Shown here in pieces: positions 1 to 64,000 of a DNA stretch of 64,000 bases. The DNA lies in IMG/VR virus record IMGVR_UViG_3300025924_000017, positions 1 through 64,000 of that record; one strand, given 5' to 3'. The translations under genes were made by a program, and so were the position numbers. Source of the stretch: a virus (lineage: Duplodnaviria > Caudoviricetes). Within the stretch, counting starts at the first letter, position 1, and each line of letters begins with the position of its first letter. The notes beneath the pieces are model-generated. The model was given only the letters and a program-made list of their open reading frames with translations, did no database searches and was not told the DNA's origin.

Positions 1-58
1 GCAACGATTTGGACCAAGAGAAGATCGCCGCTGGTTTGATCTGAACCGAAGGAACCTG

Positions 59-232
59 ATGATCAAAGACACTATCCAAATCGTTGCCGCCGTCTATCTC
101 CTCTTCTGGGGGTTAAAGATGGAGACCGCGAATCTGCGCAGCTTCGTGACTTTCAAGTTCGCTCCGATTTTGCTCGCGGGGGCTCTGGGCCTGCTTGGCT
201 TCGGCGGGATCATGGGGTGGCCCCTTGGTTGA
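59..232 (+). CDS. small membrane protein (57 aa)
   Basis: Hand translation MIKDTIQIVAAVYLLFWG...GWPLG; two hydrophobic stretches. Confidence 0.55.
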   Translation: MIKDTIQIVAAVYLLFWGLKMETANLRSFVTFKFAPILLAGALGLLGFGGIMGWPLG

Positions 233-242
233 TCGTCCACCA

Positions 243-776
243 ATGAACGCACAGGAACTCATCGCAAAAGGCTACCGGCGCGTCTCCAGCCGCCATCGCA
301 TCGTGACACGTATCGACCGGGAGGACTGGAAGGAGCGGCTGGCTGCTGATCTGGGGCGCTCTGTCGCCGATCTTTACATCATGGGCTCGAACGGTGGCGT
401 ACCGGTCGTTGGGCGCGCCGTCGCCGGGCAATGGTGTGACTATTACCGTCGCGTCATGAGCCGGGACAAGATCGAGGGTGTTCCGGAGGACGTGTTCAAA
501 TTGATCCCGTCTTCCTGCCACGATCCCTGCGGGTACGTCCCGATCAATGAGGCAGGTGGAACTCCCATGGCGCGATGGAGTGTCACCTACTACTACCTCG
601 CCACGGGGATGGAGGGGCATCCGGACACAGCCGACTACGGCGTTGTGCTCGCGGCGACGGCCGCCGACGCCCGGAATAAGGTCGCACAGGATCGCTTTCC
701 GCATGACGAAAAAGCGAAGCAGTTCTTCTTCGGGTGTCTGACGGCTCGGAAGCTCGCGGAGATTGAAGGCATCTGA
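243..776 (+). CDS. hypothetical protein
   Basis: ORF 195..776, ATG 243 chosen; internal ATG at 568 may be a second start. Confidence 0.6.
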   Translation: MNAQELIAKGYRRVSSRHRIVTRIDREDWKERLAADLGRSVADLYIMGSNGGVPVVGRAVAGQWCDYYRRVMSRDKIEGVPEDVFKLIPSSCHDPCGYVPINEAGGTPMARWSVTYYYLATGMEGHPDTADYGVVLAATAADARNKVAQDRFPHDEKAKQFFFGCLTARKLAEIEGI

Positions 777-950
777 GGGAACGCGCCGGTCGTCACCGGC
801 TAGTCAGGGGACCTACCCCGATGAAGAAGCGGCGTGACGCCCGCTAACAAAGGCCACGCGCTGGACGGCGCCGCGAATGGGACGCGTTACTTCCGGTGCG
901 TGGAGGACGCCTTCGGGGTCCAGTGAAGCGCCCGGAAGCCCTTCGGCTGA

Positions 951-999
951 ATTATTTTGTCCCGCTAGTGTTGACAAAATCAAACCGCCGTAGTACACC
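951..999 (+). promoter_or_regulatory. sigma70-type phage promoter (ATTATTTTGTC-N9-TTGACA family)
   Basis: TTGACA 971-976, 17 nt spacer, TACACC 994-999. Confidence 0.75.
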
Positions 1000-1026
1000 G
1001 TCCTCGAAATTGACGGGATTGTTGCT

Positions 1027-2412
1027 ATGCTTGCTGAGATGACCGACGAGAAGCCCTCCGCCCGCGATCTGGTTGAGGCTGCTACCTTCTGGGGCGGACG
1101 TGAGGGCGAGTTCGTCCTGATCGTCAACATCAACGGGCGCTATGAGGGGTTGGTTAACTCCAAGATCGCCGAGTTCGCCAAGATCGCCAAACGGCACAAT
1201 CAGTCGTTCGGCGTCGTCAACCGCGTCGTAACGTTGCGCGAAGTTCCGCATCCGCAGTTCCCAAACCGCAAGATCACGATTGAGAACGTGCGCCTCGGCA
1301 TCCAGATGCCGCCGGTGGTCGGCGAGAAGGGCCGCATCCTTGCGCACTTCGAGCGCGCCGAGGACGGCAAGACGTTCTACACCAACGTGTTCGACGACAG
1401 CCGTCGCGCCGAGGCGGAGTCGTACATTCCGAAGCTCGGCATCTGCGAGCACTGCAACACCAAGCGTTACCGCAAAGACGTGTTCGTGTGTGATACGACC
1501 GAGGGCGTCAAGGTCGTCGGTTCCGACTGCCTCAAGGACTTCATCGGGATCGACCCGATCCTGTCGGTCAAGGGCTTGGAGTTTCTGCGCTTCGCCTCGT
1601 CCAGCGAGTCCGATCTGGAGGAGCGCTTCTTCGGCGGCGGCGACAACAGCATCGATACGACCTATCTGGTGCGGGAGTGCTATAAGGTCGCCAAACATTT
1701 CGGCGGCTACTCGCGTGAGGTCTCGGACGAGATGCGCACCCATCTCGACATCATCTTGAATGGCCCGAAGGGTAACAAGGATCGCGCTGCCATCTACGCG
1801 ATCTACTACAATTGGAAGAAAGAGCCGGTGTTCAATCCGGAACTCGATCTCTACAAGCTCGCCGATTACGTCGAGACCATGCAGGGCGATTTCGGCTCGA
1901 ACCTCCGCATCGCATTCGGGATGCCGCGTGTCGAACTCAAGCGCATGAATATCATCCTCGCAGGCGTCGGTCTGTTCGTAGGTAAGATCGCGCGCATCGA
2001 CAAGGAAGCCGAGGCTAAGGCTGCTCTGCCCCCGGCCAAGCTGGTTGACGCCGAGCCGGGCACACGCGTCGATCTCCTCGGCACAGTCCTGCGTACGACA
2101 CCGTACACCTCCGACTTCGGCGGTGGCGTGGTGGTCGTAGTGCGCTGCGTCGGTGGTGAGAACCTGCTGCACTTCTACTCAGGCAATGACGAAGTGGAAG
2201 CGGGTAAGACCTACACGATCCGTGCGACCGTGAAAAAGCACGGCACAGACAAGCGCTCGGGCGAGCCCCAGACCGTCGTTAGCCGGGCTGTGTATCTACC
2301 CGAAGCGACCTACGCCATCGAGATGGCGGCGAAAGCTGCCAAGGCGGCAAAGAAAGCGGCGAGGGACGCGAAGGCGAGCGGCGATCTGCTCAACCTTGTG
2401 GAGGCGAAATGA
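1027..2412 (+). CDS. conserved phage protein with CxxC motif and C-terminal OB-fold-like domain
   Basis: CEHC..R.RK..F..VGSDCLKDF motif; C-terminal beta-rich ..KTYTIRATVKKH..QTVVSR. Confidence 0.7.
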   Translation: MLAEMTDEKPSARDLVEAATFWGGREGEFVLIVNINGRYEGLVNSKIAEFAKIAKRHNQSFGVVNRVVTLREVPHPQFPNRKITIENVRLGIQMPPVVGEKGRILAHFERAEDGKTFYTNVFDDSRRAEAESYIPKLGICEHCNTKRYRKDVFVCDTTEGVKVVGSDCLKDFIGIDPILSVKGLEFLRFASSSESDLEERFFGGGDNSIDTTYLVRECYKVAKHFGGYSREVSDEMRTHLDIILNGPKGNKDRAAIYAIYYNWKKEPVFNPELDLYKLADYVETMQGDFGSNLRIAFGMPRVELKRMNIILAGVGLFVGKIARIDKEAEAKAALPPAKLVDAEPGTRVDLLGTVLRTTPYTSDFGGGVVVVVRCVGGENLLHFYSGNDEVEAGKTYTIRATVKKHGTDKRSGEPQTVVSRAVYLPEATYAIEMAAKAAKAAKKAARDAKASGDLLNLVEAK

Positions 2413-2732
2413 GTCACGCACACTACGACGAGCGCGAGCACGCAATCTTTCGAGCGGGGCAGGAAGCTGCCTTACGCTTCAATGCCGGTTCGCACCTCAT
2501 TCATCAAGACGTGTTCAAAGCCGAGAGCGCCAACTGGAAGCTTTATGTCAGCTACGACGACGTCGAGTTCGGCAACACCCTCACCATAACGTTCAAGGAT
2601 CGCTGGGACAATGATGGCGCTCTCAAACAAGTCACGATCCAGTGCGGCACGGCGAAGAAGGGCATCGAGCGCGCTCTGAAATTCATCGCCCGGCATCCGG
2701 TCGAGGAGCCACGCTGCGACGTGGATTACTGA
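2409..2732 (+). CDS. hypothetical protein
   Basis: ATGA overlap with upstream gene. Confidence 0.7.
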   Translation: MSHAHYDEREHAIFRAGQEAALRFNAGSHLIHQDVFKAESANWKLYVSYDDVEFGNTLTITFKDRWDNDGALKQVTIQCGTAKKGIERALKFIARHPVEEPRCDVDY

Positions 2733-2959
2733 TGTCTGATCGTGTCTCGAAGGAAGACCTCGACGTCGCGATCCTCTGGCTGGAGAGCTACGAGGCGCCG
2801 GACGGCGATGACACCGGCGAGCGCTGCCAGCGCGTCGCGGACTTTCTACGCACCGAGCAGAAGAACCGGGAACGCGAGGCTGCCGTACGGTCACTGATGA
2901 AGCAAACCGGGAAGTCGGCGAAGGAAATCCGTGCCGCGATGAAGGCGAAGGGTCTCTGA
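2732..2959 (+). CDS. hypothetical protein
   Basis: TGATG coupling; MSDRVSKEDL.. Confidence 0.7.
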   Translation: MSDRVSKEDLDVAILWLESYEAPDGDDTGERCQRVADFLRTEQKNREREAAVRSLMKQTGKSAKEIRAAMKAKGL

Positions 2960-3285
2960 TGTCCGGTTTCAAATACGAGCCCTATAAGCCGGAAGACGGG
3001 AAGCGCAGCGCTCATTACGAGCCGCTGCCGGATATCGGTGACTGGAAGTTCGAAAGCGACTTCATGGGGAACCAGTTTCGGTACACCAACCAGAAATATC
3101 CGGCCTGCATTGCATGGATACGCCGCTACGAGCGGGGCGAAGGTTATAGGCAAGAATGGCGCATTTTGCATCCGGAAAGCGGGTCGTATAGCTACGGTGC
3201 AAACGGTAAGACCCGCGAATTCAAGTCACCCGAGCGCGCGATCAAGGCGTTGGAAGCCGACTTCGATCCTATCGATCATGCGTAA
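2959..3285 (+). CDS. hypothetical protein
   Basis: TGATG coupling. Confidence 0.7.
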   Translation: MSGFKYEPYKPEDGKRSAHYEPLPDIGDWKFESDFMGNQFRYTNQKYPACIAWIRRYERGEGYRQEWRILHPESGSYSYGANGKTREFKSPERAIKALEADFDPIDHA

Positions 3286-3499
3286 AACCTTGGAGAAGGC
3301 CCCACTCCAGTACGCTGGCTGTTACACGCTTGATCTCTATTGCGACCACGTAAGCTCGCTCCACGCCTTCAACGAATTTCCACACCAGATCACCGGCGAG
3401 ACCTTTTCGGAATGCACGCGGCAGGCGCGGGCTCGCGGCTGGGTATTCCATAAGAAAACGCGGACCGCGACCTGTCCGAAATGCACTGGACATCGCTGA
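3278..3499 (+). CDS. small zinc-finger-like protein
   Basis: MRKTLEK..YCDH..CPKC. Confidence 0.65.
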   Translation: MRKTLEKAPLQYAGCYTLDLYCDHVSSLHAFNEFPHQITGETFSECTRQARARGWVFHKKTRTATCPKCTGHR

Positions 3500-3547
3500 T
3501 TATTTTGTCCCGCGACTGTTGACAATACCCAGAGCGCGTGCTATCTC
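3499..3547 (+). promoter_or_regulatory. sigma70-type phage promoter
   Basis: ATTATTTTGTCC 3499; TTGACA 3519-3524; GC-TATCTC 3540-3547. Confidence 0.75.
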
Positions 3548-3553
3548 ACCTCC

Positions 3554-3845
3554 ATCAATACGGAGGAACCCACGCCATGCCCTGAAGACACGTCGCCAAC
3601 AATCGCGCCTGAGTCACCCCAGAGCGCCCCGAGGAAAGGGGAATGTCCGCCGCCCTAGTCAGAGATAGCCGGTGGATCAGCGATAGACGGTAATGACGAG
3701 GTGACCCCTGCACCCGCTGGCGGCGGGAGACGGTGCAGGGCGTGAGAATAGTCTCCCGCCGCATCCGCAGGGAACTTTGAGTTCCCGGCGGGAACTTGCA
3801 AAATCCGCAACACAACCTTAACGAATCCAACGAGACAGTGGTGTC
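3554..3845 (+). ncRNA. candidate structured RNA or leader with H-type pseudoknot
   Basis: No credible ORF after promoter; 3706-3714 pairs with 3732-3740 (9 bp); 3720-3731 pairs with 3751-3762 (12 bp); interleaved and perfect. Confidence 0.55.
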
Positions 3846-4757
3846 ATGAATAAATACACAACCTACGCGACTCTCCTGCCTATTCTCGCGGTCGAATGGG
3901 TCGCTTTAGGGGTTTTGGGGTTGTGCAGTATCCTCTTGGTCTATGGGTTTGGTTTCTCCGTTGTGGGCGTCGGCGCCTACGCGCAAGGATTACCTCTTAT
4001 GATCGCGGCTGCGCTTGTGCTGCGTTTCAAAGGTTGGGGCCGGATCGCGCTCGTCTCCGAATACCTCGGCGCCGCCGCACTCACGGCCGGTATCCTGATG
4101 ATCTTCAATTATGCATCCTGCGCCCTTGCGTTCCCCTTGCAGGACGCATTTCTGGGCGCCACTGATCAAGCTCTCGGGTTCAACTGGCTCGCCGGATTCA
4201 ACTTCGTTGACACGCATGTGCTGGTCAAGGCAGTTCTCGCGACAGCTTATCGAAGCTATAAATTTCAGATGATCTTCATTGCGCTCTATTTCGCCGCACG
4301 ATCTGACCTTCACCGTCTGCGCGAAGTATTCTGGCTGACGCTGGTCGGAGCCGTCCTTACCTGCGCCATTGGTGCTCTCGTGCCTGCCATGGGTGCTTTC
4401 CGGGCCAATCATCTTGAGATCGCCGATTACTTGCCTGTGATGGCGGGTCTGCGCAGCGGCGTCCTGCACAGCGTCACCATCGTCGATGGCGTAGGTGTGA
4501 TCAGCTTTCCGTCGTTCCACACGGTGATGGCACTCGTGAACACGTACGCTGTGCGACGCACTTCGGCTTTCTGGGTGATGCTCGTGCTGAACGTCCTGAT
4601 GCTGCTCTCCACCCCTTTCTTTGGCGGTCACTACCTGAGCGACATGATTGCGGGCGCTGCGGTGGCGATCTGCGTCGCCTTCCTCGTCCGGGTTCCGCTC
4701 AAGTGGCGGATTTTCGTGCCCGGCTCAATGCCGCAAATGGTGCCTAATATGCCTTGA
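3846..4757 (+). CDS. PAP2-family multi-pass membrane phosphoesterase (IPC-synthase-like)
   Basis: SFPSFHT and GGHYLSD motifs; many TM helices. Confidence 0.85.
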   Translation: MNKYTTYATLLPILAVEWVALGVLGLCSILLVYGFGFSVVGVGAYAQGLPLMIAAALVLRFKGWGRIALVSEYLGAAALTAGILMIFNYASCALAFPLQDAFLGATDQALGFNWLAGFNFVDTHVLVKAVLATAYRSYKFQMIFIALYFAARSDLHRLREVFWLTLVGAVLTCAIGALVPAMGAFRANHLEIADYLPVMAGLRSGVLHSVTIVDGVGVISFPSFHTVMALVNTYAVRRTSAFWVMLVLNVLMLLSTPFFGGHYLSDMIAGAAVAICVAFLVRVPLKWRIFVPGSMPQMVPNMP

Positions 4758-4816
4758 CTCGCGACAGTGGTCTGACGTATGTCGTGATCCGCGACACCCG
4801 GATCACCACTGCCAGC

Positions 4817-5194
4817 ATGACTGTCGGCGTCCTCATTCTGCTTCTCTTCCTGTTCCAGTTGAAGCATTTCCTCTGCGATTGGCTCTTCCAGACGCCGTGG
4901 ATGTACCGGAACAAGGGGACCTTCGGGCACCCCGGCGGCATTGTCCACGCAGGCTGGCAGGCGCTCGCAACGGTCCTACTGCTTGCGCTCTTAACCGCCC
5001 AGCCGTGGGGTATGGTCGCGAGGTTGGCGCTCGCAGAGTTCGTCATCCACTACATGACGGACTGGTCGAAGATGAACATCACCCGCAAGACCGGCTGGAC
5101 ACCAAATGACTCCGAATACTGGTGGCTCACCGGCCTCGACCAATTCATCCATCAAATGACGTATATCGGGGTCATCTGGGTGGTGGTCACGTGA
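4817..5194 (+). CDS. DUF3307-type membrane protein
   Basis: HFLCDWLFQT..K..H; GLDQFIH motif. Confidence 0.8.
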   Translation: MTVGVLILLLFLFQLKHFLCDWLFQTPWMYRNKGTFGHPGGIVHAGWQALATVLLLALLTAQPWGMVARLALAEFVIHYMTDWSKMNITRKTGWTPNDSEYWWLTGLDQFIHQMTYIGVIWVVVT

Positions 5195-5523
5195 TCATCG
5201 ATCTCCGCTTCATCCGCATCTGGTTTGCCGATTGTGCGTTCCATGCGCGTCAGCGGGCCTTGCAGTACAGCATCGACCACTGGTGGTACGCTTGGCATCC
5301 GGTTTTCGAAGACGGGCACCTGATCTGGCTGCGATGGGTCAAGCGCTACTGGCGTTTCCCGCGTTTTCGCTACTGCCTCAATCCATCACCGCACGAGTGG
5401 GCTGATTACGCTCCGGCACTGCGCCTGATCTTCGGTGAAAATCCCGGTCGGCGCATCTGGCGTAACGGTCAGCGCGGCGACTTCACCGAGACCAAATTCA
5501 GCTTCAAGAAGAAAGCATCCTAA
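5191..5523 (+). CDS. hypothetical protein (Trp/Arg rich)
   Basis: GTGA overlap. Confidence 0.6.
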   Translation: MIIDLRFIRIWFADCAFHARQRALQYSIDHWWYAWHPVFEDGHLIWLRWVKRYWRFPRFRYCLNPSPHEWADYAPALRLIFGENPGRRIWRNGQRGDFTETKFSFKKKAS

Positions 5524-5699
5524 TGACGCGTGTCAGTTGGATCAGCGCATCCCTGCTCATTATCGGCGCGGTGATTCTGATCCCATGCCTCCTCATCGAT
5601 CAGATGGCCCTCGGGCACGCTTGGGACATGCAAGCGACGGTCGGCGCTGCGTTGGTGGTGTTGGGCGTTGCTGGGGTCGTCGGCGAACGGGTGGGCTGA
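5523..5699 (+). CDS. small two-TM protein
   Basis: TAATG coupling; hand translation MTRVSWISASLLIIG.. Confidence 0.6.
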   Translation: MTRVSWISASLLIIGAVILIPCLLIDQMALGHAWDMQATVGAALVVLGVAGVVGERVG

Positions 5700-5701
5700 G
5701 C

Positions 5702-5899
5702 GTGGTCCGCGTCCTCGACACAACGCCTGATCCTGCCGTCGTCAAACGCTGCTCGTGCAAAGAATGCGCGGCGCGGCTTGAATATGTCCGCAATGATGTG
5801 CGGTCGCACTACGCCACGGACTACGGCGGTGGTGGGGACACCTATTACTGGATCGTCTGCCCGAACTGCGGGAAAGACGTTTACGTGGAGAGACCATAA
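5702..5899 (+). CDS. zinc-ribbon protein
   Basis: GTG start; CKEC..CPNC. Confidence 0.7.
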   Translation: MVRVLDTTPDPAVVKRCSCKECAARLEYVRNDVRSHYATDYGGGGDTYYWIVCPNCGKDVYVERP

Positions 5900-6267
5900 T
5901 GCCCGCACCCGGTTCCGATGTTGGTGGCACGAAGCGTTCAGTCGCGCGTAACCGCGACTATTGGCGTGATCAATCTGGGCGGAACGCTCGGGAGGTCGTG
6001 GTTCTCCAGCAACAGCTTCAAGGCCTCCGTAACGAGATCAAGCCGACGCGCGAGAAGTTGAACGAATACCGCGATCTCTCGATCACGCAGGCGCGAAAGA
6101 TCGAGGCTCTGGAAGCTCAGCTTGAGCAGGCGCAGCGTGCTTCGGCGCAGAGTCGTCGGGTCAAAGTTACCGTCAACGACGCGGTTCATTTCGATAACGA
6201 AGTGTGTGACGGCGTGTTCTATTTCCACGATGCGGAGACGCGAACCTCGATTGTAATCGAGACGTGA
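5899..6267 (+). CDS. hypothetical coiled-coil protein
   Basis: TAATG coupling; heptad-like middle. Confidence 0.7.
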   Translation: MPAPGSDVGGTKRSVARNRDYWRDQSGRNAREVVVLQQQLQGLRNEIKPTREKLNEYRDLSITQARKIEALEAQLEQAQRASAQSRRVKVTVNDAVHFDNEVCDGVFYFHDAETRTSIVIET

Positions 6268-6689
6268 CGTTGTTGGTAATGACAGACACTCGTCTCTACA
6301 TCGTTTTCCGTGCCGATCTGCCTGAGATGACCCGGGCAAAAGGCGAGGTGCAGGCCGCGCACGCGGCTGGTTCGCTCATCTTCAAGCACGCGTTGCGCGG
6401 CGCGCGCGGAATGAACGAACTCGCCGAATGGATGGGCGGCATGTTCGCCGTCATCAAACCCAACGCCGAGATCGACAGCGCGCAGCCCAAAGTCGTTATG
6501 GAGGTCGATGATCTCCCGGCGCTGCTCAAGGTCCGCGACCGGGCGTTCAAACGCAGCGTCGTTGCCGTCGTCGTCAAAGACGCGGCGCATACAGTTTTCT
6601 CGGAGCCGACAATCACGTGTGTGGCGTTCGGTCCGTGCTCGAAGACGGACGGCAATGCGATCACGCGTGGTGCGAGGATGCGCGTATGA
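6264..6689 (+). CDS. peptidyl-tRNA hydrolase, PTH2 family
   Basis: YIVFRADL..GEVQAAHAA..KVVM..KDAAHT..PTITCVAFGP; start may be ATG 6279. Confidence 0.85.
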   Translation: MTLLVMTDTRLYIVFRADLPEMTRAKGEVQAAHAAGSLIFKHALRGARGMNELAEWMGGMFAVIKPNAEIDSAQPKVVMEVDDLPALLKVRDRAFKRSVVAVVVKDAAHTVFSEPTITCVAFGPCSKTDGNAITRGARMRV

Positions 6690-7015
6690 AACCCGACGAA
6701 ATCAGGAAGCTGAGCGAGATGCTCGATCTGCGGGATCGCCACGTTCGCGCCATCGCGGAAATGGATACGACACTCGATTGGGATACCGATTCTCGGATCA
6801 AGATCGATACGGTACGGCCGACCAAGCAAAGAAATCCGAATGATTCAGGACATCAAGGCTACACCGTAACATACACCCTTACCAAGGAAGAACGCGCCCA
6901 AGTTCTCGGACTTCTCAAGGCGCTTTATCAAGCTCGGCTCACGATAATTCTTCAAGAACTGACGCAACGAGGTTGCAATCTCGATGAGGGCGAGCGCCCG
7001 GTGACAACGTCGTGA
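6686..7015 (+). CDS. hypothetical protein
   Basis: ATGA overlap. Confidence 0.65.
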   Translation: MKPDEIRKLSEMLDLRDRHVRAIAEMDTTLDWDTDSRIKIDTVRPTKQRNPNDSGHQGYTVTYTLTKEERAQVLGLLKALYQARLTIILQELTQRGCNLDEGERPVTTS

Positions 7016-7548
7016 TCTTCACATCCTCGTACACCGACGCCCAAGGCGTTCATTATCTCACATCCTTCTACGCCAAAAATCAGGCGGATGCCGAAGGTAT
7101 TCTCAAGCTGCGTTTCATGGGCGAAGTGCTTTTCCCTCAGCCGCAGCAGACGCCGCCGGTGATGACCTCGGCGCTCATTGCGCAGTGGCGGTTCGCTGAG
7201 GCGATCCATGCAGCCTGCTGGCTCGGTATGGTGGGGTGCGCTTCGGGCCTATTCAATGGCTTCAATCTTCTCCGCGACCGTGGGCTCATTCATTCGATAT
7301 CACATCTGGTGACGAAGCCCCCGAGCGCTTTTCTCAAAGAGAACCTGACCGACAAAATACGTCTCCTCGTCGCGCTCGCTTACTGGAATGCACTCCGAGT
7401 CGAGTCGGCCGTCCCCGGTTTTCAACTATGCGACGGCGATGTGCCCCCGGTGGATTGGGGAAATGCGCCGGAACCAATGATCGAAACGCTCGAAGCCGTG
7501 CGGCTCGCGTTTCCTCGCGAATACGAAGATTGGCGAACTCCCGAATGA
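7012..7548 (+). CDS. hypothetical protein
   Basis: GTGA overlap. Confidence 0.65.
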   Translation: MIFTSSYTDAQGVHYLTSFYAKNQADAEGILKLRFMGEVLFPQPQQTPPVMTSALIAQWRFAEAIHAACWLGMVGCASGLFNGFNLLRDRGLIHSISHLVTKPPSAFLKENLTDKIRLLVALAYWNALRVESAVPGFQLCDGDVPPVDWGNAPEPMIETLEAVRLAFPREYEDWRTPE

Positions 7549-7748
7549 CGAAGTATCAGCAATATCTCCTTCAAGACCTCAAAGAGCGCCGGGAGCAACT
7601 CGCCCGTCTTTGGCGAATTCCAGACGGGATGACGAGAGATCAGGCGTGCGCGCTCTGGGGTACGGGCGGCACCAATTCGTCCGGCCTTCACATGCTCCAC
7701 TACGGGCAATGGGAATTGCTCGGCAAACTGATCGAGGACAATTCGTGA
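7545..7748 (+). CDS. hypothetical protein
   Basis: ATGA overlap; MTKYQQYLL.. Confidence 0.6.
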   Translation: MTKYQQYLLQDLKERREQLARLWRIPDGMTRDQACALWGTGGTNSSGLHMLHYGQWELLGKLIEDNS

Positions 7749-8605
7749 GTTTCATTGCACCTGATCTCCCCCGCGACGTCTTGAGCGAGGGAAACATCCG
7801 TCTCGGGAAGATCGAGGCCAAGCATGACGTCCTGATCGTCTGCGCGGTCGAGAGCGGTTCGCGGGCGTGGGGTTTCCCGTCTCCGGACAGCGACAACGAC
7901 GTGCGGTTCTTCTATGTGCGCCCGCTCTCGAAGTATGTCGGTCTCGACGATCCCCGCGATGTGATCGAGGAGCCCATCGACGGACTCTGGGACGTAAACG
8001 GATGGGACCTGCGCAAGGCATTACGTCTACTCGTCGGTGACAACAATGCGACCGTCGCTGAATGGCTATCGTCGCCGCTCATTTATCGCGAGCACGGTCC
8101 AGTGCCGTACAAGCTGCGCGATCTGATCAAGCGTCACGCATCATCGGCGGGATCGGCAAAGCATTACTATGGGCTGACGAGTACCTGCTACAAGAAAGAC
8201 ATCGACCGGCGCCCGAAACAGGTTGAGATTGACGAGGCGCTGGACACTGGTCGTAAGATCAAGGGTTTCACCGAGGTCAATCAGAAGAAGTACCTCTACG
8301 CATTGCGTGGTTCACTCGCGATCCAGTGGATCAAGCGCTATGAGGAAGTTCCGCCAATGGCACTTCCGGCACTGATGTCGCACGACATCATACCTCCCAA
8401 GGTCCGTGAGGAGATTGGTGATCTTCTCAGGCGCAAAGCGACGATGGGCGAATACATGAACGGCCCACGCATCGCCGTGCTCGATGAGTTCATCGAAGGC
8501 TCCATCGCGTGGGTCAAAGATAACGGGATGGACAAGACGCCGGTCAACAAAGCGTTCAAGGCAGAAGCGAACCAGCTTCTTCTCGATGCGCTGGGGCTTG
8601 GCTGA
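7745..8605 (+). CDS. pol-beta-type nucleotidyltransferase (RlaP/YcgL-like, RNA-repair associated)
   Basis: ESGSRAWGFPSPDSDNDVRF, WDLRKAL, EWLSSPLIY, KKYLYALR motifs. Confidence 0.88.
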   Translation: MSFIAPDLPRDVLSEGNIRLGKIEAKHDVLIVCAVESGSRAWGFPSPDSDNDVRFFYVRPLSKYVGLDDPRDVIEEPIDGLWDVNGWDLRKALRLLVGDNNATVAEWLSSPLIYREHGPVPYKLRDLIKRHASSAGSAKHYYGLTSTCYKKDIDRRPKQVEIDEALDTGRKIKGFTEVNQKKYLYALRGSLAIQWIKRYEEVPPMALPALMSHDIIPPKVREEIGDLLRRKATMGEYMNGPRIAVLDEFIEGSIAWVKDNGMDKTPVNKAFKAEANQLLLDALGLG

Positions 8606-8772
8606 TGAAGATCGGAGTGGAGGAGGGCGATATGTGCGGTCGAGATGGTTGCGACGGCATCATCGAATTTCCGCCAGTCGAGAACTGCACCTGTTTTCAA
8701 GTCGCTCCTTGCTGGCGTTGCGTGAGTAACAGGCCGGAATGTAACAAGTGTTTGGAGTACGTCGATGAGTAA
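8605..8772 (+). CDS. small Cys-rich protein (55 aa)
   Basis: Hand translation MKIGVEEGDMCGRDGC..CTC..CWRC..CNKC. Confidence 0.6.
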   Translation: MKIGVEEGDMCGRDGCDGIIEFPPVENCTCFQVAPCWRCVSNRPECNKCLEYVDE

Positions 8773-9268
8773 ACTGGATTTGAGACGTGGTGGGGTCGTC
8801 AAACCACCGACATCGCTTCATGACATCCAATACGATTCTAAAACGCCGAGCGTTTTTCTGGGTGGCTCCATCGAAATGGGGAAGGCCACCGACTGGCAGA
8901 CGATAGCCCAAGTTCGTTTCGTCAACGCTGGCTTCGTGGTTTTCAATCCGCGCCGGGATGCTTGGGACTCGTCGTGGGAGCAGTCTATCGATAACCCCCA
9001 CTTCCGTGAGCAGGTCGAGTGGGAATGGTTTGCTCTTCAAATTTCCGCAGCCAAACTCTTCTATTTCGAGCCGAAGACACTCTCACCAATCTCGCTGATG
9101 GAGTTCGGGAGACACTGCACGAACGGCGGCACGCACGTCGTCTGTCCTGATGGCTACTGGCGGAAAGGTAACATCGACGTCGTGTGTGCCTACGAATGTG
9201 TCGAGCAAAATGCGACCCTCGACGAAGCCATCGAACGCATCATCTTCCGGTTCGGCCGTCGTGGATAA
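8765..9268 (+). CDS. nucleoside 2-deoxyribosyltransferase-like protein
   Basis: VFLGGSIEMG..DWQ..FNPRR..W..QVEWE..SPISLMEFG..YWRKGNIDVVC. Confidence 0.85.
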   Translation: MSKLDLRRGGVVKPPTSLHDIQYDSKTPSVFLGGSIEMGKATDWQTIAQVRFVNAGFVVFNPRRDAWDSSWEQSIDNPHFREQVEWEWFALQISAAKLFYFEPKTLSPISLMEFGRHCTNGGTHVVCPDGYWRKGNIDVVCAYECVEQNATLDEAIERIIFRFGRRG

Positions 9269-9617
9269 GCCTAACATCCCCGGCTCATATCTTCCCGCCG
9301 ACTGGCCTCTGAGAGTGGCGCACAAACAAGTCATCGAAGGCCTGTTCTCCAAAACTGCTGCGCGTCGAGATTCACTGCCCCCATCGAACGTCTCTTCTCT
9401 CCCGTATCTGCGTGCAATGCTCCAGCACGCTCTCGACAACTATACCATCTGGCCCGCCGACAAGACTTCCCGCTGGATCGGCTATGTGCAAGGCGTACTC
9501 ACCGCTCGCGGCTTGTTGGACGTGACATCCGAGCGCGAGCGCACGCGGAAGTTTTTCCACGAAGCCTATCAGGAGATGGGTCTGGATATCCCTCCGTCCG
9601 TGAACCTGAACTCCTGA
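9261..9617 (+). CDS. hypothetical protein
   Basis: GTG start; KTSRWIGYVQGVL motif. Confidence 0.65.
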   Translation: MDKPNIPGSYLPADWPLRVAHKQVIEGLFSKTAARRDSLPPSNVSSLPYLRAMLQHALDNYTIWPADKTSRWIGYVQGVLTARGLLDVTSERERTRKFFHEAYQEMGLDIPPSVNLNS

Positions 9618-9737
9618 CCAAACATTTGATAGTTCCTGCGGGTGAGTCTTCCACCAGAATTAACGCTGATCGCGCAAAATACCTTGCAACCCTAGGTCAG
9701 CTATGCGCGTAATGGTGGCCTTCTAGGGAGAACCACC

Positions 9738-10142
9738 ATGACACGAAGAGTTGCCGTTGAAGAAGGGCCACATCCATTGGACATCGCGCTGGGGCAGCGC
9801 ATCCGATTGGCGCGGAAGCAAATGAAATTGTCGCAAGACAATCTGGGGAGAGCCATCGGCGTCACGTTCCAGCAGATGCAGAAATACGAGCATGGAACCA
9901 ACCGCGTCAGCTTCTCGCGCCTTGTCGCGATCTCGCATGCCCTCAAGACGAGTGTCCCTGATCTGATTGGCACTCTCGGCAACGCACAGGGCTCAGGACA
10001 CGTCACGAAACAATTCGCGAAACAGACAGACCTCCTGAAGCAGCCGGGCGCCGTGGACCTTCTGGAGGCCTACAACAACCTTCCGAGCCAGAAGCAACGC
10101 CGGTCGGTCCTGACTCTCGCCCGGAACCTGAAAGAGCACTAA
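9738..10142 (+). CDS. XRE-family HTH transcription regulator
   Basis: HPLDIALGQRIR..SQDNLG..GVTFQQMQKYEHGTNRVS. Confidence 0.92.
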   Translation: MTRRVAVEEGPHPLDIALGQRIRLARKQMKLSQDNLGRAIGVTFQQMQKYEHGTNRVSFSRLVAISHALKTSVPDLIGTLGNAQGSGHVTKQFAKQTDLLKQPGAVDLLEAYNNLPSQKQRRSVLTLARNLKEH

Positions 10143-10375
10143 CCGGTCGGACGCGGTATCCACGTAGGCTTCGGTCTGGGTTGCACCAGTACCGCGTCCC
10201 GTTCCTCGCACACCAGACAGAGCGCCAGCACCTCGAAGCGCTCGTAGCTGCCTGCATCGCGGAGCACCTCGTCGGAATGGAACCGATGAGAGTGTCCGCA
10301 CGACCAGCACAGGCACCACACGATCCGCCGGTCTTGCGAGGCTCGGCGTTCCCCGATATTGATCACATCACCCAT
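10139..10375 (-). CDS. small Cys-rich protein
   Basis: CWSC..CLVC; convergent with XRE gene. Confidence 0.5.
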   Translation of the reverse strand: MGDVINIGERRASQDRRIVWCLCWSCGHSHRFHSDEVLRDAGSYERFEVLALCLVCEERDAVLVQPRPKPTWIPRPTG

Positions 10376-10423
10376 GAGAACATAATAGGAACACTATCTC
10401 CAGAGTCAAGCATAAAATCCTGA

Positions 10424-10472
10424 CATTTACTGTCCGAAAAGCGTTGACAAAACAGATCGACCATGCTACTTG
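10424..10472 (+). promoter_or_regulatory. sigma70-type phage promoter
   Basis: TTGACA 10444-10449; GC-TACTTG 10465-10472. Confidence 0.65.
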
Positions 10473-10494
10473 ACGGTCGAACTTGAGGAAATAG

Positions 10495-10683
10495 ATGATC
10501 AACGAAACCAATCCGAACTGGCCCAGACGCGATGACGGCAGTCTCAAATCGCGGGATGAGTTGACCGTGGCGGAGATCATCGGGATGAAGAAACCATATC
10601 TAATCAAGAAACCACAAACAGAAGTCTCTAGCCGATTCGCGCCACTCGGCGTCGAACTCGCGTTACTTCGGGAGGGTTGCTAA
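10495..10683 (+). CDS. hypothetical protein
   Basis: GAGGA RBS after promoter. Confidence 0.6.
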   Translation: MINETNPNWPRRDDGSLKSRDELTVAEIIGMKKPYLIKKPQTEVSSRFAPLGVELALLREGC

Positions 10684-10823
10684 TGGCCGCTGCACGTAAG
10701 ACGAAGGCGCAGAAGCGTCGGAGTGAGATCATCGCAGAACTGACGCGTTTGTCGCACAACGGCTGGAAGGGCGACTATGCGTCGCTCGAAGCGGAGCTTC
10801 GTGAATTGGAGAGAGCGCGGTGA
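10683..10823 (+). CDS. small basic protein
   Basis: TAATG coupling; MAAARKTKAQ.. Confidence 0.55.
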   Translation: MAAARKTKAQKRRSEIIAELTRLSHNGWKGDYASLEAELRELERAR

Positions 10824-11050
10824 CATCTTACGTCTACCAGCAAAAATCGGCCGCCGATGCGCGTGAAACGATTTCGGCCCAGCCGGGCGTGCTGGAAGCG
10901 CTCGGGTTGCGCTTGGGGCAGCGGGTCAACGACCGGCAGGTGTCGGCGATCATCCTCGGCAATTCGATGGTGATCGCGGAAGAAGCAAGAGCCGCCGGGT
11001 GCGATACGTCGAGGCTTGATGCCGAAATCAAGCGGATACTCGGTCAGTGA
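10820..11050 (+). CDS. hypothetical protein
   Basis: GTGA overlap. Confidence 0.6.
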   Translation: MTSYVYQQKSAADARETISAQPGVLEALGLRLGQRVNDRQVSAIILGNSMVIAEEARAAGCDTSRLDAEIKRILGQ

Positions 11051-11523
11051 CGACGCAGCGCCCCGAACCCATAACCATCTTCCCATTCAAGCCCCGCGAC
11101 TGGATTTCAGATCGCAGTGGGCGCATCGCGCGCGTCAAGACGATCTATGAAGGGCGCCCGGGAGAAATTCTGTTCGACATCATTATGTACGACCGCGATG
11201 GTTCCTGCCTCGGCCGCACGTCGCCGGTAATGGGCGGTCCACGCACGTACGAACCCTCTTGCAGTATTGAAGGCTGGCATCGCATCCCAGAGCCCGATTT
11301 TCCAATCTCGCTGGTATGGGTCGAGAAGGGTGGACGGCGGACAGCCCGGTACTACACAGGCGATCCTCTTCCTCCCGCGAATTGGAAGAAGCCTGCGCGC
11401 CGGGCGCGGCGCCTTGCAGCACTGATCGATTACCCCGATCCATACAAGAAAGCGCTCGAACAGATTGCTGACGGGCACAACGACGCCCGCGATCTGGCGG
11501 AGAAAGTGTTGGGGCGGAAGTAA
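11047..11523 (+). CDS. hypothetical protein with C-terminal DGHND module
   Basis: GTGA overlap; ends ALEQIADGHNDARDLAEKVL. Confidence 0.7.
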   Translation: MTTQRPEPITIFPFKPRDWISDRSGRIARVKTIYEGRPGEILFDIIMYDRDGSCLGRTSPVMGGPRTYEPSCSIEGWHRIPEPDFPISLVWVEKGGRRTARYYTGDPLPPANWKKPARRARRLAALIDYPDPYKKALEQIADGHNDARDLAEKVLGRK

Positions 11524-11987
11524 TGACGTTCAAATCCGCGACCCAGCCTCTCTGCCGGTTCTGTGGTAGGCCACTCAAGAAATGGACAGACACGTTCTAC
11601 GTGCATGCCACGCCACCGGCTACAGAGGCACCCGAGACAACTTTTGGAGCGCCGGGTACGCCGGAGCAATTCAAGCGAATTCCCACCGGGAGGATGACGA
11701 AGATTCACGTCGATCCCTACATCGTGGGGGCGCCGAAGACGAGGGCCGAAGCACAGACCTTGATCAACATGAAGATCGCGAGCGTGCGCAAGAATAGCGA
11801 CGGCATCATAACCCGCGTGACAGTTTGGGATGGCGAGAGTTACGAGGACGGGTTCTTCTGCTCCAACGACCACGCGATCAAATACGCTTATCACGCCGTG
11901 CAGTCGAAACACAATGCGATGATCATGGTGGCTTACCGGGATGCACGTGATAAGGCATCTGCGGCGGTTACGCTGGAGGATAAATGA
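11523..11987 (+). CDS. hypothetical protein (CRFC..FFC)
   Basis: TAATG coupling. Confidence 0.7.
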   Translation: MTFKSATQPLCRFCGRPLKKWTDTFYVHATPPATEAPETTFGAPGTPEQFKRIPTGRMTKIHVDPYIVGAPKTRAEAQTLINMKIASVRKNSDGIITRVTVWDGESYEDGFFCSNDHAIKYAYHAVQSKHNAMIMVAYRDARDKASAAVTLEDK

Positions 11988-12271
11988 CACACGCGGTAGT
12001 CAAGGTCCACGGAAACAGACATCCGCATCCTCGTGCGCGTATCGAGCGACGAGGCGGCGAAGTCGGCGTCCTCTGTCGGTGCGACGAATTCAAAGCGTTT
12101 GATTTGTACGCCACCGCCCAGACGGCTATGGGTCATAATCTGGCTCGGAATTGCGCATGTGGCCTGCACGTCGAGATCGGGCGTTCCCGTGTGGGGACGT
12201 GGAAGATCGTTCGGCAGGTCGAGGGTCGTGTTTTCGAGAGCGGCGATATGCCGATCACGCGATTGGCGTGA
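11984..12271 (+). CDS. hypothetical protein
   Basis: ATGA overlap. Confidence 0.6.
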   Translation: MTHAVVKVHGNRHPHPRARIERRGGEVGVLCRCDEFKAFDLYATAQTAMGHNLARNCACGLHVEIGRSRVGTWKIVRQVEGRVFESGDMPITRLA

Positions 12272-12319
12272 TTATTTTGTCCCGCACCAGTTGACAAATA
12301 GCCCGAGGCCTGATACACC
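12271..12319 (+). promoter_or_regulatory. sigma70-type phage promoter
   Basis: ATTATTTTGTCC 12271; TTGACA 12291-12296; TACACC 12314-12319. Confidence 0.75.
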
Positions 12320-12341
12320 CATCCTCGCTAAGGGAGATGAC

Positions 12342-12899
12342 ATGATCGACACGAACACGAACAACTATTGGAACAACAAGGGTCGGTATCAGGCCCTCGC
12401 CGATCAGTTGCAGCCGAAAATCCCAGCCGAAGGTTCGGTCGTCGGCGCGGGCAATAAGGCGCTCGAAAAGTTCCGGCTCGCCTCCAATGCCTACTACGAT
12501 CTGTTCAACAACGGCGGCGGTAACCTGCCGCGCGATATCGCCCGCTATTTCAACATTTCAGGTTGGTTGGCTAGTCAGGTGTCCGAGGCCGATGCTCTGA
12601 AGGACATCTACAGCCTGACCGAACCGGCGATGGACGAGATCGTACTGGCGGCTGCGCTGGAGCAGCGCGTCGGCATGACCCTCAAGGAATTCAAAGGGCG
12701 CCCCGGCACCAAGCTCCGCACCGAGTATGGTACGCCGATCATGGTGATCGCGCTGTGTCCCGGAATGATCAGGGGCGATGGCGGCCCGGACGCTGCAAAC
12801 GGTGGTGACGAAACGGTTCCCATCGTCAATCTCGAAACGGGACAAACGAACTTCGAGCACGTGAGCCTGAACGTTGTTCCGGCGAAGGGGGATGCGTGA
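12342..12899 (+). CDS. conserved phage hypothetical protein
   Basis: AGGGAG RBS; YWNNKGRYQ..YYDLFNNGGGN. Confidence 0.7.
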   Translation: MIDTNTNNYWNNKGRYQALADQLQPKIPAEGSVVGAGNKALEKFRLASNAYYDLFNNGGGNLPRDIARYFNISGWLASQVSEADALKDIYSLTEPAMDEIVLAAALEQRVGMTLKEFKGRPGTKLRTEYGTPIMVIALCPGMIRGDGGPDAANGGDETVPIVNLETGQTNFEHVSLNVVPAKGDA

Positions 12900-13072
12900 T
12901 GGCGGATGCCAAGCGCAAGGGCGGACGCGGTGCGAAGCTCGCATGGGCTGTCGTCTCACCGACCGGCAAGATCGACGTGGACTCGATTCGCTCGCTGAAA
13001 CGTGACTGCGATGCGGACACCGAGTTCGCGGGTGAGAAGATCAAACGGGTCGAAGTCAGGGTGATCAAATGA
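12899..13072 (+). CDS. hypothetical protein
   Basis: TGATG coupling; hand translation MADAKRKGG.. Confidence 0.55.
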   Translation: MADAKRKGGRGAKLAWAVVSPTGKIDVDSIRSLKRDCDADTEFAGEKIKRVEVRVIK

Positions 13073-13413
13073 GCGACGAAGTCATCGAATCCAAGTCCGC
13101 GAAGATCGCCGCCCTGAACGACAACCTGCGCCTCACCTTGCAAGGCGGCAAGATCATGTTCACCGCCGGTGTGGATGCCCTGTCGCCCGACGTGAAGGCG
13201 GTGGCGTTGACTGTAGTCCGCGCGTTCGATCAGTTCACCAAGGACAACGATCCGCATGGCGAGCATGACTTCGGCGCCTTCGAGGTGCTGGACGACAAGT
13301 TCTTCTGGAAGATCGACTACTACGACAAGGAACTGAAGTTCGGCAGCGAGGACCCGGCGGACCCGGAAAAGACGACGCGTGTCCTGCTAATCATGCTGAG
13401 GAGCGAATACTGA
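13069..13413 (+). CDS. DUF3768 family protein
   Basis: IAALND..NDPHGEHDFG..FWKIDYYD..DPADP..TRVLLIML..EY. Confidence 0.9.
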   Translation: MSDEVIESKSAKIAALNDNLRLTLQGGKIMFTAGVDALSPDVKAVALTVVRAFDQFTKDNDPHGEHDFGAFEVLDDKFFWKIDYYDKELKFGSEDPADPEKTTRVLLIMLRSEY

Positions 13414-13556
13414 TGATCGCGACTGTTAAGTTCAAAGTCTTCCTTCCCTTCTCAAAGGTCTGGAAGGAATTCGACGTGGACGCCGGTGTCGGCGCCGACG
13501 CGTACGAACTCAAACTGAAGGACAAGGGCATCAAGTACGCGCGGAGCCCGGCCTGA
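13413..13556 (+). CDS. hypothetical protein
   Basis: TGATG coupling at both ends. Confidence 0.55.
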   Translation: MIATVKFKVFLPFSKVWKEFDVDAGVGADAYELKLKDKGIKYARSPA

Positions 13557-14047
13557 TGCAGAAAGCAACTTCGGCGAAACAGAAATTCGCGGTCTTGATG
13601 CTCGCGGCGCTTGAGACCTATCACGCATCGACAGCGTCCCCATCCAGTCCGGAAGTTGACGCGAACATCACAAGCTCGCTCAAAATCTTCATGGACTCCC
13701 TCGACGGCTACGTCGGTGCCAAAGAGGCCTATGAGAAAGAAGAGCGGGAGCGCAGCGACCGCGAGGCGTGGCAGCGCGGAGACACGATCCAGATCGGCTC
13801 CCTCAGCATCGTTCCGAAGCGCGATTTCGGTCCGCACCCGTGGATCATTGACGGCAAGCAGGTCACGCATGGGTGGGTCGTCATCGAAAACCATTGCAAC
13901 GCTCTCCCCGGCGCGACGTGGGGACGGTCACGCGACGAGGCGACGATGCTACTCCATCTCTGGGTGGGCGCTGATCGCGACGCCGACCGGTTCTGGGGCC
14001 TGCTGCGCGCGATGCAGTATATGACGGGGAAGTTGAGGACCATCTGA
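13556..14047 (+). CDS. hypothetical protein
   Basis: Coupled ORF. Confidence 0.7.
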   Translation: MQKATSAKQKFAVLMLAALETYHASTASPSSPEVDANITSSLKIFMDSLDGYVGAKEAYEKEERERSDREAWQRGDTIQIGSLSIVPKRDFGPHPWIIDGKQVTHGWVVIENHCNALPGATWGRSRDEATMLLHLWVGADRDADRFWGLLRAMQYMTGKLRTI

Positions 14048-14274
14048 TGGGCAGTGAACAGCGCGCTATCCGCGTCATCTTCACCGAGGTCGGTTCGGCA
14101 CTCTCAGGCCGCGATACGCGTTGTGAGGATGGCGTCTATCGTAAAGGCGCGACGTTCTTTCAGATCGATAAGACTGAAGAAGAGTGCATCGCGGAAGCGC
14201 GGCGCCGGTTCGCCGACAAGGACATTTATGCTATTCGCGTGGACGGACCTTACAGTCTGACGACGGGCGACTGA
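14047..14274 (+). CDS. hypothetical protein
   Basis: Coupled ORF. Confidence 0.6.
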   Translation: MGSEQRAIRVIFTEVGSALSGRDTRCEDGVYRKGATFFQIDKTEEECIAEARRRFADKDIYAIRVDGPYSLTTGD

Positions 14275-14606
14275 TGCGTGATGACAAACCCATCGAACAA
14301 AAATTTGGCTACGAACACATGCTGGAGATGCAGCAGATCGAAGCTAATCTCCGCAACGAAGGTTTCGACGGCGTAGCGCTCCACTTCGAATCGATTCGGT
14401 GCTACGACCGGCGCCATAAGAACGACATTCCGTTCCGCGTTCTCCAACAGATCGCGAAAGAGGATGGAAAGGCATGGGCTGGAGGCGGCAGTCCTAAGCC
14501 GAGCGACACAGATATACTGCGGGATGCGCTCATCGCGATCCGCGACGGACACAACGATCCGCGAGCACTGGCGGCGGAAGTATTGGAGAAGTTGAATGGC
14601 GCATGA
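14274..14606 (+). CDS. hypothetical protein with C-terminal DGHND module
   Basis: Ends ALIAIRDGHNDPRALAAEVL. Confidence 0.7.
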   Translation: MRDDKPIEQKFGYEHMLEMQQIEANLRNEGFDGVALHFESIRCYDRRHKNDIPFRVLQQIAKEDGKAWAGGGSPKPSDTDILRDALIAIRDGHNDPRALAAEVLEKLNGA

Positions 14607-15126
14607 CTGGAAATGTGTGAACAAGATGCAAGGCTCTTACGCAGCCGAGATCAACGTTCGTCTTTACAGAGCACAGATCACGGCTGAAAATAGGGTCGCC
14701 ATTATCCGCTACGGTGATCAGATCGGCATCCGTGACGATCTCGACGCTGCGTGGGACTTCGCGACCCGGCACGCCGCAGGCGGCCCGGTCTCAGCGAAAA
14801 TCAGACATCGCGGCGTGTTCATCGAGCGGCAGGGGCTCGACGCGACCGGCTACAAATACATCTGCCACACCGGGATCGATAAATTTTTACCCGATCTCTA
14901 TGACTCGCAGGAACAAGCGGTCGAAGCGGTGGACGCCAAACTCAACGACGCTCCGAAGGCAGCGCGCGCCCGCAAGCTCCTAGAACGAATCGCCGGTGAG
15001 GTGGTAAAGCCGGACTCTCCCGAGACGCTGTCCTTCCAGAAGCTCACCATGGAATCCCTCAAAATGCCGGACGAAGTGTTGGCGCGGATCGCGGACATTC
15101 TCGATACGCCGGAAACTGAGCATTGA
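14596..15126 (+). CDS. hypothetical protein
   Basis: GGAG RBS; overlapping ORF. Confidence 0.7.
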   Translation: MAHDWKCVNKMQGSYAAEINVRLYRAQITAENRVAIIRYGDQIGIRDDLDAAWDFATRHAAGGPVSAKIRHRGVFIERQGLDATGYKYICHTGIDKFLPDLYDSQEQAVEAVDAKLNDAPKAARARKLLERIAGEVVKPDSPETLSFQKLTMESLKMPDEVLARIADILDTPETEH

Positions 15127-15140
15127 AAAGGAAACGCAGT

Positions 15141-15323
15141 ATGAAGATCATCGTTCGCAATGCGCCCATGCAGAACGGCTATCAGGCGTTAGTCGATGGC
15201 AAGCCCGCACTCTGGGCAGCCGGTAAAACCGCCAACGATGCCATCGGCGATCTGATCCGTACACACCCGGAGGCGTTCGGCATCCAGATCGAATATCCGG
15301 CGGAGGTGCGTTGTGTGGCCTAA
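15141..15323 (+). CDS. hypothetical protein
   Basis: AAGGA RBS. Confidence 0.6.
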   Translation: MKIIVRNAPMQNGYQALVDGKPALWAAGKTANDAIGDLIRTHPEAFGIQIEYPAEVRCVA

Positions 15324-15498
15324 GGAACTCGACGCTGAACGCTCCGGGGACACCAACGCATATCGGCCCGGCCCTCGCGCTTACTGCCCGATCTGTCACA
15401 TCTTCGAGCCCGGCACGCACGGGCCGCGCTGCGCCGGGCTCGGTGAGGGCGAGATCGTCGGCTACGGACCGTTGGATCGTGACTTGGTGCGGTCGTGA
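15313..15498 (+). CDS. small CxxC protein
   Basis: GGAGG RBS, GTG start; CPIC. Confidence 0.55.
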   Translation: MWPKELDAERSGDTNAYRPGPRAYCPICHIFEPGTHGPRCAGLGEGEIVGYGPLDRDLVRS

Positions 15499-15546
15499 TC
15501 TATTTGTCAGAAAAGAGTTGACAAAACACCCCAACTGAGATAAACG
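15498..15546 (+). promoter_or_regulatory. sigma70-type promoter, probably leaderless
   Basis: TTGACA 15518-15523; ATG 15554 lies 7 nt after the -10. Confidence 0.6.
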
Positions 15547-15553
15547 GCGGCAC

Positions 15554-15736
15554 ATGAGAGCTTACGTCAAGCGTCAGTTCGAGGACCCGCTGGATGGGAA
15601 ATTCCCGACCAAGCAATCCAAGGCGCGTGGGCGGAAGCGCCGGGCAAAGCACAAGCGGATCGCCCGGAAGTTCAAGAAGGGTGTCCGGCAGGATGCGATG
15701 CTGTCGGAAAAATTGGCACAGGCGGTGGATCAATGA
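15554..15736 (+). CDS. small basic protein
   Basis: Promoter-proximal ORF, K/R rich. Confidence 0.6.
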   Translation: MRAYVKRQFEDPLDGKFPTKQSKARGRKRRAKHKRIARKFKKGVRQDAMLSEKLAQAVDQ

Positions 15737-15990
15737 TCGCAGAGAAACGAGTTGAAACGCTCCTCAACAAGGCCGCCGCGCGCTGGAAGGTCTCGCGAGT
15801 CGGGATCACCCTCGATACCGGTAAATCACAGACCGAGGAGAACCGTTGCGTGATCACAGGTCAATGTGTAGCGCATGATCACCCTGTGAAAGGCTGGCGC
15901 GCGATGCAGGCCTACCCAATAGGCACCGGCAGTACATTAGAACAAGCTATCAATGACGCGCTCAATCGGCCGATCAATACGGAGCACTGA
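15733..15990 (+). CDS. hypothetical protein
   Basis: ATGA overlap. Confidence 0.6.
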   Translation: MIAEKRVETLLNKAAARWKVSRVGITLDTGKSQTEENRCVITGQCVAHDHPVKGWRAMQAYPIGTGSTLEQAINDALNRPINTEH

Positions 15991-16172
15991 TGTCCATCAA
16001 GGAACAACGACTCAAGCGCCGTAACGCCAAACTCCTCAAACTCCTGATCGAGACGACGACGGAGCTTGAGGGCTACATCGTCGATGGCGAGCACACCGGC
16101 GAGAATACGAACGCGCCCACGAAGCGGCTGGTGAAGCGCTGCCGGAAAGCGATCAACGAGGAACAAGCCTGA
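15990..16172 (+). CDS. hypothetical protein
   Basis: TGATG coupling. Confidence 0.6.
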   Translation: MSIKEQRLKRRNAKLLKLLIETTTELEGYIVDGEHTGENTNAPTKRLVKRCRKAINEEQA

Positions 16173-16405
16173 TGCCAGAATTCAACCGCACGCCCATCTG
16201 GATGGCGGCGCAGCGCGCGACCGGCTACACGGCCGACGCGATCAGCGCACTCGTGGACATGCAAGGGTTCGGACGGACCCCCGGCATGATCGAAGTGTCC
16301 GGCGAAAGGGCGATCATCGCGCTCGACAACGCATTGAAGGCCGTCAGGGAAGCGCGGGGTATCGCAAAGCGTGCTCGCAAAGCGGCGGAGGCGTCCGAGA
16401 AATGA
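16172..16405 (+). CDS. hypothetical protein
   Basis: TGATG coupling. Confidence 0.6.
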   Translation: MPEFNRTPIWMAAQRATGYTADAISALVDMQGFGRTPGMIEVSGERAIIALDNALKAVREARGIAKRARKAAEASEK

Positions 16406-16626
16406 AGTTCTATCGCATCTCACTCACCAGCGTCGCCGATGGTCATCAAGGTTACGAATATACGACCACGAAGCCCGCTGCGAATGCTATTCAGAAAGGC
16501 TGGCTCGAAAGTGCGACCGAAGAAGACGGTCACGCTTCGTCAGTCGAGGAGATCGACATCAAACCGACCAAGGCCGGTATCCTCGCGGCGCTCAAGATGT
16601 ACGCCGATCACGCGGAAAACGGCTGA
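16402..16626 (+). CDS. hypothetical protein
   Basis: ATGA overlap. Confidence 0.6.
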   Translation: MKFYRISLTSVADGHQGYEYTTTKPAANAIQKGWLESATEEDGHASSVEEIDIKPTKAGILAALKMYADHAENG

Positions 16627-16904
16627 TGTTCGACCATCCAGACGGCCCTCGCGCCGCCCCAGCGTGCCCAGAAGACGGCACGCCGCATGACGTGACGATC
16701 CTCTATGACGAGGATGCAGAGGAATACAGGCTGATCCCGAACAACGAGAAGGCGCTCAGCACCCTCCTCACGATCTCGCCGGAAGGCTGCGAAGGCCTCA
16801 CGGTCGGCGCCGAGACGGTTCCCATCCCGTGGATCGGTGCGTGGTTCATCGCCGAATCGCTGCGAGACGATCACGGCCTGACGATCCGGGAGCGCCGGGT
16901 TTAA
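16626..16904 (+). CDS. hypothetical acidic protein
   Basis: TGATG coupling; MFDHPDG.. Confidence 0.6.
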   Translation: MFDHPDGPRAAPACPEDGTPHDVTILYDEDAEEYRLIPNNEKALSTLLTISPEGCEGLTVGAETVPIPWIGAWFIAESLRDDHGLTIRERRV

Positions 16905-16947
16905 TTGTCATTCGACAGTTGACAATTGAAATCGGCCGTGCTATCCA
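16899..16947 (+). promoter_or_regulatory. sigma70-type phage promoter
   Basis: TTGACA 16919-16924; GC-TATCCA 16940-16947. Confidence 0.7.
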
Positions 16948-16970
16948 CTCTCTCGAAACGAGGGAACCTG

Positions 16971-17189
16971 ATGGACTTCGACCGAGACTTCCTAGCTGGC
17001 CTAGACCGCCCCGATCTGCGGCGTGCTCTGTGGTTCACCCGCCGACAGGACGCTCGTCCAGACGAGCGCAATCCGGCGGCAGCCCAGTACGACGGGCTGG
17101 CGACGGCAGGATCAGTTCGCGCCGAGTACAGGCGTCGGGGTTGGAAGGTACCGAAGGCGACGCAGGCTGAGAGGGTGGAGCATATCTGA
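16971..17189 (+). CDS. hypothetical protein
   Basis: GAGGGA RBS. Confidence 0.6.
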   Translation: MDFDRDFLAGLDRPDLRRALWFTRRQDARPDERNPAAAQYDGLATAGSVRAEYRRRGWKVPKATQAERVEHI

Positions 17190-17497
17190 TGAATTTCCCA
17201 GTAGGAATCCATAAGACCCAACGCCCGAAATTCGACGAGAGCCGCTTCGGCCGTGCTTGGTGGGAGTGCGATGTCGTGCTCCCGGACGGCACGAAGGTCA
17301 ACGGACACTACGAAGCAACTCGCGGTTCGCAGTTCTACTTTATGGTCGGCGAGCAGTGGTACAAGGGCGCCATCGACCGGTACGACACCGAAGAGAGCAG
17401 GCACGTCATCACGCCTGATCTTCAGAACACTCCGGCGATGCGCAGCGTGAAGCGCGGTCTGACCGCATTCGGCGGCGCTTGGAAAGGGAAATCATAG
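17189..17497 (+). CDS. hypothetical protein
   Basis: TGATG coupling. Confidence 0.65.
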   Translation: MNFPVGIHKTQRPKFDESRFGRAWWECDVVLPDGTKVNGHYEATRGSQFYFMVGEQWYKGAIDRYDTEESRHVITPDLQNTPAMRSVKRGLTAFGGAWKGKS

Positions 17498-17499
17498 GC

Positions 17500-17814
17500 A
17501 TGGCTTACGGCTTCACAACACCCGGCGGCATCCGCTTCGAGCCCTCTCTCACCGATCCCGGAGACTACGACGCCAAGGCTGGCGGCATCATCTTCAGCAT
17601 CGTGAAATCTACGGACGCTGGTTTTGGAATTTCTGCCTACAAGGTTGGCAAGAACCTCAATACGCAGATCGCCCAAAGCGGAATCCTATGGTGCGGAGCG
17701 CGCAAGCGCTGTGTTGCCCACGCAGATCATCTCCTGCGCAAGCACGGCGAGGACCTGACGAAAGAACAGCAGGCAGCGAAGGACAAGTTCCTTCAGGATA
17801 ATCCCCATGGCTAA
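17500..17814 (+). CDS. hypothetical protein
   Basis: MAYGFTTPGG.. Confidence 0.65.
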   Translation: MAYGFTTPGGIRFEPSLTDPGDYDAKAGGIIFSIVKSTDAGFGISAYKVGKNLNTQIAQSGILWCGARKRCVAHADHLLRKHGEDLTKEQQAAKDKFLQDNPHG

Positions 17815-18280
17815 AGCCGCGACCAAAAAGAAATCAGCCAAAAAACGTCAGCTAGTCGATGCCGATATGATCGGCGAGACGCTGCACACCGCACTCCGTA
17901 AGGGCCTCGACAACACATTCAGCGTGGTGGCTTGGAATGCAATCAAGCTCTGCCCGCCGGTCATCTGGCGCGAGTATCTGCACCACCTGATCCCGCAGAC
18001 CGAGAACGTCGAGAAGTGGGGCGGTCACGCGATGAAGCGTGCCCTCGGGTCGTGGAAAGACCACTACCGTGAGGACATCTTCAAGCTTTTTGGCGAGACA
18101 AAAGCACGCCCAGCAAAGCAGGAGATCGAGACAGATGATGGCACCCTCGATCTCAACAACGCCATCGGCTGGGGTGCAATGCTCTCGTACTTGTTCGCAG
18201 GAATAGATGGCGCGTCCGCCGATGCTCTGGCCGCATGGTTCAACCACTGCATTGCCGTCTGGAATGGAGAGGAAGACTGA
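17807..18280 (+). CDS. hypothetical protein
   Basis: Overlapping ORF. Confidence 0.7.
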   Translation: MAKAATKKKSAKKRQLVDADMIGETLHTALRKGLDNTFSVVAWNAIKLCPPVIWREYLHHLIPQTENVEKWGGHAMKRALGSWKDHYREDIFKLFGETKARPAKQEIETDDGTLDLNNAIGWGAMLSYLFAGIDGASADALAAWFNHCIAVWNGEED

Positions 18281-18480
18281 TGCGATGCTCCCTCTGCCCC
18301 GGCAACTGTCGCGGTCCGCTCGGCCGCGATGGGGTCTATCTCGAATGCGGCGTCGATCAGCGTGATGAGATCGCATCGCTCGAAAGCGATCTGACGCGTG
18401 ATCTGGCGCCCGAGGTCAGGGTGCGCATTGAAACGCGTCTAGCGAAGCTTCGCCGGGACAACACAAGGCTGGCGGCATGA
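18280..18480 (+). CDS. small CxxC protein
   Basis: TGATG coupling; MRCSLC. Confidence 0.55.
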   Translation: MRCSLCPGNCRGPLGRDGVYLECGVDQRDEIASLESDLTRDLAPEVRVRIETRLAKLRRDNTRLAA

Positions 18481-18674
18481 CGGAGATCAGGGTCATCCGT
18501 AATAGCGGACGGATCGGAATGCCTTGGCAGGTCGTCTCGGGGACCTACGTCCCTTGGGCACGTGGGACCAAAATTGCCGGGCGCAAATGGCGCACGCAGG
18601 TGGTCCTCGCGCAGTTTGCCACCAAAGCACAGGCTGATGACGACTTACGAGATCGTCTGGAGAAAGTGAAATGA
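18477..18674 (+). CDS. hypothetical protein
   Basis: ATGA overlap. Confidence 0.6.
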   Translation: MTEIRVIRNSGRIGMPWQVVSGTYVPWARGTKIAGRKWRTQVVLAQFATKAQADDDLRDRLEKVK

Positions 18675-18683
18675 CGGGCTTCA

Positions 18684-18938
18684 ATGGCTGAAGCGAGCCT
18701 CTTGCCGATCCCCGATAACGTTCGCGATCTCGCGAGGCGTCTGATCGGCACCATCGGAATGGGTGAGTTGCTCGACGAGATCAACGAGCTTTCTCACCGG
18801 GAGGCCAAGCAACTCGATCTCCTAGCCTTACTTTGTGAGAGTTGCGGATGGTGGTTTGCGAAGATCGACATCGTCGATACTGGTACGAAGTATTTCTGCA
18901 AAGAATGCCACAAGGAACACAAGGACGGAGACGAATGA
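18684..18938 (+). CDS. zinc-finger-like protein
   Basis: CESC..CKEC. Confidence 0.65.
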   Translation: MAEASLLPIPDNVRDLARRLIGTIGMGELLDEINELSHREAKQLDLLALLCESCGWWFAKIDIVDTGTKYFCKECHKEHKDGDE

Positions 18939-19165
18939 CCGAGGCAGAGAAAAAGACAATTCGCGCCGTCATCAAGGCGCTTAAGGTCCCGCGTAACCGC
19001 TTCGGTAAGCTCGACGGCGACTCCGCGTCAAAGAACGATCTGCATGTGGAGAAGACGCGACTCAAACTCCCGCACGGCGGCGAAGACACGGCCGACGCCT
19101 GCATGATGGTTCTGCAAGCTCTGATCGGCGAGAAGCCGGTCTCAATTTTGGATGAGAGGAACTGA
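18935..19165 (+). CDS. hypothetical protein
   Basis: ATGA overlap. Confidence 0.6.
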   Translation: MTEAEKKTIRAVIKALKVPRNRFGKLDGDSASKNDLHVEKTRLKLPHGGEDTADACMMVLQALIGEKPVSILDERN

Positions 19166-19731
19166 TGGTACCCAAGGCATTCAAAAAGCTCTCCGACACA
19201 AGCTGGGAATATCGGGGTGTCACGATCAAGTTCAATTCGGGCGGCGGCAATTTCACCGCCAAACTCGGTGAGCGTTCGATCAGCGCACCGTCACTCGAAT
19301 CCATGAAAACGAAGCTCGACACGAATGCCGAGTTCGCGGCCTTCGATGCCTACGTCGAGACCGTGAATTTTTACAGCGGGCAAGGCAAAGCCGATCAGGA
19401 GCGCGCGGTCGCGATCTTCGTGCCGGAAGGGTGGAATGCGGAGAACGGCCGCCGTTCGGGCAGTCGTATCGACCGGCGTATGCTGGTGCCTGTCAAGATC
19501 GTTGGCTTCGACCGCAAAGAGACGCGGTACATCGACGAAAACGGGAAGCTCCATTCGTTGGTGATCCCCGCCGGAGAAGGCGTGATCGAGGCATGGAAAA
19601 GCCTGTGGGACGCGAAAGACCGAAAGGAAGCAGCCCTTCAGCGTGTCGCGGATCAATTCGATGCCGAGATCGAAGAACTCGGAGCGAAGATCGTCGAGCG
19701 CGTAGCATCCGATTATCAACTCACCGGCTGA
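19165..19731 (+). CDS. hypothetical protein
   Basis: GAGGA RBS, TGATG coupling. Confidence 0.7.
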   Translation: MVPKAFKKLSDTSWEYRGVTIKFNSGGGNFTAKLGERSISAPSLESMKTKLDTNAEFAAFDAYVETVNFYSGQGKADQERAVAIFVPEGWNAENGRRSGSRIDRRMLVPVKIVGFDRKETRYIDENGKLHSLVIPAGEGVIEAWKSLWDAKDRKEAALQRVADQFDAEIEELGAKIVERVASDYQLTG

Positions 19732-19738
19732 GGATTTC

Positions 19739-20149
19739 ATGAGCACAGAAACACTTCCGCGTTACGCCTATCTCGCTGCGCAGGCTCGCACTTCCCTTGA
19801 GCCTGACTACAAGCGCAAACACGCTATCAAGATACTTCAGACCGCGATCCTGCGGGCGCCGGTCTCGGTTACATTCACAGCGCTCAAGCACGAACTGACC
19901 ATCCTGATGCGCGAGGCTTACGAGTGCGCGGCGCACGATCTGGAGCATCGTCAGAACGCCATCGGCTGTCTCTACGGCGCCGAGCGCGTGCTATACGGCC
20001 TAGAAGCCATGAGAGTATCCGACACGCATAAGGTCTTGCGTGAAGCGGTCGAGCACGCCCATTCAATCCTGTCGGCGGAGAACAGCGCAGAAATCGACAC
20101 GCTCATCGACCTAGCGGTCAAGACTGCGGAGTTTCTGGAAACGTTGTGA
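19739..20149 (+). CDS. hypothetical protein
   Basis: GAGGA RBS. Confidence 0.65.
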   Translation: MSTETLPRYAYLAAQARTSLEPDYKRKHAIKILQTAILRAPVSVTFTALKHELTILMREAYECAAHDLEHRQNAIGCLYGAERVLYGLEAMRVSDTHKVLREAVEHAHSILSAENSAEIDTLIDLAVKTAEFLETL

Positions 20150-20382
20150 TGGATCGCAAGCCGGGAATGAAGTATTACGACGGCGAGGAGACCGCATTTG
20201 CCAAGAAACTCATGTTCGAGGGTTCCACGGCGGCCGTCACCCACGCAGGCACGCAGGCGAATCCCTACCCGGAGGGAAGTGTGGAGCACAAGTGGTGGAA
20301 AGTCGGTTACATTCGAACTTTCGTGACTACTTGGGTTGATGGGAACATCGGGCCGGAAGGGCAGCCGCCGCGTGTCCAGTGA
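20149..20382 (+). CDS. RMF-like motif protein
   Basis: EG..A...NPYPEGSVEHKWWKVGY. Confidence 0.55.
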   Translation: MDRKPGMKYYDGEETAFAKKLMFEGSTAAVTHAGTQANPYPEGSVEHKWWKVGYIRTFVTTWVDGNIGPEGQPPRVQ

Positions 20383-20426
20383 TTTGTCCTGAGGGGGTTG
20401 ACAATTAAAATCGGGATTGCTATACT
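20378..20426 (+). promoter_or_regulatory. sigma70-type promoter, probably leaderless
   Basis: TTGACA 20398-20403, TATACT 20421-20426; ATG 6 nt later. Confidence 0.8.
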
Positions 20427-20432
20427 CTGCAC

Positions 20433-21404
20433 ATGATCACGAAGACGCCCCGGATCGACACCTACAACCGCCGTATGACCACCGCTCGCGGCTTGCTGGC
20501 GAAGGGCTTCACCGCCAAGTCACATCGCAAGGACGCGATGGATTATTGCAATCGCGCCTTCGAAGACGCAATGGATTTGATTGGCGACAAGCTGATCGCG
20601 GCGCGGGATGCCAAGACCATGGACGATCAGTCCAAGGAATGGCGCGATCTCTACTGGGGCCGCCCGCAGGCGCACGTCTGGAACGAACAGAAAGCCGCGC
20701 CGTTTCGCAAGCACTTTCCCGATCTGGTCAAGCTCGCCGACGACGCCGCCGCGCTTCGCCAGCAGTGCAAGGACGCAGATATCGTCGCCAAGGCGCCCTC
20801 CAAGCGCCAACAGCAGCTTGCCGTCGAAGATGCCAAGCGCATGACCTGTCAGATTTGCGGTCGCCCAATCCTCGCCGAGACTGGCAGGATCGCCCACCAC
20901 GGCTATCAGCGTCCCGGCACTGGCTGGCAGACCGAAAGCTGTGCCGGGGCTCTGGAGCTTCCCTATGAAGTCTCGCGGGACGTGATCCTCAAGTTGATCC
21001 CCACCGCCATTGAGCGCGAGAAGAATCAGGCTGCGTTCATCAAACGCCTCCGGAACGAAGAGACGCCGATCATTGCGACCTTCGAGATCGGCGAGCGTTG
21101 GAACAGCACGCGGCAGACGAAGCTCGTCACGTTCAACCGCGAGACTTTCCCCTATGCCTACTATTTCGCGCCGAATGCGTTCCAGAGCGGACGCGTAAAC
21201 GATGATGGCACGGTCTACGACTATGACAAGCGCAAAGCGGTCCCGGCGTTCGACTACTTCCTCGACAAGGCGGTCGGCTGGGCGGAAACGGAACTCCGGC
21301 AGATGAAGGACTGGCGCAAGTATCTGGAGAAACGCCGGGATGCGTGGAAGATCACGCACAAATGGACCGAGGGCGGCTGGGTGAAGATCGAAGAGGCGCC
21401 GTGA
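20433..21404 (+). CDS. conserved phage protein with CQIC..HHGY..C putative metal site
   Basis: TCQICGR..IAHHGYQRPG.GWQTESC motif. Confidence 0.75.
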   Translation: MITKTPRIDTYNRRMTTARGLLAKGFTAKSHRKDAMDYCNRAFEDAMDLIGDKLIAARDAKTMDDQSKEWRDLYWGRPQAHVWNEQKAAPFRKHFPDLVKLADDAAALRQQCKDADIVAKAPSKRQQQLAVEDAKRMTCQICGRPILAETGRIAHHGYQRPGTGWQTESCAGALELPYEVSRDVILKLIPTAIEREKNQAAFIKRLRNEETPIIATFEIGERWNSTRQTKLVTFNRETFPYAYYFAPNAFQSGRVNDDGTVYDYDKRKAVPAFDYFLDKAVGWAETELRQMKDWRKYLEKRRDAWKITHKWTEGGWVKIEEAP

Positions 21405-21670
21405 ACGATATCGAAATCGTCATGGGTCCTCTAGGTGCAGCGTTCGTCAAGGCTGGAAAGGCCGTGGCGACCGCGCGTATTGTACGGAACACATGGGTAC
21501 TAAGCATCCCGGGACACGTCTGGCCTGTCACACCCGATATGCCGACCGCGCGCTTCAACAAGATTCCCGGCGACAAGATCACCTCCATATCCAGCAAGGC
21601 ATTTCCGTCGCGAGATGCGGCGTTGGCAGAAGTGGTCCACGTTGTTGGGTCGGCCGAGAATGGCTTGTGA
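21401..21670 (+). CDS. hypothetical protein
   Basis: GTGA overlap. Confidence 0.6.
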   Translation: MNDIEIVMGPLGAAFVKAGKAVATARIVRNTWVLSIPGHVWPVTPDMPTARFNKIPGDKITSISSKAFPSRDAALAEVVHVVGSAENGL

Positions 21671-21680
21671 TCCGGTCCGG

Positions 21681-21729
21681 ATTATTTTGTCCGATAAGCG
21701 TTGACAAACCACCATCTACCGTGTAGGTG
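21681..21729 (+). promoter_or_regulatory. sigma70-type promoter, probably leaderless
   Basis: ATTATTTTGTCC 21681; TTGACA 21701-21706; TAGGTG; ATG 21736. Confidence 0.7.
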
Positions 21730-21735
21730 ATCCTC

Positions 21736-21981
21736 ATGAATGAAGACCCAAAGATCACGACCAAGCACGTGGCTCCGCAGGAAGCCCTCAAGCTCTTGGG
21801 CTGGGACCTTAACCACCCAACGAAGGGAAAGGTCATGGTCAGTACGGGCGCCATCCGTGTGAAGTACTATTCCGCACGTTATCGCGTCGGCGATGGTCAT
21901 CTACTTTATCGGTGGGGTCGGCTGACCGAGGCCGTATTGACCTACATTGATGGGAAATTCTCACACGCGTGTTTTTCGTGA
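21736..21981 (+). CDS. hypothetical protein
   Basis: Promoter-proximal ORF. Confidence 0.6.
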   Translation: MNEDPKITTKHVAPQEALKLLGWDLNHPTKGKVMVSTGAIRVKYYSARYRVGDGHLLYRWGRLTEAVLTYIDGKFSHACFS

Positions 21982-22409
21982 TGGCGAAGAAACTGATCTA
22001 CCGCAAAGCCGAGCGTAAAAAGATTTGCGACGCCGCGATGGCTGCCTATGAAGCCTTCACGCCGGTCAAGGTGCGGGGTGAACGAGTTGAGAGTACCATC
22101 TACCCCCGCATCGGGACGCCTACCTACACCTTCCAAACGCGCCTCGGGTTGATCGACACGAGCGTCGATACATCGGAAGGTATGTGCCACGTCTACTTCC
22201 AATTCGACGACACGCCTGCGAGGGAGAGTCTCTACGATCTCAAATGGGACGCATCTCTCAATCCTCATTGCGGGAAATGGAACGCGTGGACGACGCCTGA
22301 TGGTTCCCCTGACCCGTTAGATCGCGAGGCCGGTGCATTACTTCTGGTCTCCAAGCTCAAACAGTTACTCACCGATCTCGAAGTCGATCCGATCAAGGCG
22401 GCGGCATGA
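21981..22409 (+). CDS. hypothetical protein
   Basis: TGATG coupling; NPHCGKWN motif. Confidence 0.65.
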   Translation: MAKKLIYRKAERKKICDAAMAAYEAFTPVKVRGERVESTIYPRIGTPTYTFQTRLGLIDTSVDTSEGMCHVYFQFDDTPARESLYDLKWDASLNPHCGKWNAWTTPDGSPDPLDREAGALLLVSKLKQLLTDLEVDPIKAAA

Positions 22410-22678
22410 GCAAACGCCATCCCTACACCAACCAACTCCGTCGCGACATCCGCACCAACATCGATCCGGCGTTCGCGGACGGCGTCTGGGTGCGCGGGTT
22501 CAGCGAGCCTGCTTCGAGCGGTGCCGTCGCATGGGCCGGTCACGGACGCCAGACGCCGCAGGCGTTCGAGGCCGTACAGGCGGCGCTCACGAAGGCAGGC
22601 TGGCCCTTCGTTTGCATTGGGAAGAAGGGCACGTCGGGCGAGTACATCGTGGATGTGCTACCGAGGAAAGAAAGCTGA
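22406..22678 (+). CDS. hypothetical protein
   Basis: ATGA overlap. Confidence 0.6.
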   Translation: MSKRHPYTNQLRRDIRTNIDPAFADGVWVRGFSEPASSGAVAWAGHGRQTPQAFEAVQAALTKAGWPFVCIGKKGTSGEYIVDVLPRKES

Positions 22679-22902
22679 TGGCCGATCAGAAAACAAAGCG
22701 CCGTTGCCGTAAAGCGCTCCGCGTCGCACGCCAACTTGCGATCAGGCGAGGCGGAGAATACTGCGTCTTCGCACGCCGGGCGCGTCGAGGACTCAAGTTC
22801 GACGTCACACGCGATATAGACAGTGCGTGGAAAGCCGGTGGGTATCTCGCGGTGGTTTCACCACATTCAACGAAATACGATCTCAAGAGGTTTTGCATCT
22901 GA
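22678..22902 (+). CDS. small basic protein
   Basis: TGATG coupling. Confidence 0.6.
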   Translation: MADQKTKRRCRKALRVARQLAIRRGGEYCVFARRARRGLKFDVTRDIDSAWKAGGYLAVVSPHSTKYDLKRFCI

Positions 22903-23696
22903 TGTGGGCAATCCAGTCGAACTTCATCTACCACCAGAACGTCGTCGAGATCGTCGCCGCACTCAACAAGCTGAAGATTCCCTACGTGACGCTCGGCATC
23001 ATGCCGTTCTCACGGGAGCTTAAGCTGGATCGCGACAACGATGAAGATGTCGCCGGGCTCGGTCTCGATATCCTGCCGTATGGCTCGACCACGCTGCTCA
23101 AGATCGCGATGGAGCGTGGCTGGAAACGCCTGTCGTTCAACGACAACTTTGACTTTCGTTGCTGGCAGGGCGCTCGACGCCGCGATATGCTCAACCGCGA
23201 CGGTTTTGTTTGCACGGTTGCGGAAGCAGCCGCACACGCCGCGAAGCGTGATCCGAATGAGATGTTTTTCATTCGCCCAGTTGGTGATCTGAAATTGTTC
23301 TCCGGAACGGTAGCTCCGGCATCGGAGATCGCGCGTTGGATGCAGTCGGCGGAAAGCGGTCATTTCACGTTCACGAATGACGATCTGGTCGTTCTCGCGC
23401 CGCCGAAAAAGATTCTAGCGGAATGGCGTTATTTCATCTGCAACGAACAAATCGTATCTGGTAGCCAGTACCGGTCGCGGGGGCAGTTGTGCGTGAAGCG
23501 AGAGACCGATCCCAACGTCCTAAAAGAGGCTCAAATGTTCGCGGACGTGTGGTTGCCCCACCGCAATTGCGTGATGGACCTCGCACTCGATGGTGACGGT
23601 GTAGTGCAGGTGATCGAGTTCAATTGCATCAATGGCAGCGGGTTCTACGATCACGATATTGAACGGATCGTGGTGGCACTAGAGAAGGCCAGCTAG
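22902..23696 (+). CDS. ATP-grasp domain protein (DUF4343/R2K-like)
   Basis: PYGSTTL, FIRP..LKLFSG, EWRYFI..IVSGSQY, VMDLA..IEFNCINGSGFY. Confidence 0.82.
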   Translation: MWAIQSNFIYHQNVVEIVAALNKLKIPYVTLGIMPFSRELKLDRDNDEDVAGLGLDILPYGSTTLLKIAMERGWKRLSFNDNFDFRCWQGARRRDMLNRDGFVCTVAEAAAHAAKRDPNEMFFIRPVGDLKLFSGTVAPASEIARWMQSAESGHFTFTNDDLVVLAPPKKILAEWRYFICNEQIVSGSQYRSRGQLCVKRETDPNVLKEAQMFADVWLPHRNCVMDLALDGDGVVQVIEFNCINGSGFYDHDIERIVVALEKAS

Positions 23697-23956
23697 TGGC
23701 GATCCACCCCAAGGACATCGGCTCCGACAACCCGCGCATCCAATGCGCATGCTGCGCGAAGTGGAAACGTCTGCACGGCCGCGATCCTGTCACCGGCGAG
23801 GCGATCCAGAGATTCTTTGGAGGATGCTCTCACAACAAGGGCGGCGATCATCTCGCGGCGAAGACTGTGGATACAAACGACGTGTGCGCGAATTGTTGCG
23901 ATACGAAATGCAAGGAGATTGCCGATGGAAATGCGGCCCCTCGTTCCAGCGCCTAA
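23696..23956 (+). CDS. small Cys-rich protein
   Basis: CACC..CANC..C. Confidence 0.55.
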   Translation: MAIHPKDIGSDNPRIQCACCAKWKRLHGRDPVTGEAIQRFFGGCSHNKGGDHLAAKTVDTNDVCANCCDTKCKEIADGNAAPRSSA

Positions 23957-24098
23957 GCGCGTCCCGTCGCCTGACGAGCTTGCGACCGAGATCGAGGAAC
24001 TGCGTGCCGTTGTCCTTTCGCTGGCGAAGCAAACCGGCGCGGCGATGCGGTGGGAAACGTTTGGCGATCTTGCACGGAGATTAGGAGCTAGTTCATGA
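23925..24098 (+). CDS. hypothetical protein
   Basis: GGAG RBS. Confidence 0.55.
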   Translation: MEMRPLVPAPKRVPSPDELATEIEELRAVVLSLAKQTGAAMRWETFGDLARRLGASS

Positions 24099-24271
24099 GT
24101 CCAACCATCGAAATCGCGAACCCCAAGGAAGTGCAACGCCTCTTGAATGAGCGGCACGGCCAGATCGGCTTCTTCGAGGCCATGACGTTGACCGCCGATC
24201 AGTGGGCGCTACGCAATGGACAAAAGGCCGCCATCGAGGCTGAACTGCTCGGGCGCGTATCGCGGGCGTAG
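24095..24271 (+). CDS. hypothetical protein
   Basis: AGGAG RBS; hand translation MSPTIEIANP.. Confidence 0.55.
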   Translation: MSPTIEIANPKEVQRLLNERHGQIGFFEAMTLTADQWALRNGQKAAIEAELLGRVSRA

Positions 24272-24424
24272 GACTAACGAATGCCTCAGAACAATACACC
24301 ACTGTCTACGCATCTGATCCGTATCCTCGTCGGTGGGACAATCCTCGGCGGATTGTTGCAGATGTGGATTCTACATTGAGCCGGGCAGGATAGTATGAAG
24401 CGGAAAATCTGGCTCACGCTGGTA

Positions 24425-24473
24425 TTTATTGTGGCCGTCATCTGTTGACAAAACAATCCGGCCCTGATACAAG
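24425..24473 (+). promoter_or_regulatory. sigma70-type promoter, probably leaderless
   Basis: TTGACA 24445-24450; TACAAG; ATG 24480. Confidence 0.65.
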
Positions 24474-24479
24474 ACCGCC

Positions 24480-24677
24480 ATGGCTAAACCAAACCGCACC
24501 GTTGCCGAGTTCCGACGCAAGCATCCTCGCGTCAAGACGGTCGAGGAGAAGGCTGCCGAACAGGCCCGGCTCGACGCCAGCCCGCTGAAAGCCATCATGG
24601 ACAAGGTCGGCTCCGGTGAGTGGACGGTGGAGCAGGGTGTTGAGGCGGTTGAGAAGCTGAACAAGGGTGAGGGATAG
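24480..24677 (+). CDS. hypothetical protein
   Basis: Promoter-proximal ORF. Confidence 0.6.
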   Translation: MAKPNRTVAEFRRKHPRVKTVEEKAAEQARLDASPLKAIMDKVGSGEWTVEQGVEAVEKLNKGEG

Positions 24678-24683
24678 CCCATA

Positions 24684-24962
24684 ATGAAACAGAATCTAAC
24701 CGAACACGGTCTTGCCTTCCCGCAGGTTCACCTCAACGGCACCTCGAAGGAAGCTCTTGAGGAAGGGCTGCGCGACGCCGCAGCCGCCGTTGAGAAAGCT
24801 CGGGAGATGTTGCAGGGAGCCGCGCCTCACGGTCGTGATTACTACGTGCAGACCAGTGCGGCGTTCACACTCGCTCAAGCGCAGCATTTGAAGCGGTTGG
24901 AGTCGTTGAACACGATCTACACCGAACTCACCGAAGTCTGGGAAGCTGTGGCAAATCAGTAG
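24684..24962 (+). CDS. conserved phage hypothetical protein
   Basis: VHLNGTS..PHGRDYY motif. Confidence 0.7.
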   Translation: MKQNLTEHGLAFPQVHLNGTSKEALEEGLRDAAAAVEKAREMLQGAAPHGRDYYVQTSAAFTLAQAQHLKRLESLNTIYTELTEVWEAVANQ

Positions 24963-24991
24963 CACGGCAGTTGACATTTGAAGGGTGGCGC

Positions 24992-25147
24992 ATGACATCA
25001 GATCACTATCGCGAACGTTTGCATCCCATCAGCCGTCCGATCTACGACGTGCTGTGGCGCGCTTTCTTCGTGGTTGCACTTTTGCTGCGCCCAGTCGCCC
25101 GGCTGATCGTGTGGGGATACTGCAAGTGGGAGGATCGCAAGCCGTGA
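24992..25147 (+). CDS. small membrane protein
   Basis: Hand translation MTSDHYRERL..LWRAFFVVALLL. Confidence 0.45.
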   Translation: MTSDHYRERLHPISRPIYDVLWRAFFVVALLLRPVARLIVWGYCKWEDRKP

Positions 25148-25347
25148 AGGAAGTCCACTTCGAGCACTTCCAGTTCATGGGCGCCGCCTACAGCATTCGT
25201 GCCGATCTCTACACGGCATTGCTCAAGACCATCGAGCGCGACGACTGCGTTCCCGATCTGGATACGTGGCCCGTGCGGCAGTTGAAGCGGAAGCCGAGGG
25301 CGAGTGATCGTAAGATCGAGCCGGACCGGCGGCGCATGGCTGAGTGA
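25144..25347 (+). CDS. hypothetical protein
   Basis: GGAGGA RBS, GTG start. Confidence 0.5.
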   Translation: MKEVHFEHFQFMGAAYSIRADLYTALLKTIERDDCVPDLDTWPVRQLKRKPRASDRKIEPDRRRMAE

Positions 25348-25658
25348 GGCGACCAGTAGCCGTTATGTTCGAGAACCTTCCCAAAGACGCGGTCGGTCTT
25401 CAGCTTCATCGTTTTCGTGGTGAGGAACTGATCGCCTGTGAGCCGGTTTGCTTTGTCAAAGGCTACCAAGCGGTTCATACCACGCTGCGCCGGGCACAGA
25501 TTTCCGGACGCGTCGAAATCGGCGGCGATATCGAGAACCATTTTGCCGACGTGCTCAACGCAAATGGCGACCTGATCGAGACGGTCGCGTTGGATAGTGG
25601 GAGCTACGGCATCCTCAAGAACAGGTGGATGAAATGCAAGGTTCAAAAGGACACGTGA
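25344..25658 (+). CDS. hypothetical protein
   Basis: GTGA overlap. Confidence 0.65.
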   Translation: MRRPVAVMFENLPKDAVGLQLHRFRGEELIACEPVCFVKGYQAVHTTLRRAQISGRVEIGGDIENHFADVLNANGDLIETVALDSGSYGILKNRWMKCKVQKDT

Positions 25659-25768
25659 GTCCGATGGAAGACGTCGCACGGAGCCGTATGCTGTGGCTCG
25701 GGCTTTCGCTTATCGAGTGGTGCAAAGCGGCGACCGGCGCCGACAAATGGCGGAGGAAGTACTGATCC

Positions 25769-26002
25769 ATGGGTGAATTGATCATCCTTGGTGATTCCTC
25801 GCCGCTCTCTGAGACGCCGCTTGAATTCGTCCGGCGTAACGGACCGACGCTGACGCATGAAATTCAATATCGTTTCGGACTGCGACACGCCAAAGATGCC
25901 TACGAACTGATGGTCAAATTGCGTCGAAAGAAACTCGTGACATCAAAACGGGTGACACACGAGTTCGGTGCGTCTTTGGAATGGAAGGTTATAGATGCGT
26001 AA
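25769..26002 (+). CDS. possible winged-helix protein
   Basis: GGAGG RBS; GPTLTHEI..YELMVKL..LVTSK pattern. Confidence 0.55.
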   Translation: MGELIILGDSSPLSETPLEFVRRNGPTLTHEIQYRFGLRHAKDAYELMVKLRRKKLVTSKRVTHEFGASLEWKVIDA

Positions 26003-26017
26003 GGCGGTGGCTCAGCA

Positions 26018-26287
26018 GTGCTTGCAGGCTCGCACGTGAGGAAATCCATCCGCGCCCGTCTCGCTACCAAGCTCACCGAAGCTCTCGGCTTCGAGGTCAA
26101 GGCCGACGATCTCACGGCCGCGCAGGGCGCTTACCGCACCGGCAATGGAGACTACTTCCGATGGGAAGCCGCCCGGCACAGCATCGCCTCATGGTCTACG
26201 ATGACAAACTGCCTGCGGAAAGGGTTCAACGTGACGACCGGGAAGACGTGCGCGGGAACGCGGAATCAGATCGATGCGAAGGATTGA
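26018..26287 (+). CDS. hypothetical protein
   Basis: ORF track; start uncertain. Confidence 0.55.
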   Translation: MLAGSHVRKSIRARLATKLTEALGFEVKADDLTAAQGAYRTGNGDYFRWEAARHSIASWSTMTNCLRKGFNVTTGKTCAGTRNQIDAKD

Positions 26288-26290
26288 CTC

Positions 26291-26470
26291 ATGAAGCGTT
26301 ACACAGTGTTGATGTTGGTTGAAGATGGTGATCGGACCATAAAGACCGCGCATCGAATCAAGGCTAAGGACGCGAAGGCGGCGTGGGACAGTTATGAGCT
26401 TCGGCAGCATAACGTCGTAGCCGTCGTGGATGGATGGCCCGTCGTCAGTGGGGTCGATGAATTGCAGTGA
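26291..26470 (+). CDS. hypothetical protein
   Basis: Hand translation MKRYTVLMLV.. Confidence 0.5.
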   Translation: MKRYTVLMLVEDGDRTIKTAHRIKAKDAKAAWDSYELRQHNVVAVVDGWPVVSGVDELQ

Positions 26471-26509
26471 GACCCCTTGATGTATCTGATCCGGAGCGGA
26501 GCGGCGTAG

Positions 26510-26558
26510 ATAATCTTGTCTGTCAACAGTTGACAAAATAAACCCTGTGCGCTAGGGG
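26510..26558 (+). promoter_or_regulatory. sigma70-type promoter with TGTCAA-N3-TTGACA core, probably leaderless
   Basis: TTGACA 26530-26535; GC-TAGGGG; ATG 26565. Confidence 0.7.
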
Positions 26559-26564
26559 TGATCC

Positions 26565-26852
26565 ATGTCACAGGATTCAGCACATAAATTTGCTCCCGAC
26601 CGGTTCGTGAAGGTCCGGCTGCGCCCCGGCGTCACCCGCTTGGTGATGAATCCGAAGGCACAGGGTGCGAGCATGGCGGGCTTTCGCGCCACCAAGGCGG
26701 GCGTGAAGTGGGAGCATTACGACGAAGCGCAGGACAAGTTGACTACCGAACTGGTCATCTTCGACCCGGCGGCGATCATCGGCGAGTTCCGTCTGAGCCT
26801 GTTCTACGGCGAGTTGGAGGAAGTGCCCAGCGTATCCGCGAGGAAACCCTGA
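26565..26852 (+). CDS. hypothetical protein
   Basis: Promoter-proximal ORF. Confidence 0.65.
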   Translation: MSQDSAHKFAPDRFVKVRLRPGVTRLVMNPKAQGASMAGFRATKAGVKWEHYDEAQDKLTTELVIFDPAAIIGEFRLSLFYGELEEVPSVSARKP

Positions 26853-26861
26853 TCGGCTCTC

Positions 26862-26910
26862 GTTATTTTGTCCCGCTGCTGTTGACAATACCCCGGTGAC
26901 CTGCTATTGC
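26862..26910 (+). promoter_or_regulatory. sigma70-type promoter, probably leaderless
   Basis: TTATTTTGTCC; TTGACA 26882-26887; GC-TATTGC; ATG 26918. Confidence 0.72.
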
Positions 26911-26917
26911 ATCGGTC

Positions 26918-27139
26918 ATGGGCATAGCAAATCCAAGACCGGCAATGCGGACAAGGGAACGGCGAGTTGCTTTCCTGCGACTCCAGTGGCACGCACTCGC
27001 GACCGGGGAGCAGATGGCTAAGGGGCTGGCAAAGGCAGATGCCAGCCGGGTCGCGATGGCGCTGATCCCGAGCTTGAAGATGTTCGAGAAGCTGGATCGG
27101 ATGCGACAGGCTGCGAAGAAGCTTCGCGCTTCAGCGTAA
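26918..27139 (+). CDS. hypothetical protein
   Basis: Promoter-proximal ORF. Confidence 0.6.
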   Translation: MGIANPRPAMRTRERRVAFLRLQWHALATGEQMAKGLAKADASRVAMALIPSLKMFEKLDRMRQAAKKLRASA

Positions 27140-27154
27140 TGAAAGGCAGTAGGG

Positions 27155-27514
27155 ATGCTAGACACCGATTACGTTCGCGTCATCCCTCGCGATCTATTCA
27201 ACGAAGCCAATCTTCTGAAATGCCTCGGCAGGGTCTATATCAACCTCGAAAGTGCTGATTGTCCTGACGTGTCGCTGGAGCACGACTCCGCTCCATTCGC
27301 CGTCGCGCAGGATAGCGATAGCGGGGCGCTGTGCGTCGAGAACGTCACTCTCAAGGTACGCGGTAAGCCCTATCGGCTATTCCGTCCGCTGAACAGCCGC
27401 CGGTCATGGCCGCTATGGCTTTATCCGAATGACGATACCGAGATCGAAGTCTTCACCGACGATGGCGCGTTCTCTGAGGAGATGAAGGCATTCTTGGCTG
27501 GCGATCAGTCGTAG
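27155..27514 (+). CDS. conserved phage hypothetical protein
   Basis: YVRVIPRDLFNEANLLKCLG motif. Confidence 0.7.
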   Translation: MLDTDYVRVIPRDLFNEANLLKCLGRVYINLESADCPDVSLEHDSAPFAVAQDSDSGALCVENVTLKVRGKPYRLFRPLNSRRSWPLWLYPNDDTEIEVFTDDGAFSEEMKAFLAGDQS

Positions 27515-27524
27515 CGAAAGTGTT

Positions 27525-27573
27525 GGAGGCCTGTCCGCCGACTGTTGACAAATCCCGACCGCTCTGCTAGGAG
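27525..27573 (+). promoter_or_regulatory. sigma70-type promoter, probably leaderless
   Basis: TTGACA 27545-27550; GC-TAGGAG; ATG 27580. Confidence 0.6.
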
Positions 27574-27579
27574 TGTCTG

Positions 27580-27804
27580 ATGATCAGAGCCACCGACTTC
27601 ACCTCCGAAGAAGATTACCTTACGGCACTCGACGAGGAAGCCGCCGGACCGGCGTCTCCGCAGCAGGCCGCCCGCGAATATGCGTACAACGTCGGGCAGG
27701 AGCGTCCGGATCAGGCTTGGATTTTGACCGGCTTCGATTCGTGGGAGCCGAACCCGTTCTACAAGGGACCGCCCGTGCCTCATCCAGAGGCCGACGAGGA
27801 CTGA
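27580..27804 (+). CDS. conserved phage hypothetical protein
   Basis: AWILT.FDSW..NPFYKGPP.PHPE motif. Confidence 0.7.
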   Translation: MIRATDFTSEEDYLTALDEEAAGPASPQQAAREYAYNVGQERPDQAWILTGFDSWEPNPFYKGPPVPHPEADED

Positions 27805-27805
27805 G

Positions 27806-28228
27806 ATGGCATTCGAAACCGACGTGCGCGCCGCCGAGCGTCTCATCGCAGAACTGGCGAAGCCGCTACCGCCGGACAAAGAGTCGCTCGGCGTCGAGGG
27901 TATGTTCGACCCTTGGGCGTTGTTCGATGGGATGCAGCGTGTGGGCGCCTATTCCTCTGACATCGACATGGTCGCGATCTGGAGCTTGGAAGCCCTGTCC
28001 CAGCGCTATGGTATCGGCTGGTTTCCCCGGGAGTACCAGTTAGCCGCAGAGATGTTCTTTCACATGCTTTGCGGGAATCACTACTGCGACTATGGGGTGA
28101 GCCCGCGCGGCGCCTTCATGACGGCCGAATCCGCACCGCATCTGACCGCGTGGATCGCAAAGTATCGGGAATGGTACGTGGTCAACTGGGGTAAAGAGTG
28201 TCCGCCATGGGTTGCGAGCCCCGCATAA
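27806..28228 (+). CDS. hypothetical protein
   Basis: GAGGA RBS; CDYGVSPRGAF. Confidence 0.65.
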   Translation: MAFETDVRAAERLIAELAKPLPPDKESLGVEGMFDPWALFDGMQRVGAYSSDIDMVAIWSLEALSQRYGIGWFPREYQLAAEMFFHMLCGNHYCDYGVSPRGAFMTAESAPHLTAWIAKYREWYVVNWGKECPPWVASPA

Positions 28229-28464
28229 CTGACCGTCTACAGGGGCGCGTCCGCCCGGGGCGACCAGCGGCGCCGGATCGGCGAGACGGCCGTGGGCGGC
28301 CCGGATTTTGAGGCTGGTGGCGATCTGACGGGTTGACTCTGGGTTCTGGGCGACCGCAGGTCACGACGAGGCCCGGAGGGCGCTCGGAGTTCCACTGTCA
28401 AGACCGTTGACACCATTGTCGTAATTTGCGACACAGCCGGGGTCACCACTTTGCCCCCGGCCCT

Positions 28465-29691
28465 ATGCTCGAATTCATCACGGAATTCTTCAAAGCCCAG
28501 CCCGTGCTCGCGGGTATGGGCTCGGCGACCGCCGCCGGTGTCGTCCTCGGCAACGCAAAAGCGCTCCCCGGCAAGATTTGGAACGGCCTGACCGATCAAT
28601 TCTCCGTGTCGGTCCAGATGTTTTCCGAGGATCAGGTCTTCGAGTCGCTCGAACGCTGGCTCTCGAAACAACCCAGCACCCGGAAGATGCGGCGCCTGCA
28701 CACCGCCGAATGGTACGACCGTGCCCAGCGCAAGAGCGTGTTCGGTCTGGCGCCGGGCGCCGGGCTCCATGCGATCTGGTTAGACGGGCGCCCGTTCTTC
28801 ATCCACCGCATGATCGAGGATTCCAAGGGCGAGGGTGGCGGCTATGCACGCAAACGGAAGCAAACCATCACGATCACAACTCCCGGACGCAGTCAGACCC
28901 CGATTCTCGATCTCGTCGAACGCATCCGCAATGTCGAAGCGTCGGAAGACGTGGTGCCGGTCTATTACTGGAACGGGGTTGAGGCGTGGCGTGTGGATGA
29001 CCGTCCGAAACGTTCGATGGAGACGGTCTACCTCGACCCAGAATTGAAGGTCGAGATCATCGACGATCTTCGGAAGTTCCTGAATTCCCGGGAGCAATAT
29101 CACCAGCGCGGTACGCCTTGGCGGCGGGGGTATTGCTTCACCGGCATCCCCGGCGTCGGCAAGACAACAATGATCTTCGCGCTCGCCAGCCTCTTCAGCA
29201 AAGCGATCTACATCATCCCGTTGTCCGCCGTGACGAACGACAAGGAATTGCTGAATGCTATCAATGCAGCCGGTGACGCATTTGTTGTGATCGAGGATGT
29301 AGACAGCGTAAAGGCCTCCGAGAGCCGTGAGACGGCGCTCAATAACAGCGCAGTTTACGATACCACCAAAGCCGGGATCACGCGCAGCGGGCTCCTGAAT
29401 GCCCTAGACGGCATCGGCGCGCGCGAAGGCCGCGTGCTGTTCATGACGACGAACTCGCCTGAGGTGCTGGATGAAGCGCTCTTGCGTGACGGTCGCATCG
29501 ACGTGAACCGCGAGTTTTCTCCCGCAACTGCTGGTGAAGCCAAAGCGATGTTCATGCGTTTCTTCCCCGAGGGAGACGCCGAAGCGTTCGTTGCGGAAAT
29601 TAACCACCTGCTGCCACTATCGCAGGCCGCTCTACAGAATTTGCTACTTTCTCGCGAAAGTATCAACCAAACCTCTGGTGATTGTCCGTAA
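28465..29691 (+). CDS. BCS1-like AAA+ ATPase with N-terminal membrane segment
   Basis: PWRRGYCFTGIPGVGKTT (Walker A), IEDVD (Walker B), SGLLNALDG, LLRDGRID. Confidence 0.9.
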   Translation: MLEFITEFFKAQPVLAGMGSATAAGVVLGNAKALPGKIWNGLTDQFSVSVQMFSEDQVFESLERWLSKQPSTRKMRRLHTAEWYDRAQRKSVFGLAPGAGLHAIWLDGRPFFIHRMIEDSKGEGGGYARKRKQTITITTPGRSQTPILDLVERIRNVEASEDVVPVYYWNGVEAWRVDDRPKRSMETVYLDPELKVEIIDDLRKFLNSREQYHQRGTPWRRGYCFTGIPGVGKTTMIFALASLFSKAIYIIPLSAVTNDKELLNAINAAGDAFVVIEDVDSVKASESRETALNNSAVYDTTKAGITRSGLLNALDGIGAREGRVLFMTTNSPEVLDEALLRDGRIDVNREFSPATAGEAKAMFMRFFPEGDAEAFVAEINHLLPLSQAALQNLLLSRESINQTSGDCP

Positions 29692-29724
29692 TCTTGTCAT
29701 TTAACCACGGCTACGTCATAAGCG

Positions 29725-29753
29725 TTGACAAATTGTATTCAAACATTCATATT
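29725..29753 (+). promoter_or_regulatory. sigma70-type promoter
   Basis: TTGACA-N17-CATATT. Confidence 0.55.
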
Positions 29754-29782
29754 CCCGCGCATTGGTGAACACTGGATAGGCA

Positions 29783-30898
29783 ATGCCACGCTCAAAAGGC
29801 AGTACGATCATTCCAAAAACGATTGGCGGGAAAGCGGTAACGCAGACCGAGTTCAAAGAAGCGATCATCGTTGCGCTACATGAACTCGGGCACGCAAAAC
29901 CGCGTGAGGTTGCTCTGCAACTAGGTCCAGAATGGTCGCAGAATGCCGCAGCCGGGCATCGCCTTGCACAGACAATGTCAAACATGCTGCGCGGCGGCCG
30001 TCTCACCGTCAAAGACGGGTACTACAGTGTCTCGGTCAAACACACCTCGCGATTCACACGCGGCTCGCTCGAAGAGTCGGTGATCGAGACGATCCGCTAT
30101 TTCGGAGGACTGGCGCGCGCACGCGACATCCTCGAAGATTTTGGCGCGCGCCCGGCGGCGCACAAAGACGCGTTCACCGCTGGCGGGCGCGGCGGCGGTC
30201 ATGCCCGCAATATCTATCGAGTGTTACGCGAAAGCCCACGGATCGTGAGATACGAAGGCGCACGCACCAACAACGCCTTGAGCGCAATGTGGGGCTTGCC
30301 GTGGGGCAAGATGCTCCAAGAGCCATTGACAGGCGCCAGCTTCGACTTTCTCGCGAAGGGTGGTTTTCTCCTTAACAGCAGCCTCGAAGGGCAGGGCGGT
30401 CGCGACCGCGAAGCCGCACTCTACGAACGCATCAAGCATCACTACGAAAAGGTCGGTGCTGCGTTCCGCGAAGCACGCGAAGCCGTCGATTTCGATATCG
30501 ACAATGTTGTGGCGAACAAAGAAGTCCGCGATCAACTCGAAGACATCAAAAATCGCGGGACCACACTCACCACGCGTATCTACGACGAGATCAGGTCCGA
30601 GGCCGAGCGCATGGCGCGCAGTGCCAACCGGGGAGACGACGCCGCTTACGTGCGCCAATTGCGCGAAATCGAGAACGGCAACGTACACGCATACTTCCTT
30701 GCGTATTTCGAACGCGGTGATCCGATGACCCACACCTGTGCGCATGCGAACTTTTATCGGGTGTTCGCAAAGATGTTCGGCATCTGCCCGGCATCGCTCT
30801 CGCGGGGTACGGTCGTGCCAATGCTCGCGCCGGTCGAGTCGCCGGAGGAGGATTCCGCGCAGTCGCTAATCGAACTGACCGATCTGGCGGCCGTATAA
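29783..30898 (+). CDS. putative DNA-binding protein (tandem winged-helix-like N-terminus)
   Basis: Two helix-helix-wing-like segments ending GYYSV and MWGL; fold call is inference. Confidence 0.6.
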   Translation: MPRSKGSTIIPKTIGGKAVTQTEFKEAIIVALHELGHAKPREVALQLGPEWSQNAAAGHRLAQTMSNMLRGGRLTVKDGYYSVSVKHTSRFTRGSLEESVIETIRYFGGLARARDILEDFGARPAAHKDAFTAGGRGGGHARNIYRVLRESPRIVRYEGARTNNALSAMWGLPWGKMLQEPLTGASFDFLAKGGFLLNSSLEGQGGRDREAALYERIKHHYEKVGAAFREAREAVDFDIDNVVANKEVRDQLEDIKNRGTTLTTRIYDEIRSEAERMARSANRGDDAAYVRQLREIENGNVHAYFLAYFERGDPMTHTCAHANFYRVFAKMFGICPASLSRGTVVPMLAPVESPEEDSAQSLIELTDLAAV

Positions 30899-31566
30899 TG
30901 TTACAAGCCTACGCCGTCACCGAGCACTGCGAAAACACGGGCGGCATCGTCTTCGCCAACTCCGATATCGAAGCGCGGAAGCGCGGCGCAAGTGAATACG
31001 CGGACGGTGAGATCACCGAAGTGAGTTGCAAACGTGCGCCGTGGGCGGATCAGTACGCGGCTGCCGGTCGTGTTCCGGTCCTCGTGATGATCGAATACGG
31101 CTGGTGGTGGACTTGCAACGGGTGTGAGAGAACCGTCACATCCGATTTTGAAGATTACGATGACGACGACGTCGTCATCGATCTTCACCCGGTAGAAGAC
31201 GCACGCGGGTTCTGGTGCACGCCGGAATGTCGTGATCGCGATCTGCGTGAACGTGCCGAGCGCAAGATATTCAACGCGATGATCCTCGATCACTTAAGGA
31301 TGCTGCTCGCGAAACGGCTGCCCGGCGCCATCGCGGTCGAAAACGAAGGGCACGTCTACGCCGTTCTGAACGACGGGTTGTGGACCGCGCAGCAGGCGAG
31401 GATCGATTTCCGTTTTCCCGGCTGTGTCATTGCCCCGGCGAGTTTTCGACTAGGCTGTAACCCGAACACAAACGAAATCGAGGCGCTCGTGTGCGCGGGC
31501 GATCTTGAGGCTTACAAGGCGTGGCGTGCGACGGCCACACAAGAGAAAGAAATCCCCAATGGCTGA
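30898..31566 (+). CDS. conserved phage hypothetical protein
   Basis: TAATG coupling; RAPWADQY..GWWWTCNGC. Confidence 0.75.
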   Translation: MLQAYAVTEHCENTGGIVFANSDIEARKRGASEYADGEITEVSCKRAPWADQYAAAGRVPVLVMIEYGWWWTCNGCERTVTSDFEDYDDDDVVIDLHPVEDARGFWCTPECRDRDLRERAERKIFNAMILDHLRMLLAKRLPGAIAVENEGHVYAVLNDGLWTAQQARIDFRFPGCVIAPASFRLGCNPNTNEIEALVCAGDLEAYKAWRATATQEKEIPNG

Positions 31567-31861
31567 AACCCCTGTCCGCGCCTTGTTTGTAAACGTCGCC
31601 GATCTCGTCGATCCAAACGATCCATCAGGACGGACATTCCGCCAGATCAACGCCGAGATAGATCACGGTATCCCGCTGGGAGCGCTCTGCGAACTCGAAA
31701 GCGGCGCGCGCTTGTTCGTGATCAAGCACGACCGCGACTGCGATCAGACGCCACTCTACGCGCTGGCGCCCGACAAGGATGCCGATCCGAAGGACATCTT
31801 TGGCGCCGGTGTCGTGCGCGGTTACAGCGAGGACGCGCTTAAGCCGGTGATCCATGGGTAA
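31559..31861 (+). CDS. hypothetical protein
   Basis: HRDCDQTPLY-like motif. Confidence 0.65.
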   Translation: MAETPVRALFVNVADLVDPNDPSGRTFRQINAEIDHGIPLGALCELESGARLFVIKHDRDCDQTPLYALAPDKDADPKDIFGAGVVRGYSEDALKPVIHG

Positions 31862-32087
31862 GCCGACCGACGACACGATCCCACCGCCGCTCTGTGTCTT
31901 CTGTAGTACGCCGTGGACCGACGACATGCTCGAAGTGTTCGCGAAGACCGAACTGGATCACGGGTTCTACCCGGATGATCATGCGAGGGTGGTCGATGCG
32001 GACGTCTCGATCAAGGTGACGTGCTCGACGTGCAAGCGCGTGGTCTATGTGAAGGAAATCAGGAACGTATCGAATGTCGAAAAGTAG
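31854..32087 (+). CDS. small CxxC protein
   Basis: CVFC..CSTC. Confidence 0.65.
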   Translation: MGKPTDDTIPPPLCVFCSTPWTDDMLEVFAKTELDHGFYPDDHARVVDADVSIKVTCSTCKRVVYVKEIRNVSNVEK

Positions 32088-32106
32088 GCTTTGAAGGGTT
32101 GTTAAA

Positions 32107-32517
32107 ATGAGCGAGCACATCCGCAATCTCAAAAACTACCAGACCGGCATCGACTATCTACGCAAGCTCGACCCGGAGAAATTCAACATCTGCACGTATG
32201 GCTACGAGCGTGAAGGCTGTGGCTTCGTCGGGTGCGCAGCGGGCTGGTGGGCCTACGACGATGTGTTTCCGAGATACACACTCGGCTCGACCATACACGG
32301 CTATCACCCGGTTTACACCGACGAACGTGGTGAGAAGTACTCCGGCGCAACTGCGATTGCCGTATTGCTGGGCATCACCGGCGATATTGCGCACGAGCTT
32401 TTCAATGGCCTCTGGCGGAACATCCCACCCAGTTTGGTGACACCCGATGCCGTCGCCGACGCCATGGTCACCTATCGGGACAGCGGTGTTTGCGTGACGG
32501 CGCTCGCGGAATGCTGA
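32107..32517 (+). CDS. hypothetical protein
   Basis: CGFVGCAAGW motif. Confidence 0.65.
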   Translation: MSEHIRNLKNYQTGIDYLRKLDPEKFNICTYGYEREGCGFVGCAAGWWAYDDVFPRYTLGSTIHGYHPVYTDERGEKYSGATAIAVLLGITGDIAHELFNGLWRNIPPSLVTPDAVADAMVTYRDSGVCVTALAEC

Positions 32518-32825
32518 CCAAGCGCCAACTCGAAATCCTCGACATGCTTTGCAAGTCCGAAGATCGCGAGATCGTCTGCGACGGCCGTCACTGCATGATC
32601 GATCTGGAAAACATCTCGCGAAAATCGGTCTACGCGCTGCTCGGGCACATGGCGATCAAGGATGCTGGTTACGCCAGTGCTGGGTGTGACATCTACAAGC
32701 CGTCACTAGAAGCGGAGAAAATCGTCAGGCGCCCGGCGCTCGCCGATGAGATGGTTGCCCGCGTGATCATGCGCAAGCCGTTCTATGTCGATGACGACGG
32801 AAACATTCAGGATTCTAAGGCATGA
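32511..32825 (+). CDS. possible winged-helix protein
   Basis: MLTKRQLEIL start. Confidence 0.6.
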   Translation: MLTKRQLEILDMLCKSEDREIVCDGRHCMIDLENISRKSVYALLGHMAIKDAGYASAGCDIYKPSLEAEKIVRRPALADEMVARVIMRKPFYVDDDGNIQDSKA

Positions 32826-33157
32826 CGTTTCGCTGTCAAAAAGAGCACGGCCATGAAGGCGAGTGCGTGAAGTCGGCCGAAGCTTTCATCGCGGGCGGCG
32901 TCATCCAAATCCGCATTCCGGTGGACTACTTGCCGGTGATCGTGGACGGCGCGTGGGCGGCTGGCGGCATGAATACGCGTTGGCTCGTGACCGATGCGAA
33001 GACATTCGCGCAAGGCGTCTGCACCGCGCTCAATCAGGAAGACGAGGTCGGCACGACCGCGATCCATCGCATGTTCGATAAGGCGTTCCTCGAAGCCATC
33101 GAACAGGGCACCGAGGGGATCGAGGAGCATCCGGATCAAAAGGAAATGATGGGATGA
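32822..33157 (+). CDS. hypothetical protein
   Basis: ATGA overlap. Confidence 0.65.
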   Translation: MTFRCQKEHGHEGECVKSAEAFIAGGVIQIRIPVDYLPVIVDGAWAAGGMNTRWLVTDAKTFAQGVCTALNQEDEVGTTAIHRMFDKAFLEAIEQGTEGIEEHPDQKEMMG

Positions 33158-33357
33158 ACAGAGCACAATGTCAGGCAATGGCGGCAAAGATGCGCGAGCA
33201 CATCAGATGTATTGACGACCGCGCACGAAACACGCTTCCGATGCCTGTAGAGGACAAAACCGCGCATCGCGTCCTCGCCGCGCTCGCTGCCGGTTATGAC
33301 GCTGCGGCGGAAGTTGCGTCACCGGGATGTCACTGCGCGCTCGATCCGGAACAGTGA
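33154..33357 (+). CDS. hypothetical protein
   Basis: ATGA overlap. Confidence 0.55.
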   Translation: MNRAQCQAMAAKMREHIRCIDDRARNTLPMPVEDKTAHRVLAALAAGYDAAAEVASPGCHCALDPEQ

Positions 33358-33470
33358 TGCATCCTGATCTCATCACGATCATCGTTGGCTTTTGTGAACT
33401 CGTGATCGCCGCAGGCGTCGTCACGGTCGCGTGCTGGATCGATGATATTCTGGACTGGCTGCTCGGATGA
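33357..33470 (+). CDS. small membrane peptide
   Basis: Coupled at both ends; hydrophobic. Confidence 0.45.
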   Translation: MHPDLITIIVGFCELVIAAGVVTVACWIDDILDWLLG

Positions 33471-33664
33471 AACCCTGCATCGTCTGCGACGGCTCGCGTA
33501 CGCTCAAGCCCGACTTCCGCGCATGCCCGGCCTGCCTGTGGGCGTGGCTGACGCCGCACATCGATGCAACCCGCGTGCAATATCCGAAAACGGCGATCCC
33601 CACGATGACGCAGACCGCCGAAGTGATTCAGTTCGACGTATACAAACAGGCAAGAGCGCGATGA
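33467..33664 (+). CDS. small CxxC protein
   Basis: CIVC..CPAC. Confidence 0.55.
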   Translation: MKPCIVCDGSRTLKPDFRACPACLWAWLTPHIDATRVQYPKTAIPTMTQTAEVIQFDVYKQARAR

Positions 33665-33909
33665 AGCTCAAAGTCCAAACCCGCCGCATGACCACATCGC
33701 GGACTGACGAGACGAAACATGAGCATTTCACCATGCTCGTTCGCGAAGACGGGAAGACGCACGATCTCTGGATGCGGTACGATCCGCAAGAGGCGCATTT
33801 TCAATCACTGGAGCTTGCGAAATTCTTGGACGTGCCGTGCGATCCGCTCGTGATCGATGGTAAGCCGGTCGAGATGGACGGCGTGTTCAAGACGATGCTG
33901 GAGGATTAG
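33661..33909 (+). CDS. hypothetical protein
   Basis: ATGA overlap. Confidence 0.6.
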   Translation: MKLKVQTRRMTTSRTDETKHEHFTMLVREDGKTHDLWMRYDPQEAHFQSLELAKFLDVPCDPLVIDGKPVEMDGVFKTMLED

Positions 33910-34194
33910 ATGCGCGCGAAGGAAACCACGAGAGAGCTTGCTGCGCGTTGGGAGTCACTGACCTTCGAGGAGAAGAAGTCGATCCTCGCAATGCGGAGTA
34001 AACTAGCCAAAGCCAAGTTGCGTTCCAGACTGCGCATTGGCGACAAGATTCGCGCCACGAGAGCAGAATGCGGCGCTCGCGAGGCGTCGTTTTTCTTCGC
34101 TGGGTGGAGCGGCGGATGGATCATGTCCAGTGGAGGGTCGAGCATATCCCCCGGGATGGTCTACAGCGTCAACGGGGACGTGCTCGTCATATGA
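33910..34194 (+). CDS. hypothetical protein
   Basis: GGAGG RBS. Confidence 0.6.
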   Translation: MRAKETTRELAARWESLTFEEKKSILAMRSKLAKAKLRSRLRIGDKIRATRAECGAREASFFFAGWSGGWIMSSGGSSISPGMVYSVNGDVLVI

Positions 34195-34415
34195 GATCAT
34201 CGCCCGATGACATCGTCTACACTTCCTACACCGGCACTGCAAAGCGTCAGCTTTCTATTCCAAGGATCACGCCCATCCACGGTCTGCGCTTTCGCACGCC
34301 GCTCACGGACATCCCCATGCCGTACACCGGGCTCCTAGAGGTCGGCCCGTTATCGCGTTGGGAGAAATTTGTGCGGACGGTTCGGCGCCTGTTCGGTCTT
34401 AAAGGATACACATGA
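34191..34415 (+). CDS. hypothetical protein
   Basis: ATGA overlap. Confidence 0.55.
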   Translation: MRSSPDDIVYTSYTGTAKRQLSIPRITPIHGLRFRTPLTDIPMPYTGLLEVGPLSRWEKFVRTVRRLFGLKGYT

Positions 34416-34629
34416 TCGGTTCTATCGTTTTTGTGACAACAAAGCCTGCTGGAATAGCATCTTCGTGAAGGCTCCGACGCCTGAGGCTGTGGCGCACCAC
34501 ATCGCGCAGAAGCGTCCCGCTTCTTGGGCTGCGACCAAAGAGCCGGATGGGACGTTCGGTCATTGGTGTCCACATCACACGATCTCAAACTCGGGCGAGA
34601 TGTTCGACGTAACACCGGTGCGCGGCTGA
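34412..34629 (+). pseudogene. small CxxxC..CPxH gene with an apparent 1-nt frameshift in a T run
   Basis: Coupled ATG 34412 is out of frame with CDNKACW..WCPHH; adding one T at 34428-34432 joins them. Confidence 0.45.
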
Positions 34630-34979
34630 TGTGTCAGCATTGCTATGAAAGCGAAGGCTCTCCCGTCCCCGGCGCCGATGCCCGCGCCATCGCGTCGCGT
34701 TTGAACGAAGTCGATCCATTCGGCGGATGTCACATCGTGGTCGAAGACTGGAACATGGAGGACGAGCATATCCAGTACTGCATCGACAACTCCAGCACGA
34801 CCGACACGGAACGCGAGATCATGCGCGATCTCCTGAAACTACCACTGGATCAGCGCTACGCGGCGATTGCATATGCGCAGGAGTTCGTGATCGCGAATCC
34901 CTGCAAGCATGAGAACGCCGTCGATGGGGTCTCCGGTGGTTGGGAATGTCCCGACTGTGGAGCGTGTGATTTCCTATGA
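34629..34979 (+). CDS. Cys-rich protein
   Basis: MCQHC..GWECPDCG. Confidence 0.65.
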   Translation: MCQHCYESEGSPVPGADARAIASRLNEVDPFGGCHIVVEDWNMEDEHIQYCIDNSSTTDTEREIMRDLLKLPLDQRYAAIAYAQEFVIANPCKHENAVDGVSGGWECPDCGACDFL

Positions 34980-35422
34980 GCGACTATGAAACGACTGTTG
35001 ATCGCAAAGCTATCCTCCGCGCGATGGATAAGAGAGATCGCCTCGGTACGGATGGCGTCTTCGAACTCTTGACGAAGGGCCGCAAAGACAAGAGCGGCAC
35101 CTTTACGCCCGGTTGTGGGCTACCGCCGTCGCAAGCGCTCTACATCTGCCGCTTTCTCGAAATAGGCTCCAGTTCCGATCTCGAAAAACGCCTCAATTTG
35201 ATTTTCGCGTTGGACAGTTACGAGGTCTACTTCGAGTACACCGCGTTCGAGCAATTGTTGGATATGCTCGACAAGTCGCATCCGCGCTACTGGCACAATG
35301 TCGCGTGCGCTCTCGACGACATCGTCGCGGAAATCGAACGGCGCGGCGGCTCTCTGACACGTCCGACCGTTATGGATTATTTCCGGGAATGGAAAAACGC
35401 ACCCAAAGATAACGCCGAATGA
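34976..35422 (+). CDS. hypothetical protein
   Basis: ATGA overlap. Confidence 0.65.
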   Translation: MSDYETTVDRKAILRAMDKRDRLGTDGVFELLTKGRKDKSGTFTPGCGLPPSQALYICRFLEIGSSSDLEKRLNLIFALDSYEVYFEYTAFEQLLDMLDKSHPRYWHNVACALDDIVAEIERRGGSLTRPTVMDYFREWKNAPKDNAE

Positions 35423-35658
35423 CTTACAAACCCGTCCGCGCAGGCTTCAAGCAAATCCGCTGCACGACATGCGGCCCCGGCAGGCCGTCAGTCGGTTGCG
35501 CCGATTGCCGTGGCTCCGGCTATGTCGAGGTGCGGGACAACTGTCCACACACCAACGTCAGCTACGATCCCATGTGTCATGGCTGGGAGTGTCACGACTG
35601 CGGAGGGAGCGGGCCGTGGAAGGGACGTGCGCCGGGACGGTGGGGATTCCGCTCATGA
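35419..35658 (+). CDS. zinc-finger-like protein
   Basis: CTTC..CADCRG.G..GWECHDCG. Confidence 0.6.
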   Translation: MTYKPVRAGFKQIRCTTCGPGRPSVGCADCRGSGYVEVRDNCPHTNVSYDPMCHGWECHDCGGSGPWKGRAPGRWGFRS

Positions 35659-35783
35659 GTTGGTATTTCTGGAAGTTCATCCACAACGCGCTGATCCATC
35701 CGCTGCTCGCGTTCCCTTGGGAGCCACGATGGGTGCAGCGCGCACATGACTGGACGGCGAAGCGCTGTCCGGGCGGAGGCTGA
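35655..35783 (+). CDS. small protein
   Basis: MSWYFWKFIHNALIHPL..AHDWTA. Confidence 0.55.
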   Translation: MSWYFWKFIHNALIHPLLAFPWEPRWVQRAHDWTAKRCPGGG

Positions 35784-35784
35784 T

Positions 35785-36027
35785 ATGGCATTTCTCAGAC
35801 ACTACACCGCGACCTGCGAGCACAAGCATTGCCACGAAGAAATCACCGTGCGCGCCATAGGCCCGAATACGGGCGCCGATATGATGGCAAAAGATGGGTG
35901 GCAGGTCTGGCGAAAATACAGCAACGGATGGGAAGAAGCGCCTTCCCACAAGTGGACGACGTACTGCCCAACGCATCACCGCAAGCGGGGCTTCGCATAC
36001 GACCATACACCACCAGAGGAACCGTGA
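35785..36027 (+). CDS. small Cys/His protein
   Basis: GGAGG RBS; CEHKHC..YCPTH. Confidence 0.6.
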   Translation: MAFLRHYTATCEHKHCHEEITVRAIGPNTGADMMAKDGWQVWRKYSNGWEEAPSHKWTTYCPTHHRKRGFAYDHTPPEEP

Positions 36028-36194
36028 TGCTCAAACTGCTCGGAAAATTCGTCACCACTCCCAGCGGCAACATCGACGGTCTGAGATTCCTGACCGTCTG
36101 TGTTGTGGGTTGGTTTATCGGGGCAGGGCTGGCGCTGTTGTCCGTCGCCATCGCCCCGCATCTACAATCCTTCGCGACGTGGTGGAATCTGTGA
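36027..36194 (+). CDS. small membrane protein
   Basis: TGATG coupling; hydrophobic. Confidence 0.55.
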   Translation: MLKLLGKFVTTPSGNIDGLRFLTVCVVGWFIGAGLALLSVAIAPHLQSFATWWNL

Positions 36195-36421
36195 ATCGGA
36201 TCAACTATCTCACGCCCTATGAGTGTGCGCGTCTGCGCGACAAGCTTCTAGAGCGTGCCCGGCACACGAAACGTCCCGGACGATCCGCCAAGCACGTATG
36301 CCGAGTGCACGCCACACTGATGATGCGCGCTTACGGGCGCTACGACGCACAGCGCGGCACTTACAGACAGGCGCTTCTCTGGGCGCTCTCGATGTTGAAG
36401 CCGCAAGAAACAAGAATATGA
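36191..36421 (+). CDS. small basic protein
   Basis: GTGA overlap. Confidence 0.55.
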   Translation: MNRINYLTPYECARLRDKLLERARHTKRPGRSAKHVCRVHATLMMRAYGRYDAQRGTYRQALLWALSMLKPQETRI

Positions 36422-36630
36422 CCGGTAAAACATCCGACGCCGAATCATCCTCGTTAAAAGCGCTACGGGAGCGCTGCGCACAAGTCGCAGACGCCGAATA
36501 CAACAAATGGGCCGCTCTGGCTGACATGTACCGGCTCGAAGGTCGTGAGGATTCCATGGATCGATGCTTCGCCCGTGCACGCGCTTCGGAAGCCATCGCC
36601 GCCAACATCCGCGCGGTGACACTCGAATGA
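36418..36630 (+). CDS. hypothetical protein
   Basis: ATGA overlap. Confidence 0.55.
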   Translation: MTGKTSDAESSSLKALRERCAQVADAEYNKWAALADMYRLEGREDSMDRCFARARASEAIAANIRAVTLE

Positions 36631-36806
36631 AGATCGCCCATTACAGCAAGAAGCTCATCTGCGCGCTCTGGGGCCACTACTGGGGCGATCCCGTCACGAT
36701 CCGATCTCTCCGTTCATGGCGCGATCTGAAGAAATGGCTCGACGACGACATGCCGCCCACGAGCTATCAGGTCTGCACCGCCTGCGGGACGAAGCAATTC
36801 CTGTAG
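36627..36806 (+). CDS. small protein (CALWGH..CTACG)
   Basis: ATGA overlap. Confidence 0.55.
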   Translation: MKIAHYSKKLICALWGHYWGDPVTIRSLRSWRDLKKWLDDDMPPTSYQVCTACGTKQFL

Positions 36807-36807
36807 G

Positions 36808-37569
36808 CTATTTCCGCTTCCGCCGCTTCGCCACTCCACGCTGGACGTTGTAGTCCTTCGCCACCCGGCAAACCAACGCCATGCTGACACGCCTGCGCGT
36901 CGCGATCTGCTCGTAGGTCTGATCGGAGTTCGCAATGGCGTTTGCGATCCCGGCACGCCGTTTCTCCGAGACCTCATAGCCGTGCGCAATTCTGCTCTCA
37001 CGGCGTTTGACGTTGAGCTTCTCATCCTTATTGAGTGCCGTCATCCGCTTCGCGGCGTCGGCTTTGCGCTTCGGGTTCTTGTATGACGCTGTGATGGCCG
37101 CGCGGTTCTTGGCAATGAAGGCTTTGTCCTTGTTCTGGGTCTTCATCCGTGCACGCGCACGCTCGCGCACCGGCTCTCGTGCATTGTAGATGTAGCGGGC
37201 GACCCAGAGTGCATCCAGTACTTTCTTGCGATACTCGGGGTCCTTCCACAATTCCTTCGACCACGCCGAAGCGCGCGCAGCGCGTTCCGCATAGGTGCTC
37301 GGCCGACCGGCGCGTTTGCGGTTTGCGCACGGGATGCACAACGATCCCTTCTTGGACTTCTTCAGGCATCCGGACCGGAACGCGCAACGCGGATTGCGGT
37401 TGACGTGAGTTCGGTAGTGCGGCGTCGCGAGCGACACCAGCCGCCATCGATTCCAGATCGCATGCTCCACCGTCCCCGAGAGGTACGGTGTGTCATCTTC
37501 GTCAAGACCGCGCTTACCGGCGCGCCATCCACTACGAAAGGCGTCGTCGTGTTGCTTCTGGGAGATCAT
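36808..37569 (-). CDS. basic protein: RMF-like N-terminus, CxxC, NUMOD3-like repeats, C-terminal HTH
   Basis: AFRSGWRAGKRG..TPY..W; repeated K/R-rich helices; QTYEQIA..VSMALVCRV. Confidence 0.6.
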   Translation of the reverse strand: MISQKQHDDAFRSGWRAGKRGLDEDDTPYLSGTVEHAIWNRWRLVSLATPHYRTHVNRNPRCAFRSGCLKKSKKGSLCIPCANRKRAGRPSTYAERAARASAWSKELWKDPEYRKKVLDALWVARYIYNAREPVRERARARMKTQNKDKAFIAKNRAAITASYKNPKRKADAAKRMTALNKDEKLNVKRRESRIAHGYEVSEKRRAGIANAIANSDQTYEQIATRRRVSMALVCRVAKDYNVQRGVAKRRKRK

Positions 37570-37889
37570 AGCTCGGTGAGGCGTCCGGCTTCGGCGTCCG
37601 CGAGCGTCTCCGCGACCCATTTGTCGAACTTTCCCTCGCGGCCGTCCGCTTCCATCTGGCGATCCCACGCGTCGTCATCCAAGCCCTCAAGGAAGGCACG
37701 CAGCCGGTCGCGCTCGCTCACACTGAGACGCCGGATTGCGTCCTCGACCTCATCGACGGTCGCGCCCCAGACCTGCGTGGGCACCGGCTTGTATCGCAGC
37801 ATGCCGAGCGCGTCCCAGAGCGTGACCTCCGGGATTGTGCGCCAGCACCGCCATGCCATACCGATCCGGTAGCGAAGGGTCCCGTTCAT
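37566..37889 (-). CDS. antitoxin-like protein (no toxin gene alongside)
   Basis: TVDEVEDAIRRL..L..F..DDDAWDRQMEAD..GKFD..LA..AGR resembles small addiction-module partners. Confidence 0.55.
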   Translation of the reverse strand: MNGTLRYRIGMAWRCWRTIPEVTLWDALGMLRYKPVPTQVWGATVDEVEDAIRRLSVSERDRLRAFLEGLDDDAWDRQMEADGREGKFDKWVAETLADAEAGRLTEL

Positions 37890-37964
37890 CGCGACACTCT
37901 ACGGCGCCGAGACTTCCGTTTCAATTCTCTGATACAGTCAGTCCGCGCTCTTTCGGCTGGTGAA

Positions 37965-38534
37965 ATGACCCAAACACTTCGAGAAGACATGCCACCGGCA
38001 ACCAATCAGGTTCGCTACTCCTTTCACAATGGTGTGTGGATCGGCCGACGTCTGTACCGGCGCAAGGGTAAGGCCTCCGTCAAATGCGTCTATTTCCGCG
38101 TCGAGTTGTTCGGCAACCTCTTCGATCTCGACGACATTCCGGTTTCGCATTTGTGCATTGCCGTCGCGGTCGCCGGGCTCCCGACGATCAATTTGGAGCA
38201 GGTCAAGCGTGCCATCAAATTCGACGTGCACAACAATCCCAACTCCATCATCGGCCCAGTCCTCCAGTCGTTGGCGGCGCTCGACCTGAAGTCGCCGACC
38301 GCAACAGCACGTCTGTTCCTCGGCAACCGCGTCCGAATGACGGATCGCGGGATGCTGCTCGATAGCATGCCGTGCTCGGAGGAGCGCTTGCTGCTGGAGG
38401 CAGAGACGTTCACACGCGAGTGCCGGATCGACGCTCGGCGCGCAGCGCAACTAGTCGGTTCTGTGCGCCCACCAGATATTCCCGCATGGACGGAAACATC
38501 GCCGCGAGCTTTCGGTTCGTCCGGCACGATCTGA
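37965..38534 (+). CDS. hypothetical protein
   Basis: 189-aa ORF, GGTG RBS. Confidence 0.55.
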   Translation: MTQTLREDMPPATNQVRYSFHNGVWIGRRLYRRKGKASVKCVYFRVELFGNLFDLDDIPVSHLCIAVAVAGLPTINLEQVKRAIKFDVHNNPNSIIGPVLQSLAALDLKSPTATARLFLGNRVRMTDRGMLLDSMPCSEERLLLEAETFTRECRIDARRAAQLVGSVRPPDIPAWTETSPRAFGSSGTI

Positions 38535-38691
38535 GCGCCAGCCGCCGCCGGTGACGGTATTGCTCGACCGGCGACAGGCTGTCGAACCACCTTGCGTATT
38601 CCACCTCCACGGCCGCGATCTCGGCCTCTTGTTCGTCTTCCGTGAGCGCGCACCAGCGCTCCCATTCCTCGGCGTCCCAGTCGTCGTCCAT
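38410..38691 (-). CDS. hypothetical protein
   Basis: GGAG RBS; MDDDWDAEEW..; overlaps the convergent ORF. Confidence 0.55.
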   Translation of the reverse strand: MDDDWDAEEWERWCALTEDEQEAEIAAVEVEYARWFDSLSPVEQYRHRRRLALRSCRTNRKLAAMFPSMREYLVGAQNRLVALRAERRSGTRV

Positions 38692-38958
38692 ATGCTTCTC
38701 CGATTCACCGGGCGCGCCATTGCGCCCATCTCCTAATCGGTAAGCGATGCGAGAACCGGAATAGCGGGCGCCCTTAAATCCCGAAAATTCCGCACGGCGC
38801 GGTCTTAAGTCCCGTTTGTTCCGCCCCGGCCCTTGTTGGACCCTATTTAGGGCCACGAAATTCCGAAGCTGAGACTCAGGTGACGCCAGTGCCGCGCAGC
38901 GGGAATCGTGGGCTGGGCACGAGTTCCGCCGGGTCCCGCGTATTTGCCGACTCGATAC

Positions 38959-39007
38959 CCGGTATTGTCCGAATTGTGTTGACATAACAGGCCGCACCTG
39001 CTACCCA
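38959..39007 (+). promoter_or_regulatory. sigma70-type promoter, probably leaderless
   Basis: TATTGTCC; TTGACA 38979-38984; GC-TACCCA; ATG 39014. Confidence 0.65.
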
Positions 39008-39013
39008 GCGCCC

Positions 39014-39292
39014 ATGAGAGCCAAAACGAGCAAGCGCAGAACAGGCCTGAATGACGCCATGCCGGACTCGCCCGTCGAGCGCGTCCGCAAGTCCCTGCCA
39101 CGCGGGGACGGGCGCTGGCCCGGCTTCGACCATGTCTATCTGAAGATCGCCGCAGCGTGCGAGCACATGGCGCAGACGGTGCTCCGGCTCAGCGACGAGC
39201 ACGTGACCGCCATGGCGATCCTCGGCTCCGGGCATGAGGAGACGATGAAGGCCGAGATGTGGCGCCTGCGTACGCGGGGGTTCGTCACGTAG
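39014..39292 (+). CDS. hypothetical protein
   Basis: Promoter-proximal ORF. Confidence 0.6.
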   Translation: MRAKTSKRRTGLNDAMPDSPVERVRKSLPRGDGRWPGFDHVYLKIAAACEHMAQTVLRLSDEHVTAMAILGSGHEETMKAEMWRLRTRGFVT

Positions 39293-39562
39293 CGCTTGAC
39301 GGCCGCCGCCGGGCATGCTCCATGATCCCGACGACGAGTTCAAAGCTTCTGCCGTCTGTCACGACACCGACCACTCGGCCGCGTCGCCTCCCTCCACGCA
39401 ACGGACGGCGCGGCCGATGTCTTTTCAGCCCCGGCGTCGCGATCTCGACGACCCCAAATCGATCCCTCACTCATTAGGCCAGCCGCGCAGCGGGCCGGTT
39501 ATGCTCCCGACCGCGAAAGTTCCATCACCCAGCCGACCCCTCGGCCGCACAGCCTATGCGCC

Positions 39563-39913
39563 CGGGATGGTTACTTTAATGAGAAAATGAGAACAGCAGG
39601 GCTGGGCTCTGCCCCATCTCTAATAGAGAAAAGGATGGTATCTTTAATGAGAAAATGAGTACTCTGAGTCAGGAGTCCGAAAGTACTCATTTCTTCATTA
39701 TTATATACATCCTTTTTCCTTACTATGGGGTATATAGAAAGGGAGTCAAATTAACCTCTCTGAGAGCCTCCGACACTGGTCGGACCGTCGCCGGACCCGA
39801 ATACTCAAATTTTCATTAAAGTAACCATCCCGAAATCGGTTAACTTCCGGTAATGTTACGTACTCAATTTCTCATTAAAACAACCATCCCGAGATCGGTT
39901 AACTTCCGGTAAT
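39563..39913. repeat. AT-rich locus with four iteron-like repeats (two direct, two inverted): candidate replication origin
   Basis: GGATGGTxxCTTTAATGAGAAAATGAG at 39563 and 39633; reverse copies inside 53-bp tandem units at 39802 and 39861 (48/53 identical). Confidence 0.7.
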
Positions 39914-40035
39914 CACTCCGAGCGCTCTGCGAGCGTCGTCGTTGGACCTTCGGTAGGCCGTTCGACCTGATATGGCAGACCCTATCCGGCTTAAGGGGCG
40001 GTATATCGGGTCAGCCGATCCGACGATCAATCTCC

Positions 40036-40246
40036 CCGGCTACCGCAGGCCCGGAGCCGAAGGCGATGGGCGAGCGAAGCGAGTTGGGGTGGTGATCTGA
40101 TTCCCCGACGATGTGGCGCACCGGCGAAGGAACGATCTGGTTCCCGGCTGCTCGACCCGGCGATCTGACCGGCTGGCGCACCAACTACTCGACCCTCTGA
40201 CCAACCGGCTACCGCAGGCCCGGAGCCGAAGGCGATGGGCGAGCGA
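40036..40246. repeat. perfect 42-bp direct repeat pair
   Basis: CCGGCTACCGCAGGCCCGGAGCCGAAGGCGATGGGCGAGCGA at 40036 and 40205. Confidence 0.9.
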
Positions 40247-40565
40247 GGCGGAGCCCGCGAGTGATCCCTACCCGAATTGGGGTGGATCGTTCCCAATCTG
40301 GGTATGACCCGGTTTCGGTTCACTTTCCAGAGTGACCCAAAAACGGTTCACCCGATATTTGCTCTGGAGCCCATATTTGCTGTGCAGCAAATATCGCCGG
40401 ATTTCACCGAATGCTGAAACGCCCGCGCCGGGTGAAATCCTGAGGTTGACTTTCCCGTACCTGAGATACGCGAAAGTCAACCGCCGGGGCGCTTCGCGAC
40501 GGTCCGTCACGATTCTTGACTTTTTACCCCTGATGTGTGATAAAGCTTGACATCACATCGCGCTT

Positions 40566-41201
40566 GTGCATAGCGCTTCGCACCCGAAAGCTCTCGTGTC
40601 CGTTCCATCACTCGCACCGCCGTATGCGGTCGCGCGCCGACCCAAGATGTTCGACCAACTGACCGTCGTGGCGGCGGTCGCCGCCAATCGCGAGGCGATC
40701 CTTGCGTGGGCTGCCAATCGTGGCTTCTCCGCCGGGGAAGAGCCCGAAGTCATTCTTGGCAACGTGGTGTCGGCGATCAGCAAGTCCGATGGCGACGAAG
40801 CGCGCGCGGCGCGGCTGATGGAGTTGGCCTTCCAGTGGAAGGTCGATGACAAGCTGCTCAGGCACTTCGAAGTCGTCAAGAAGAACATCCCCATTGCGCA
40901 TGCGATGCGCGTCCATCGCTGGGTGATCGAGACCGGTATCCGCTTCCCCGGAAGGATCGGCGATCTCATCACGTTCATGGCGAGCGACAACCACAATCGC
41001 AAGGCTCAGGTCGTCGGTCTCCTCGACCGTGACGCCAGTGCGGTCGTCAAAGGCGAAAGCGGCGCCAGCGGAATCGTTACCGCCGAAGACGTCATCGCCA
41101 ATCACACCCATCCGCTGTTGATGGTCAAAGGCCAGCCGCTTCTCGATCAGCGTCGCCCCACGTTCGGCCGCCGAGAGAGTTTGCCTGAGGAAACGTCGTG
41201 A
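40566..41201 (+). CDS. hypothetical protein
   Basis: ORF track; likely start is ATG 40647. Confidence 0.65.
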   Translation: MHSASHPKALVSVPSLAPPYAVARRPKMFDQLTVVAAVAANREAILAWAANRGFSAGEEPEVILGNVVSAISKSDGDEARAARLMELAFQWKVDDKLLRHFEVVKKNIPIAHAMRVHRWVIETGIRFPGRIGDLITFMASDNHNRKAQVVGLLDRDASAVVKGESGASGIVTAEDVIANHTHPLLMVKGQPLLDQRRPTFGRRESLPEETS

Positions 41202-41700
41202 CACGGATCGTGGGAATCGACGGGCCTCAACGGCGCGCTCGCAATGGATCGACACTGAAGACTGGTCGCTGTCGATCTTCGATATGCCGCGCGAGCCGGG
41301 ACGCGGTGACAAGAACGCGGTTTCACCGACCGGCGTGGCACAACTGCTGAACCGGCTGTGTCCGGATTACGTCTTCGTCGAAGACGTCTGGTCGAGCCCG
41401 CAGATGGGCGTGACCTCGGCATTCAACTTCGGACGCTCGCTCGGCATCGTTCTCGGCGCCGCCGCAACGTCTGCAATTCTCACGCTGGTGAAGCCGACCG
41501 AATGGAAAGCGCGCACCGGCACGCCGAAGGACAAGAACCAAGCACGCCGTCGCGCACAGCAACTTTTCCCATGCGCATTCGAAGTCTTCAAGCGTGTGAA
41601 AGACGACGGCCGCGCCGAGGGTGCGATCCTCTGTTTCTACGGTCTGTTCCTCAATCGTATGACGCCGCCAAAACCGCTGACGCTGAAAGAACACCCGTAG
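41198..41700 (+). pseudogene. RuvC-like Holliday junction resolvase, N-terminus frameshifted as sequenced
   Basis: VFVEDVW..GVTSAFNFG..PTEWK..KDDGRAEG; upstream GTG..IVGID is out of frame. Confidence 0.75.
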
Positions 41701-42059
41701 TGCGCCCGCGTATCTTCAAGACGCCCGTTCCGCCCAAGACCACTTACCTCAAAACCAAACCAAAAGCCGACGACGATGACGACGAATTTCTTTTCATGCC
41801 CAATGCTGGACCGGCTTCGTGCATGGTCGTTTGCGAGGATCGTGAGACTTCACTCACACCCATTGGTCTTCTCGATCCATCTGGCGCTCCTCTCTACCGG
41901 GTGGTTGTGCCGCTGAGTTATTCCGCAGGTTTCGGCCGCTACAACGACGTCTATGACGGCGCGACCGAGATCGCTTTCATTACCACCGAAGGCGAGTGGC
42001 GTATGGGGCAGACCTTTGCGGGTCAAATCGACGATTACGACGAAGAGTACACCGAATGA
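41700..42059 (+). CDS. hypothetical protein
   Basis: TAGTG coupling. Confidence 0.6.
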   Translation: MRPRIFKTPVPPKTTYLKTKPKADDDDDEFLFMPNAGPASCMVVCEDRETSLTPIGLLDPSGAPLYRVVVPLSYSAGFGRYNDVYDGATEIAFITTEGEWRMGQTFAGQIDDYDEEYTE

Positions 42060-42547
42060 CGACGATTGCGGTCAAAGATGGAATCATGGCGGCCGATAGC
42101 CGCTGCACCGACGATCTCGGCGCGTTTGCGACGCGCATGATCAAGGTCTTCCGGCTGGATTCCAAAGCGCTGCTGGGCTGCGCCGGTGACGCCGACTTCC
42201 GCGATGTCGTGACGCTCTTCAACAAGGCGTCCGCGAAAAAACTACCGACGCGCGCCGAACTCGCCGCGATCAAGACTGAATTCCAAGGGCTGCTGCTCTT
42301 TCCCAACGGCACGCTGTTCTTCATCGACATCACGCCCGGCGAAGGCTCCAGCAGTGAGTACAAAGGCTCGGTCGTCGAGTGCCGCGAGCGTTTCGCCGCT
42401 GTCGGCTCCGGGCAGCAGTTTGCGATGGGCGCAATGGCGGCAGGACGCGGCGCCAAACAGGCCATCGAGATCGCCTGCCGCTACGACATCCATTCCGGTC
42501 CGCCGGTCGTCGAATATCCCGTCAAACCCGTTTCCAAATCCAAGTAA
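42056..42547 (+). CDS. HslV-like Ntn peptidase
   Basis: MTTIAV..AADS..K..GCAG..AVGSG..AMGAM..AIEIA..D..SG. Confidence 0.85.
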   Translation: MTTIAVKDGIMAADSRCTDDLGAFATRMIKVFRLDSKALLGCAGDADFRDVVTLFNKASAKKLPTRAELAAIKTEFQGLLLFPNGTLFFIDITPGEGSSSEYKGSVVECRERFAAVGSGQQFAMGAMAAGRGAKQAIEIACRYDIHSGPPVVEYPVKPVSKSK

Positions 42548-42553
42548 GACATC

Positions 42554-42739
42554 ATGAACATCAAAACACTCGGCAGCTTTGCCTCTTACGGTCTTTCCCT
42601 GATCGTTTTCGCACTCGTCACGCTCACCATCACCTGCGCGCTCGGCCCCAACTTCGGCGCGGCCTTCGCCGTGCTGGCTCTCTGCCACGTGATCGGCCTC
42701 TGGGCGGTGCGCATCAAGAAAAGCAGCGCGCCTTCATGA
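42554..42739 (+). CDS. small two-TM protein
   Basis: Hydrophobic ORF. Confidence 0.6.
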   Translation: MNIKTLGSFASYGLSLIVFALVTLTITCALGPNFGAAFAVLALCHVIGLWAVRIKKSSAPS

Positions 42740-42909
42740 GGGGAATCGCACCCGCACTAATCGAAGCCGTTGCCATCTTCATTTTGTTCCTATGGCTGTT
42801 CACCGCCTGCGCGCTCGTTTTCAGCGCGTGGTGTGCACTACTGTTTGCGACGGTCGTCGGTGGTGCGTTCGGGTGGTGGCTTATCCGCATCTGGGCGACC
42901 TCGAAATAA
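42736..42909 (+). CDS. small two-TM protein
   Basis: ATGA overlap; hydrophobic. Confidence 0.6.
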   Translation: MRGIAPALIEAVAIFILFLWLFTACALVFSAWCALLFATVVGGAFGWWLIRIWATSK

Positions 42910-42912
42910 ATC

Positions 42913-43557
42913 ATGCCTGCACTCCAAAACGAACGTCACGAACTTTACTGCAAGCATCGCGCAAGAGGCTCGACGGCCAAGAAAGCCATCGTGCAGGCTG
43001 GCTGGCCTGTCGGCTCCAACGCGCATCTGGAGCTTGAGAAAGACCATGCGATTCAGGAACGCATTCGCGTCCTGACCGACGAATTCACGATTGCGCGCGA
43101 GCAGGCGCGTGTCGCTGCGATGAAAGCCGCCGAAACGGTCGGCATCATCACCGGCGTTTCCAAGGCATGGGTGATCCAGCAGCTTGCCCAGAACGCGATC
43201 AAGGCAGCGCAGGAAGGCGACTTCAAGGCGTCGAATGAAGCGACCAAATTGATCGGCGACGAATACGGCATGTTCAAGGGCGGATCGGCCGTCGAAGGCG
43301 ACGACAAGGAAGAGCCGCAGGTCGTCGATATGGCGCAGGTCGAAGGCTTGCTCAATGCCAGCGACGCGGTGGCCTCGAACGAACCGGCGCAAATCGAACA
43401 GCGTCCGGAGGTCAATCTCGAACTCTTGGAGCGCATGATCGGCAACCGCGCCAAGAACGCGGTCACCGCCAAGGATCGCGAACTCCCGCCAAACCCCGAA
43501 ACCGATGTCGCGATGAGCGATGCCGCCGAGATCGACGACGAGGACGAAGAACCATGA
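42913..43557 (+). CDS. probable terminase small subunit
   Basis: N-terminal HTH-like ERHELYC..AIVQAG; lies upstream of TerL. Confidence 0.65.
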   Translation: MPALQNERHELYCKHRARGSTAKKAIVQAGWPVGSNAHLELEKDHAIQERIRVLTDEFTIAREQARVAAMKAAETVGIITGVSKAWVIQQLAQNAIKAAQEGDFKASNEATKLIGDEYGMFKGGSAVEGDDKEEPQVVDMAQVEGLLNASDAVASNEPAQIEQRPEVNLELLERMIGNRAKNAVTAKDRELPPNPETDVAMSDAAEIDDEDEEP

Positions 43558-43679
43558 TGGCCGTAGCCCGCGCGCTTGCGTTCCTTTTCATCTTCAAGGT
43601 CGTCTGCCTTGGAGCGCTCGCCATCATCACCGGCTTCACCCTCGGTGTCTGGATTCGCCGCCGCTTCTTCCGCAGATGA
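43554..43679 (+). CDS. small membrane peptide
   Basis: ATGA overlap; hydrophobic with basic tail. Confidence 0.5.
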   Translation: MMAVARALAFLFIFKVVCLGALAIITGFTLGVWIRRRFFRR

Positions 43680-43792
43680 ACGCCGACCAGATCGTCAACG
43701 CTCTGGTCTTCGGCGCCGTCTTTCTCGTCATCCGGGTCGGCTACGTGCTCGCCGTTCTCCTCGCCTCGGTTCTGGCACGCTTCTACGACTGA
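43676..43792 (+). CDS. small membrane peptide
   Basis: ATGA overlap; MNADQIVNALVFG.. Confidence 0.5.
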   Translation: MNADQIVNALVFGAVFLVIRVGYVLAVLLASVLARFYD

Positions 43793-43804
43793 TCAACAGC
43801 TTTC

Positions 43805-46540
43805 ATGGTATATCTCCTCGAAGACCGTGCGCGTGCGCGCACCACGGTCAGACGCCTCAACGCTCTCGCTCTTGAGACCAAGACCGCCGCCGCGCGCGGC
43901 ATCGTGCTGCCGACCGAGCGCGAGCAGGCGCTCATCGCGCTGACGAACACTTCCGACCGCTCCAACCAGATCGAAGCGCTGATCGCGATGAGCGAGCGCA
44001 TGCGCAAGGAGCATCTCGCCAAGCTGAAGCCGCTGGCGCGCGACGAGTTCAACGCCTTCTGCGAATACGTCAACCCGGAAGAGCCGCCGGAATCCAAATG
44101 GCACATCTTCCTGACCGGCGAACTGCAAGCCATCGAGACCTTGGGCGGCAACGGCCGCTTCGTCCTGAACTGCCCGCCCGGTCACGCCAAGCCGCTCGAT
44201 ATCGAGACCCCGATCCTGATGGGCGACGGGCGCTGGAAGCGTCTCGGCGACGTCGAAGTCGGCGACAGCGTCATGACCCACCAAAGCCGCCCGCGTAAAG
44301 TCACGGCCGTCCACGAGCAGGGCACGCTCGATACCCTGAAGATCACGACCCGGCAGGGCCGCGAGATCGTGACCGCGCCCGACCATTCGTTCCTGATGCG
44401 CGCCCAGCGCGGCGGCGTCTTGGGCGCCGAAGTCTTCCGCGACGCCAAGGGTCTCTACCCGGGCGACGTGTTGTCGTTTCCGAAGGTCAAGAACTGGGTG
44501 GACCGCTCCGGCAAGAGCCTCGCCGAGTTCGAGCTTGCCGCGCTGTTCGCCGCCCACGGCAGCCGGACCTACGCCAAGGATCGCACCAAGACGCGGACCT
44601 ACCTGAACGCGTTCCTCATCTGCAAGGATGAGACGCGCTCGGCGTCGATGCGCGCCACCTTGACCGCGCTCGGCATCCCACACAAGCACTGGCTGACGCA
44701 GACCGACAGCCTGCACTTCATCCGGATCGAGACCAAGTCGGCCGACGCGCTCGCCGCCGATTATGGACTGAACGATAACGTTCGGGTCCGGCGGGTTCCG
44801 GCGTTCGTGCACCGGGGCGGCGCCGCCGAAGTCCGCAAATACATCGAGACCTATGTCGATCACAAAGCCGAAGTGCTGGCGCGCTACAAGCTCCCGCGCA
44901 TCAAAATTTCGTTCCAGAGCGACAAGCTGGCGCGCGACTTCCAAGGCTTGCTCGCCCGGTTCGCGGTCCCGTCCACGCTCTCCTACAAGACCGGGCGCAC
45001 CGCGCTGGTGCTCACCCATGAGGAGCTTGCGCTCTACCTGCGCAGCTTCAACTATCGTGGCCCGCACCTCGACCGGCTGAACCGCAAGCTCGACAGCGCA
45101 CCGACGCCGCGCACCGTCCCGGGCGATCACGTACTCGCCATCGTCAAGCACAAACCGCGTCCCTGCCGCTGCCTCACCGTCGAGCAGGATCACACCTTCA
45201 TCGCCAACGGCGTGGTCGTCCACAATTCCACATACGCCAGCCGTCAATATATCGCATGGCGCCTCGGCCGCCGTCCGCGTGACAAGATCATCGGCGGCGG
45301 TCACAGCCAGCGCTTCGTCGAGAACGAGTTCTCCAAGAAGATTCGCGATCTGGTGCAGGGGCCGGAATATCAGGCGGTCTTCCCCGAGATCATCATCGAC
45401 AAGGACACCTCGGCGAAAGACCAGTGGGCCGTCATCACCGGCGGACAGTATGTCGCCAAAGGCGCCGGTCAGGCGGTCCACGGTTTCCGCGCCAACTTCA
45501 TCTGCGTGGACGATCCCTATCCCAAGATCGAACTCGCCGAGAGCCCGGTTGTGCGCGAGAAGGTGAAGACGTGGTTCTTCGGCGACCTTGGCACGCGTCT
45601 GCTACCGGGCGCGACCATCTTCGTGATCATGACGCGATTCCACGAAGACGACCTCACCGCGTCGATCATGGAAGCCAATAAGATTCTTGCTCCGGCGAGC
45701 CGCTATCGGATCGTTGAGGCGCCTGCGATCTGCTACGACCCTGAAAACGACGTGATTGGCCGCGACTTGGGTGAAGTTCTTTGGGACTTTTACTCGCTCG
45801 AATATCTCGCCGAAAAAAGAGACACACAAAGTTACCAAAGATTTAGTCTGATCTACCAGCAGGACGCCAACGCGACCGACGACTCCTCGATTGCGTCCAA
45901 ATTCAAGATTTACGATCAGGCGCCGCACGCCACACCGGAAGCGCTCAAGGATGCCGAGCGCAAGAACCAGCGCGACGCTGGCGGACGCGTCACGGTCAAC
46001 AAGCGCGACTATTACCGGCGCATCACCTTGAGCGTCGATACCGCGACCAAGGCGAACGAGCGCGCCAACTACTCGGTGTTGCAGGTCTGGGGCGAGACGG
46101 CCGACAAGAAGCATTACCTGTTGGATCAAGTGCGCGGAAAATGGGAACTGCCCGATCTGACGCGCCAGATCAACAAATTGGCCGCCAAACACGGTGTAGA
46201 TTCGATCATCGTCGAAGATAAGGGCAACGGCACCAGCTACATTCAGGAGCAGGGTAAGACCGACTTCCAAGCGCGCAAGGCTCCGGCGCCGGTGATCGCG
46301 ATCAAGGTCAATGCCAACCAGTCGAAGGAGTTCCGCTTCGAGGAGGTCAAGCCGATGATCGAGACCGGCGAGGTCTTCCTGCCGAAGCAGGCCGACTGGC
46401 TGCCACTCTTCATCCGGGAGGTGTCCCAGTTCCCGGATGGCGCCAACGACGACCAAGTGGACGCCATGACCCAGTACCTTCGCTGGGTGAAGACCAAGCG
46501 CCGCCGGGGTGGTACCAAAAAGGCGGTCGCGGGTGGCTGA
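43805..46540 (+). CDS. terL: terminase large subunit (intein-containing)
   Basis: Walker A PPGHAK|ST, Walker B ICVDDP, MTRFH, nuclease SVDTA..IIVEDKG..DDQVDA. Confidence 0.95.
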   Translation: MVYLLEDRARARTTVRRLNALALETKTAAARGIVLPTEREQALIALTNTSDRSNQIEALIAMSERMRKEHLAKLKPLARDEFNAFCEYVNPEEPPESKWHIFLTGELQAIETLGGNGRFVLNCPPGHAKPLDIETPILMGDGRWKRLGDVEVGDSVMTHQSRPRKVTAVHEQGTLDTLKITTRQGREIVTAPDHSFLMRAQRGGVLGAEVFRDAKGLYPGDVLSFPKVKNWVDRSGKSLAEFELAALFAAHGSRTYAKDRTKTRTYLNAFLICKDETRSASMRATLTALGIPHKHWLTQTDSLHFIRIETKSADALAADYGLNDNVRVRRVPAFVHRGGAAEVRKYIETYVDHKAEVLARYKLPRIKISFQSDKLARDFQGLLARFAVPSTLSYKTGRTALVLTHEELALYLRSFNYRGPHLDRLNRKLDSAPTPRTVPGDHVLAIVKHKPRPCRCLTVEQDHTFIANGVVVHNSTYASRQYIAWRLGRRPRDKIIGGGHSQRFVENEFSKKIRDLVQGPEYQAVFPEIIIDKDTSAKDQWAVITGGQYVAKGAGQAVHGFRANFICVDDPYPKIELAESPVVREKVKTWFFGDLGTRLLPGATIFVIMTRFHEDDLTASIMEANKILAPASRYRIVEAPAICYDPENDVIGRDLGEVLWDFYSLEYLAEKRDTQSYQRFSLIYQQDANATDDSSIASKFKIYDQAPHATPEALKDAERKNQRDAGGRVTVNKRDYYRRITLSVDTATKANERANYSVLQVWGETADKKHYLLDQVRGKWELPDLTRQINKLAAKHGVDSIIVEDKGNGTSYIQEQGKTDFQARKAPAPVIAIKVNANQSKEFRFEEVKPMIETGEVFLPKQADWLPLFIREVSQFPDGANDDQVDAMTQYLRWVKTKRRRGGTKKAVAGG
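44192..45226 (+). mobile_element. intein (345 aa), Pro1 / block-F Cys, degenerate LAGLIDADG domain
   Basis: Starts PLDIETPILMGDG, block B TAPDH, block F PCRCLTV, ends VVHN|S. Confidence 0.9.
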
Positions 46541-46555
46541 CCCAAGCACGCGGGC

Positions 46556-46685
46556 GTTTACCAACGCCGCGAATAGGTTAACGGGTGGGACTTTTGAGAT
46601 TGCGTCTCACTACGCGTTAACCAATGACGCGACTAGGTTAACGAGGCCCATCCGGGCCGTTTACCAAGGCGCGATCTGGGTTAAT
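46556..46685. repeat. three 27-bp palindromes (GTTAACCAAT-N7-ATTGGTTAAC family)
   Basis: Copies at 46556, 46616, 46659, right after the TerL stop. Confidence 0.8.
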
Positions 46686-46765
46686 GCCGCCGCCCAGCCG
46701 AAGGCGGCGAGCGCGATGGTGGCGACGGCGAGGAGCGGGGCGAGTTCGAGCAGCCGGATGGTCAT
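46661..46765 (-). CDS. possible small membrane peptide
   Basis: MTIRLLELAPLLAVATIALAAFGW.. Confidence 0.35.
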   Translation of the reverse strand: MTIRLLELAPLLAVATIALAAFGWAAALTQIAPW

Positions 46766-47176
46766 GACGCGATCTCTACCGCGCCTGTCCGCGTTCGTCA
46801 ACAGACTGCCGCGATCTGCGGCACCCGGGCACCACCGCGTCGCGATCCCGGACACCCATGTCATAGATCAGCGATTTCGTGACACATCGCCGAAATGCGC
46901 AACAAAAACAAGGCACTCTGCCATTCCTATGGCTGTGGCCCAAAAGTCATCCCGCAGTGCAGCATCAAGATGTTGTAGTTCCTGACAGTCTGTCAGCACA
47001 GGCCGACCGTCACGACACTCCTTGACAAAATCCTAGACCTGTGACCCGGCGATGTCACCTTTCCGGGCTTTCGTGACCTCGAAATGTCCGGATTTGGCCG
47101 GGAAATGTCCGGATTCGGCCCAAAATCCCCGTTTTCCGCCTCAAAATCCGGGCAAATCGTGTCCGGATACGTCCGG

Positions 47177-47392
47177 ATACCGTGCGCGAGCGCATTGTCC
47201 GGCTGGTCCTACCGCGCGCGAGATCGATCTCTACCGCGCGCAGGCGCATTTGGGCGCCCGGGCCTACCGTGCGCGCCTTCGTTGTCCGGCTGGCCCTACC
47301 GCGCGCAGAATCGTTCTCTACCGTGCGCGCTCGCGTTCTGTGGCGCGTCCTATCGTGCGCGATCTCATTGTCCGGCGCGCCCTACCGCGCGC
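47177..47392 (+). repeat. helically phased array of 8 CTACCGYGCGC motifs
   Basis: Starts 47177, 47209, 47231, 47264, 47296, 47318, 47350, 47382. Confidence 0.85.
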
Positions 47393-47429
47393 TGGCGCAT
47401 TAACCGGCGCGGGCACAACCTTAACGGCC

Positions 47430-47550
47430 GTTAACCTTTCGAGGTCATTGGTTAACGCCCGCCCGCCAGCCCGCTTGCGTTAACCAATTGCCGTCATTGG
47501 TTAACGGCCCTTCAGCGCCCGGCGTTAACCAATTGCCAGCATTGGTTACC
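47430..47550. repeat. three 27-bp palindromes
   Basis: Copies at 47430, 47479, 47524. Confidence 0.9.
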
Positions 47551-47564
47551 GGCCCCGGCGGCGG

Positions 47565-47870
47565 TCACAGACGGCGCACCGCGCCGTCCGCCCCGATCTC
47601 GAACCGGGTCGAAACCTTGGTGCGCTCGAAGAAAGTCCGCTGCCCAGCCAGAATCTCGGCATCCGTGCCGTGATCGACGTCGCCGGGGGCCGGGTCTATG
47701 ACGATATCGCGCCACGGGACCGGCTTGTCATTGTTCACCTTGCGGACTTCGCGCTTCACCGCCGCGCAGATGGCGCGCCAGCGCAGCCCGGGCGCGCAGC
47801 GGAACAGGGCCACGATAGGCCAGTCCGGAACGTTACCCGACAAGACCAGCAGATAGCGTTCCTTGGTCAT
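47565..47870 (-). CDS. hypothetical protein
   Basis: GGAGG RBS; MTKERYLL.. Confidence 0.65.
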   Translation of the reverse strand: MTKERYLLVLSGNVPDWPIVALFRCAPGLRWRAICAAVKREVRKVNNDKPVPWRDIVIDPAPGDVDHGTDAEILAGQRTFFERTKVSTRFEIGADGAVRRL

Positions 47871-48055
47871 TTGGCCTCCCATGTCGTGCAGGTTTCACCC
47901 TCCAGCGGTCCCACCGCCATGCGTTCGCGGTTGCCATAGCGCAGCGAGTAGGGCAGGCGTTCCGCAGGCCACGTACAGAGACCCAGCGCCTCCGCCGGGT
48001 CATCGTCCGGCGCGAAGTCCGGGTCGAACCATTTGCAGGTCCCGCAGGTCTTCAT
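47867..48055 (-). CDS. small Cys-rich protein
   Basis: MKTCGTCKWF..C..C. Confidence 0.65.
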   Translation of the reverse strand: MKTCGTCKWFDPDFAPDDDPAEALGLCTWPAERLPYSLRYGNRERMAVGPLEGETCTTWEAK

Positions 48056-48354
48056 GCCGTCACCGCCGCGCGTACGATCTCCAGATTACGCCCGGCGCGC
48101 TCGCAGGCGTCGGCGAGTTCCAGCGCCTTGACGCGGTCGCCCGCATCCCGGGCCGCCAGCGCGCGGCCTCCGAAGTCGCGCACCTGCCGGGTGAACGTGT
48201 CCAAGAGGAACGTTGCCAGCGGGTCGCGACTCCTGATCTCGACCGCCCGCTTATGCAGCGCGCGGCCGTGTTCCTCGGCTTGCGCCGCGAAGGCGTTTTC
48301 GACCGATGCCCGCAGGCGTGTGCCGAGGGTGCCTGTCATGCGCACGCGGGCCAC
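48052..48354 (-). CDS. hypothetical protein
   Basis: Overlap chain; start uncertain. Confidence 0.55.
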   Translation of the reverse strand: MARVRMTGTLGTRLRASVENAFAAQAEEHGRALHKRAVEIRSRDPLATFLLDTFTRQVRDFGGRALAARDAGDRVKALELADACERAGRNLEIVRAAVTA

Positions 48355-48572
48355 GCAGCGATGCGAGCCTCCTGCCGGGCCATCCGCGCGGCAGCACCCA
48401 CCACAAGCGCGGCGAGCGCGCCGGTCGGCGTGTGTCCGTTGCGGCGCAAACGTGCCACCGTGTTCAATAGCCCGGCGGTAGACCCGCGCGGGGTCTCGAC
48501 CGGCGCGTAATGGATCAGGCAGGCGTCTGCCGCCCCGTAGCGTGTGATGCTATCGCGTTTCCAGCGGGTCAT
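48336..48572 (-). CDS. hypothetical protein
   Basis: MTRWKRD.. Confidence 0.55.
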   Translation of the reverse strand: MTRWKRDSITRYGAADACLIHYAPVETPRGSTAGLLNTVARLRRNGHTPTGALAALVVGAAARMARQEARIAAWPACA

Positions 48573-48576
48573 GCGA

Positions 48577-48969
48577 TCACTGCCCCGGCGCGAGATAGAA
48601 CCGAATCCACTGCGCCACGACCGGGCCATTACCCTTGAAGCCGTCCTCGGACGCTTCCGCCACCCGGGCGATTTCGTCCCATGACTGGTCCGCGCCATCG
48701 GTCGCGAACTGAGCCGCCGCCTCGTGCACGTAATTCGACCCGTAACCGGTCAGCGGGTTTGCCAGAAACGCTCCGCAATTTTCGCAGTGCTGGGGCGTAT
48801 CCGCCTCACCGCCTCCGTAGGAGTAGGGGCCTTTTGGGAACGCATCCGACTCATAGGTGACTTCGTCCGCGATGTTGGCGGGCGCTTTGCCCTCGGCGGT
48901 CAGATCACGCCGGATGGCATTGCCGCAATCTTCACAGTAGAGCGCGGCCCGGTAGACAAAAGCTTTCAT
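48577..48969 (-). CDS. conserved phage early protein (YCEDC..DTPQHC..CG..L.NPLT)
   Basis: GGAGTCGCAAATG start. Confidence 0.75.
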   Translation of the reverse strand: MKAFVYRAALYCEDCGNAIRRDLTAEGKAPANIADEVTYESDAFPKGPYSYGGGEADTPQHCENCGAFLANPLTGYGSNYVHEAAAQFATDGADQSWDEIARVAEASEDGFKGNGPVVAQWIRFYLAPGQ

Positions 48970-49000
48970 TTGCGACTCCGTTGGTTCTTGATTGTGCGCC

Positions 49001-49063
49001 CTTGTAGCATGGAATTATTTTGTCTGTCAAGGGTTGACAGTTCAGATTTCGCCGTGCTAGAAC
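49001..49063. promoter_or_regulatory. back-to-back sigma70 promoter pair
   Basis: TGTCAA-GGG-TTGACA 49025-49039 with a -10 on each side. Confidence 0.8.
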
Positions 49064-49091
49064 AGCGTCACAACGAAAAACGGAGTCGCGA

Positions 49092-49301
49092 ATGAAACGG
49101 AAAGGTGTAACGGGTTTGAAACTGTGGCGCGCCCGCGTCCAGAAAGTCTACGCCTCGCTGGCCGAACTGCGGGCCTATGACGAGACGTTCGAGATCGTGA
49201 AGCGCTGCGGCTATCGCAACGCGGAATCGCTGTGGAACGCCAACCCCCTATTGCAGGGTTCGACCCACCCGGCGGATTTTGGAGTCGCAAATGCACACTG
49301 A
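49092..49301 (+). CDS. hypothetical protein
   Basis: GGAGTCGCGAATG start. Confidence 0.7.
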   Translation: MKRKGVTGLKLWRARVQKVYASLAELRAYDETFEIVKRCGYRNAESLWNANPLLQGSTHPADFGVANAH

Positions 49302-49491
49302 CGAATTCTGCAAGACCTTGGACGCCTTGGATCGCGCGGACGCGATCAAGGCCATTCACGCCGCTTTCCTCCAACTGAGCGCGATGGGCGTGCAGGTCGA
49401 AGTCAACGGCACGACCTATGACAATGAGCCCGCCATCTCGCGGCTGAAAGCCTGCATGGTCTCCGCCGGTCACATCGGGTTCACGTCATGA
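49291..49491 (+). CDS. hypothetical protein
   Basis: GGAGTCGCAAATG start. Confidence 0.7.
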   Translation: MHTDEFCKTLDALDRADAIKAIHAAFLQLSAMGVQVEVNGTTYDNEPAISRLKACMVSAGHIGFTS

Positions 49492-49790
49492 CGGCGCGCC
49501 GGGGCACACGCTCGATCCTGCCGAACAGCAACAGCGCCATCCTCGCGCCGATGGCTTACGGGCTACAAGTCCGCTGGCACGAAGAACTGGACTCGCATGT
49601 GCTCTACCACGGCGAGCAGCGCGTGGCGGGCCATCACAACGGCTTTTCCTGCCACGAACTCGCCAAGCGCATCCTGTCCGGCAATGCCGAACGCGCGACG
49701 GCGCAATTCGACTACATCACCGCGTGTGGCGGTCAGCATTACATCACACACGAAGCCTTCGCAACCATCCTCACAGGAGTCACACACTGA
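49488..49790 (+). CDS. hypothetical protein
   Basis: ATGA overlap. Confidence 0.65.
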   Translation: MTARRGTRSILPNSNSAILAPMAYGLQVRWHEELDSHVLYHGEQRVAGHHNGFSCHELAKRILSGNAERATAQFDYITACGGQHYITHEAFATILTGVTH

Positions 49791-49791
49791 C

Positions 49792-49917
49792 ATGCATACC
49801 CGGCACCACGGCCACGGCCATCACGGTGGCGCGGGCTTCGCGCTCCTCGCCTTCATCCCCGGCTATCGGTTTTTCCTGATGCTGATGGCCTTGATCGTGA
49901 TGTGCGGCGGGACGTGA
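49792..49917 (+). CDS. His-rich small membrane protein, paralog 1
   Basis: MHTRHHGHGHHGG..PGYRFFLM..CGGT. Confidence 0.65.
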   Translation: MHTRHHGHGHHGGAGFALLAFIPGYRFFLMLMALIVMCGGT

Positions 49918-49940
49918 TCCCACCGCCGTCCGGCACTTGC

Positions 49941-49967
49941 GTTAACTGTTCGCGGCGATTGGTAAAC
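49941..49967. repeat. 27-bp palindrome
   Basis: GTTAACTGTT-N7-ATTGGTAAAC. Confidence 0.8.
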
Positions 49968-50128
49968 GCGGGCGAACCGCCGGGCTCAGTCCTCCGGGTA
50001 TGTGGTGGCGCGCGCCGCCTTGTCCCACGAGTAGACATGGAACGCGCGATCAGTTGGGAGAATGAGCCTCATCAACTGGTAAGAGGCCTCAAGATCAATC
50101 GCGCGGGCCAATGCTTCGTATAGGGCTT

Positions 50129-50479
50129 TCATGCGGCGGCGCGCGCCTCGCGTACGACCTCAGCCCATAACGCCTTGCACTCGGCGCGATGCTTCGCCGC
50201 CGCCCCGGGCGTGAACTGGGATTCGAAACTGTCACAGCCCTTCATGAGTTTCCCCAACTGATTGTTGAGCGCGATGGACTCAAAAAGCCCGGTGGTTTTG
50301 TCGCCCGCATTGCGCATGCGGCCCGTGTAGACGATCCAGAGGAAGTCCACGCCCTCAGTTTTGTCATAGGCCGCTTGCCACGCTTCGGGCGTGCCAGCCT
50401 TCACGGCTTCCATGTGGAAGTGTGCGATGGTTTCCGCCAGCACACCCTCACCCAGCAAAAAATCGGCGTGGGACTTCAT
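50129..50479 (-). CDS. hypothetical protein
   Basis: ATGA overlap. Confidence 0.65.
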   Translation of the reverse strand: MKSHADFLLGEGVLAETIAHFHMEAVKAGTPEAWQAAYDKTEGVDFLWIVYTGRMRNAGDKTTGLFESIALNNQLGKLMKGCDSFESQFTPGAAAKHRAECKALWAEVVREARAAA

Positions 50480-50649
50480 GCGGCGGCCTTGTCATACTGG
50501 ATTTTGACGCCGAGACCCTTCGCCTCCCGGTACCACACCGGGTAGATCGAGACCGCTCCCCACGGTTTTGTCTCCGTGACCCAGTAGGTCCACTTCAAGC
50601 GCTCGCTCGGCAACCGCCGATAAGCACGCACCAGAAATTCCGATTTCAT
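50476..50649 (-). CDS. hypothetical protein
   Basis: GGAGTCGCAAATG start. Confidence 0.7.
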   Translation of the reverse strand: MKSEFLVRAYRRLPSERLKWTYWVTETKPWGAVSIYPVWYREAKGLGVKIQYDKAAA

Positions 50650-50679
50650 TTGCGACTCCGTGTGTGTTGTTGTGCCGGT

Positions 50680-50740
50680 CTTATCGCATAAAAGATTTTG
50701 TCCGTCAAGTGTTGACATTCACAAAGCGCCCGGCTATAAC
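50680..50740. promoter_or_regulatory. back-to-back sigma70 promoter pair
   Basis: CGTCAA-GTG-TTGACA; -10 GATAAG (-) and TATAAC (+). Confidence 0.8.
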
Positions 50741-50774
50741 CACGCCACAACAACGAACCAACACGGAGTCGCAA

Positions 50775-51281
50775 GTGAATCACGAACTCAGGATCAAATA
50801 CGGCACTAGCCGCGCCGCCAATACCTACGGTTACGGGCTTGTGAGCCTGTACGACGGCGGTAAGAAAGTCGCGGCCTGCAACGGCGGCGGTTACGACATG
50901 CGCGGGACGGTGTTCGGCGAATGGCTCGAAAAGACCTATCAGGAACGCCTCGTCGCGCTGGCGAAGGCAACCAAGGGCGCATTTGCGCGCGCCAACTGGA
51001 ACGGCGAACTGGGTGACGAGTCGAATTACGTCCGCCTCCCCGCTGATCGCAAGGTCGAGCTTTACGGCGGCACCTATTACGAGAACGGCAGCCGCGAGAG
51101 CGTTCACGGCCGCAAGGGTGCCCAGAAATACATCGCCAAGCCGCCGCATGTGACGTTGGATGGCGGTTGCGGGTTCGAGTCGATTTACCGGATCGCCAAG
51201 GCCATCGGCCTCAACGTCCGCACGGTTGACGCTGGGAAGAAACTCGACATCCTCCTGATCGAGGACACGAAACCCGGGTAA
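50775..51281 (+). CDS. conserved phage early protein
   Basis: GGAGTCGCAAGTG start; CNGGGYDMRGTVFG..LDGGCG. Confidence 0.75.
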   Translation: MNHELRIKYGTSRAANTYGYGLVSLYDGGKKVAACNGGGYDMRGTVFGEWLEKTYQERLVALAKATKGAFARANWNGELGDESNYVRLPADRKVELYGGTYYENGSRESVHGRKGAQKYIAKPPHVTLDGGCGFESIYRIAKAIGLNVRTVDAGKKLDILLIEDTKPG

Positions 51282-51368
51282 CAGTTGCGTCACGCCTGCG
51301 CCCTGCGTTCCCAAGACGCGCAGGCTTGACACTCCGGCGGATGCGCCCGCGAAGCCATCCGCAAGCCT

Positions 51369-51408
51369 GCCCCGGCGCTGGATCACTCCGGCGTCGGGGC
51401 TCTTTTTT
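51369..51408 (+). terminator. intrinsic terminator
   Basis: 14-bp stem with G-U pairs, then TCTTTTTT. Confidence 0.75.
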
Positions 51409-51416
51409 CTTGGGAT

Positions 51417-51443
51417 GTTAACCAGTCGCGTCGATTGGTAAAC
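51417..51443. repeat. 27-bp palindrome
   Basis: GTTAACCAGT-N7-ATTGGTAAAC. Confidence 0.85.
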
Positions 51444-51462
51444 GCGGGTGGCGCGGGCGCGC

Positions 51463-51846
51463 TCAGGTGATCTCGCGCCCGGTGTCGGCACACACGACCG
51501 GCTCATCTTCCTCCGCCATGCAACCGAGCGCCACGACGCGCCAGCCATCGCGCAGATTGAGCCGGACGGCTTCGAGCACGTCGCGCAGGTGTGCGCGGAC
51601 CGCCTCATAGCTCAATATCTCGCCGTCCGAGGTCATGAAGAAACACTCATAGCCGCCGGGCCAAGCGAACTTGCCCGCGCGCAGGGCCGACTTGACCTGC
51701 TGCATCCCTTTCAGGCCCAGAACGAAGTCGCGGCCGTGCACCGCGTAAGCCGCACGCAGCGGCGGCAGCTTGTTCCAGTCCGTGACCCGGGTGTCGTAGA
51801 GATCGCCGCCGGTCGCGACGAACAGGTGATCTGGCAGCTTGCTCAT
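51463..51846 (-). CDS. conserved phage early protein
   Basis: LRAGKFAWPGGY..FMTSDGE.LS motif. Confidence 0.7.
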   Translation of the reverse strand: MSKLPDHLFVATGGDLYDTRVTDWNKLPPLRAAYAVHGRDFVLGLKGMQQVKSALRAGKFAWPGGYECFFMTSDGEILSYEAVRAHLRDVLEAVRLNLRDGWRVVALGCMAEEDEPVVCADTGREIT

Positions 51847-52187
51847 AGCAGCACCGTGACCAGTGTCGGCGTGCGCGCTGAGTCCTCTTCCTTGCGGCTG
51901 TCGTAGGGCGTGCGGCCGAGCGCGAACGCCATGACGTCGAACTGTGGGCAATCGCGACCGCCGTTCTTGATGGTCCTGCCACTGTCATGGAAGCACACGT
52001 CCACGCAATCCGCCGGGCCGCCCTTGACATAGGGCTGGAACGCAAACGTCACGCGTTTGCCGTTGCTGAGCTTGGCGGTGATCGTATAGTTGCCATCCGG
52101 AACTTCCACGCACAGATGCGGGTTGGCGTTGAACCCGGCGAAACCCGCCGCGACCGCCTCGTCTTGGGATGCTTCCTTGAAATTCAT
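51843..52187 (-). CDS. hypothetical protein
   Basis: GGAGTCGCAAATG start. Confidence 0.72.
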   Translation of the reverse strand: MNFKEASQDEAVAAGFAGFNANPHLCVEVPDGNYTITAKLSNGKRVTFAFQPYVKGGPADCVDVCFHDSGRTIKNGGRDCPQFDVMAFALGRTPYDSRKEEDSARTPTLVTVLL

Positions 52188-52212
52188 TTGCGACTCCGTT
52201 TGTTGTGCGCCT

Positions 52213-52273
52213 CTTATAGCAGCAATTATTTTGTCCGTCAAGTGTTGACATTCAAAAATGTCCGGGCTATAAC
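52213..52273. promoter_or_regulatory. back-to-back sigma70 promoter pair
   Basis: ATTATTTTGTCCGTCAAGTGTTGACA; TATAAG (-), TATAAC (+). Confidence 0.85.
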
Positions 52274-52302
52274 GGCCGCAACAAACACAAACGGAGTCGC
52301 AA

Positions 52303-52731
52303 ATGGCAAAGCTTTCTGCAAACGGCCGCACGATTGTTGGCAGCATCGATTACATCGCCAGCACAAAGCGCGTCATGTCCGATGGCGTCATTCTGGAGAA
52401 CAAGGGCCACGGCTGGAAGGTCGCGGGCAAGGTGAAGCCGGGCTTCACACCCGAGCAGGCTTTCACGCAGGGCAAGGCCAAGCATGAAGCCACACTCGCC
52501 GCGCGTCCTGCGTTGGCGGCCTATCGCGCCGCCCTGCATGACGCCTGCGGGCTCGCCAAGCGCTGGGCGCTCCACACCGCGATCACCTTGATGCCGGACG
52601 ACCCGGATGGCGTGTGGTCGAACTGCGTGGACAGCTATCCCAAAGTCGATGCGGACCTCGATGACATCGTGAGGCTTTGCGGGCTCTACACCCGCGCCAA
52701 GGCAGAGAAGGAGGAGGCGGCGGTCGCGTAA
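52303..52731 (+). CDS. hypothetical protein
   Basis: GGAGTCGCAAATG start. Confidence 0.75.
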   Translation: MAKLSANGRTIVGSIDYIASTKRVMSDGVILENKGHGWKVAGKVKPGFTPEQAFTQGKAKHEATLAARPALAAYRAALHDACGLAKRWALHTAITLMPDDPDGVWSNCVDSYPKVDADLDDIVRLCGLYTRAKAEKEEAAVA

Positions 52732-52748
52732 GCGCCGCCAGCGCGCAC

Positions 52749-52775
52749 GTTTACCAATTGCGGAGATTGGTTACC
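52749..52775. repeat. 27-bp palindrome
   Basis: GTTTACCAAT-N7-ATTGGTTACC. Confidence 0.85.
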
Positions 52776-52817
52776 GCGCGGTATGCGGGCGCGGGGCTCC
52801 AAGCCGCGCCGGTTTGG

Positions 52818-53234
52818 TCAACAATCCGGATCGAAGTCGTGCCACTCCTGCACCTCGTCGGGCTGGCCGTCGTGCTCGTATTCGCCTTCGCCCTCCGGGG
52901 CCAGTAGGGTGGCATCCTGTTCCGGGTCCACGCCAATCTCATGATCGACCGGAAAGCCGCATGAGAAGCCGGACTCGAAGTCCACGCGGATGCAGTGTGC
53001 GCCCTCGTACTCGACTTTCTCGACGGTCTCGAACTCGAACTGGAATTCGGGATGCTCGCTCTTCAGTTGCGGGCTCTCCTCCTTGTTCTCGCACGCGTCG
53101 AAATAAGCTTCGTCGGCGAACCGATCCGCTTCAAGGTCGCAACGCTGGCCGACGCGCAACTGATTCACCCGGCACTTGACGACGCCTTGCCGCTCGACCG
53201 TGTTGACCGTGTTCGATCCGTCGCCCCGGCTCAT
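52818..53234 (-). CDS. acidic hypothetical protein
   Basis: ATGA overlap; ends DGQPDEVQEWHDFDPDC. Confidence 0.7.
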   Translation of the reverse strand: MSRGDGSNTVNTVERQGVVKCRVNQLRVGQRCDLEADRFADEAYFDACENKEESPQLKSEHPEFQFEFETVEKVEYEGAHCIRVDFESGFSCGFPVDHEIGVDPEQDATLLAPEGEGEYEHDGQPDEVQEWHDFDPDC

Positions 53235-53491
53235 TGCACGACCTCCGACGCATCGACAAACACCCAATGGTGCGTTGCCTCAAAGCGAAACAGCGAACGC
53301 GGCTTTTCCGCCAGCGTGCGCAGGTCGCCCTCGGCGAGCATGTCCGGCGTGGCGGTGACCACAAGACACGGCCCCTGACCGCCCGGCACGGACTTGACCG
53401 GCGTTCCCGCCGGGATCGTGAGATCGTAGCCGAATTGCGGCGCGGAACTACCCGGCACCCAGCGCTTCGTGATCGTTTCCTTGATCTGCAT
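53231..53491 (-). CDS. hypothetical protein
   Basis: GGAGTCGCAAATG start. Confidence 0.72.
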   Translation of the reverse strand: MQIKETITKRWVPGSSAPQFGYDLTIPAGTPVKSVPGGQGPCLVVTATPDMLAEGDLRTLAEKPRSLFRFEATHHWVFVDASEVVQ

Positions 53492-53523
53492 TTGCGACTC
53501 CGTTTTTCGTTTTCAGTGACGCC

Positions 53524-53584
53524 CTTATAGCCGAAAGAAATTTGTCCGTCAAGTGTTGACAATTCAAAATCGTTCGGCTATATC
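53524..53584. promoter_or_regulatory. back-to-back sigma70 promoter pair
   Basis: CGTCAA-GTG-TTGACA; TATAAG (-), TATATC (+). Confidence 0.8.
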
Positions 53585-53590
53585 TATGCA

Positions 53591-53714
53591 CGACACGGGG
53601 ATGGGGCCGTACGGTAAGCCCCTGCGGCGCGGAAGACGCCAAGGCCCCCGGTGCTGGTCCCACGGAAAGACCAACGGCAAGGGGTTCACCGGCCCCGCGC
53701 CCAAAAGATTGAAC
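53591..53714 (+). ncRNA. structured 5' leader, riboswitch-like candidate
   Basis: About 130-nt leader versus about 25 nt in sibling units; nested stems GGGGCCG/CGGCCCC and TGGTC/GACCA. Confidence 0.45.
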
Positions 53715-53724
53715 GGAGTCGCAA

Positions 53725-53967
53725 ATGAGCATTTCCCTGAATACCAACCTCACCGACGCGGGCGTCGTTTGCACTTTCGCCGACACCGGCGAATATGCAG
53801 GCATCGTGCGCTCCTCGATCACCAAAGGCGGCGGGATTGAGTGGCTGGCTTGCCCGGCCTTCGGCTTCGGCGTGAACCAGTTGTTCAGCGATCTGATAGC
53901 CGCCGAGTACCTGATCCTCGCATGGGCCATCGAAGCCCGCGCGAAGTCGCTGAGCGTGGCGGGCTGA
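53725..53967 (+). CDS. hypothetical protein
   Basis: GGAGTCGCAAATG start. Confidence 0.7.
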   Translation: MSISLNTNLTDAGVVCTFADTGEYAGIVRSSITKGGGIEWLACPAFGFGVNQLFSDLIAAEYLILAWAIEARAKSLSVAG

Positions 53968-53968
53968 T

Positions 53969-54160
53969 ATGGGCACGTGGCTGGACGACCTCAAGAAGAC
54001 CGATCCGGCACTCGCCGCCGACTGGGCGATTGTCGGCAACCAGAGCAGGGCTTCGCTGCGCAACATGGTCCGCGCGCTCGAAATCATGCCGCGCCTGAAT
54101 ACCGACGAGGACAACAAGCGGCTCGCCGCCGCTAAGCGCATCCTCAAGGCTAAGAGCTAA
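53969..54160 (+). CDS. conserved small phage protein
   Basis: IVGNQ..LRNMVRAL..LNTDEDNKRL.AA. Confidence 0.7.
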   Translation: MGTWLDDLKKTDPALAADWAIVGNQSRASLRNMVRALEIMPRLNTDEDNKRLAAAKRILKAKS

Positions 54161-54243
54161 CCGCCCGCGACGGCCAAGCGGGCAACCGGGACTTGTGGCG
54201 CGGTGCAGCACCGATCCGCGCCTGCCCGGCAGCTTACCCACAC

Positions 54244-54270
54244 GTTTACCAATTGCCGCTATTGGTTACC
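54244..54270. repeat. 27-bp palindrome
   Basis: GTTTACCAAT-N7-ATTGGTTACC. Confidence 0.85.
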
Positions 54271-54284
54271 GGCCCGTGAACGCC

Positions 54285-54509
54285 TCACACGTTCGCGGAG
54301 TCGTCGAACGCGTGAGGGTTGACGTGCGACGGATCGACCGACGCATGAAAGACGACCGTGTCGCCCGGCATGATCTCAGCGACCGCGCGCGCATCGTAGC
54401 GGCGGTGGATGAAGTCCGGCGCACCGAACACACGGCGCGCCGCCTCAAAGTGGGCGTCCTTGCCCTGATCGGGATGCACGACGCCGATGAAATGAACCGC
54501 GCTCTTCAT
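54285..54509 (-). CDS. conserved small phage protein
   Basis: Likely start MKSAVHFIG..ARRVFGAPDFIHR.YD.RA..DTVVF. Confidence 0.65.
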   Translation of the reverse strand: MKSAVHFIGVVHPDQGKDAHFEAARRVFGAPDFIHRRYDARAVAEIMPGDTVVFHASVDPSHVNPHAFDDSANV

Positions 54510-54733
54510 GCTGCTTTCTCCCGTAATTGCATCAACAGGCGTTGCGCCACACGCATCTCGCGGCCGTGACGATACGCGCCCGGAACGGTGGTGCATTCGT
54601 CGTCTAGGGCGGCGCTTGCCGCTTTCAGGGCTTCAGCGCCGAACTCTTTGAGAATGGAGTCCAGCGCGGCATCTCTGGCTTGGATGCACTCACCTGCTTC
54701 GCGTATCGCCTTGTCGCTCCAATCGTGACTCAT
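54506..54733 (-). CDS. hypothetical protein
   Basis: AGG RBS, overlap chain. Confidence 0.6.
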   Translation of the reverse strand: MSHDWSDKAIREAGECIQARDAALDSILKEFGAEALKAASAALDDECTTVPGAYRHGREMRVAQRLLMQLREKAA

Positions 54734-54734
54734 C

Positions 54735-54947
54735 CTAGTTCACCCGGATGGTTTCGACGTACGCGGCGATCTTGTCGCCAAGCACCGCATCCGTGATCGC
54801 CGGGTCAGCCGCGATGGCAGCCTCGCCGACGCGAAAGATTTTGGGAATGTCCATGATGCCGATCTGGACACCGCCGCACCGCGCGTTATAGGCGCGGTCG
54901 ATGCGGGCCTCGTTGATCTTTTCCTGCTTCGACTGTCTCTTGGGCAT
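54735..54947 (-). CDS. hypothetical protein
   Basis: GGAGTCGCAAATG start. Confidence 0.72.
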
Positions 54948-54983
54948 TTGCGACTCCGTTGTGGTTTGTTTGATTGTGACGCT

Positions 54984-55044
54984 GTTCTAGCATGGATTAT
55001 TTTGTCCGTCAAGTGTTGACATTCACAAAACGACCGGCTATAAC
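54984..55044. promoter_or_regulatory. back-to-back sigma70 promoter pair
   Basis: 26-mer identical to 52225-52250; TAGAAC (-), TATAAC (+). Confidence 0.85.
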
Positions 55045-55068
55045 AGCAGCACAACAACGGAGTCGCAA

Positions 55069-55308
55069 ATGAACCCTGAAGTGGATTTTGATTTTCACCA
55101 GAGCTTTTCGCTCACGATGGTCTACTGCATGAACCCGAACGCCTTGGCGCATATGCAGGAGCACACCGGCGACGAAGCCCAGTGGATGGGCGACGGCATC
55201 GCCGTCGAGAACCGCTATGCACCGGACCTGAGCGCCGAACTTTGCCGCGCAGGCTTCACGGTCGGACTGCCGGACGGTCGCGTCGTGACGGCGGAGGACC
55301 TGCGCTAA
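55069..55308 (+). CDS. hypothetical protein
   Basis: GGAGTCGCAAATG start. Confidence 0.72.
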   Translation: MNPEVDFDFHQSFSLTMVYCMNPNALAHMQEHTGDEAQWMGDGIAVENRYAPDLSAELCRAGFTVGLPDGRVVTAEDLR

Positions 55309-55784
55309 TGAACGAGCGCATCGAATTCGTGCGGGCCTACATCGCCGTGCAATGCACCGCGCCGGACGGCACGACCGGGGACTTTCTGTTCCGGAAGAAT
55401 GACAAGGGCGAGCGTGAACTGATCTCGCCCGTGTTCGCGGACCTGTCACCGCTGCATGACTGGCTGGAAATGAACGGTTGGGAACAGGAATCGTTTGACT
55501 CGCTGCATCCTGTTGGCGTGTTCCGCCGCGATCCGGATTACTGGTATCACAACAGCAACGAACTCCAGTGCGAGCGCATTTTCCGGACGGACGGCGGCAT
55601 CGTGAAATTGGACCACGGCGTCCCCGGCGATGGCACGCGGTGGCGTGTCGCGGACTGGACCGGCAAGAAGTTCGAGCACGATACGGGCTGGGCCTATTAC
55701 GAGAACACGATAGAGCCTTGCGATCTGATCGACCGTTTGCCAGACGATTGGGACAAGAAACAGCCTCGCAAAACGGCAGGCTGA
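55308..55784 (+). CDS. hypothetical protein (possibly two domains)
   Basis: GGAGG RBS, TAATG coupling. Confidence 0.7.
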   Translation: MNERIEFVRAYIAVQCTAPDGTTGDFLFRKNDKGERELISPVFADLSPLHDWLEMNGWEQESFDSLHPVGVFRRDPDYWYHNSNELQCERIFRTDGGIVKLDHGVPGDGTRWRVADWTGKKFEHDTGWAYYENTIEPCDLIDRLPDDWDKKQPRKTAG

Positions 55785-55823
55785 GGCGACCGGCGCGGGA
55801 GATTGCGACTCTCCCCGCGCCGT
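55785..55823 (+). terminator. GC-rich hairpin with TTGCGAC loop
   Basis: 39 bp identical to 56976-57014; follows the stop codon. Confidence 0.65.
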
Positions 55824-55835
55824 GTTCGCGACCGC

Positions 55836-55862
55836 CTTAACCAATTGCGGCGACTGGTTAAT
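55836..55862. repeat. 27-bp palindrome
   Basis: CTTAACCAAT-N7-ACTGGTTAAT. Confidence 0.8.
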
Positions 55863-55972
55863 ACGAGGCTGGAAACAGACGGCGGATCGCAAGTCCGGAT
55901 GCGCCCCGGAAGTTCCGGGCTGGTGGGCTGTCTCCCACGAGGTGCACCTTACAACCGCCGTCTCAACTGATG
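55863..55972 (-). ncRNA. candidate multi-branched small RNA
   Basis: Own leftward promoter, no RBS or ORF; 9-bp closing stem 55877-55885/55955-55963 enclosing three hairpins. Confidence 0.5.
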
Positions 55973-55977
55973 CACAC

Positions 55978-56038
55978 ACCCTAGCGCAGGAAAGCTTTAT
56001 TGTCAACCCTTGACAGACGAAATAATCCCCGCTATAAG
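55978..56038. promoter_or_regulatory. back-to-back sigma70 promoter pair, inverted orientation
   Basis: 56001-56026 is the reverse complement of 49014-49039 (25/26). Confidence 0.8.
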
Positions 56039-56063
56039 AGCGCCACAACCAACGGAGTCGCAA

Positions 56064-56756
56064 ATGTCCGAACACATCGCACACACCGAGCACGACGAGG
56101 AAACCGGCGTCACGCTCAAAATCATCAACGATCCGCATGGCAGCGAGTCGCCCCTCGAACACGATAGCGCGGTGATCTTCGCGGTCCTGCACCGGCGGTA
56201 CATCAACCCGGCGAAAGACGCGGCTGCGTACAAGCGCAACGGCGACTCTTACGACTTCACCACGGTCGAAGGCATTGCGGAATTCGAGAAGGCGAACGGC
56301 GCGATCAACGCGCAGTGGGCCGTGTTCCCGTTGTTCATGTACGATCATTCGGGCACGATCTACAGCGCCAGTTCCGGAGCCAATCCGTTCCACTGTCCAT
56401 GGGACTCGGGCCGCGTCGGTATTATCGCGCTTAAGAAGAGCGAAGTCGGTAAGCCCGGCAAGAAAGTCCGCAACGCCAAGCGCGAAGTGGTCTACACCGT
56501 AGGCAGCTATCTGGAACAGGCGCAAGCCGTCGCCAAGAACTACACCGACTGGGCCAACGGCAACATTTGGGGCTATGTGGTCGAAGACGCGGACGGCGAG
56601 CACATCGACTCGTGTTGGGGCTTCATCGGCGATCACGACGACGAACACCTGATGGCAGAAGCCCACAGCGCCTATCACGACGCGATCAAGGACGCGAACG
56701 CGGCGAACGCCCGCGACCTCGAAGCCGACCGCGCCGATATGTATGCGGGGGCGTGA
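56064..56756 (+). CDS. conserved phage early protein
   Basis: PLFMYDHSG..CPWDSGRVG..W.NG.IWGY..DSCWGFIG; GGAGTCGCAAATG start. Confidence 0.78.
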   Translation: MSEHIAHTEHDEETGVTLKIINDPHGSESPLEHDSAVIFAVLHRRYINPAKDAAAYKRNGDSYDFTTVEGIAEFEKANGAINAQWAVFPLFMYDHSGTIYSASSGANPFHCPWDSGRVGIIALKKSEVGKPGKKVRNAKREVVYTVGSYLEQAQAVAKNYTDWANGNIWGYVVEDADGEHIDSCWGFIGDHDDEHLMAEAHSAYHDAIKDANAANARDLEADRADMYAGA

Positions 56757-56965
56757 TGGCGAAGCCACGGCGGCAGACGCTATGGAGCTACACGGTCGCG
56801 GCGACGGGCCAGACTATCGAGCCCGTCAACCTCTACCTGCTTCCCGGCGTGCGCTACGCCCTGCGCGCGCTTCACGGCGCGGACGGCTTCAGCGAGCGCC
56901 TCTTAGGTCAAGGCCGCCTCATGAGTGACGGCACTGTGACCGACCTGATACCGCCGCCGGGTTGA
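56756..56965 (+). CDS. hypothetical protein
   Basis: TGATG coupling. Confidence 0.6.
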   Translation: MAKPRRQTLWSYTVAATGQTIEPVNLYLLPGVRYALRALHGADGFSERLLGQGRLMSDGTVTDLIPPPG

Positions 56966-56975
56966 CCGGCGACGT

Positions 56976-57014
56976 GGCGACCGGCGCGGGAGATTGCGAC
57001 TCTCCCCGCGCCGT
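56976..57014 (+). terminator. GC-rich hairpin with TTGCGAC loop
   Basis: Identical to 55785-55823. Confidence 0.65.
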
Positions 57015-57028
57015 TTCGCTTAAGAGGC

Positions 57029-57055
57029 CTTAACCAATTGGCGTGATCGGTTAAC
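57029..57055. repeat. 27-bp palindrome
   Basis: CTTAACCAAT-N7-ATCGGTTAAC. Confidence 0.8.
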
Positions 57056-57056
57056 G

Positions 57057-57117
57057 TTGATAGCGCGGATTATTTTGTCCGTCAAGTGTTGACAATCAAA
57101 AATCTCTGTGCGATAAG
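57057..57117. promoter_or_regulatory. back-to-back promoter pair; left arm has no gene
   Basis: 26-mer identical to 52225-52250. Confidence 0.8.
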
Positions 57118-57141
57118 ACGCCCACAAACACGGAGTCGCAA

Positions 57142-57375
57142 ATGAAGCCGATCACGAGAATAGCAACGTTCGACGGAAAAGAGCACCGCGATGCACTCGC
57201 AGCAGAGCGCCACCTAGACGAGGAATTCGGTCGGCGCGTGTCGGCGCTCGGTCACAAGTTCGCGCCTGCGGGTGTGAAGTACAGCGAGTTCCACAAGCTG
57301 GTCGAGGAGAACCTGCACGTGTTCGCAGAGCTTCTCCGGATCAAGGCCGACTTGAAAATCGAGGAGGAGGATTGA
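57142..57375 (+). CDS. hypothetical protein
   Basis: GGAGTCGCAAATG start. Confidence 0.72.
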   Translation: MKPITRIATFDGKEHRDALAAERHLDEEFGRRVSALGHKFAPAGVKYSEFHKLVEENLHVFAELLRIKADLKIEEED

Positions 57376-57588
57376 ATGGCGCACGAATGGAAGCGCTGCG
57401 GACTCCTGCGGTTTGACTCCGGGGTCCGCACGGTGTGGAAAAGACCGCGCGATGATCGAGAATCGGGGTTTGTGTTCCAGTCCACACGCAACCCCGATAT
57501 TGAACCCGCCCCCGGCTGCGGCGGGTATTACGACGCGCACGGCATGGCGAGGTCCGCCGGTGGGCGGTTGGAATTGACAGAGGATTGA
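57376..57588 (+). CDS. hypothetical protein
   Basis: GGAGG RBS. Confidence 0.6.
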   Translation: MAHEWKRCGLLRFDSGVRTVWKRPRDDRESGFVFQSTRNPDIEPAPGCGGYYDAHGMARSAGGRLELTED

Positions 57589-57603
57589 GGGCCGATCAGG
57601 TCC

Positions 57604-57640
57604 CGCGCCCGCCGCCGATTGCGACCCGGCGGCGGGCGCG
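57604..57640 (+). terminator. perfect 14-bp hairpin with ATTGCGACC loop
   Basis: CGCGCCCGCCGCCG / CGGCGGCGGGCGCG. Confidence 0.65.
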
Positions 57641-57654
57641 TTTGCGTTGGTCGC

Positions 57655-57681
57655 GTTAACCAGTCACCGCAATTGGTAAAC
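57655..57681. repeat. 27-bp palindrome
   Basis: GTTAACCAGT-N7-ATTGGTAAAC. Confidence 0.85.
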
Positions 57682-57693
57682 GCGCGCGCCGCC

Positions 57694-57840
57694 CTACCTC
57701 GGCGCGATCTCACCCAGCCGCTTGAGCCAGCCCTGCGTGTTGAACCACGCGCACACGGTTGGCATGAACCAAAGGCGCGAGCTTTGGCCGCTGTTCTGAA
57801 ATGCGGCTTCCCACATGATCGCCTGACCGAGGTGCTTCAT
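57694..57840 (-). CDS. hypothetical protein (48 aa)
   Basis: ATGA overlap; hand translation MKHLGQAIMW.. Confidence 0.5.
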   Translation of the reverse strand: MKHLGQAIMWEAAFQNSGQSSRLWFMPTVCAWFNTQGWLKRLGEIAPR

Positions 57841-58175
57841 GCAACCACCCCGGCCAGAATTCCATCCGCCAGCGCCGCACGCTTTGCGCGCATCGTGTGC
57901 GCCGGATCGTGGTCCGAAATGTAGGCCGCGAAGTAGCGCTCGTCGAACTTGAAAAAGCCAAGCCGCACGTCGGCCGTGGTCGCCTCGCAGATGGCGAAGC
58001 CCACGCTCGTGTAGTGCATCGGCGGCAGCATTTCGAGAAAGTACCAGTAGGTTTCCTCGTCTACTTCCACAAACCCGGCGAGCAGCCGGGCGCGGTCGAA
58101 GCGCTGGGCATGCGGAAGCTCCGGATTGAGCCAGCCGTAAAACCCGTCCTTATCGAATTTGCCTTCGAACTTCAT
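57837..58175 (-). CDS. DUF1419-like protein
   Basis: EVDEETYWYFLEMLPP..FAICE; GGAGTCGCAAATG start. Confidence 0.65.
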   Translation of the reverse strand: MKFEGKFDKDGFYGWLNPELPHAQRFDRARLLAGFVEVDEETYWYFLEMLPPMHYTSVGFAICEATTADVRLGFFKFDERYFAAYISDHDPAHTMRAKRAALADGILAGVVA

Positions 58176-58201
58176 TTGCGACTCCGTTTGTTTGCAGGCA
58201 C

Positions 58202-58263
58202 CTTATCGCATAAAACATTTTGTCTGTCAACAGTTGACAATTCAAATTCTGCCGTGCTATAGA
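58202..58263. promoter_or_regulatory. back-to-back sigma70 promoter pair
   Basis: TGTCAA-CAG-TTGACA 58225-58239. Confidence 0.78.
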
Positions 58264-58291
58264 GGCGGCACAAACAGAAACGGAGTCGCAA

Positions 58292-58684
58292 ATGAAGTAT
58301 GCAGTCAATGAACAAGGGCAGGTCACCTGCGACGGCGAGCCTATGCTCGTACTCGCGCAGGCCGTTTGGGGCGATGGTGCGCCGAGCGCCGCCGCCCGGG
58401 ATGTTGCCCAGCAGCGCGCCAAAGACGCTTTCAAGGCGCTGGAGTTGATCGAACGCCTCGCCCGCATGGGTTTTTACGCCTACCCGGACGGCGAAAGCTT
58501 TTCCGACGCGCAGGCCGAAGACGCGCTGGTCGTGCTCAACCAGATGATCGAGAACGCGCGCAAGCTTGCCCCGGATGCAGTCCCCGGCCCATATATCACG
58601 ACCGGGCACGACCTCGACGGCGACGGGCCTTGGTATGCGCCGGGCATCGGCGAAGTCGAAGCCCCGCAGGAGGATCAGCCATGA
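58292..58684 (+). CDS. hypothetical protein
   Basis: GGAGTCGCAAATG start. Confidence 0.72.
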   Translation: MKYAVNEQGQVTCDGEPMLVLAQAVWGDGAPSAAARDVAQQRAKDAFKALELIERLARMGFYAYPDGESFSDAQAEDALVVLNQMIENARKLAPDAVPGPYITTGHDLDGDGPWYAPGIGEVEAPQEDQP

Positions 58685-58749
58685 TCTAGCACGACGGCGA
58701 AGTCCTCGACCTCGGTTTGCGTTCCACAGCGGAACGCCGACCGGGCTGA
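58681..58749 (+). pseudogene. relic paralog of 59271..59429
   Basis: ATG ATC TAG CAC GAC GGC GAA GTC CTC versus ATG CCC TAC CAT GAC GGC GAA GTC CTC. Confidence 0.55.
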
Positions 58750-58753
58750 GGCC

Positions 58754-58780
58754 CTTAACCAATTACCGCAACCGGTTAAC
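58754..58780. repeat. 27-bp palindrome
   Basis: CTTAACCAAT-N7-ACCGGTTAAC. Confidence 0.8.
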
Positions 58781-58829
58781 GCCCGCGACGAGAGAGGGCA
58801 GCGCGGCCTTACGACCGCGCTGGACCTCC

Positions 58830-58994
58830 TCACTCCATTTCCTCTGCCCCATCCTGCACCGTGTGCGCGGTAATGTCGTAACGCTCTAGTTGCGCGTTCA
58901 CGGCATCCATTGCAGCACCGACGCCGGTCTCTGCTTCGCTCCTTGAGTCCGCCGCGATCACGAACGCGACCGTAACAATGAACTGTTTTCCCAT
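58830..58994 (-). CDS. hypothetical protein (54 aa)
   Basis: GGAGTCGCAAATG start; hand translation MGKQFIVTV.. Confidence 0.68.
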   Translation of the reverse strand: MGKQFIVTVAFVIAADSRSEAETGVGAAMDAVNAQLERYDITAHTVQDGAEEME

Positions 58995-59026
58995 TTGCGA
59001 CTCCGTTGTTTGTTTTCAGTACGGTT

Positions 59027-59088
59027 GGTATAGCACGACGGATTCTAAAATGTCAACACTTGACGGACAGAATAATTTGTGCGATAAG
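59027..59088. promoter_or_regulatory. back-to-back promoter pair, inverted orientation
   Basis: 59051-59076 is the reverse complement of 52225-52250 (25/26). Confidence 0.8.
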
Positions 59089-59116
59089 GTTCGCACAACA
59101 ACCAACGGAGTCGCAA

Positions 59117-59284
59117 ATGAAGTATGATTTTCGGACAGCCGACAACGCCGCTAAGCCCCACGTCGCTGTTGTGGAAGTGGAGAGCGGCGAGACGGCTGCA
59201 ATTGTCTACATCAAAGACGGGAAAGTTGATGACGCTGAACGTCTGGCCGAGCTTTGCGTGGGGGTGTTCAATGCCCTACCATGA
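59117..59284 (+). CDS. hypothetical protein
   Basis: GGAGTCGCAAATG start. Confidence 0.7.
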   Translation: MKYDFRTADNAAKPHVAVVEVESGETAAIVYIKDGKVDDAERLAELCVGVFNALP

Positions 59285-59429
59285 CGGCGAAGTCCTCGGC
59301 CTCGACGCTGACGGTTGTGTGATCCAGTGGGACGCCGACCGGGGCGCGGCCTACAATTCCGGCGAGACGCTGGAAGAGTTCGGCGCGGACAATCTGCGCG
59401 CCCACGAACGCGGGAGGCTGGGCCTATGA
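59271..59429 (+). CDS. small acidic protein
   Basis: MPYHDGEVLG.. Confidence 0.6.
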   Translation: MPYHDGEVLGLDADGCVIQWDADRGAAYNSGETLEEFGADNLRAHERGRLGL

Positions 59430-59632
59430 GCAGTTGGATTTATCGCGTCGAGCTAAACGCACGCAAGGCCGGGGACATCGGCACGTTCACGCGCTGCACG
59501 TTCGATGTTATCGCCGAGCAGGCGCGCGGCGCGGATGGAGCGTACACCCGGGCCATCGCAAAGGCCACCGCGCACGGCTACGAAACACGCGGCGCAAATA
59601 GCGCTGTGCGTATGAGCGAGGTACACGCATGA
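59426..59632 (+). CDS. hypothetical protein
   Basis: GGAGG RBS, ATGA overlap. Confidence 0.62.
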   Translation: MSSWIYRVELNARKAGDIGTFTRCTFDVIAEQARGADGAYTRAIAKATAHGYETRGANSAVRMSEVHA

Positions 59633-59805
59633 GCGAAGACGCGATCAGCGGCAAAGACATCCGCGAGTTCCGGCTCTACTTGAAGCAATGCACCGACCGG
59701 CAGGTTGAGGGCGTGTTCGAGCGTGAGAAGGCCGCAGGCCGGGAGACGTATATGGAACTTGCCCGCGCCGAGGCCGAGCACCGGGGCATTACCATCTGGG
59801 GCTGA
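59629..59805 (+). CDS. hypothetical protein
   Basis: GAGG RBS, ATGA overlap. Confidence 0.58.
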   Translation: MSEDAISGKDIREFRLYLKQCTDRQVEGVFEREKAAGRETYMELARAEAEHRGITIWG

Positions 59806-59907
59806 CCACCATGTCATAAAATCCCCCAACTGTGACATGCCGAGTCAACGATTCCAACAGCTTAGGCCCTGCCTGTCACGTTTCACGAAACCTAGGAAAG
59901 GAAACCC

Positions 59908-60048
59908 ATGCATTCAGGCCATCACCGCCACCACGGCGGACATCATGGCGGGCACCACCTCGGCGCGCTCGCCTTCCTCGCCCTGCTTCCCGGCTATCGC
60001 TTCTTTTTGATGCTCGCCTTAGTCGTGGTCCTGTGCGGCGGCACCTGA
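59908..60048 (+). CDS. His-rich small membrane protein, paralog 2
   Basis: AAGGA RBS; MHSGHHRHHGGHHGGHH..PGYRFFLM..CGGT. Confidence 0.68.
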   Translation: MHSGHHRHHGGHHGGHHLGALAFLALLPGYRFFLMLALVVVLCGGT

Positions 60049-60093
60049 TACTGTCATTCAAGGGTTGACAATTGACCCCGGCCGTGCGATAAG
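60045..60093 (+). promoter_or_regulatory. sigma70-type promoter
   Basis: TTGACA 60065-60070; GC-GATAAG. Confidence 0.7.
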
Positions 60094-60141
60094 CCTTGCA
60101 ACGTCGGGATGACCCGGCGACAATCCAAACCGGAGTCGCAA

Positions 60142-60738
60142 ATGGCAAAAGAACAGTTCGCATTGCTCGCCGTGAATGAAACGGACAATTGGGACCAGTC
60201 CATTCTGGACAAGCACGGCTTTGAAGCCGCGTTCGGCGTCTACTTGATCCGCCTCGGCGAGGCCACGCATTGTTGCAGCCTCACCGCGTCAACGTGGGCC
60301 GAGTTTTACGAGAACGCCTTCATTTACGATCACGAAGACGCGGCGGCCGACAAAGCGGCGGAAGACCTCGCCCACGAGAACGGCGGCGAGTTCGGGCGCT
60401 ATCTCACCTACGTCGATCCTGACCAGAAGAGCCGCTACCTCGGCGCGGCGATCACGGTCGAAGTGGACGCGGATGAATTCGAAGGCGGCAAGAAATCCGA
60501 CGCCTATCACGAGGCAATCTGGACGGAAGCCCGCGAGGCCGCAGCCACCGGCGCGATCAGCGAACCGGCGATCCTGTGGAGCGAGGAATACTACGCCCAG
60601 CAGGAAGAGTACGCCGCCAAGCGACGCGCAGAGAACCGCAGGCCCTTGGCGCGCCCGATCCTGCCGTTGTTCTTCGCCGCCGCCCAGCGCGACGGATTCG
60701 CCACGTACGAAGGCGCAATCGAGCACGGCTGGCTTTGA
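60142..60738 (+). CDS. acidic hypothetical protein
   Basis: GGAGTCGCAAATG start. Confidence 0.75.
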   Translation: MAKEQFALLAVNETDNWDQSILDKHGFEAAFGVYLIRLGEATHCCSLTASTWAEFYENAFIYDHEDAAADKAAEDLAHENGGEFGRYLTYVDPDQKSRYLGAAITVEVDADEFEGGKKSDAYHEAIWTEAREAAATGAISEPAILWSEEYYAQQEEYAAKRRAENRRPLARPILPLFFAAAQRDGFATYEGAIEHGWL

Positions 60739-60824
60739 TCCTGCGCGTGCCCTGCCACGGGCCACGCAGTACACCGGCCCGGCGCTGCCTGTCACGGCAC
60801 GCCGGGCCGGAGCATTTTGGGCGC

Positions 60825-60873
60825 ATTATTTTGTCCTAAAGGTGTTGACAATTGGATTCCGCCCGGCTATAAC
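60825..60873 (+). promoter_or_regulatory. sigma70-type promoter with no conventional gene downstream
   Basis: ATTATTTTGTCC; TTGACA 60845-60850; GC-TATAAC. Confidence 0.75.
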
Positions 60874-61001
60874 ACCGCCATGCCTCGCGGCGACAGAGCA
60901 GGACCTCTGGAAGGCGCGGCGCGAAGTCCTCCCGGGAAAGCCCGCCAGACGCGGGATCGCAGGGAGGCCGGGACACGCGGACCCGCCGATCTGCGCCGAG
61001 C

Positions 61002-61076
61002 CTACCTTGCGCGATATCGTGCGCTACCGTGCGCACTACCTTGCGCGCTACCGTTCGCTGGCACGATCTGGGGCGC
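61002..61076 (+). repeat. CTACC tandem cluster
   Basis: 5 units; 61024-61076 matches 62233-62285 at 50/53. Confidence 0.8.
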
Positions 61077-61103
61077 GCGCCGTCCGGCGCGGCCTGTGCC
61101 CGC

Positions 61104-61174
61104 GTTTACCAGTTGGAAGGATTGGTTAACGCCGCCTCGGAGTCCGCGTTAACCAATTGCGGCTATTGGTTAAG
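61104..61174. repeat. two 27-bp palindromes
   Basis: Copies at 61104 and 61148. Confidence 0.85.
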
Positions 61175-61238
61175 ACCATCGCAAATTTTGTTAACCATAG
61201 GGCGTGCCGATCTGGCACGCCCACGATCTGCCGCGTGG

Positions 61239-61691
61239 CTAGGCGCTCTCCTCCTTTCGAGCCTTGACGCGCACGTAGGGCTTCTCCTCGTAGTGATCGA
61301 TCTTCTCGCCGGAGGGAAGGTCCCACGGCATGAGCATGAAGGTCACGCCAAAGGGATGGAATTCCGCGTTCTGGGGCGACAGGTTTTCAGCCTTCATGTA
61401 ACTGGCGATGTACCAGTCGCGCGCGTCACCCTCGAACGTGAAGCAGGTCTTGTTGGAGCGCAGACGATACGCAGGCAACGCGCCCACCAGATAGATGGCA
61501 TGATCCGTATAGGTGTCACCAGCCTTGAACTGCCCACGGCGCACGCCGTCCATCTCTGCCGTGTAGGTGTTCGTGCGATCATACTCCGCACCTTCGTAAG
61601 TCACACCACTGATCGTGACGGACACGGGCTTGATGTTGGAGAGATGGCCGAGGGATGCGAGGTAGGCCACGACGTTTGCGGAAACAGACAT
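61239..61691 (-). CDS. hypothetical protein
   Basis: GGAGTCGCAAATG start. Confidence 0.75.
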   Translation of the reverse strand: MSVSANVVAYLASLGHLSNIKPVSVTISGVTYEGAEYDRTNTYTAEMDGVRRGQFKAGDTYTDHAIYLVGALPAYRLRSNKTCFTFEGDARDWYIASYMKAENLSPQNAEFHPFGVTFMLMPWDLPSGEKIDHYEEKPYVRVKARKEESA

Positions 61692-61715
61692 TTGCGACTC
61701 CGTTGTTGTGCGCAC

Positions 61716-61776
61716 TTTATGGCATGCCTTGTTTTGTCTGTCAAGGGTTGACATATAGAATTCTTCGCGCTATAAC
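61716..61776. promoter_or_regulatory. back-to-back sigma70 promoter pair
   Basis: TGTCAA-GGG-TTGACA 61739-61753; CATAAA (-), TATAAC (+). Confidence 0.8.
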
Positions 61777-61802
61777 GGCAGCACAAACAAACGGAGTCGC
61801 AA

Positions 61803-62198
61803 ATGATCTCACACGCAGACGTTCTCAAAATCGACCGCGCCATCTCCGGCAAGCTGGTCGAGCTTGCCATCGCCAAAGGCTACAGCCTGACCGTCCGCAC
61901 GAACGACGACGACGCGCACAACGTCATCAAGTCGCGCGATCCGAAGGTGATCCTCGACGAACTTCATTCCGTGGACGACGAGCGCCTCTATGTGCACGAT
62001 GCAAACGGAAAGCGCCTCGGCTGGATTTACTTCGTGTTCGGCGAATCCGGCTGGGACGTGATCTGCGATCACACCACAGGCCGGGCGATCACGGAACTGG
62101 TGGACACAGGCCCGATCAAGGCGATCTCGGATGGTATCTGCGAGAACCCGGAGAACTGGAGCGCGATACTCGCGCAGAACGGCGCGGCAGTCGGCTGA
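61803..62198 (+). CDS. conserved phage early protein
   Basis: GGAGTCGCAAATG start; GYSLTV..DDERLY..GWIYFVFG..DVICDH. Confidence 0.75.
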   Translation: MISHADVLKIDRAISGKLVELAIAKGYSLTVRTNDDDAHNVIKSRDPKVILDELHSVDDERLYVHDANGKRLGWIYFVFGESGWDVICDHTTGRAITELVDTGPIKAISDGICENPENWSAILAQNGAAVG

Positions 62199-62200
62199 GC

Positions 62201-62285
62201 CTACGGCGCGCTACCGTTCGCTGGCGCGCTTCCTACCGTGCGCGCTACCTTGCGCTCTACCGTTCGCTGGCGCGATCTGGGGCGC
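62201..62285 (+). repeat. CTACC tandem cluster
   Basis: Units at 62201, 62211, 62233, 62245, 62257. Confidence 0.8.
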
Positions 62286-62337
62286 TGGCGCGCGCCAGCC
62301 CGGCGGCGGCGGTATGGTTAACGAAAATCGCCCCGGC

Positions 62338-62364
62338 GTTAACCAATTCAGTGTATTGGTTAAC
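62338..62364. repeat. 27-bp palindrome
   Basis: GTTAACCAAT-N7-ATTGGTTAAC, perfect arms. Confidence 0.9.
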
Positions 62365-62412
62365 GCGCCGTTAACCACGTCGGCGCCCTGTCCCGATCTG
62401 GCACAAACGCGT

Positions 62413-62445
62413 CGAGGCGCAAGCGGCTGAGCCGCTTGCGCCTCG
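62413..62445. terminator. perfect 15-bp hairpin
   Basis: CGAGGCGCAAGCGGC-TGA-GCCGCTTGCGCCTCG. Confidence 0.6.
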
Positions 62446-62480
62446 CGTAGGGTTTGGAGTGCGGCGCCGCGCCGCGCGGA

Positions 62481-62693
62481 CTAGTGGGCCGTCATACTCG
62501 GATCGAGTCGGACGCGTTCCAGTGTAACGAGTGCGCCTGACTCGGACTCGGCGATGAGTGCCAAGCATTGCCCGGCCATGAGTGCGGCGCGCGCATGCTT
62601 GAAATTGTCGCGCGCGTCGCCCGCCGCGCTATCGCCCGTGAAAGGGGTTGTAACCCGCTCGCGTCCCTCAGAAAGTTCAACGTGATATTTCAT
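62481..62693 (-). CDS. hypothetical protein
   Basis: GGAGTCGCAAATG start. Confidence 0.7.
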   Translation of the reverse strand: MKYHVELSEGRERVTTPFTGDSAAGDARDNFKHARAALMAGQCLALIAESESGALVTLERVRLDPSMTAH

Positions 62694-62739
62694 TTGCGAC
62701 TCCGTTTGCCTGTCGCGCGACTATCGCCGCGACACGTGA

Positions 62740-62768
62740 AAGCTAAGCCCGGCATTGTCGCAAGTCAA
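62740..62768 (-). promoter_or_regulatory. sigma70-type promoter
   Basis: TTGACT-N17-TAGCTT on the - strand. Confidence 0.65.
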
Positions 62769-62856
62769 GGCATTAGAGTCGTAATTCGCGACATTCTTTC
62801 CAAGCGGTAAAAGCCCGCTCCCTTAACCCGGCATTATCCGACAATTGCGCACCACA

Positions 62857-62904
62857 ATTATTTTGTCTTTAGACCGTTGACAATTCAAACAAGGGGATTA
62901 GATT
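62857..62904 (+). promoter_or_regulatory. sigma70-type promoter
   Basis: ATTATTTTGTC; TTGACA 62877-62882; TAGATT. Confidence 0.7.
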
Positions 62905-62946
62905 GATGGTCACGGCGTTAGGCCGGAATGACAAACGGAGTCGCAA

Positions 62947-63078
62947 ATGAAAATCGCATTTTTCTCCATCGCCCTGTTTATCAGCTTTCAAGCTGGGGTT
63001 TCCTCGTATGTCGCGGACAAGGTTGGCGCGGAAATTACGCGCGACTTCGCGCCGCTCAATGCTATCTTCCAGCACTAA
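62947..63078 (+). CDS. small protein with hydrophobic or signal-like N-terminus
   Basis: GGAGTCGCAAATG start; MKIAFFSIALFISFQAG.. Confidence 0.62.
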   Translation: MKIAFFSIALFISFQAGVSSYVADKVGAEITRDFAPLNAIFQH

Positions 63079-63088
63079 GGGGGACACA

Positions 63089-63478
63089 ATGCGTAACGCT
63101 TATCTGACATTCCCGAATCAGTCGAATGACGGAATCTCCTTTACGAAACCTGAGGGACGATTCGGCAATCTCAAGGCGCGCCTTGAGAAAAGCCTTGTCC
63201 GCGCATTTGGCGGATTCACCGCAACCCGCGCGGATGGGGCTTGGCACGATGTCGAGACTGACATCGTGCATGCCGAGTCCGTGACGGTCTATAAAATCGC
63301 GGGCGATTGGAGCACGGAAAACGAGTCCAAGCTTCGCGGTATCGCGGCGCGCTATTGCGCACTCGGCGAGCAAATTTGCGTGCTGGTCGAATTCGCCAAC
63401 GGCGAGTCGGAATTCATTTCGCCGGAGGCTGATCTAGCTGCAACGCTTGGCAGCGCGCGCGCCTTGTTGGCGGCTTAG
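63089..63478 (+). CDS. hypothetical protein (DUF3574-like)
   Basis: AFGGFT..DGAW..ESVTV..YC..EQ.CV pattern. Confidence 0.6.
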   Translation: MRNAYLTFPNQSNDGISFTKPEGRFGNLKARLEKSLVRAFGGFTATRADGAWHDVETDIVHAESVTVYKIAGDWSTENESKLRGIAARYCALGEQICVLVEFANGESEFISPEADLAATLGSARALLAA

Positions 63479-63488
63479 TCGAAACCAA

Positions 63489-63513
63489 GGCGCGCCGCAT
63501 AGTGCGGCGCGCC
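63489..63513. terminator. perfect 11-bp hairpin
   Basis: GGCGCGCCGCA-TAG-TGCGGCGCGCC. Confidence 0.5.
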
Positions 63514-63533
63514 GCAACCCTACGGAGTCGCAA

Positions 63534-63677
63534 ATGTCCAGTTATCTGACCCTTGAGCCGCGCCCAATCCTGAAAGCCTTGGCGCACTATGCGGCGAATA
63601 CGCGTGCAAGCGAAGTTGCGCGATTGGAGCGAGTCGCAAAGCTTGCGGCGCGCTATTGCGCCAAAGGCGCGGACTAA
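63534..63677 (+). CDS. hypothetical protein
   Basis: GGAGTCGCAAATG start. Confidence 0.62.
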   Translation: MSSYLTLEPRPILKALAHYAANTRASEVARLERVAKLAARYCAKGAD

Positions 63678-63719
63678 GCCCGCGTTAGTGTCCTGTTTAC
63701 CGAGTCGCGCATGCGGTAA

Positions 63720-63768
63720 ATTATTTTGTCTTGCATGCGTTGACATTTGGAAAGCCCGGGCTTAGCTT
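63720..63768 (+). promoter_or_regulatory. sigma70-type promoter
   Basis: ATTATTTTGTC; TTGACA 63740-63745; TAGCTT. Confidence 0.72.
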
Positions 63769-63812
63769 TCGTGTGTCGCGGCGATTGTGTCGCGCAAATT
63801 TTGGAGTCGCAA

Positions 63813-64000
63813 ATGTCCAAGCCTTCTGATGCCAAAGATAACAGAGTCCGCGAATTGGCACGCGTGCGGGATATGCTGGCTGATGCCGCAAGCTTCGCTT
63901 CAACGGCTGACGCCGTGCTAGTCGAAGTTGCGGCCAAAGGGGTCAAGCATGCGTTGCAATGGACCAAGGGGACACGCGTTACGGACCAAAGGCTAGTCCG
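63813..64000 (+). CDS. hypothetical protein, truncated by the window end
   Basis: GGAGTCGCAAATG start, open to 64000. Confidence 0.6.
   Translation, partial: MSKPSDAKDNRVRELARVRDMLADAASFASTADAVLVEVAAKGVKHALQWTKGTRVTDQRLV

Follow-up and report, generated by a model that had tools for sequence, protein, structure and literature searches.

A predicted untranslated leader with interleaved perfect stems precedes a PAP2_3-DUF3307 gene pair in a distant phiCbK-like phage

The window analysed here covers the first 64,000 nucleotides of an IMG/VR record, 225,611 bp long, of a giant soil phage. The phage encodes a large terminase that carries an intein and shares 52% identity with the terminases of Caulobacter phiCbK-like phages, and a nucleotidyltransferase, located 4 kb 3' of the region under study, that is 64-72% identical to its counterparts in CcrColossus, CcrPW, Brevundimonas jumbo phages and two IMG/VR contigs. 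Because of these identities, the phage can be placed as a distant member of the phiCbK-like (Dolichocephalovirinae) group, and its host is presumably an alphaproteobacterium. We looked specifically at the gap that separates a small gene from a PAP2 gene in this record. The whole locus was recovered in identical form in an independent JGI contig and the spacing of the genes was the same in an ENA assembly, therefore the gap before PAP2 is not an artefact of assembly. The ENA sample ERZ27252311 has a contig of 389,787 bp whose gene order matches that of the 225,611-bp record; this contig may represent a concatemer or a longer form of the phage, or else be misassembled.

The gap is bounded on its 5' side by a gene for a 73-aa protein, the ATG of which overlaps the stop of the reading frame 2959-3285 (Table 1). 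This gene was left uncalled by the gene callers of both JGI and ENA. Its product was found with 36-70% identity in at least 16 phage or metagenome loci, always in different neighbourhoods, and judging from these comparisons it is to be regarded as a genuine gene. On the 3' side lies the gene for a PAP2_3 membrane enzyme, the start of which was confirmed by the alignment of its residue 17 to residue 15 of a homologue of 300 aa. In a search of 5.8 billion proteins, its best non-self match had 40% identity and was cellular; the cellular homologues are preceded by gaps of 74-156 nt. No promoter belonging to PAP2 itself was found nearby. PAP2_3 and the DUF3307 gene that follows it form a candidate module for the remodelling of envelope lipids.

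Table 1. Features of the locus, with positions counted from the first nucleotide of the window
Feature	Position	Strand	Details
Gene for 73-aa CxxC...CPKC (zinc-ribbon-like) protein	3278-3499	+	Conserved; weak positive coding score; 5' limit of the gap
Family early promoter	3499-3547	+	Three blocks common to about 25-30 genome copies
Promoter upstream block ATTATTTTGTCC	3499-3510	+	Conserved across the family
Promoter -35 TTGACA	3519-3524	+	Family block
Promoter -10 GCTATCTC	3540-3547	+	Family block
Predicted transcription start (A)	3554	+	From the 7-nt spacing in sister promoters
SD GGAGG	3562-3566	+	From sequence
Met-Pro-stop mini-ORF (ATG CCC TGA)	3577-3585	+	From sequence; ATG 29 nt past the -10
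16-codon mini-ORF	3643-3690, then TAA TGA 3691-3696	+	Coding score -0.83
Stem S1	3706-3714 / 3732-3740	+	9 bp, perfect
Stem S2	3720-3731 / 3751-3762	+	12 bp, perfect; 19-nt loop
Hairpin A	3765-3791	+	12 bp, one A·G mismatch, UUG triloop; 2 nt past S2
Alternative hairpin B	3780-3796	+	7 bp, triloop; uses the third half-site GGGAACT
A/C-rich, G-poor unstructured tract	3796-3845	+	36% A, 18% G; no good SD
PAP2_3 membrane phosphatase/phosphotransferase gene	3846-4757	+	Pfam PF14378, E 4e-32; first gene after the leader
DUF3307 membrane gene	4754-5194	+	Pfam PF11750, E 9e-9; start overlaps PAP2 stop

The promoter at the head of the gap, for which the coordinates and letters given in a preliminary description of the locus were right, is one of a family with about 25-30 sites in the genome. 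Its members are laid out as ATTATTTTGTCC, a spacer of 8-9 nt, GTTGACAA, about 16 nt and a GCTATA-like block, and the promoter core gave 11 matches against 2.5 expected. The ATTATTTTGTCC block was observed 8-9 nt 5' of the -35 at about 25 of the sister promoters, and could be an UP-like element or a factor-binding site. With few exceptions, an ATG lies 3-43 nt past the -10 in the sister promoters, and in at least six of them an SD-less ATG lies exactly 7 nt past the -10 hexamer (the promoters at 20397, 21700, 26529, 27544, 38978 and 60844, all on the + strand). The mRNAs of these six are probably leaderless, with the A of the ATG as their first base; leaderless mRNAs are common in Caulobacter-like hosts. 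By the same spacing, we infer that transcription at the present locus starts at A3554 rather than at 3548, where the transcript had been taken to begin, so that ACCTCC at 3548-3553 would probably lie outside the RNA. The distance from this promoter to PAP2, 299 nt, makes it the clearest long-leader exception in the family. Among the other members with long distances, two scored 141 and 242 nt, and the one at 16918 has an ATG just past its -10.

Two short frames follow the promoter. The SD with ATG-CCC-TGA at 3577 and the 16-codon mini-ORF from 3643 that ends in TAA-TGA were both present exactly as first read. The distance of the ATG at 3577 from the -10 falls within the range usual for the family, and the Met-Pro-stop may be read as the stump of a former gene start of the cassette. 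The 16-codon mini-ORF carries no sign of translation or conservation. We scored the region with a codon model trained on the phage's own genome; the scores of 3500-3845 ranged from -0.4 to -1.3, against +0.2 to +0.5 in real genes, and no coding signal was found in any of the six frames. The negative scores in all frames of both strands agree with the earlier statement that no long ORF occurs before PAP2 at 3846. Several stops are present in each of the three + frames of the gap, therefore no single indel restores one ordinary ORF across 3577-3845, an outcome that the preliminary description had named as fatal to a non-coding unit. A minus-strand ORF of 91 aa (3555-3830) was considered as a gene and rejected on its score of -0.49 and the lack of a Pfam match. 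A decayed gene was rejected likewise, as blastx against 9,386 ORFs of all the fetched loci gave nothing below E 0.01 and the six-frame scores were negative. Neither a tRNA nor a tmRNA was found in the gap.

No terminator hairpin with a T-tract was detected in 3500-3845. The real terminators of this genome have loops of 3-9 nt followed by T-tails, and neither S2 nor hairpin A carries a T-tract. As there is no terminator and the neighbouring genes all lie on the + strand, transcripts must run into PAP2. The best explanation of 3554-3845, with its 5' end placed by prediction, is an untranslated leader of about 292 nt that belongs to an early operon opening with a cell-derived PAP2_3 and DUF3307. 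The preliminary description had suggested an unrecognised non-coding RNA, and a part of this suggestion holds: the region is non-coding, it stands behind a real promoter and it matches no family in Rfam 15, where a search with E-values up to 10 returned 0.35, 2.2 and 4.6 as the best, all far below gathering scores. The other part, a stand-alone small RNA that is made from the family promoter and ends before PAP2, did not hold up. It would account for the strong promoter, the lack of coding and the stable hairpins towards its 3' end, but neither hairpin is an intrinsic terminator or has a T-tract after it, nothing stops transcription before PAP2, and PAP2, which has no promoter of its own, depends on read-through; we therefore regard such an RNA as very improbable. 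A terminator-like hairpin with a T-tract was seen further on, at 4694-4710 (+) in the 3' coding end of PAP2; such sites occur at chance level in the region.

The central part of the leader contains two perfect stems that interleave. All that had been claimed for them was borne out, namely S1 of 9 bp, S2 of 12 bp and loops L1, L2 and L3 of 5, 0 and 10 nt. The arms do not overlap and follow the H-type order (S1-5', S2-5', S1-3', S2-3'), with the 3' arm of S1 contained in the S2 loop, where it directly abuts the 5' arm of S2. The potential knot spans 57 nt (3706-3762) and begins about 150 nt into the leader. Its first loop, with 5 nt over the 12-bp S2, is tight, and the third, with 10 nt over the 9-bp S1, is ample. 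The stacking energies are -22.5 kcal/mol for S1 and -32.0 kcal/mol for S2. We estimated the energy of the knot as the sum of the stacking and a Dirks-Pierce-type penalty of about 11.3, a rough sum and not the output of a dedicated pseudoknot program; this gives about -43 kcal/mol, whereas the best nested fold of 3700-3765 reaches -31.3 kcal/mol, so that by this rough estimate the knot is ahead by about 12. S2 and hairpin A were present in every MFE and centroid fold, in which the arms of S1 are nearly free. The H-type pseudoknot that had been proposed is accordingly favoured thermodynamically on such a rough sum, and should form if the 5-nt loop can span S2.

To see how far such a pair may be expected by chance, we listed all perfect inverted repeats of at least 7 bp and their interleaved pairs genome-wide. 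The pair of 9 and 12 bp ranks first in 225,611 bp, the runner-up being one of 7 and 11 bp, and among simulated order-2 Markov genomes a maximum of at least 21 bp was reached in 4 of 346 (p about 0.012 per genome). Where a hairpin of 12 bp with a 19-nt loop is present, a perfect interleaved partner of at least 9 bp has a probability of 0.0043; the genome has 13 hairpins of at least 12 bp. The knot is hence unusual for one genome, at about 1-4%, yet chance cases are expected in a scan of about 250,000 windows. The nested folds gave z-scores of -1.9 to -2.5, and the minus strand gave the same. Neither stem has a single G·U pair, and with both strands folding equally, nothing marks the RNA of the + strand as selected. 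A further pairing in the preliminary description, between GTCACC (3613) and GGTGAC (3700), is right in its letters, but at 6 bp it is at chance level.

These numbers bear on the possibility that the leader is a neutral spacer, that is, DNA left over from the joining of the foreign genes, in which the repeats arose by chance or by template switching at the DNA level that perfected quasi-palindromes, with no selected function of the RNA. Such an origin would be in line with the equal folding of both strands, with the purely Watson-Crick stems and with the interleaved pairs of the genome as a whole, which number 23 against 23.0 by chance. It sits less well with the rank of this pair in 225 kb, equalled or exceeded in so few of the simulations, and with its low local probability. 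Apart from these, the exact abutment of the stems and their place behind a strong promoter are unexpected of junk, and a phage genome seldom retains 290 nt of DNA that has no use. We consider a neutral spacer unlikely on balance, though well worth keeping in view.

Downstream of the knot, hairpin A was calculated at -18.4 kcal/mol with a local z-score of -4.2, and the alternative hairpin B at -9.0 kcal/mol, which is 9.4 weaker. The preliminary description had noted GGGAACT at 3770 and 3790 on either side of AGTTCCC at 3780 and had taken them as the basis of a bistable hairpin; the letters are right, but with energies this far apart the bistability does not stand. The leader also has a chain of segments complementary to each other (3647-3654, 3719-3731, 3751-3762 and 3786-3793), and the alternative pairings 3647-3654/3719-3726 and 3754-3761/3786-3793 lie 8-16 kcal/mol above the ground state. 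The ground state was -69.8 kcal/mol as compared to -61.9 kcal/mol with an alternative forced, and explicit alternative folds reached -29.6 and -33.7 kcal/mol as compared to -45.5 kcal/mol. As the alternative pairings are much weaker, a switch is disfavoured.

The same holds for a recoding event coupled to the upstream frame or a transcription-attenuation switch, both of which had been put forward for the locus. The stops of the 16-codon mini-ORF lie 9-12 nt before the knot and the chain of overlapping complementary segments is present, as either mechanism would have it. Against recoding, the mini-ORF closes with tandem TAA TGA stops, no slippery heptamer (X XXY YYZ) was found before the knot, and stops in all frames downstream leave no open frame beyond. 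Against attenuation, 3500-3845 has no terminator and the competing folds are the much less stable ones given above. A mini-ORF with an SD in a leader with overlapping complementary segments does recall the leader-peptide attenuators of trp and ilv, but here there is no terminator, the mini-ORF lacks a run of regulatory codons and the ground state is strongly favoured. Recoding or attenuation was thus left with next to no probability.

The half-sites may also be viewed as DNA rather than RNA. GGGAACT-N3-AGTTCCC-N3-GGGAACT together with two 13-nt direct repeats 20 bp apart could form a putative protein operator just 5' of PAP2. The perfect 7-3-7 palindrome with a third half-site two helical turns away, and the perfect strand symmetry of the repeats, fit recognition at the DNA level. 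However, the motif is unique in 225 kb, no promoter-like site lies near for it to control, and S1 and S2 would be left unexplained, so we find a DNA-level site quite improbable. Even when this site, the stand-alone small RNA and the recoding or attenuation switch are pooled, the chance that any one of them is right is small.

We then compared the locus with relatives and with large sequence collections. The BLASTn survey across related phages that had been called for gave no homologue of the leader, with no match in a distant-mode blastn search against 50,697 phage records. PAP2 was not found in phages by tblastn, nor in IMG/VR with the single protein as query; a PAP2 profile recovered five IMG/VR contigs at 32-38% identity, the upstream regions of which are unrelated and have no interleaved repeats. 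With the 73-aa gene as a handle, 16 loci were obtained, none of them syntenic downstream. The nucleotidyltransferase as a handle led to CcrColossus, Kikimora, L142 (72% identity) and L143, and neither the leader nor PAP2 is present in any of these four. In CcrColossus and Kikimora small genes lie tightly packed in the corresponding stretch. L142, the closest relative in IMG/VR, has a DUF3307 homologue of 49.5% identity with neither PAP2 nor the leader, and abutting small genes precede it. In the full records of five relatives, PAP2 and the leader were absent. As relatives have neither leader nor PAP2, the arrangement of promoter, leader and PAP2 is, on the genomes compared, lineage-specific.

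The motifs themselves were searched as well. The exact pattern of the knot core had 0 matches in IMG/VR, an exact copy of the promoter at 3499-3547 had 0 matches in metagenomes, and a degenerate promoter pattern gave single chance matches only in IMG/VR. No paralogue of the leader or of its motifs was found elsewhere in the phage genome. The 21-nt junction of the stems was matched four times in metagenomes, and these matches were rejected as chance, all lying inside coding DNA for ...RRETVQG.... For the S2 stem, a scan of 185,579 genomes gave 16 unrelated GC-rich hairpins of bacteria. One uncultured proteobacterial MAG contains three copies (L158:5365, L163:6307 and L171:1896) of a palindromic element of about 100 nt with the 12-bp S2 stem; this element looks REP-type and unrelated to the leader of the phage. 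That the leader is an orphan in the collections searched, and that the same 12-bp stem arose independently in the 16 bacterial genomes, again speaks for the neutral spacer.

A different possibility is that the knot acts as a cis-regulatory operator, bound by a protein of the phage or host or by a small ligand and controlling the translation or decay of PAP2 in the manner of T4 gene 32. The operator of gene 32 in T4 and RB69 consists of a pseudoknot in the 5' RNA and an adjacent unstructured tract with the ribosome-binding site (PMC535899, PMC3014915). The leader resembles it in having an H-type knot 5' of an unstructured A-rich stretch of at least 40 nt with the start codon; 3796-3875 folds at only -8.7 kcal/mol, with a z-score of -0.16. 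This likeness and the length of the leader, the clearest among the family promoters, are in favour of an operator. So is a predicted helix that ties the AUG of the Met-Pro-stop mini-ORF to the region of the PAP2 AUG. This helix, of 7 bp with two G·U pairs (3572-3578/3838-3844), was present in the MFE and centroid folds and connects the mini-ORF AUG with positions -8 to -2 relative to the PAP2 AUG; a coupling of the two starts is conceivable, as is an artefact of folding.

The differences from gene 32 are nevertheless considerable. The T4 knot is about 28 nt long and lies at the very 5' end, as compared to 57 nt at 150 nt into the leader here, and between knot and AUG there are, unlike in T4, a hairpin and 50 nt. 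The AUG lies 84 nt past the end of the knot, and the knot does not extend into any ribosome-binding site. In T4 the knot nucleates the cooperative binding of the gene's own ssDNA-binding product, whereas the product here is a membrane enzyme of the PAP2_3 type and not a binder of nucleic acids. Besides, no Rfam riboswitch was matched, the genome has no second copy of the motif, and the leader has no conservation to support selection. An operator of this kind is therefore improbable, and we hold it equally improbable that knot and hairpin are a new selected cis-regulatory RNA that gates a captured envelope-lipid operon through factor binding or the sensing of a metabolite.

Early transcripts with stable structures close to the promoter are also found in phage HK022, where the putL and putR RNAs, antiterminators in promoter-proximal early transcripts, each have two stable stem-loops 1-2 nt apart. 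They act on RNA polymerase, which then reads through downstream terminators, and are not known to contain a pseudoknot. The leader shares with them the promoter-proximal stable stems; downstream terminators were not found here.

Closer to the history of the locus are the PeSL (promoter-early stem-loop) cassettes of T4-type phages, which undergo modular shuffling (Arbiol et al. 2010, PMC2839356). In these, a repeated strong early promoter of host type flanks small non-essential cargo within a hyperplastic region, and the cargo varies between relatives (PMC2839356). The present phage is similar in its repeated early promoter, with about 25-30 copies, and in its variable cargo, PAP2 being absent from five relatives; here too a stump of a gene start stands behind the family promoter and is followed by foreign cargo. 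The stem-loops differ, as those of PeSL are working terminators placed before the promoter, and those of the leader are interleaved, follow the promoter and carry no T-tract. Recombination may have occurred at the promoter of 3499-3547.

The reading we tentatively prefer, while giving it somewhat less than an even chance, is that the leader serves as a static block that stabilises or insulates the message, joined to an SD-independent initiation of PAP2 on open RNA. A foreign PAP2_3-DUF3307 module would have been joined onto a standard early promoter cassette, of which the SD and ATG persist at their normal distance as the Met-Pro-stop, the remainder of the leader being non-coding. The resulting leader would consist of a C-rich 5' part, a stable GC-rich block made up of the knot and hairpin A, and the A/C-rich tract of 50 nt. 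The block, at 3706-3791, is predicted to fold as one compact unit, with 21 stacked pairs in the pseudoknot followed by the 12-bp hairpin A. Being static and not a switch, it may make the message more stable and hold back upstream ribosomes and nucleases, and ribosomes may start PAP2 on the 50-nt unstructured tract independently of an SD. We have counted against this static block the missing leader homologue, the equal z-scores of the two strands, the stems free of G·U pairs and the tight loop of 5 nt.

The knot is a textbook perfect one and the first in its genome, and it still stands at p about 0.01, with no strand asymmetry and no relatives; for these reasons, topology alone is not enough to rate it highly. 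Whichever role the stems may have, the locus appears to record how a standard early cassette received a foreign gene and kept a Met-Pro-stop stump. A functional knot would provide a rare example, in a giant phage of alphaproteobacteria, of the control of a captured membrane-lipid gene by a pseudoknotted leader; should it prove to be a selected cis-regulatory RNA, it would found an RNA family with other members still to be sequenced.

Follow-up and report, generated by a model that had tools for sequence, protein, structure and literature searches.

Phages related to the Caulobacter phage phiCbK carry a long direct terminal repeat (DTR) after terL, and the phiCbK termini have been described (PMC3556154). 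CtrA boxes are concentrated in the DTRs of phiCbK-like phages, and two phiCbK repeat genes are activated by CtrA (PMC9437464); full and half sites of this regulator have been described as well (PMC3692519). Here, we analysed the region downstream of terL in an uncultivated relative of phiCbK with a genome of 225,611 bp, of which positions 1-64,000 form the window. This region probably holds the first-expressed genes of the phage, assembled from unusually uniform parts.

An array of divergent units downstream of terL

The array extends from the terL stop codon (46,540) to about 64,755, some 750 bp beyond the end of the window, and occupies about 8% of the 225-kb genome (Table 1). It consists of about 11 units with the order dyad, leftward genes, back-to-back promoters, rightward genes, in some cases a GC hairpin, and dyad. 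Genome-wide, the cis-acting parts (dyad, leader and promoter core) are almost confined to 46.5-64.7 kb. The original prediction had proposed this cassette organization with about 11 units, and it is borne out in all details; its 11 boundary coordinates all coincide with dyad copies. The most likely reading, to which we assign a probability of about 0.6 on the basis of the sequence, is that the segment between the terL stop codon and about 64,755 would be the counterpart of a phiCbK-like DTR, an immediate-early accessory region of 'host-takeover' type, driven by the host RNA polymerase and built from about 11 divergent mini-operons made of standard parts. Early timing, promoters and transcription starts are all predictions from the sequence.

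Table 1. Features of the array and its borders (strand as given; a dot marks features without strand).
Feature	Coordinates	Strand	Details
terL	43,805-46,540	+	911 aa, intein-containing type; 52.6% aa identity over 98% length to phiCbK TerL
Three dyads directly past terL stop	46,556-46,685	.	at 46,556, 46,616, 46,659; phiCbK dyad in same position
~740 bp without convincing gene	46,690-47,429	.	AT-rich stretch; 21-bp repeat 47,081-47,120
7-8 same-strand CTACCGYGCGCG copies	47,177-47,394		in the ~740-bp stretch
Three dyads 45-49 bp apart	47,430-47,550	.	47,430, 47,479, 47,524; last is unit 1 left border
Unit 1 left arm	47,565-48,969	-	five ORFs: 101, 62, 100, 97, 130 aa
Unit 1 bidirectional promoter	49,002-49,062	.	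core 49,020-49,039
Unit 1 right arm	49,092-49,917	+	four ORFs; last a 41-aa His-rich membrane peptide, paralog of 59,908-60,048
Dyad, units 1/2	49,941-49,967	.
Unit 2	49,986-51,281	.	left arm 49,986-50,649 (3 ORFs); core 50,698-50,717; right arm 50,775-51,281 (168 aa)
Unit 2 structured 3' region	51,282-51,410	+	z = -4.4; ends in the array's only canonical intrinsic terminator (51,369-51,400 plus T run)
Dyad, units 2/3	51,417-51,443	.
Unit 3	51,463-52,731	.	left arm 51,463-52,187 (2 ORFs); core 52,231-52,250; right arm 52,303-52,731 (142 aa)
Dyad, units 3/4	52,749-52,775	.
Unit 4	52,818-54,160	.	left arm 52,818-53,491 (2 ORFs); core 53,542-53,561; right arm 53,725-54,160 (2 ORFs)
Dyad, units 4/5	54,244-54,270	.
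Unit 5	54,285-55,821	.	left arm 54,285-54,947 (3 ORFs); core 55,002-55,021; right arm 55,069-55,784 (2 ORFs)
Unit 5 GC hairpin	about 55,792-55,821		loop TTGCGAC
Dyad, units 5/6	55,836-55,862	.
Unit 6	55,863-57,012	.	inverted core 56,001-56,020; right arm 56,064-56,965 (230 + 69 aa); hairpin about 56,983-57,012
Unit 6 ORF-less left arm	55,863-55,975	-	~113 nt, possible small RNA
Dyad, units 6/7	57,029-57,055	.	abuts unit 7 core
Unit 7	57,075-57,640	.	core 57,075-57,094; right arm 57,142-57,588 (2 ORFs); hairpin about 57,605-57,640
Dyad, units 7/8	57,655-57,681	.
Unit 8	57,694-58,753	.	left arm 57,694-58,175 (2 ORFs); core 58,220-58,239; right arm 58,292-58,684 (130 aa)
Unit 8 gene relic	58,686-58,753		3' of right arm
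Dyad, units 8/9	58,754-58,780	.
Unit 9	58,830-61,088	.	left arm 58,830-58,994; inverted core 59,051-59,070; right arm 59,117-60,048 (6 small ORFs)
Unit 9 predicted internal promoter	60,051-60,092		would drive 60,142-60,738 (198 aa)
Unit 9 ORF-less promoter	60,845-60,872		runs into CTACCGTGCGCG repeats (61,002-61,088)
Two dyads, units 9/10	61,104-61,174	.	61,104 and 61,148
Unit 10	61,239-62,285	.	left arm 61,239-61,691 (150 aa); core 61,734-61,753; right arm 61,803-62,198 (131 aa)
Unit 10 12-nt repeats	62,206-62,285
Last full dyad	62,338-62,374	.	dyad proper 62,338-62,364
Distal unit(s)	62,481-64,000	.	62,481-62,693 (minus strand); 62,947-63,478; 63,534-63,677; 63,813 onward
Past the window			last leader gene 64,448-64,675; GGTTAAC half-site 64,677; predicted right terminus ~64,755

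The arms carry 0-6 ORFs each, 47 in total, mostly of 40-230 aa and nearly all ORFans; essentially no family assignment was obtained for 45 cargo ORFs. The gene calls agree length for length with 37 genes found by an independent caller on another assembly of the same phage. Host takeover and anti-defence, the roles proposed in the original prediction, are putative for this cargo, the former by analogy to SPO1 and T5. GC hairpins would close some rightward arms. Traces of duplication and decay that had been noticed earlier were recovered: the genes at 49,792 and 59,908 are paralogs (tblastn E 1e-9), the relic in unit 8 resembles 59,276-59,351 (71% over 76 nt, E 1.6e-4), and the left arm of unit 7, at 57,057, is indeed empty since the preceding dyad abuts the core.

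Promoters and leader

In each unit centre, two sigma-70 promoters of host type are paired, with 3 bp between their -35 boxes. The resulting core, GTCAA-N3-TTGACA, gave 24 strand-hits in the window as compared to 0.88 expected in the shuffle control. Genome-wide, the 20-nt asymmetric core is present in 14 forward and 2 reverse copies and, in agreement with the claim that it occurs in both orientations in the array, the two reverse copies (56,001 and 59,051) are located there. The promoter elements comprise TTGACA or TTGACG, a 17-bp spacer and GCTATAAC, which matches the alphaproteobacterial RpoD -10 element GCtANAWC (Caulobacter RpoD consensus, PMC8144410). The full consensus TTGAC[AG]-N14-16-GCTANAWC has ten genomic matches, eight of them in the array. 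Two such near-consensus housekeeping promoters placed back to back would form a compact bidirectional promoter requiring no phage factor, with the AT-rich spacer of each occupying the position of its partner's would-be UP element.

The shared leader, CGGAGTCGCAA-ATG, has 25 of its 26 genomic copies in the array, between 48,967 and 64,450, and the leader/RBS sequence CGGAGTCGCAAATG was found 24 times in the window versus 0.06 expected (shuffle control). It is unchanged in the distal unit(s), where the promoters are variant (-10 TAGATT or TAGCTT). With this identical CA-rich leader of about 25 nt, all first genes would be provided with an equally strong start. The GAGTCG within it is a GANTC site of the CcrM type, with a predicted position of about +12 to +32 (mostly +12 to +24), and the GcrA box YGAKTCG is located at +5 to +30 (PMC9976885). 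The leader matches six of the seven positions of this box, the mismatch being the first one (G, not Y), and the phage encodes a GcrA homolog (214,470-214,862); a search of the phage for a methylase of the CcrM type gave none. Conservation of GGAG would be expected in any case from its role as a Shine-Dalgarno sequence, which counts against reading the leader as a GcrA box.

The dyad as a putative protein site

The dyad is a 27-bp sequence, GTTAACCAAT-N7-ATTGGTTAAC, present at every unit border. Using the pattern GTTAACC-N13-GGTTAAC with at most two mismatches, we found 18 copies in the window, all within 46,556-62,364, versus 0.01 expected from shuffles, and no comparable copy outside this interval in the whole genome. 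REP and BIME elements of enterobacteria are located between convergent units, as the dyads are. It is conceivable, if quite unlikely, that the dyads work at the RNA level, as 3' hairpins of REP type that end or stabilise the transcripts of both convergent units, either as bidirectional factor-dependent terminators or as exonuclease blocks, their conservation reflecting spread by copying and not protein recognition. Stems of 8-12 bp can form in all copies and, for most leftward arms, the dyad lies only 12-19 nt past the stop codon and is the sole hairpin available. However, what is conserved in the dyad is a pair of half-sites (core TTWACC), not the base pairing. Paired cells make up 78.5% of the total in 33 copies drawn from four sources, no better than the 80.4% of column shuffles, with no excess covariation in the arms; the A/T variant at arm position 4 leaves ten of these copies unpaired, none being compensated. 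As RNA, the hairpins reach only -6 to -17 kcal/mol, which is weak for a 60% GC genome; the 12 nt that follow mostly contain 0-2 T, and no U-tract was found there. Dyad triplets also occur where nothing needs terminating (46,556-47,550). Finally, the outer heptamer has been kept in phages that range from 51 to 66% GC and have about 50% TerL identity, which argues for recognition of the sequence itself. Because compensatory changes and a U-tract are both lacking, the dyad most probably serves as a binding site for a protein and not as a terminator. A DNA-binding protein, dimeric or acting as a pair, would insulate adjacent convergent units here, for example by forming a transcriptional roadblock, and such an insulating role is the likeliest reading of the dyad's position.

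Each dyad arm starts with TTAACCA, which corresponds to seven of the eight bases of the CtrA half-site TTAACCAT. We therefore take a host cell-cycle regulator of the CtrA type as the first, tentative candidate for the protein that may bind the dyad; a phage protein, the second candidate, is possible but doubtful. The dyad is no canonical CtrA box, its TTAA words being 17 nt apart and not 7. The single TTAA-N7-TTAA of the genome (62,360-62,374) is made of the right arm of the last dyad and the next GTTAACC word. No CtrA-type regulator was found among the phage-encoded proteins, nor any DNA-binding domain among 45 cargo ORFs.

Could the dyads be recombination sites?

The architecture of the dyad, two inverted arms of 10-12 bp around a 7-bp asymmetric spacer, would also fit a lox- or dif-like core site. 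A tyrosine recombinase of 248 aa that consists of the catalytic core only is encoded by the phage (144,178-144,924, minus strand). Of the full-consensus promoters of array type, two are outside the array, and the recombinase gene directly follows one of them. Recombination by this enzyme between identical dyads in two terminal-repeat copies would circularise the injected genome, as Cre-lox does in the terminally redundant P1, and occasional exchange between dyads would move or invert whole units, producing a site-specific cassette platform of integron or shufflon type. The dyads lie exactly at unit borders, and in L112 one cargo gene is found in the opposite arm, yet still 14-15 nt from a dyad. 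All G000 dyads differ in their spacers, which would block deletions between units and allow recombination between repeat copies, but chance alone predicts distinct GC-rich 7-mers. Moreover, the four dyads of L010, 45 bp to 2.6 kb apart and in direct orientation, have practically one spacer ([A/C]GCGCCG), and the interval is intact. Colossus-like phages possess the recombinase without the dyad, and conservation is highest at the outer TTWACC, not at the spacer-adjacent bases where cleavage would occur. In other assemblies carrying the same protein, gene order is identical over the stretches covered. Every core is flanked by inverted leader copies, and homologous inversion between these is a simpler source of the two inverted cores. 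We consider a role of the dyads as recombination sites unlikely.

Homology to the phiCbK terminal repeat

The earlier proposal of a terminal region is supported in that, by position, the array is homologous to the DTR found after terL in phiCbK-like phages. As in phiCbK, terL is directly upstream of the array, and peptidase and portal genes follow. The best genome-wide alignment to the 140-nt context of the phiCbK right terminus is at 64,708-64,770, the end of the array, with a score of 42; the margin is modest, the runner-up reaching 30 (an overlapping scan window) and unrelated places at most 29. By phiCbK homology, the left repeat end would fall at about codon 652 of terL (about 45,762). 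For the 230-aa gene of unit 6, homologs were located within the terminal repeats of three phages (Swift, Rogue and BL10); in Cp1R7A-A1 the homolog is downstream of terL, and in Lacusarx it is near the right end, which bears the repeat. An overlap of 126 nt between the contig ends marks the assembly as circular, and any repeat would be collapsed in it. The array is most likely the counterpart of the long DTR of phiCbK-like phages, with physical redundancy as a prediction.

Comparison with relatives

As judged from their sequences, parts stay and cargo changes among relatives, as anticipated. At TerL identities of 52-67%, relatives retain the dyad, the promoters and the GGAGTCG leader, but only few of the cargo genes are shared, and these differ in order or orientation. 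Recombination between the shared parts, as proposed in the original prediction, may have shuffled them. The most conserved cargo is the left arm of unit 1, with homologs at the same place and in the same orientation in L010 and G003, and the triple dyad preceding this unit is also found in L010 and phiCbK. In G003 the dyad is present only in the 7 kb after terL; none was found in two Colossus-like records.

Such regularity might have no system-level meaning. One promoter-leader block and one palindrome could have been copied by illegitimate or homologous recombination and kept alike by gene conversion, in an ordinary accessory 'moron' region neither terminally redundant nor specially early. 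The cargo genes are mutually unrelated except for one paralog pair, decay is visible as relics and empty arms, and co-directional genes with different promoters suffice in cultured relatives. We nevertheless give this explanation little credence. The three parts persist in the above relatives in spite of largely different cargo, and the leader heptamer is unchanged in every array-bearing relative; drift and conversion within one genome cannot account for uniformity of parts kept across relatives. In addition, phiCbK has its dyads nowhere but in the terminal repeat (819-2,059 and 206,242-207,482), to which the array shows positional and terminus homology.

The statement in the original prediction that no named system has this full organization was overstated as such. 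What stands is the difference from the cultured relatives examined, in which the genes are co-directional, whereas the present array is made of divergent cassettes.

Organisation of the array

[quoted passage not shown] The original prediction described each unit as a palindrome followed by leftward genes, back-to-back promoters, rightward genes, a hairpin, and a second palindrome. Our analysis recovered this layout, with borders at 47,550, 49,941, 51,417, 52,749, 54,244, 55,836, 57,029, 57,655, 58,754, 61,104/61,148 and 62,338, and the finer details that had been proposed (two inverted promoter cores at 56,001 and 59,051, an empty arm at 57,057, a pair of paralogs and a gene relic at 58,681/59,271) all proved to be real. 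Repeat finding and pattern scans showed that three short elements are nearly limited to the region from 46.5 to 64.7 kb: a 27-bp border palindrome, called here the dyad, a back-to-back promoter core, and a leader shared ahead of start codons. Two further features had not been part of the prediction. Within the first kilobase after terL, two groups of three dyads flank 740 bp in which no convincing gene was called. A 12-nt same-strand repeat, CTACCGYGCGCG, is confined to the array, where it appears three times, on each occasion directly ahead of dyads. Gene calling by codon usage gave 47 ORFs at 47,565–64,675, and an independent gene caller gave the same 37 genes, with identical lengths, on another assembly of the phage.

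The window covers the initial 64 kb of an IMG/VR virus record of 225,611 bp, and the genome has a GC content of about 60%. Positions 11–136 recur as the last 126 nt of the record (225,486–225,611), and this overlap of the ends indicates a circular assembly, although IMG/VR classes the record as 'linear'. A long terminal repeat, if any, would therefore have been collapsed into one copy. No nucleotide match to 9.5 kb of the array or to a 150-nt promoter block was found among cultured phages. Together with the level of TerL identity (see the table), this points to an uncultivated, distant member of the phiCbK group. Its host is likely to be an alphaproteobacterium from soil.

Coordinates of features in and around the array
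Feature	Coordinates	Strand	Remarks
Tandem duplicate of a 59-bp unit	39,800-39,910		AT-rich non-coding stretch upstream of packaging genes
terL, large terminase ORF	43,805-46,540		52-53% identity over 98% of length to intein-containing TerL of phiCbK and relatives
Paralogous peptide, 41 aa	49,792-49,917		His-rich N-terminus, one membrane helix ending CGGT
Structured segment	51,282-51,410	+	3' of 168-aa gene; -66.7 kcal/mol, z = -4.4 against shuffles
Right-arm GC hairpin	55,792-55,821		
Promoter-driven arm lacking an ORF	55,863-55,975	-	Long closing helix possible (z = -1.8)
Gene for 230-aa protein	56,064-56,756		
Right-arm GC hairpin	56,983-57,012		
Right-arm GC hairpin	57,605-57,640		
Paralogous peptide, 46 aa	59,908-60,048		His-rich N-terminus, one membrane helix ending CGGT
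Promoter-driven arm lacking an ORF	60,878-61,100	+	No excess folding over 60,878-61,000 (z = +0.3), then five CTACCGTGCGCG repeats
Peptidase homolog	65,181-65,945		
Portal	66,459-68,276		52% identity to phiCbK gp042
Array-type promoter with exact leader	136,615-138,943	-	Outside the array
GcrA homolog	214,470-214,862	+	Outside the window

The border dyad as a putative protein-binding site

[quoted passage not shown] Every border carries dyads, those of empty arms included, and between most leftward stop codons and the neighbouring unit they are the sole element. We aligned 33 copies taken from this phage, from L010 (an 11-kb IMG/VR contig of a relative) and from soil-metagenome fragments. The arms pair at 78.5% of positions as compared to 80.4% after column shuffling, 497 of 500 shuffles being at least as high, and covariation between them is below the shuffle mean. 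At arm position 4, where an A/T variant is common, ten copies are unpaired and none is compensated, and the invariant positions are the outer TT-ACC and GGT-A. As RNA, the dyads would form hairpins of -6 to -17 kcal/mol, mostly with 0–2 T within the next 12 nt. Since pairing does not exceed that of shuffles, compensation is absent, and the hairpins are weak and devoid of U runs, the signature argues for two protein half-sites rather than for a terminator or a cruciform. An intrinsic (rho-independent) terminator was rejected because of the weak hairpins, the missing U-tract and the lack of covariation in the 33 copies, and the same observations disfavour any other action of the dyads at the RNA level.

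Two further candidates were set aside. The dyads are spread over 16 kb rather than located just near an end, which speaks against a terminase (pac) site. A restriction-site decoy was also rejected: GTTAAC is depleted in the 207 kb that surround the array (5 copies, about 30 being predicted from base composition) and enriched inside it (21 copies), and such a decoy would lack any supporting logic. We did not find the 27-bp dyad described in two papers on phiCbK (Gill 2012, PMC3556154; Mascolo 2022, PMC9437464). It is a newly defined cis element, which the terminal repeat of the model phage phiCbK also contains.

Words akin to the dyad arms (GTAACCAT...GGTTAAC) are also found in each copy of the tandemly duplicated 59-bp unit listed in the table, which supplies two of the three GGTTAAC words located outside the array.

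CtrA as a candidate binder, and the recombination alternative

Each dyad arm starts with TTAACCA, which corresponds to seven of the eight bases of the CtrA half-site TTAACCAT (PMC3692519), and then continues TTAACCAAT. TTAACCA words are concentrated in the array (19 of 26 genomic copies), and exact TTAACCAT is found at two places next to dyads. In phiCbK-like phages, CtrA boxes cluster in the terminal repeats, where CtrA regulates genes of the repeat (PMC9437464). Because of this 7/8 match and of the role of CtrA in the repeats of the group, the host CtrA protein, or a partner of it, is the first candidate for a predicted dyad binder; a CtrA-type regulator was not found in the phage genome. 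Two features of the sequence argue against CtrA. The inverted 21-bp spacing of the dyad differs from that of a CtrA box, being TTAA-N17-TTAA instead of TTAA-N7-TTAAC, so that the dyad was rejected as a full CtrA box, and the only canonical box, TTAA-N7-TTAA, in 225 kb is located at 62,360.

Alternatively, the dyads could be recombination sites of the lox/dif type used by a tyrosine recombinase of the phage. Their architecture resembles that of such sites, with inverted arms of 10–12 bp around a 7-bp spacer, and ORFs with recombinase domains are encoded at 144,178–144,924 and around 168,024–168,416. The 248-aa tyrosine recombinase contains little beyond the catalytic core and is located directly behind a full-consensus promoter of the array type (144,178–144,984, minus strand). 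Against this alternative, L010 keeps four direct dyad copies with the same spacer and without deletion, and Colossus-type phages harbour the recombinase and lack the dyad. In the present phage all dyad spacers differ, and no serine recombinase was found in its genome. A small tyrosine recombinase and a GcrA homolog are both known features of phiCbK-like phages. We consider it improbable that the dyads are recombination sites, and retain protein half-sites, with CtrA as first candidate, as the preferred reading.

Promoters, leader and a possible GcrA box

The back-to-back -35 core gave 24 strand-hits in the scan, with 0.88 expected. The array promoters match the alphaproteobacterial housekeeping consensus almost perfectly, and eight of the ten genomic matches to the strict form TTGAC[AG]-N14-16-GCTANAWC, the Caulobacter RpoD consensus (PMC8144410), fall in the array. 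A scan for E. coli-type promoters missed them because their -10 element ends in C, and a terminator scan gave counts no higher than in shuffles. Given the near-perfect consensus, the host polymerase should fire these promoters unaided upon DNA entry. The -35 boxes are 3 bp apart, which would put the AT-rich spacer of each promoter in the UP-element position of its partner.

Most copies of the leader lie downstream of near-consensus promoters. The exact leader, CGGAGTCGCAAATG, occurs 24 times in the window (0.06 expected), and all but one of the 26 copies in the genome fall in the array. The same proportion (25/26) holds for starts of the broader form GGAGTCG-N3-6-ATG, the number of GGAG-type starts in the whole genome being 132. 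Twenty-five of the 47 ORFs start behind this Shine-Dalgarno leader, a CA-rich sequence in which GGAG is placed six bases ahead of the ATG; it should give uniformly strong translation. In G003, a related record, the GGAGTCG heptamer is kept even though the bases between it and the ATG vary, and its conservation goes beyond the needs of a Shine-Dalgarno sequence.

The GAGTCG of the leader is a CcrM-type GANTC site. The GcrA box, methylated YGAKTCG, works at -20/-30 or from +5 to +30 of a sigma-70 promoter (PMC9976885). GGAGTCG agrees with it at six of seven positions, with G in place of Y, and its predicted centre is at +12 to +32 from the inferred starts. GcrA homologs are encoded by this phage (see the table), by phiCbK and by G003, and a PF01555 methylase was not found in the phage genome. 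Three records have both GcrA and dyads, and in three others both are missing or weak, a sample too small to draw on and one in which the association is confounded by phylogeny. We take the possible role of the leader as a downstream GcrA box as a lead only.

Similar elements are scattered elsewhere in the genome. A perfect copy of the back-to-back core (TTGTCTGTCAACAGTTGACA) is present at 26,516–26,535, far outside the array. Weaker copies are found within the window at 15,504 and 21,687, and further along the genome at 150,852 and 222,832. Outside the array, an array-type promoter combined with an exact leader occurs only once, on the minus strand, where it drives two ORFs of 82 and 121 aa and a GHKL-type ATPase of 491 aa (HATPase_c, E 6e-6).

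Inverted leader copies about 110 bp apart lie on either side of every core. Homologous inversion between these flanking leaders, which would leave the genes untouched, appears the simplest account of the two inverted cores. Inversion of the whole unit was set aside, since unit 6 has kept its right-arm hairpin on the right side.

Conserved parts and exchangeable cargo in relatives

The TerL of L010 is 67% identical to that of the present phage, and this contig carries ten dyads, twelve letter-perfect copies of the leader and similar promoters. A pattern search of metagenomes yielded more soil fragments of this kind, together with L112, a 16.8-kb contig in whose dyads the inner arm bases differ symmetrically (CCTTA/TAAGG) and the outer heptamers and the 27-bp length are kept. 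In the more distant G003 (51% GC, TerL 52% identical), an array of 9.8 kb separates terL from the portal gene; it contains five dyads and divergent promoters, and its starts of the GGAGTCG type, eleven in all, are distributed over both strands. The four dyads of phiCbK are all located within its terminal repeat, one after terL and then three together, which is the same pattern as in our phage. Two Colossus-like records contained no dyad. Such conservation of the parts across deep divergence disfavours the idea that the regularity of the array is the product of meaningless copying.

The prediction of standard parts with variable cargo held in these comparisons: the relatives keep the parts, few genes in the unit arms are common to them, and these few have often changed position. 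The plus-strand gene at 53,969 has its L010 counterpart on the minus strand, at a more outward place. The genes at 54,285 and 54,735 share one arm here and lie in opposite arms in L112, where the counterpart of the former still ends 15 nt from a dyad. The first left arm beside terL is conserved in L010 and G003, and genes first behind the leader tend to remain first. These comparisons support a conserved platform with exchangeable cargo. Other assemblies carrying the same protein showed an identical gene order over the stretches covered.

A predicted terminal repeat

The terminal repeat of phiCbK is 10.3 kb long and runs from TerL codon 652 to a non-coding stretch, and that of Colossus is about 16.7 kb (PMC3556154). 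Large repeats adjoin terL in Lacusarx and Cp1R7A-A1 too. Codon 652, the left terminus in phiCbK, is conserved in our phage and maps to 45,762. When the 140-nt context of the phiCbK right terminus was aligned to both strands of the whole genome, the best alignment, by a modest margin (score 42 as compared to 30), was at 64,708–64,770, the first non-coding stretch past the last leader-bearing gene. Homologs of the 230-aa protein are encoded in the repeats of Swift, Rogue and BL10; in Cp1R7A-A1 the homolog lies downstream of terL, and in Lacusarx it lies close to the right end, which bears a repeat. Most of the remaining cargo is not shared. From the position of the array, these homologs, the mapping of codon 652 and the right-terminus alignment, we predict a terminal repeat that extends from about 45,762 to about 64,755, a length of some 19 kb.

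Products of the array

The cargo encodes small products, many of them of strongly acidic or basic character. They include two His-rich membrane peptides, which are the sole paralog pair. Searches of 45 ORFs against Pfam, PHROGs and PADLOC returned nothing beyond two weak DUFs, two hits in PADLOC that were marginal, and seven PHROGs; six of the PHROGs are of unknown function and the seventh, named 'DNA ligase', is a partial match. For three conserved cargo proteins, ESM Atlas gave only viral hypothetical clusters and a DUF3846-like fold similarity for the 230-aa protein, and a search of 5.8 billion proteins with a 198-aa protein gave three sequences in all. No function could thus be assigned to the cargo from Pfam, PHROGs, PADLOC, ESM Atlas or deep homology search.

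Rfam detected no known RNA family over 46–64 kb, the two promoter-driven arms without an ORF included. The structured segment 3' of the 168-aa gene forms three hairpins and ends in the only canonical terminator of the array; it could be a processed small RNA. The three right-arm GC hairpins all have the word GATTGCGAC across the loop, which on the other strand resembles the leader (GGAGAGTCGCAAT as compared to GGAGTCGCAAAT), and they may be remnants of dead leftward cassettes.

Discussion

The simplest role for the dyad would be to bind a protein that insulates convergent, highly active units from one another or acts as a roadblock between them. Taking dyad and leader together, the array could be an early programme coupled to the cell cycle of the host by CtrA at the border dyads and GcrA at the leader GAGTCG, a reading to which we give a probability of about 15%. 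The 17 border dyads (34 with two copies of the repeat per genome) would be CtrA half-sites in inverted pairs, serving as CtrA-dependent roadblocks or insulators, or as a sink titrating CtrA~P during infection. The GAGTCG that is invariant in every leader, at about +12 to +32, would function as a downstream GcrA box for the host GcrA or for the homolog encoded by the phage. In one uncultivated branch of the phiCbK group, CtrA-activated promoters would thus have given way to constitutive ones, with CtrA and GcrA elements located at the ends and leaders of exchangeable cassettes. A variant in which the conserved minimal tyrosine recombinase also uses the dyads as lox-like sites is less likely.

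If the main reading of the array holds, it would be an unusually tidy natural set of standardised expression parts, in which the same boundary element, leader and bidirectional promoter of 60 bp are used about 25 times in 18 kb. These parts may be useful for synthetic biology in alphaproteobacteria. Phages of the phiCbK type are believed to tie their first genes to CtrA and GcrA, regulators of the alphaproteobacterial cell cycle, and the dyad and leader provide concrete sequences for probing this coupling. The 47 small, probably highly expressed ORFans are candidate host-takeover or counter-defence proteins.

[quoted passage not shown] The repeats of phiCbK, Swift, Rogue, Lacusarx and Cp1R7A-A1 resemble the array, whose own redundancy is predicted from sequence, in lying directly after terL and ahead of the peptidase and portal genes, in containing 10–17 kb of small genes without known function, the 230-aa family being common to both, and in their concentration of TTAAC-type words typical of CtrA sites. 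phiCbK also has the GTTAACC-N13-GGTTAAC dyad, in its repeat only, and phiCbK-like phages likewise encode a GcrA homolog and a small tyrosine recombinase elsewhere in the genome. However, the genes of phiCbK and Cp1R7A-A1 are co-directional with terL and have CtrA-box promoters (for example GTAACC-N4-GTTAAC or GTTAAC-N5-GTTAAC); in Cp1R7A-A1 the GTTAAC word recurs at 11-bp spacing, in canonical CtrA boxes upstream of genes. In contrast to phiCbK, the array has divergent units, promoters of consensus type predicted to be activator-independent and one common leader, and its TTAAC words are 21-bp-spaced inverted pairs at 3' borders rather than upstream of genes.

The SPO1 module consists of a couple of dozen small early genes in many short operons, with promoters and ribosome-binding sites typical of highly expressed genes, and is read by the host polymerase within a long terminal redundancy (PMC6873191). 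Many small genes, short operons, and strong host-type promoters and ribosome-binding sites are found in the array as well. SPO1 is an unrelated phage of an unrelated host without sequence similarity to ours, and its host shut-off functions have been demonstrated, whereas those of the array are putative. SPO1 is not known to have a repeated boundary palindrome, an identical leader or strict back-to-back promoter pairing. T5 has a long, non-permuted terminal repeat next to its packaging genes, with the first-expressed, host-directed genes inside. A homolog of T5 A1 is carried by phiCbK-like phages (PMC3556154). In contrast to the array, T5 has few pre-early genes and no cassette grammar, and two-step DNA transfer is not known from the phage group of the array.

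Two other systems share single features with the array. In cluster A mycobacteriophages (L5, Bxb1), stoperators are many copies of one protein-binding site between genes and are thought to stop elongating polymerase. They are asymmetric 13-bp sites, oriented with transcription and bound by the prophage repressor, whereas the dyad is symmetric, 27 bp long and located at convergent junctions of a presumably virulent phage. Integrons and shufflons, like the array, have exchangeable small genes between imperfect palindromes and a tyrosine recombinase in the genome. Integron cassettes are promoterless and read from one Pc, attC sites are conserved in structure and not in sequence, and the integrase is adjacent. 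We rejected the array as an integron, each unit having its own promoters and the palindrome being conserved in sequence and not in pairing; the array and its immediate flanks contain no recombinase gene, and the tyrosine recombinase gene lies 80 kb away. Compared with the closest systems, the array differs in its strictly divergent cassettes, its one leader for all units and a conserved boundary dyad in place of the upstream activator boxes.

Follow-up and report, generated by a model that had tools for sequence, protein, structure and literature searches.

CtrA binds TTAA-N7-TTAA boxes, which are concentrated in phiCbK-like terminal repeats, and it binds and activates the phiCbK gp005 and gp018 promoters (PMC9437464). 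Clusters of these boxes, found in long terminal repeats of phiCbK-like and other pilus- or flagellum-dependent alphaproteobacterial phages, have been proposed to let the phage sense or titrate CtrA ("lytic deferment"; Mascolo et al. 2022, PMC9437464). Repeated intergenic sites are also known from the stoperators of Cluster A mycobacteriophages (L5, Bxb1), dozens of which lie in short intergenic spaces, where the bound protein stops elongating RNA polymerase. Stoperators are asymmetric sites of 13-14 bp that bind a monomeric repressor; their orientation follows transcription, and they are spread genome-wide, including the operator of a promoter (PMC9283540, PMC6550527). In T4-type phages, small, fast-changing early genes are bracketed by PeSLs, composites of a terminator hairpin and a promoter that work through both RNA and promoter activity (PMC2839356, PMC4122927).

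The window analyzed here is a stretch of 64,000 nucleotides from the 225.6-kb (225,611-bp) genome of an uncultured phiCbK-like jumbo phage, a giant relative of Caulobacter phage phiCbK. Its large terminase (TerL) is 51-53% identical over 98% of its length to the TerL of phiCbK, Rogue, Bajun, and others (tblastn), and a region bearing copies of a 27-bp dyad begins 16 bp past the TerL stop codon. The same post-terminase position is taken in relatives by a 10- to 25-kb terminal repeat, and the dyad-bearing 15.8 kb probably represents the terminal repeat of this phage. The surroundings of the dyads are organized as follows:

42913-43557, small terminase (PHROG 11494)
43805..46540, plus strand, large terminase (TerL) gene, 911 aa, found by tblastn
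46686..47429, stretch of about 740 bp, rich in repeats and with no convincing gene
48967..64000, array of standardized early cassettes, from promoter and leader pattern matches

The repeat-rich stretch contains CTACCGYGCGC repeats (47178-47423) and AAATGTCCGGAT repeats, and it corresponds in position to the repeat-rich segment with which the terminal repeats of phiCbK and Colossus begin (PMC3556154).

The dyad has the consensus GTTAACCAAT-N7-ATTGGTTAAC and occurs in 16 strong copies and 1 weak copy, all of them intergenic, between positions 46,556 and 62,364. The initial annotation had described 17 copies of an invariant 10-7-10 palindrome confined to a modular region, and this description holds in each part: a copy is present at all 17 coordinates, the geometry is common to all of them, and outside 46.5-62.4 kb there is none in the 225,611-bp genome, where the next best site reaches 8.5 bits. 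At most three mismatches in the 20 specified bases were found in 15 of the 17 copies (0 expected in 100 shuffles), with four mismatches at site 49941 and five at site 46659. Scored with a symmetric weight matrix, 16 sites fall between 29.5 and 43.1 bits and site 46659 at 18.8 bits. In most copies, flanking C/G lengthens the arms to 11-12 bp. The sites, with their scores, are as follows (none is assigned to a strand):

46556..46685, first triplet (46556, 46616, 46659), directly 3' of TerL; 29.5, 32.8, and 18.8 bits
47430..47550, second triplet (47430, 47479, 47524), period 45-49 bp; 33.3, 43.1, and 36.2 bits
49941..49967, dyad at a convergent junction (plus-strand gene end at 49917, minus-strand gene end at 49986); 30.4 bits
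51417..51443, dyad at a convergent junction; 37.2 bits
52749..52775, dyad at a convergent junction; 36.7 bits
54244..54270, dyad at a convergent junction; 38.5 bits
55836..55862, dyad between co-directional units; 35.9 bits
57029..57055, dyad between co-directional units; 35.2 bits
57655..57681, dyad at a convergent junction; 39.2 bits
58754..58780, dyad at a convergent junction; 35.5 bits
61012..61174, CTACCGYGCGC repeats (61012-61088) followed by dyads 61104 and 61148, at a convergent junction; 30.7 and 41.3 bits
62206..62374, CTACCGYGCGC repeats (62206-62285), the last dyad (62338-62364), and a TTAA-N7-TTAA box (62360-62374); 38.0 bits
63695..63721, possible decayed copy, retaining the outer GTTTACC and GGTAAAT in the 27-bp frame; 8.5 bits, the top nonmember score in the genome

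The genes around these sites follow a standardized plan. Each cassette consists of back-to-back sigma-70-type promoters (TTGACGG or TTGACA, 16-17 nt, GCTATAA) and a fixed leader ending in GGAGTCGCAAATG; 20 of the 23 promoter-pattern matches and 25 of the 26 leader matches of the genome lie within 48.9-64.5 kb, and the array extends to genome position 64450, slightly past the window end. Promoter blocks and dyads are separate elements at opposite ends of each unit. As proposed from the initial reading, dyads sit at module boundaries, mostly where transcription converges: by our own gene calls, all nine convergent junctions of the region are occupied (the TerL end and 49.9, 51.4, 52.7, 54.2, 57.6, 58.7, 61.1, and 62.3 kb) and none of the nine divergent ones (p ~2e-5). 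The 12 other convergent junctions of the genome carry no dyad, and the one just outside the dyad zone (64676-64902) has a canonical bidirectional intrinsic terminator instead. The second triplet adjoins the first leftward early operon (47565-48969) at its 3' end. Two placements remain, both between co-directional units and both facing a promoter block that also has a -35 element pointing leftward; no dyad accompanies the two internal promoters that lack such an element. Dyad 55836 follows a GC hairpin and has the next promoter block 147 bp downstream, while dyad 57029 lies 33 bp upstream of the next promoter's -35 and overlaps the predicted start of the block's leftward promoter.

GC hairpins were also observed at several junctions and might terminate transcription by themselves. 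If they do, the dyad could merely occupy the least transcribed DNA for some other purpose.

Dyads located at 3' ends might also act as RNA, as a bidirectional terminator or a 3' stabilizer hairpin in both converging transcripts, since a palindrome would fold into an identical hairpin from either strand and a canonical terminator was found at one junction only, where the array's only strong intrinsic terminator (51369-51410) precedes dyad 51417. The details of the copies speak against this. Their stems are weak and AU-rich, with a mean of 1.9 mismatches per 10 pairs and a mean hairpin energy of -8.7 kcal/mol, compared to -27 to -34 kcal/mol for nearby GC hairpins and terminators; the flanks are GC-rich without a U tract, and 2 of 8 folds favor another structure over the palindromic hairpin. 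The two half-sites vary independently: pairing holds in 84.5% of cells versus 85.5% in shuffles, the bases at one pair position fail to pair in 8 of the 17 copies, and compensatory change amounts to a single cell altered on both sides, a shortage that could partly be due to recent copying among sites. Moreover, a relative with a TerL 67% identical and mostly different cassette genes (L064) has nine dyads with the same arms, frame, and layout, conserving arm sequence beyond pairing alone. In the annotated repeat of Caulobacter phage C2, a TTAACC-type dyad occupies about 17 of the 20 larger intergenic gaps, in the order intrinsic terminator, dyad, next promoter; since it lies after the true terminator and before the next promoter, the C2 dyad is distinct from the terminator. 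Independent arms, weak hairpins, the missing U tract, and the arm kept in L064 therefore argue for a double-stranded protein site and make a role as an RNA element very improbable. The earlier suggestion of sites for a dimeric protein is thus supported by sequence logic, in the independent half-sites, fixed spacing, weak hairpins, and arms conserved in diverged phages.

A protein-bound site repeated in intergenic DNA recalls the stoperators, many copies of one site. The dyad differs in being symmetric, 27 bp long, and restricted to one 16-kb region. The full stoperator definition, with asymmetric, oriented sites and a repressor acting also at the early promoter, does not fit: the dyad is symmetric, none of the copies is placed at a promoter, and searches of 33 cassette proteins found no repressor. 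The likeness to PeSLs lies in repeated regulatory motifs bracketing small, fast-changing early genes, and both kinds of motif probably serve as joints for modular shuffling. In contrast to PeSLs, promoter block and dyad are separate here and the dyad lacks a stable hairpin, although a PeSL-like composite order (terminator, dyad, promoter) is present in phage C2.

The half-site itself points toward the host. The arm TTAACCAA agrees with the CtrA half-site TTAACCAT at seven of eight bases and with the SciP ChIP consensus, (G/A)TTAACCAT(A/G), at 8 of 10 positions (PMC4083442, PMC6180460), and the relatives Bajun and Marchewka have exact TTAACCAT and exact GTTAACCAT in their dyads. The dyads could accordingly be paired half-sites for CtrA, or CtrA plus SciP, which sense or titrate the host master regulator without any boundary role, gene ends being merely where spare DNA exists. 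The sole canonical TTAA-N7-TTAA box of the genome (62360-62374) overlaps the right arm of the last dyad and shares its TTAA, and the arm and 27-bp frame recur in host-order genomes at conserved promoter sites, which lie upstream of parC, an EAL gene, an MCP, and fliI. As in the CtrA-box clusters of the same subfamily, TTAA/TTAAC elements are found only in intergenic, early terminal-repeat DNA, the half-site resembles that of CtrA, and turnover between relatives is high. Nevertheless, published CtrA boxes lie at promoters, whereas the dyads have inverted half-sites with TTAA starts 21 bp apart (11 dyads) rather than 11 bp, and lie at gene ends; the promoters here are plain -35/-10 elements without boxes. 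A CtrA box in the 11-bp register was rejected as a description of the dyad, with just the one such box, at 62360, in the 225.6-kb genome, and so was a promoter-located CtrA site near or over the -35, as no dyad was found in the nine divergent promoter regions. In five host-order genomes, GTTAACCAAT is not enriched (1-4 copies, equal to the control), and GTTAAC pairs show no clear preference for the dyad spacing among the matches listed. The inner arm also varies among phages infecting the same host, and Colossus has no such 27-bp frame, so a phage-specific reader fits better than an invariant host protein. The strict association with convergent junctions is left unexplained by a host-regulator role, which we regard as rather unlikely, though with an appreciable chance. 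Of the resemblance to the CtrA half-site claimed earlier, the sequence likeness is apt, TTAAC-type elements being a hallmark of phiCbK-like repeats, but the CtrA-box geometry and the promoter location failed.

The inverted arms and short spacer raise a further alternative, that the dyads are core sites of a tyrosine recombinase. Arms of 9-13 bp around a 6- to 8-bp spacer are expected of such sites, and all 17 copies show a 10(11)-7-10(11) arrangement like that of loxP, dif, or att cores, as in loxP/Cre, which cyclizes terminally redundant P1 DNA, and dif/XerCD (PMC2731167). Two Phage_integrase-domain genes, for a 248-aa enzyme consisting of the catalytic core only and a 393-aa enzyme, were found at genome positions 144178-144924 and 167427-168608; both are encoded elsewhere in the genome, 80-105 kb from the dyads. 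The small recombinase is conserved in all phiCbK-like phages, without a known target (PMC3556154). Either enzyme might shuffle or invert cassettes, or join terminal-repeat copies in register to circularize or resolve genomes. Consistent with this, the cassette genes common to L064 and this phage are reordered, one being inverted, and the sites are restricted to the predicted terminal repeat, at cassette 3' ends like integron attC sites but inside the terminal redundancy. However, the 17 copies have 17 different spacers, so canonical exchange between them would fail; the resemblance of spacers to TGC(C/G)G noted in the initial annotation is a real bias but a partial one (six copies in one orientation, two in the other). 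In L064, three dyads that share one spacer sequence and lie in direct order, with 92 bp between two of them, have persisted without deletion, which weakens the earlier idea of a relaxed recombination site. Colossus encodes the small recombinase without the frame, the arms show no likeness to dif arms in their inner, conserved portion, and recombination products of the dyads were not seen. Ordinary homologous exchange, with the repeated promoter and dyad blocks as substrates, can account for the shuffling, as it does for PeSLs. Overall, we consider recombination sites a decidedly unlikely explanation.

The distribution among relatives bears on a role in packaging. In six cultured relatives for which a repeat has been annotated or can be recognized from duplicated ends, the 27-bp frame is nearly confined to that repeat, and dyad clusters stand directly after TerL in every relative that carries them. 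L064 has a dyad at the place of the first triplet, and it also has the same triplet as 47430..47550, with a 46-bp period and beside homologous genes. phiCbK has a GTTAACCAT 14-22 bp inward of its mapped right repeat boundary (PMC3556154), and the Bajun post-TerL motif set is repeated about 9.9 kb downstream. Here, the unit of CTACCGYGCGC repeats and dyads recurs at 47.2, 61.0, and 62.2 kb. TTAACC dyads and adjacent short repeats could thus be packaging or genome-end signals, read by the terminase or an end-handling protein, that set or duplicate the terminal repeat. This would leave one dyad per cassette end over 15 kb unexplained, and packaging sites scattered through the repeat would invite wrong cuts; we give this explanation a slim chance. 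The dyads flanking the noncoding repeat region near the predicted genome end nevertheless suggest packaging or end functions, and the dyads may instead be recombination sites, packaging signals, or decoys.

Taken together, the dyads are most likely docking sites of a paired DNA-binding protein that separates neighboring gene cassettes. More specifically, they may set up a symmetric boundary, or roadblock, where early transcription converges, a reading we hold tentatively and at somewhat less than an even chance. Of the functions listed in the initial annotation, roadblock or insulator fits the anatomy best because a dyad is present wherever opposing early transcription meets. We propose that the dyads are a standardized form of the TTAAC(C) elements filling phiCbK-like long terminal repeats and that a protein assembly with two-fold symmetry binds them as double-stranded DNA. 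Early transcription from strong host-type promoters would run in opposing streams that meet at the dyads, which also stand on either side of the repeat-rich noncoding stretch after the terminase gene. The bound dimer would act as a symmetric roadblock or insulator and halt RNA polymerase from either direction, so that each cassette would be a separate unit with limited antisense read-through. That a protein binds the dyads, and that its binding blocks transcription, we infer from sequence. Candidate binders are a host CtrA-type factor, given the TTAACC half-site, or a phage protein; none of 33 cassette proteins has a DNA-binding Pfam or PHROG match, and the phage encodes no CtrA-like or SciP-like domain. 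A bidirectional, protein-dependent boundary read by host CtrA, with or without SciP, seems improbable to us. If true, the insulation of converging cassettes, and with it the ratio of sense to antisense early RNA, would track the cell-cycle state of the host, giving a second, promoter-independent coupling of infection to CtrA.

phiCbK-like phages are the main model for phages reading the Caulobacter cell cycle, and their repeats are rich in promoter CtrA boxes. CtrA-box-rich terminal repeats were known (PMC9437464); the dyad departs from them in lying at gene ends and outside the TTAA-N7-TTAA definition. When promoters and gene ends separate in this phage, the TTAACC-type dyads remain with the gene ends, and therefore at least part of the TTAAC signature of the repeats may concern boundaries or DNA handling rather than promoter control. 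If a dimeric roadblock protein is found, the dyad would amount to a terminator or insulator that is compact, symmetric, and dependent on a protein, of interest for phage regulation and as a synthetic-biology part. The dyad also offers a sequence marker for predicting the terminal repeat in metagenomic genomes from the phiCbK-like subfamily.

The initial annotation listed 17 copies of the 27-bp dyad (inverted 10-bp arms around an N7 spacer) between 46,556 and 62,364 and none in the first 46.5 kb. Fifteen of these were recovered at three mismatches or fewer, with none in 100 shuffles; the other two, at 49941 and 46659, carry four and five mismatches, respectively. The whole virus record (225,611 bp, rated complete, with the window as its first 64 kb) was scored with a symmetric weight matrix trained on all 17 copies. 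Sixteen dyads scored 29.5 to 43.1 bits and the copy at 46659 scored 18.8 bits, and the top position outside the dyads reached 8.5 bits genome-wide. The listed copies thus held, and the absence from 1 to 46.5 kb extends to everything beyond 46,556-62,364 in the 225,611-bp genome. As seen for the exact TTAACCAAT, all eight occurrences in the window are dyad arms, and a solitary half-site was never observed. When collections of viruses, metagenomes, and genomes were scanned for exact and degenerate dyads, the only matches besides the contig of a viral relative (L064) were single sites on AT-rich or unrelated contigs, which are chance matches.

The large terminase (TerL) gene, with its stop at 46540, encodes 911 aa. 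Over its full length, identity is 51 to 53% with the TerL proteins of phiCbK, Rogue, Magneto, and other Caulobacter phages and with that of Brevundimonas phage Bajun; the portal gene lies further on, at 66459. This places the uncultured phage in the phiCbK-like group (Dolichocephalovirinae). The TerL C-terminus, used as a query for related loci, retrieved only distant terminases of ~40-kb phages. The length encoded at 43805-46540 equals that of the annotated intein-containing TerL precursors of phiCbK and relatives, suggesting that an intein is probably present here too. The 11-kb contig L064 encodes a TerL 67% identical to that of the phage, followed by mostly different cassette genes. It carries nine dyads with the arms GTTAACCAGT/ATTGGTTAAC and, unlike the phage, the spacer CGGCGCT, and its layout is the same: a single dyad after TerL, a triplet with a 46-bp period, and then dyads at cassette ends. 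Genes common to both are reordered, one of them inverted; ordinary exchange between the repeated blocks would account for this, as it does for PeSLs (PMC2839356).

Genes were called with our own codon-based procedure, and promoters and leaders were identified by repeat searches; together they reveal a row of standardized cassettes. Divergent gaps of approximately 120 bp contain two back-to-back promoters (TTGACGG or TTGACA, 16 to 17 nt, and GCTATAA), a pattern matching the Caulobacter housekeeping promoter consensus, and are flanked on both sides by a fixed leader ending in GGAGTCGCAAATG. The stretch from 48.9 to 64.5 kb holds 20 of the 23 promoter matches and 25 of the 26 leader matches of the genome, and its cassette genes are small and nearly all orphans. 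In the leader end GGAGTCGCAAATG (window 48967-64000, continuing to genome position 64450), GAGTC is a GANTC of the CcrM type, present at every early gene start.

The noted location of the dyads at module boundaries, mostly between converging units, was borne out: each of the nine convergent junctions in the zone has a dyad, and its nine divergent gaps have none. The 12 remaining convergent junctions of the genome have no dyad. The co-directional dyads at 55836 and 57029 precede promoter blocks that include a leftward -35 element, and the internal promoters at 60065 and 60845, in which the leftward half has decayed, have none; a dyad therefore lies wherever opposing transcription should meet. 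A 740-bp repeat-rich non-coding stretch 3' of TerL has a dyad triplet on either side. At the convergent junction just outside the zone (64676-64902), a textbook bidirectional intrinsic terminator takes the place of the dyad. GC hairpins located just 5' of three dyads (55795-55826, 56980-57010, and 57601-57640) have TTGCGAC loops, complementary to the GTCGCAA between the ribosome-binding site and start codon of the standard leader; this could reflect 3'-5' pairing or be the relic of an inverted leader.

A role of the dyad at the RNA level is unlikely. Arms pair in 84.5% of cells over the 17 dyads and in 85.5% after partner shuffling, changes on both sides of a pair were found in one cell only, and one arm position is unpaired in 8 of the 17. 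Dyad hairpins have a mean energy of -8.7 kcal/mol and contain 1.9 mismatches for every ten pairs, the adjacent GC hairpins, a few bases off, reach -27 to -34 kcal/mol, and no U tract lies 3' of the dyads. The hairpin is thus not conserved, which also argues against REP/RAYT-type mobility. Since the sequence is kept without pairing, with fixed spacing and obligatory half-site pairs, we infer that the dyad is a putative double-stranded DNA site of a symmetric protein. The dimeric-protein site inferred in the initial annotation is supported, on sequence grounds, by the fixed spacing, the paired half-sites, and the arms kept in L064.

In the annotated 24,810-bp terminal repeat of Caulobacter phage C2, approximately 17 of the 20 larger intergenic gaps share one order: intrinsic terminator, dyad, and promoter. 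The C2 dyad, TTAACCYTAAC-N6-GTTARGGTTAA plus an additional TTAAC, is clearly distinct from the terminator; its inner half-sites come close to a canonical CtrA box. In C2 the position of the dyad fits the gene end and the promoter alike, whereas in the present phage a long distance separates the two and it is the gene ends that the dyad accompanies. The two arrangements together point to a boundary element set where the DNA between units is transcribed least; the dyad is not a promoter operator, nor is it the terminator.

It is also possible that the dyads are recombination sites, since the 10-7-10 geometry suits a recombinase core site and the phage carries two tyrosine recombinase genes:

Genome 144178-144924, minus strand: tyrosine recombinase of 248 aa, catalytic core only, of the phiCbK gp143 type present in all phiCbK-like phages.
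Genome 167427-168608, plus strand: tyrosine recombinase of 393 aa, best match Xylella phage Xfas53 (35% identity).

The gp143 type is family-wide and has no known target (PMC3556154), and the 393-aa enzyme is absent from the cultured relatives. However, all 17 spacers of the phage differ, and L064 retains identical-spacer dyads in direct order merely 92 bp apart, which together argue against active exchange. The relaxed recombination site suggested earlier fits in geometry and is weakened by the persistence of the identical-spacer dyads in L064. Likeness to XerCD/dif was rejected because the conserved inner arm differs.

The direct terminal repeat of phiCbK is 10.3 kb long and begins within TerL, and that of Colossus is 16.7 kb long and begins directly 3' of TerL (PMC3556154). 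The dyad zone starts 16 bp past TerL and extends for 15.8 kb. The bare frame GTTAACC-N13-GGTTAAC was looked for in nine cultured relatives. For six (phiCbK, Rogue, BL57, CcrSC, CcrBL9, and C2), with repeats either annotated or recognized as exact duplicates at both record ends, all matches fell within the terminal repeat, with one weak exception. The records of Bajun and Marchewka have no annotated repeat; their matches lie directly 3' of TerL, with an additional set ~10 kb further in Bajun and three weak matches ~35 kb further in Marchewka; Colossus has no match to the frame. By analogy with these relatives, 46.5 to 62.4 kb is presumably the terminal repeat of the present phage. Within it, units of CTACCGYGCGC repeats plus dyads occur three times, at 47.2, 61.0, and 62.2 kb:

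Window 47178-47423: tandem 12-bp CTACCGYGCGC repeats, adjoining dyads.
Window 61012-61088: tandem 12-bp CTACCGYGCGC repeats, adjoining dyads.
Window 62206-62285: tandem 12-bp CTACCGYGCGC repeats, adjoining dyads.

All three are candidates for modules that mark a terminal-repeat boundary or act in packaging. A packaging or genome-end role of the dyads is possible, given the repetition of this unit and the position of GTTAACCAT in phiCbK (L009:10260-10287), 14 to 22 bp inside the mapped right repeat boundary. At that experimentally mapped boundary, GTTAACCAT and GGGACCC both lie <40 bp inside, and at the left end of phiCbK, TerL is followed by TTAACC clusters and by repeats of GGGGACCC. In the present phage, the promoter at 60845-60872 is an orphan, with neither leader nor gene, and is directed into the 61.0-kb CTACCGYGCGC copy.

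The terminal repeats of phiCbK-like phages concentrate CtrA boxes, and the phiCbK gp005 and gp018 promoters are bound and activated by CtrA (PMC9437464). In sequence, the dyad arm is similar both to the half-site of CtrA, TTAACCAT, and to the consensus from SciP ChIP (PMC4083442, PMC6180460). This literature is a strong lead to the binder, and the arm likeness and the concentration of boxes make a CtrA/SciP sensing or decoy role possible. Nevertheless, the geometry is not that of CtrA boxes: the TTAA elements are inverted and 21 bp apart. The genome contains one canonical box, overlapping the last dyad. Also against CtrA as the reader, the inner arm varies among same-host phages, Colossus lacks the frame, and GTTAACCAAT is unenriched in five host-order genomes. 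The sole TTAA-N7-TTAA of the 225.6-kb genome lies at 62360-62374, and its first TTAA is also part of the last dyad's right arm.

In the order containing an Algimonas MAG, conserved promoter sites with the arm and frame of the dyad precede parC, an EAL gene, an MCP, and fliI. Between parC and a divergent extensin-like gene of two bacterial genomes (L274:2979-3005 in G213 and L275:3034-3060 in G073), a conserved site has the GTTAACCAAT arm in a 27-bp GTTAAC frame, and this parC-type site is found in at least 10 genomes of the sampled order. Among the matches listed, GTTAAC pairs in host-order genomes show many spacings without a clear peak at that of the dyad; with no GTTAACCAAT enrichment either, the parC-type sites are only a lead. 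No DNA-binding family was found for 30 cassette proteins against Pfam or for nine region proteins (three outside the 30) and the small recombinase against PHROGs, and domains of the resolvase, ParB, SciP (DUF1153), OmpR-type DNA-binding, or CtrA-like kind are absent from the genome. The first cassette encodes a conserved zinc-ribbon protein (48577-48969) of a family that is widespread among viruses and without known function.

Clustering of TTAA-type sites in phiCbK-like terminal repeats is already published. The literature yielded nothing relevant on the dyad motif itself, and we found no description of the 27-bp inverted dyad and of its strict association with the ends of convergent genes, of a lineage without promoter CtrA boxes, or of a 27-bp frame nearly limited to terminal repeats across the subfamily. 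A boundary or roadblock function, in which a bound dimer would separate converging early cassettes, would explain more of the anatomy than the other readings, and we propose it tentatively, at somewhat less than even chances. The dyad would be symmetric because a boundary must act from both sides. A single boundary element would then serve each meeting point of opposing transcription, the triplets would guard the non-coding stretch close to where the genome is predicted to end, and outside the zone an ordinary terminator would substitute for the dyad.
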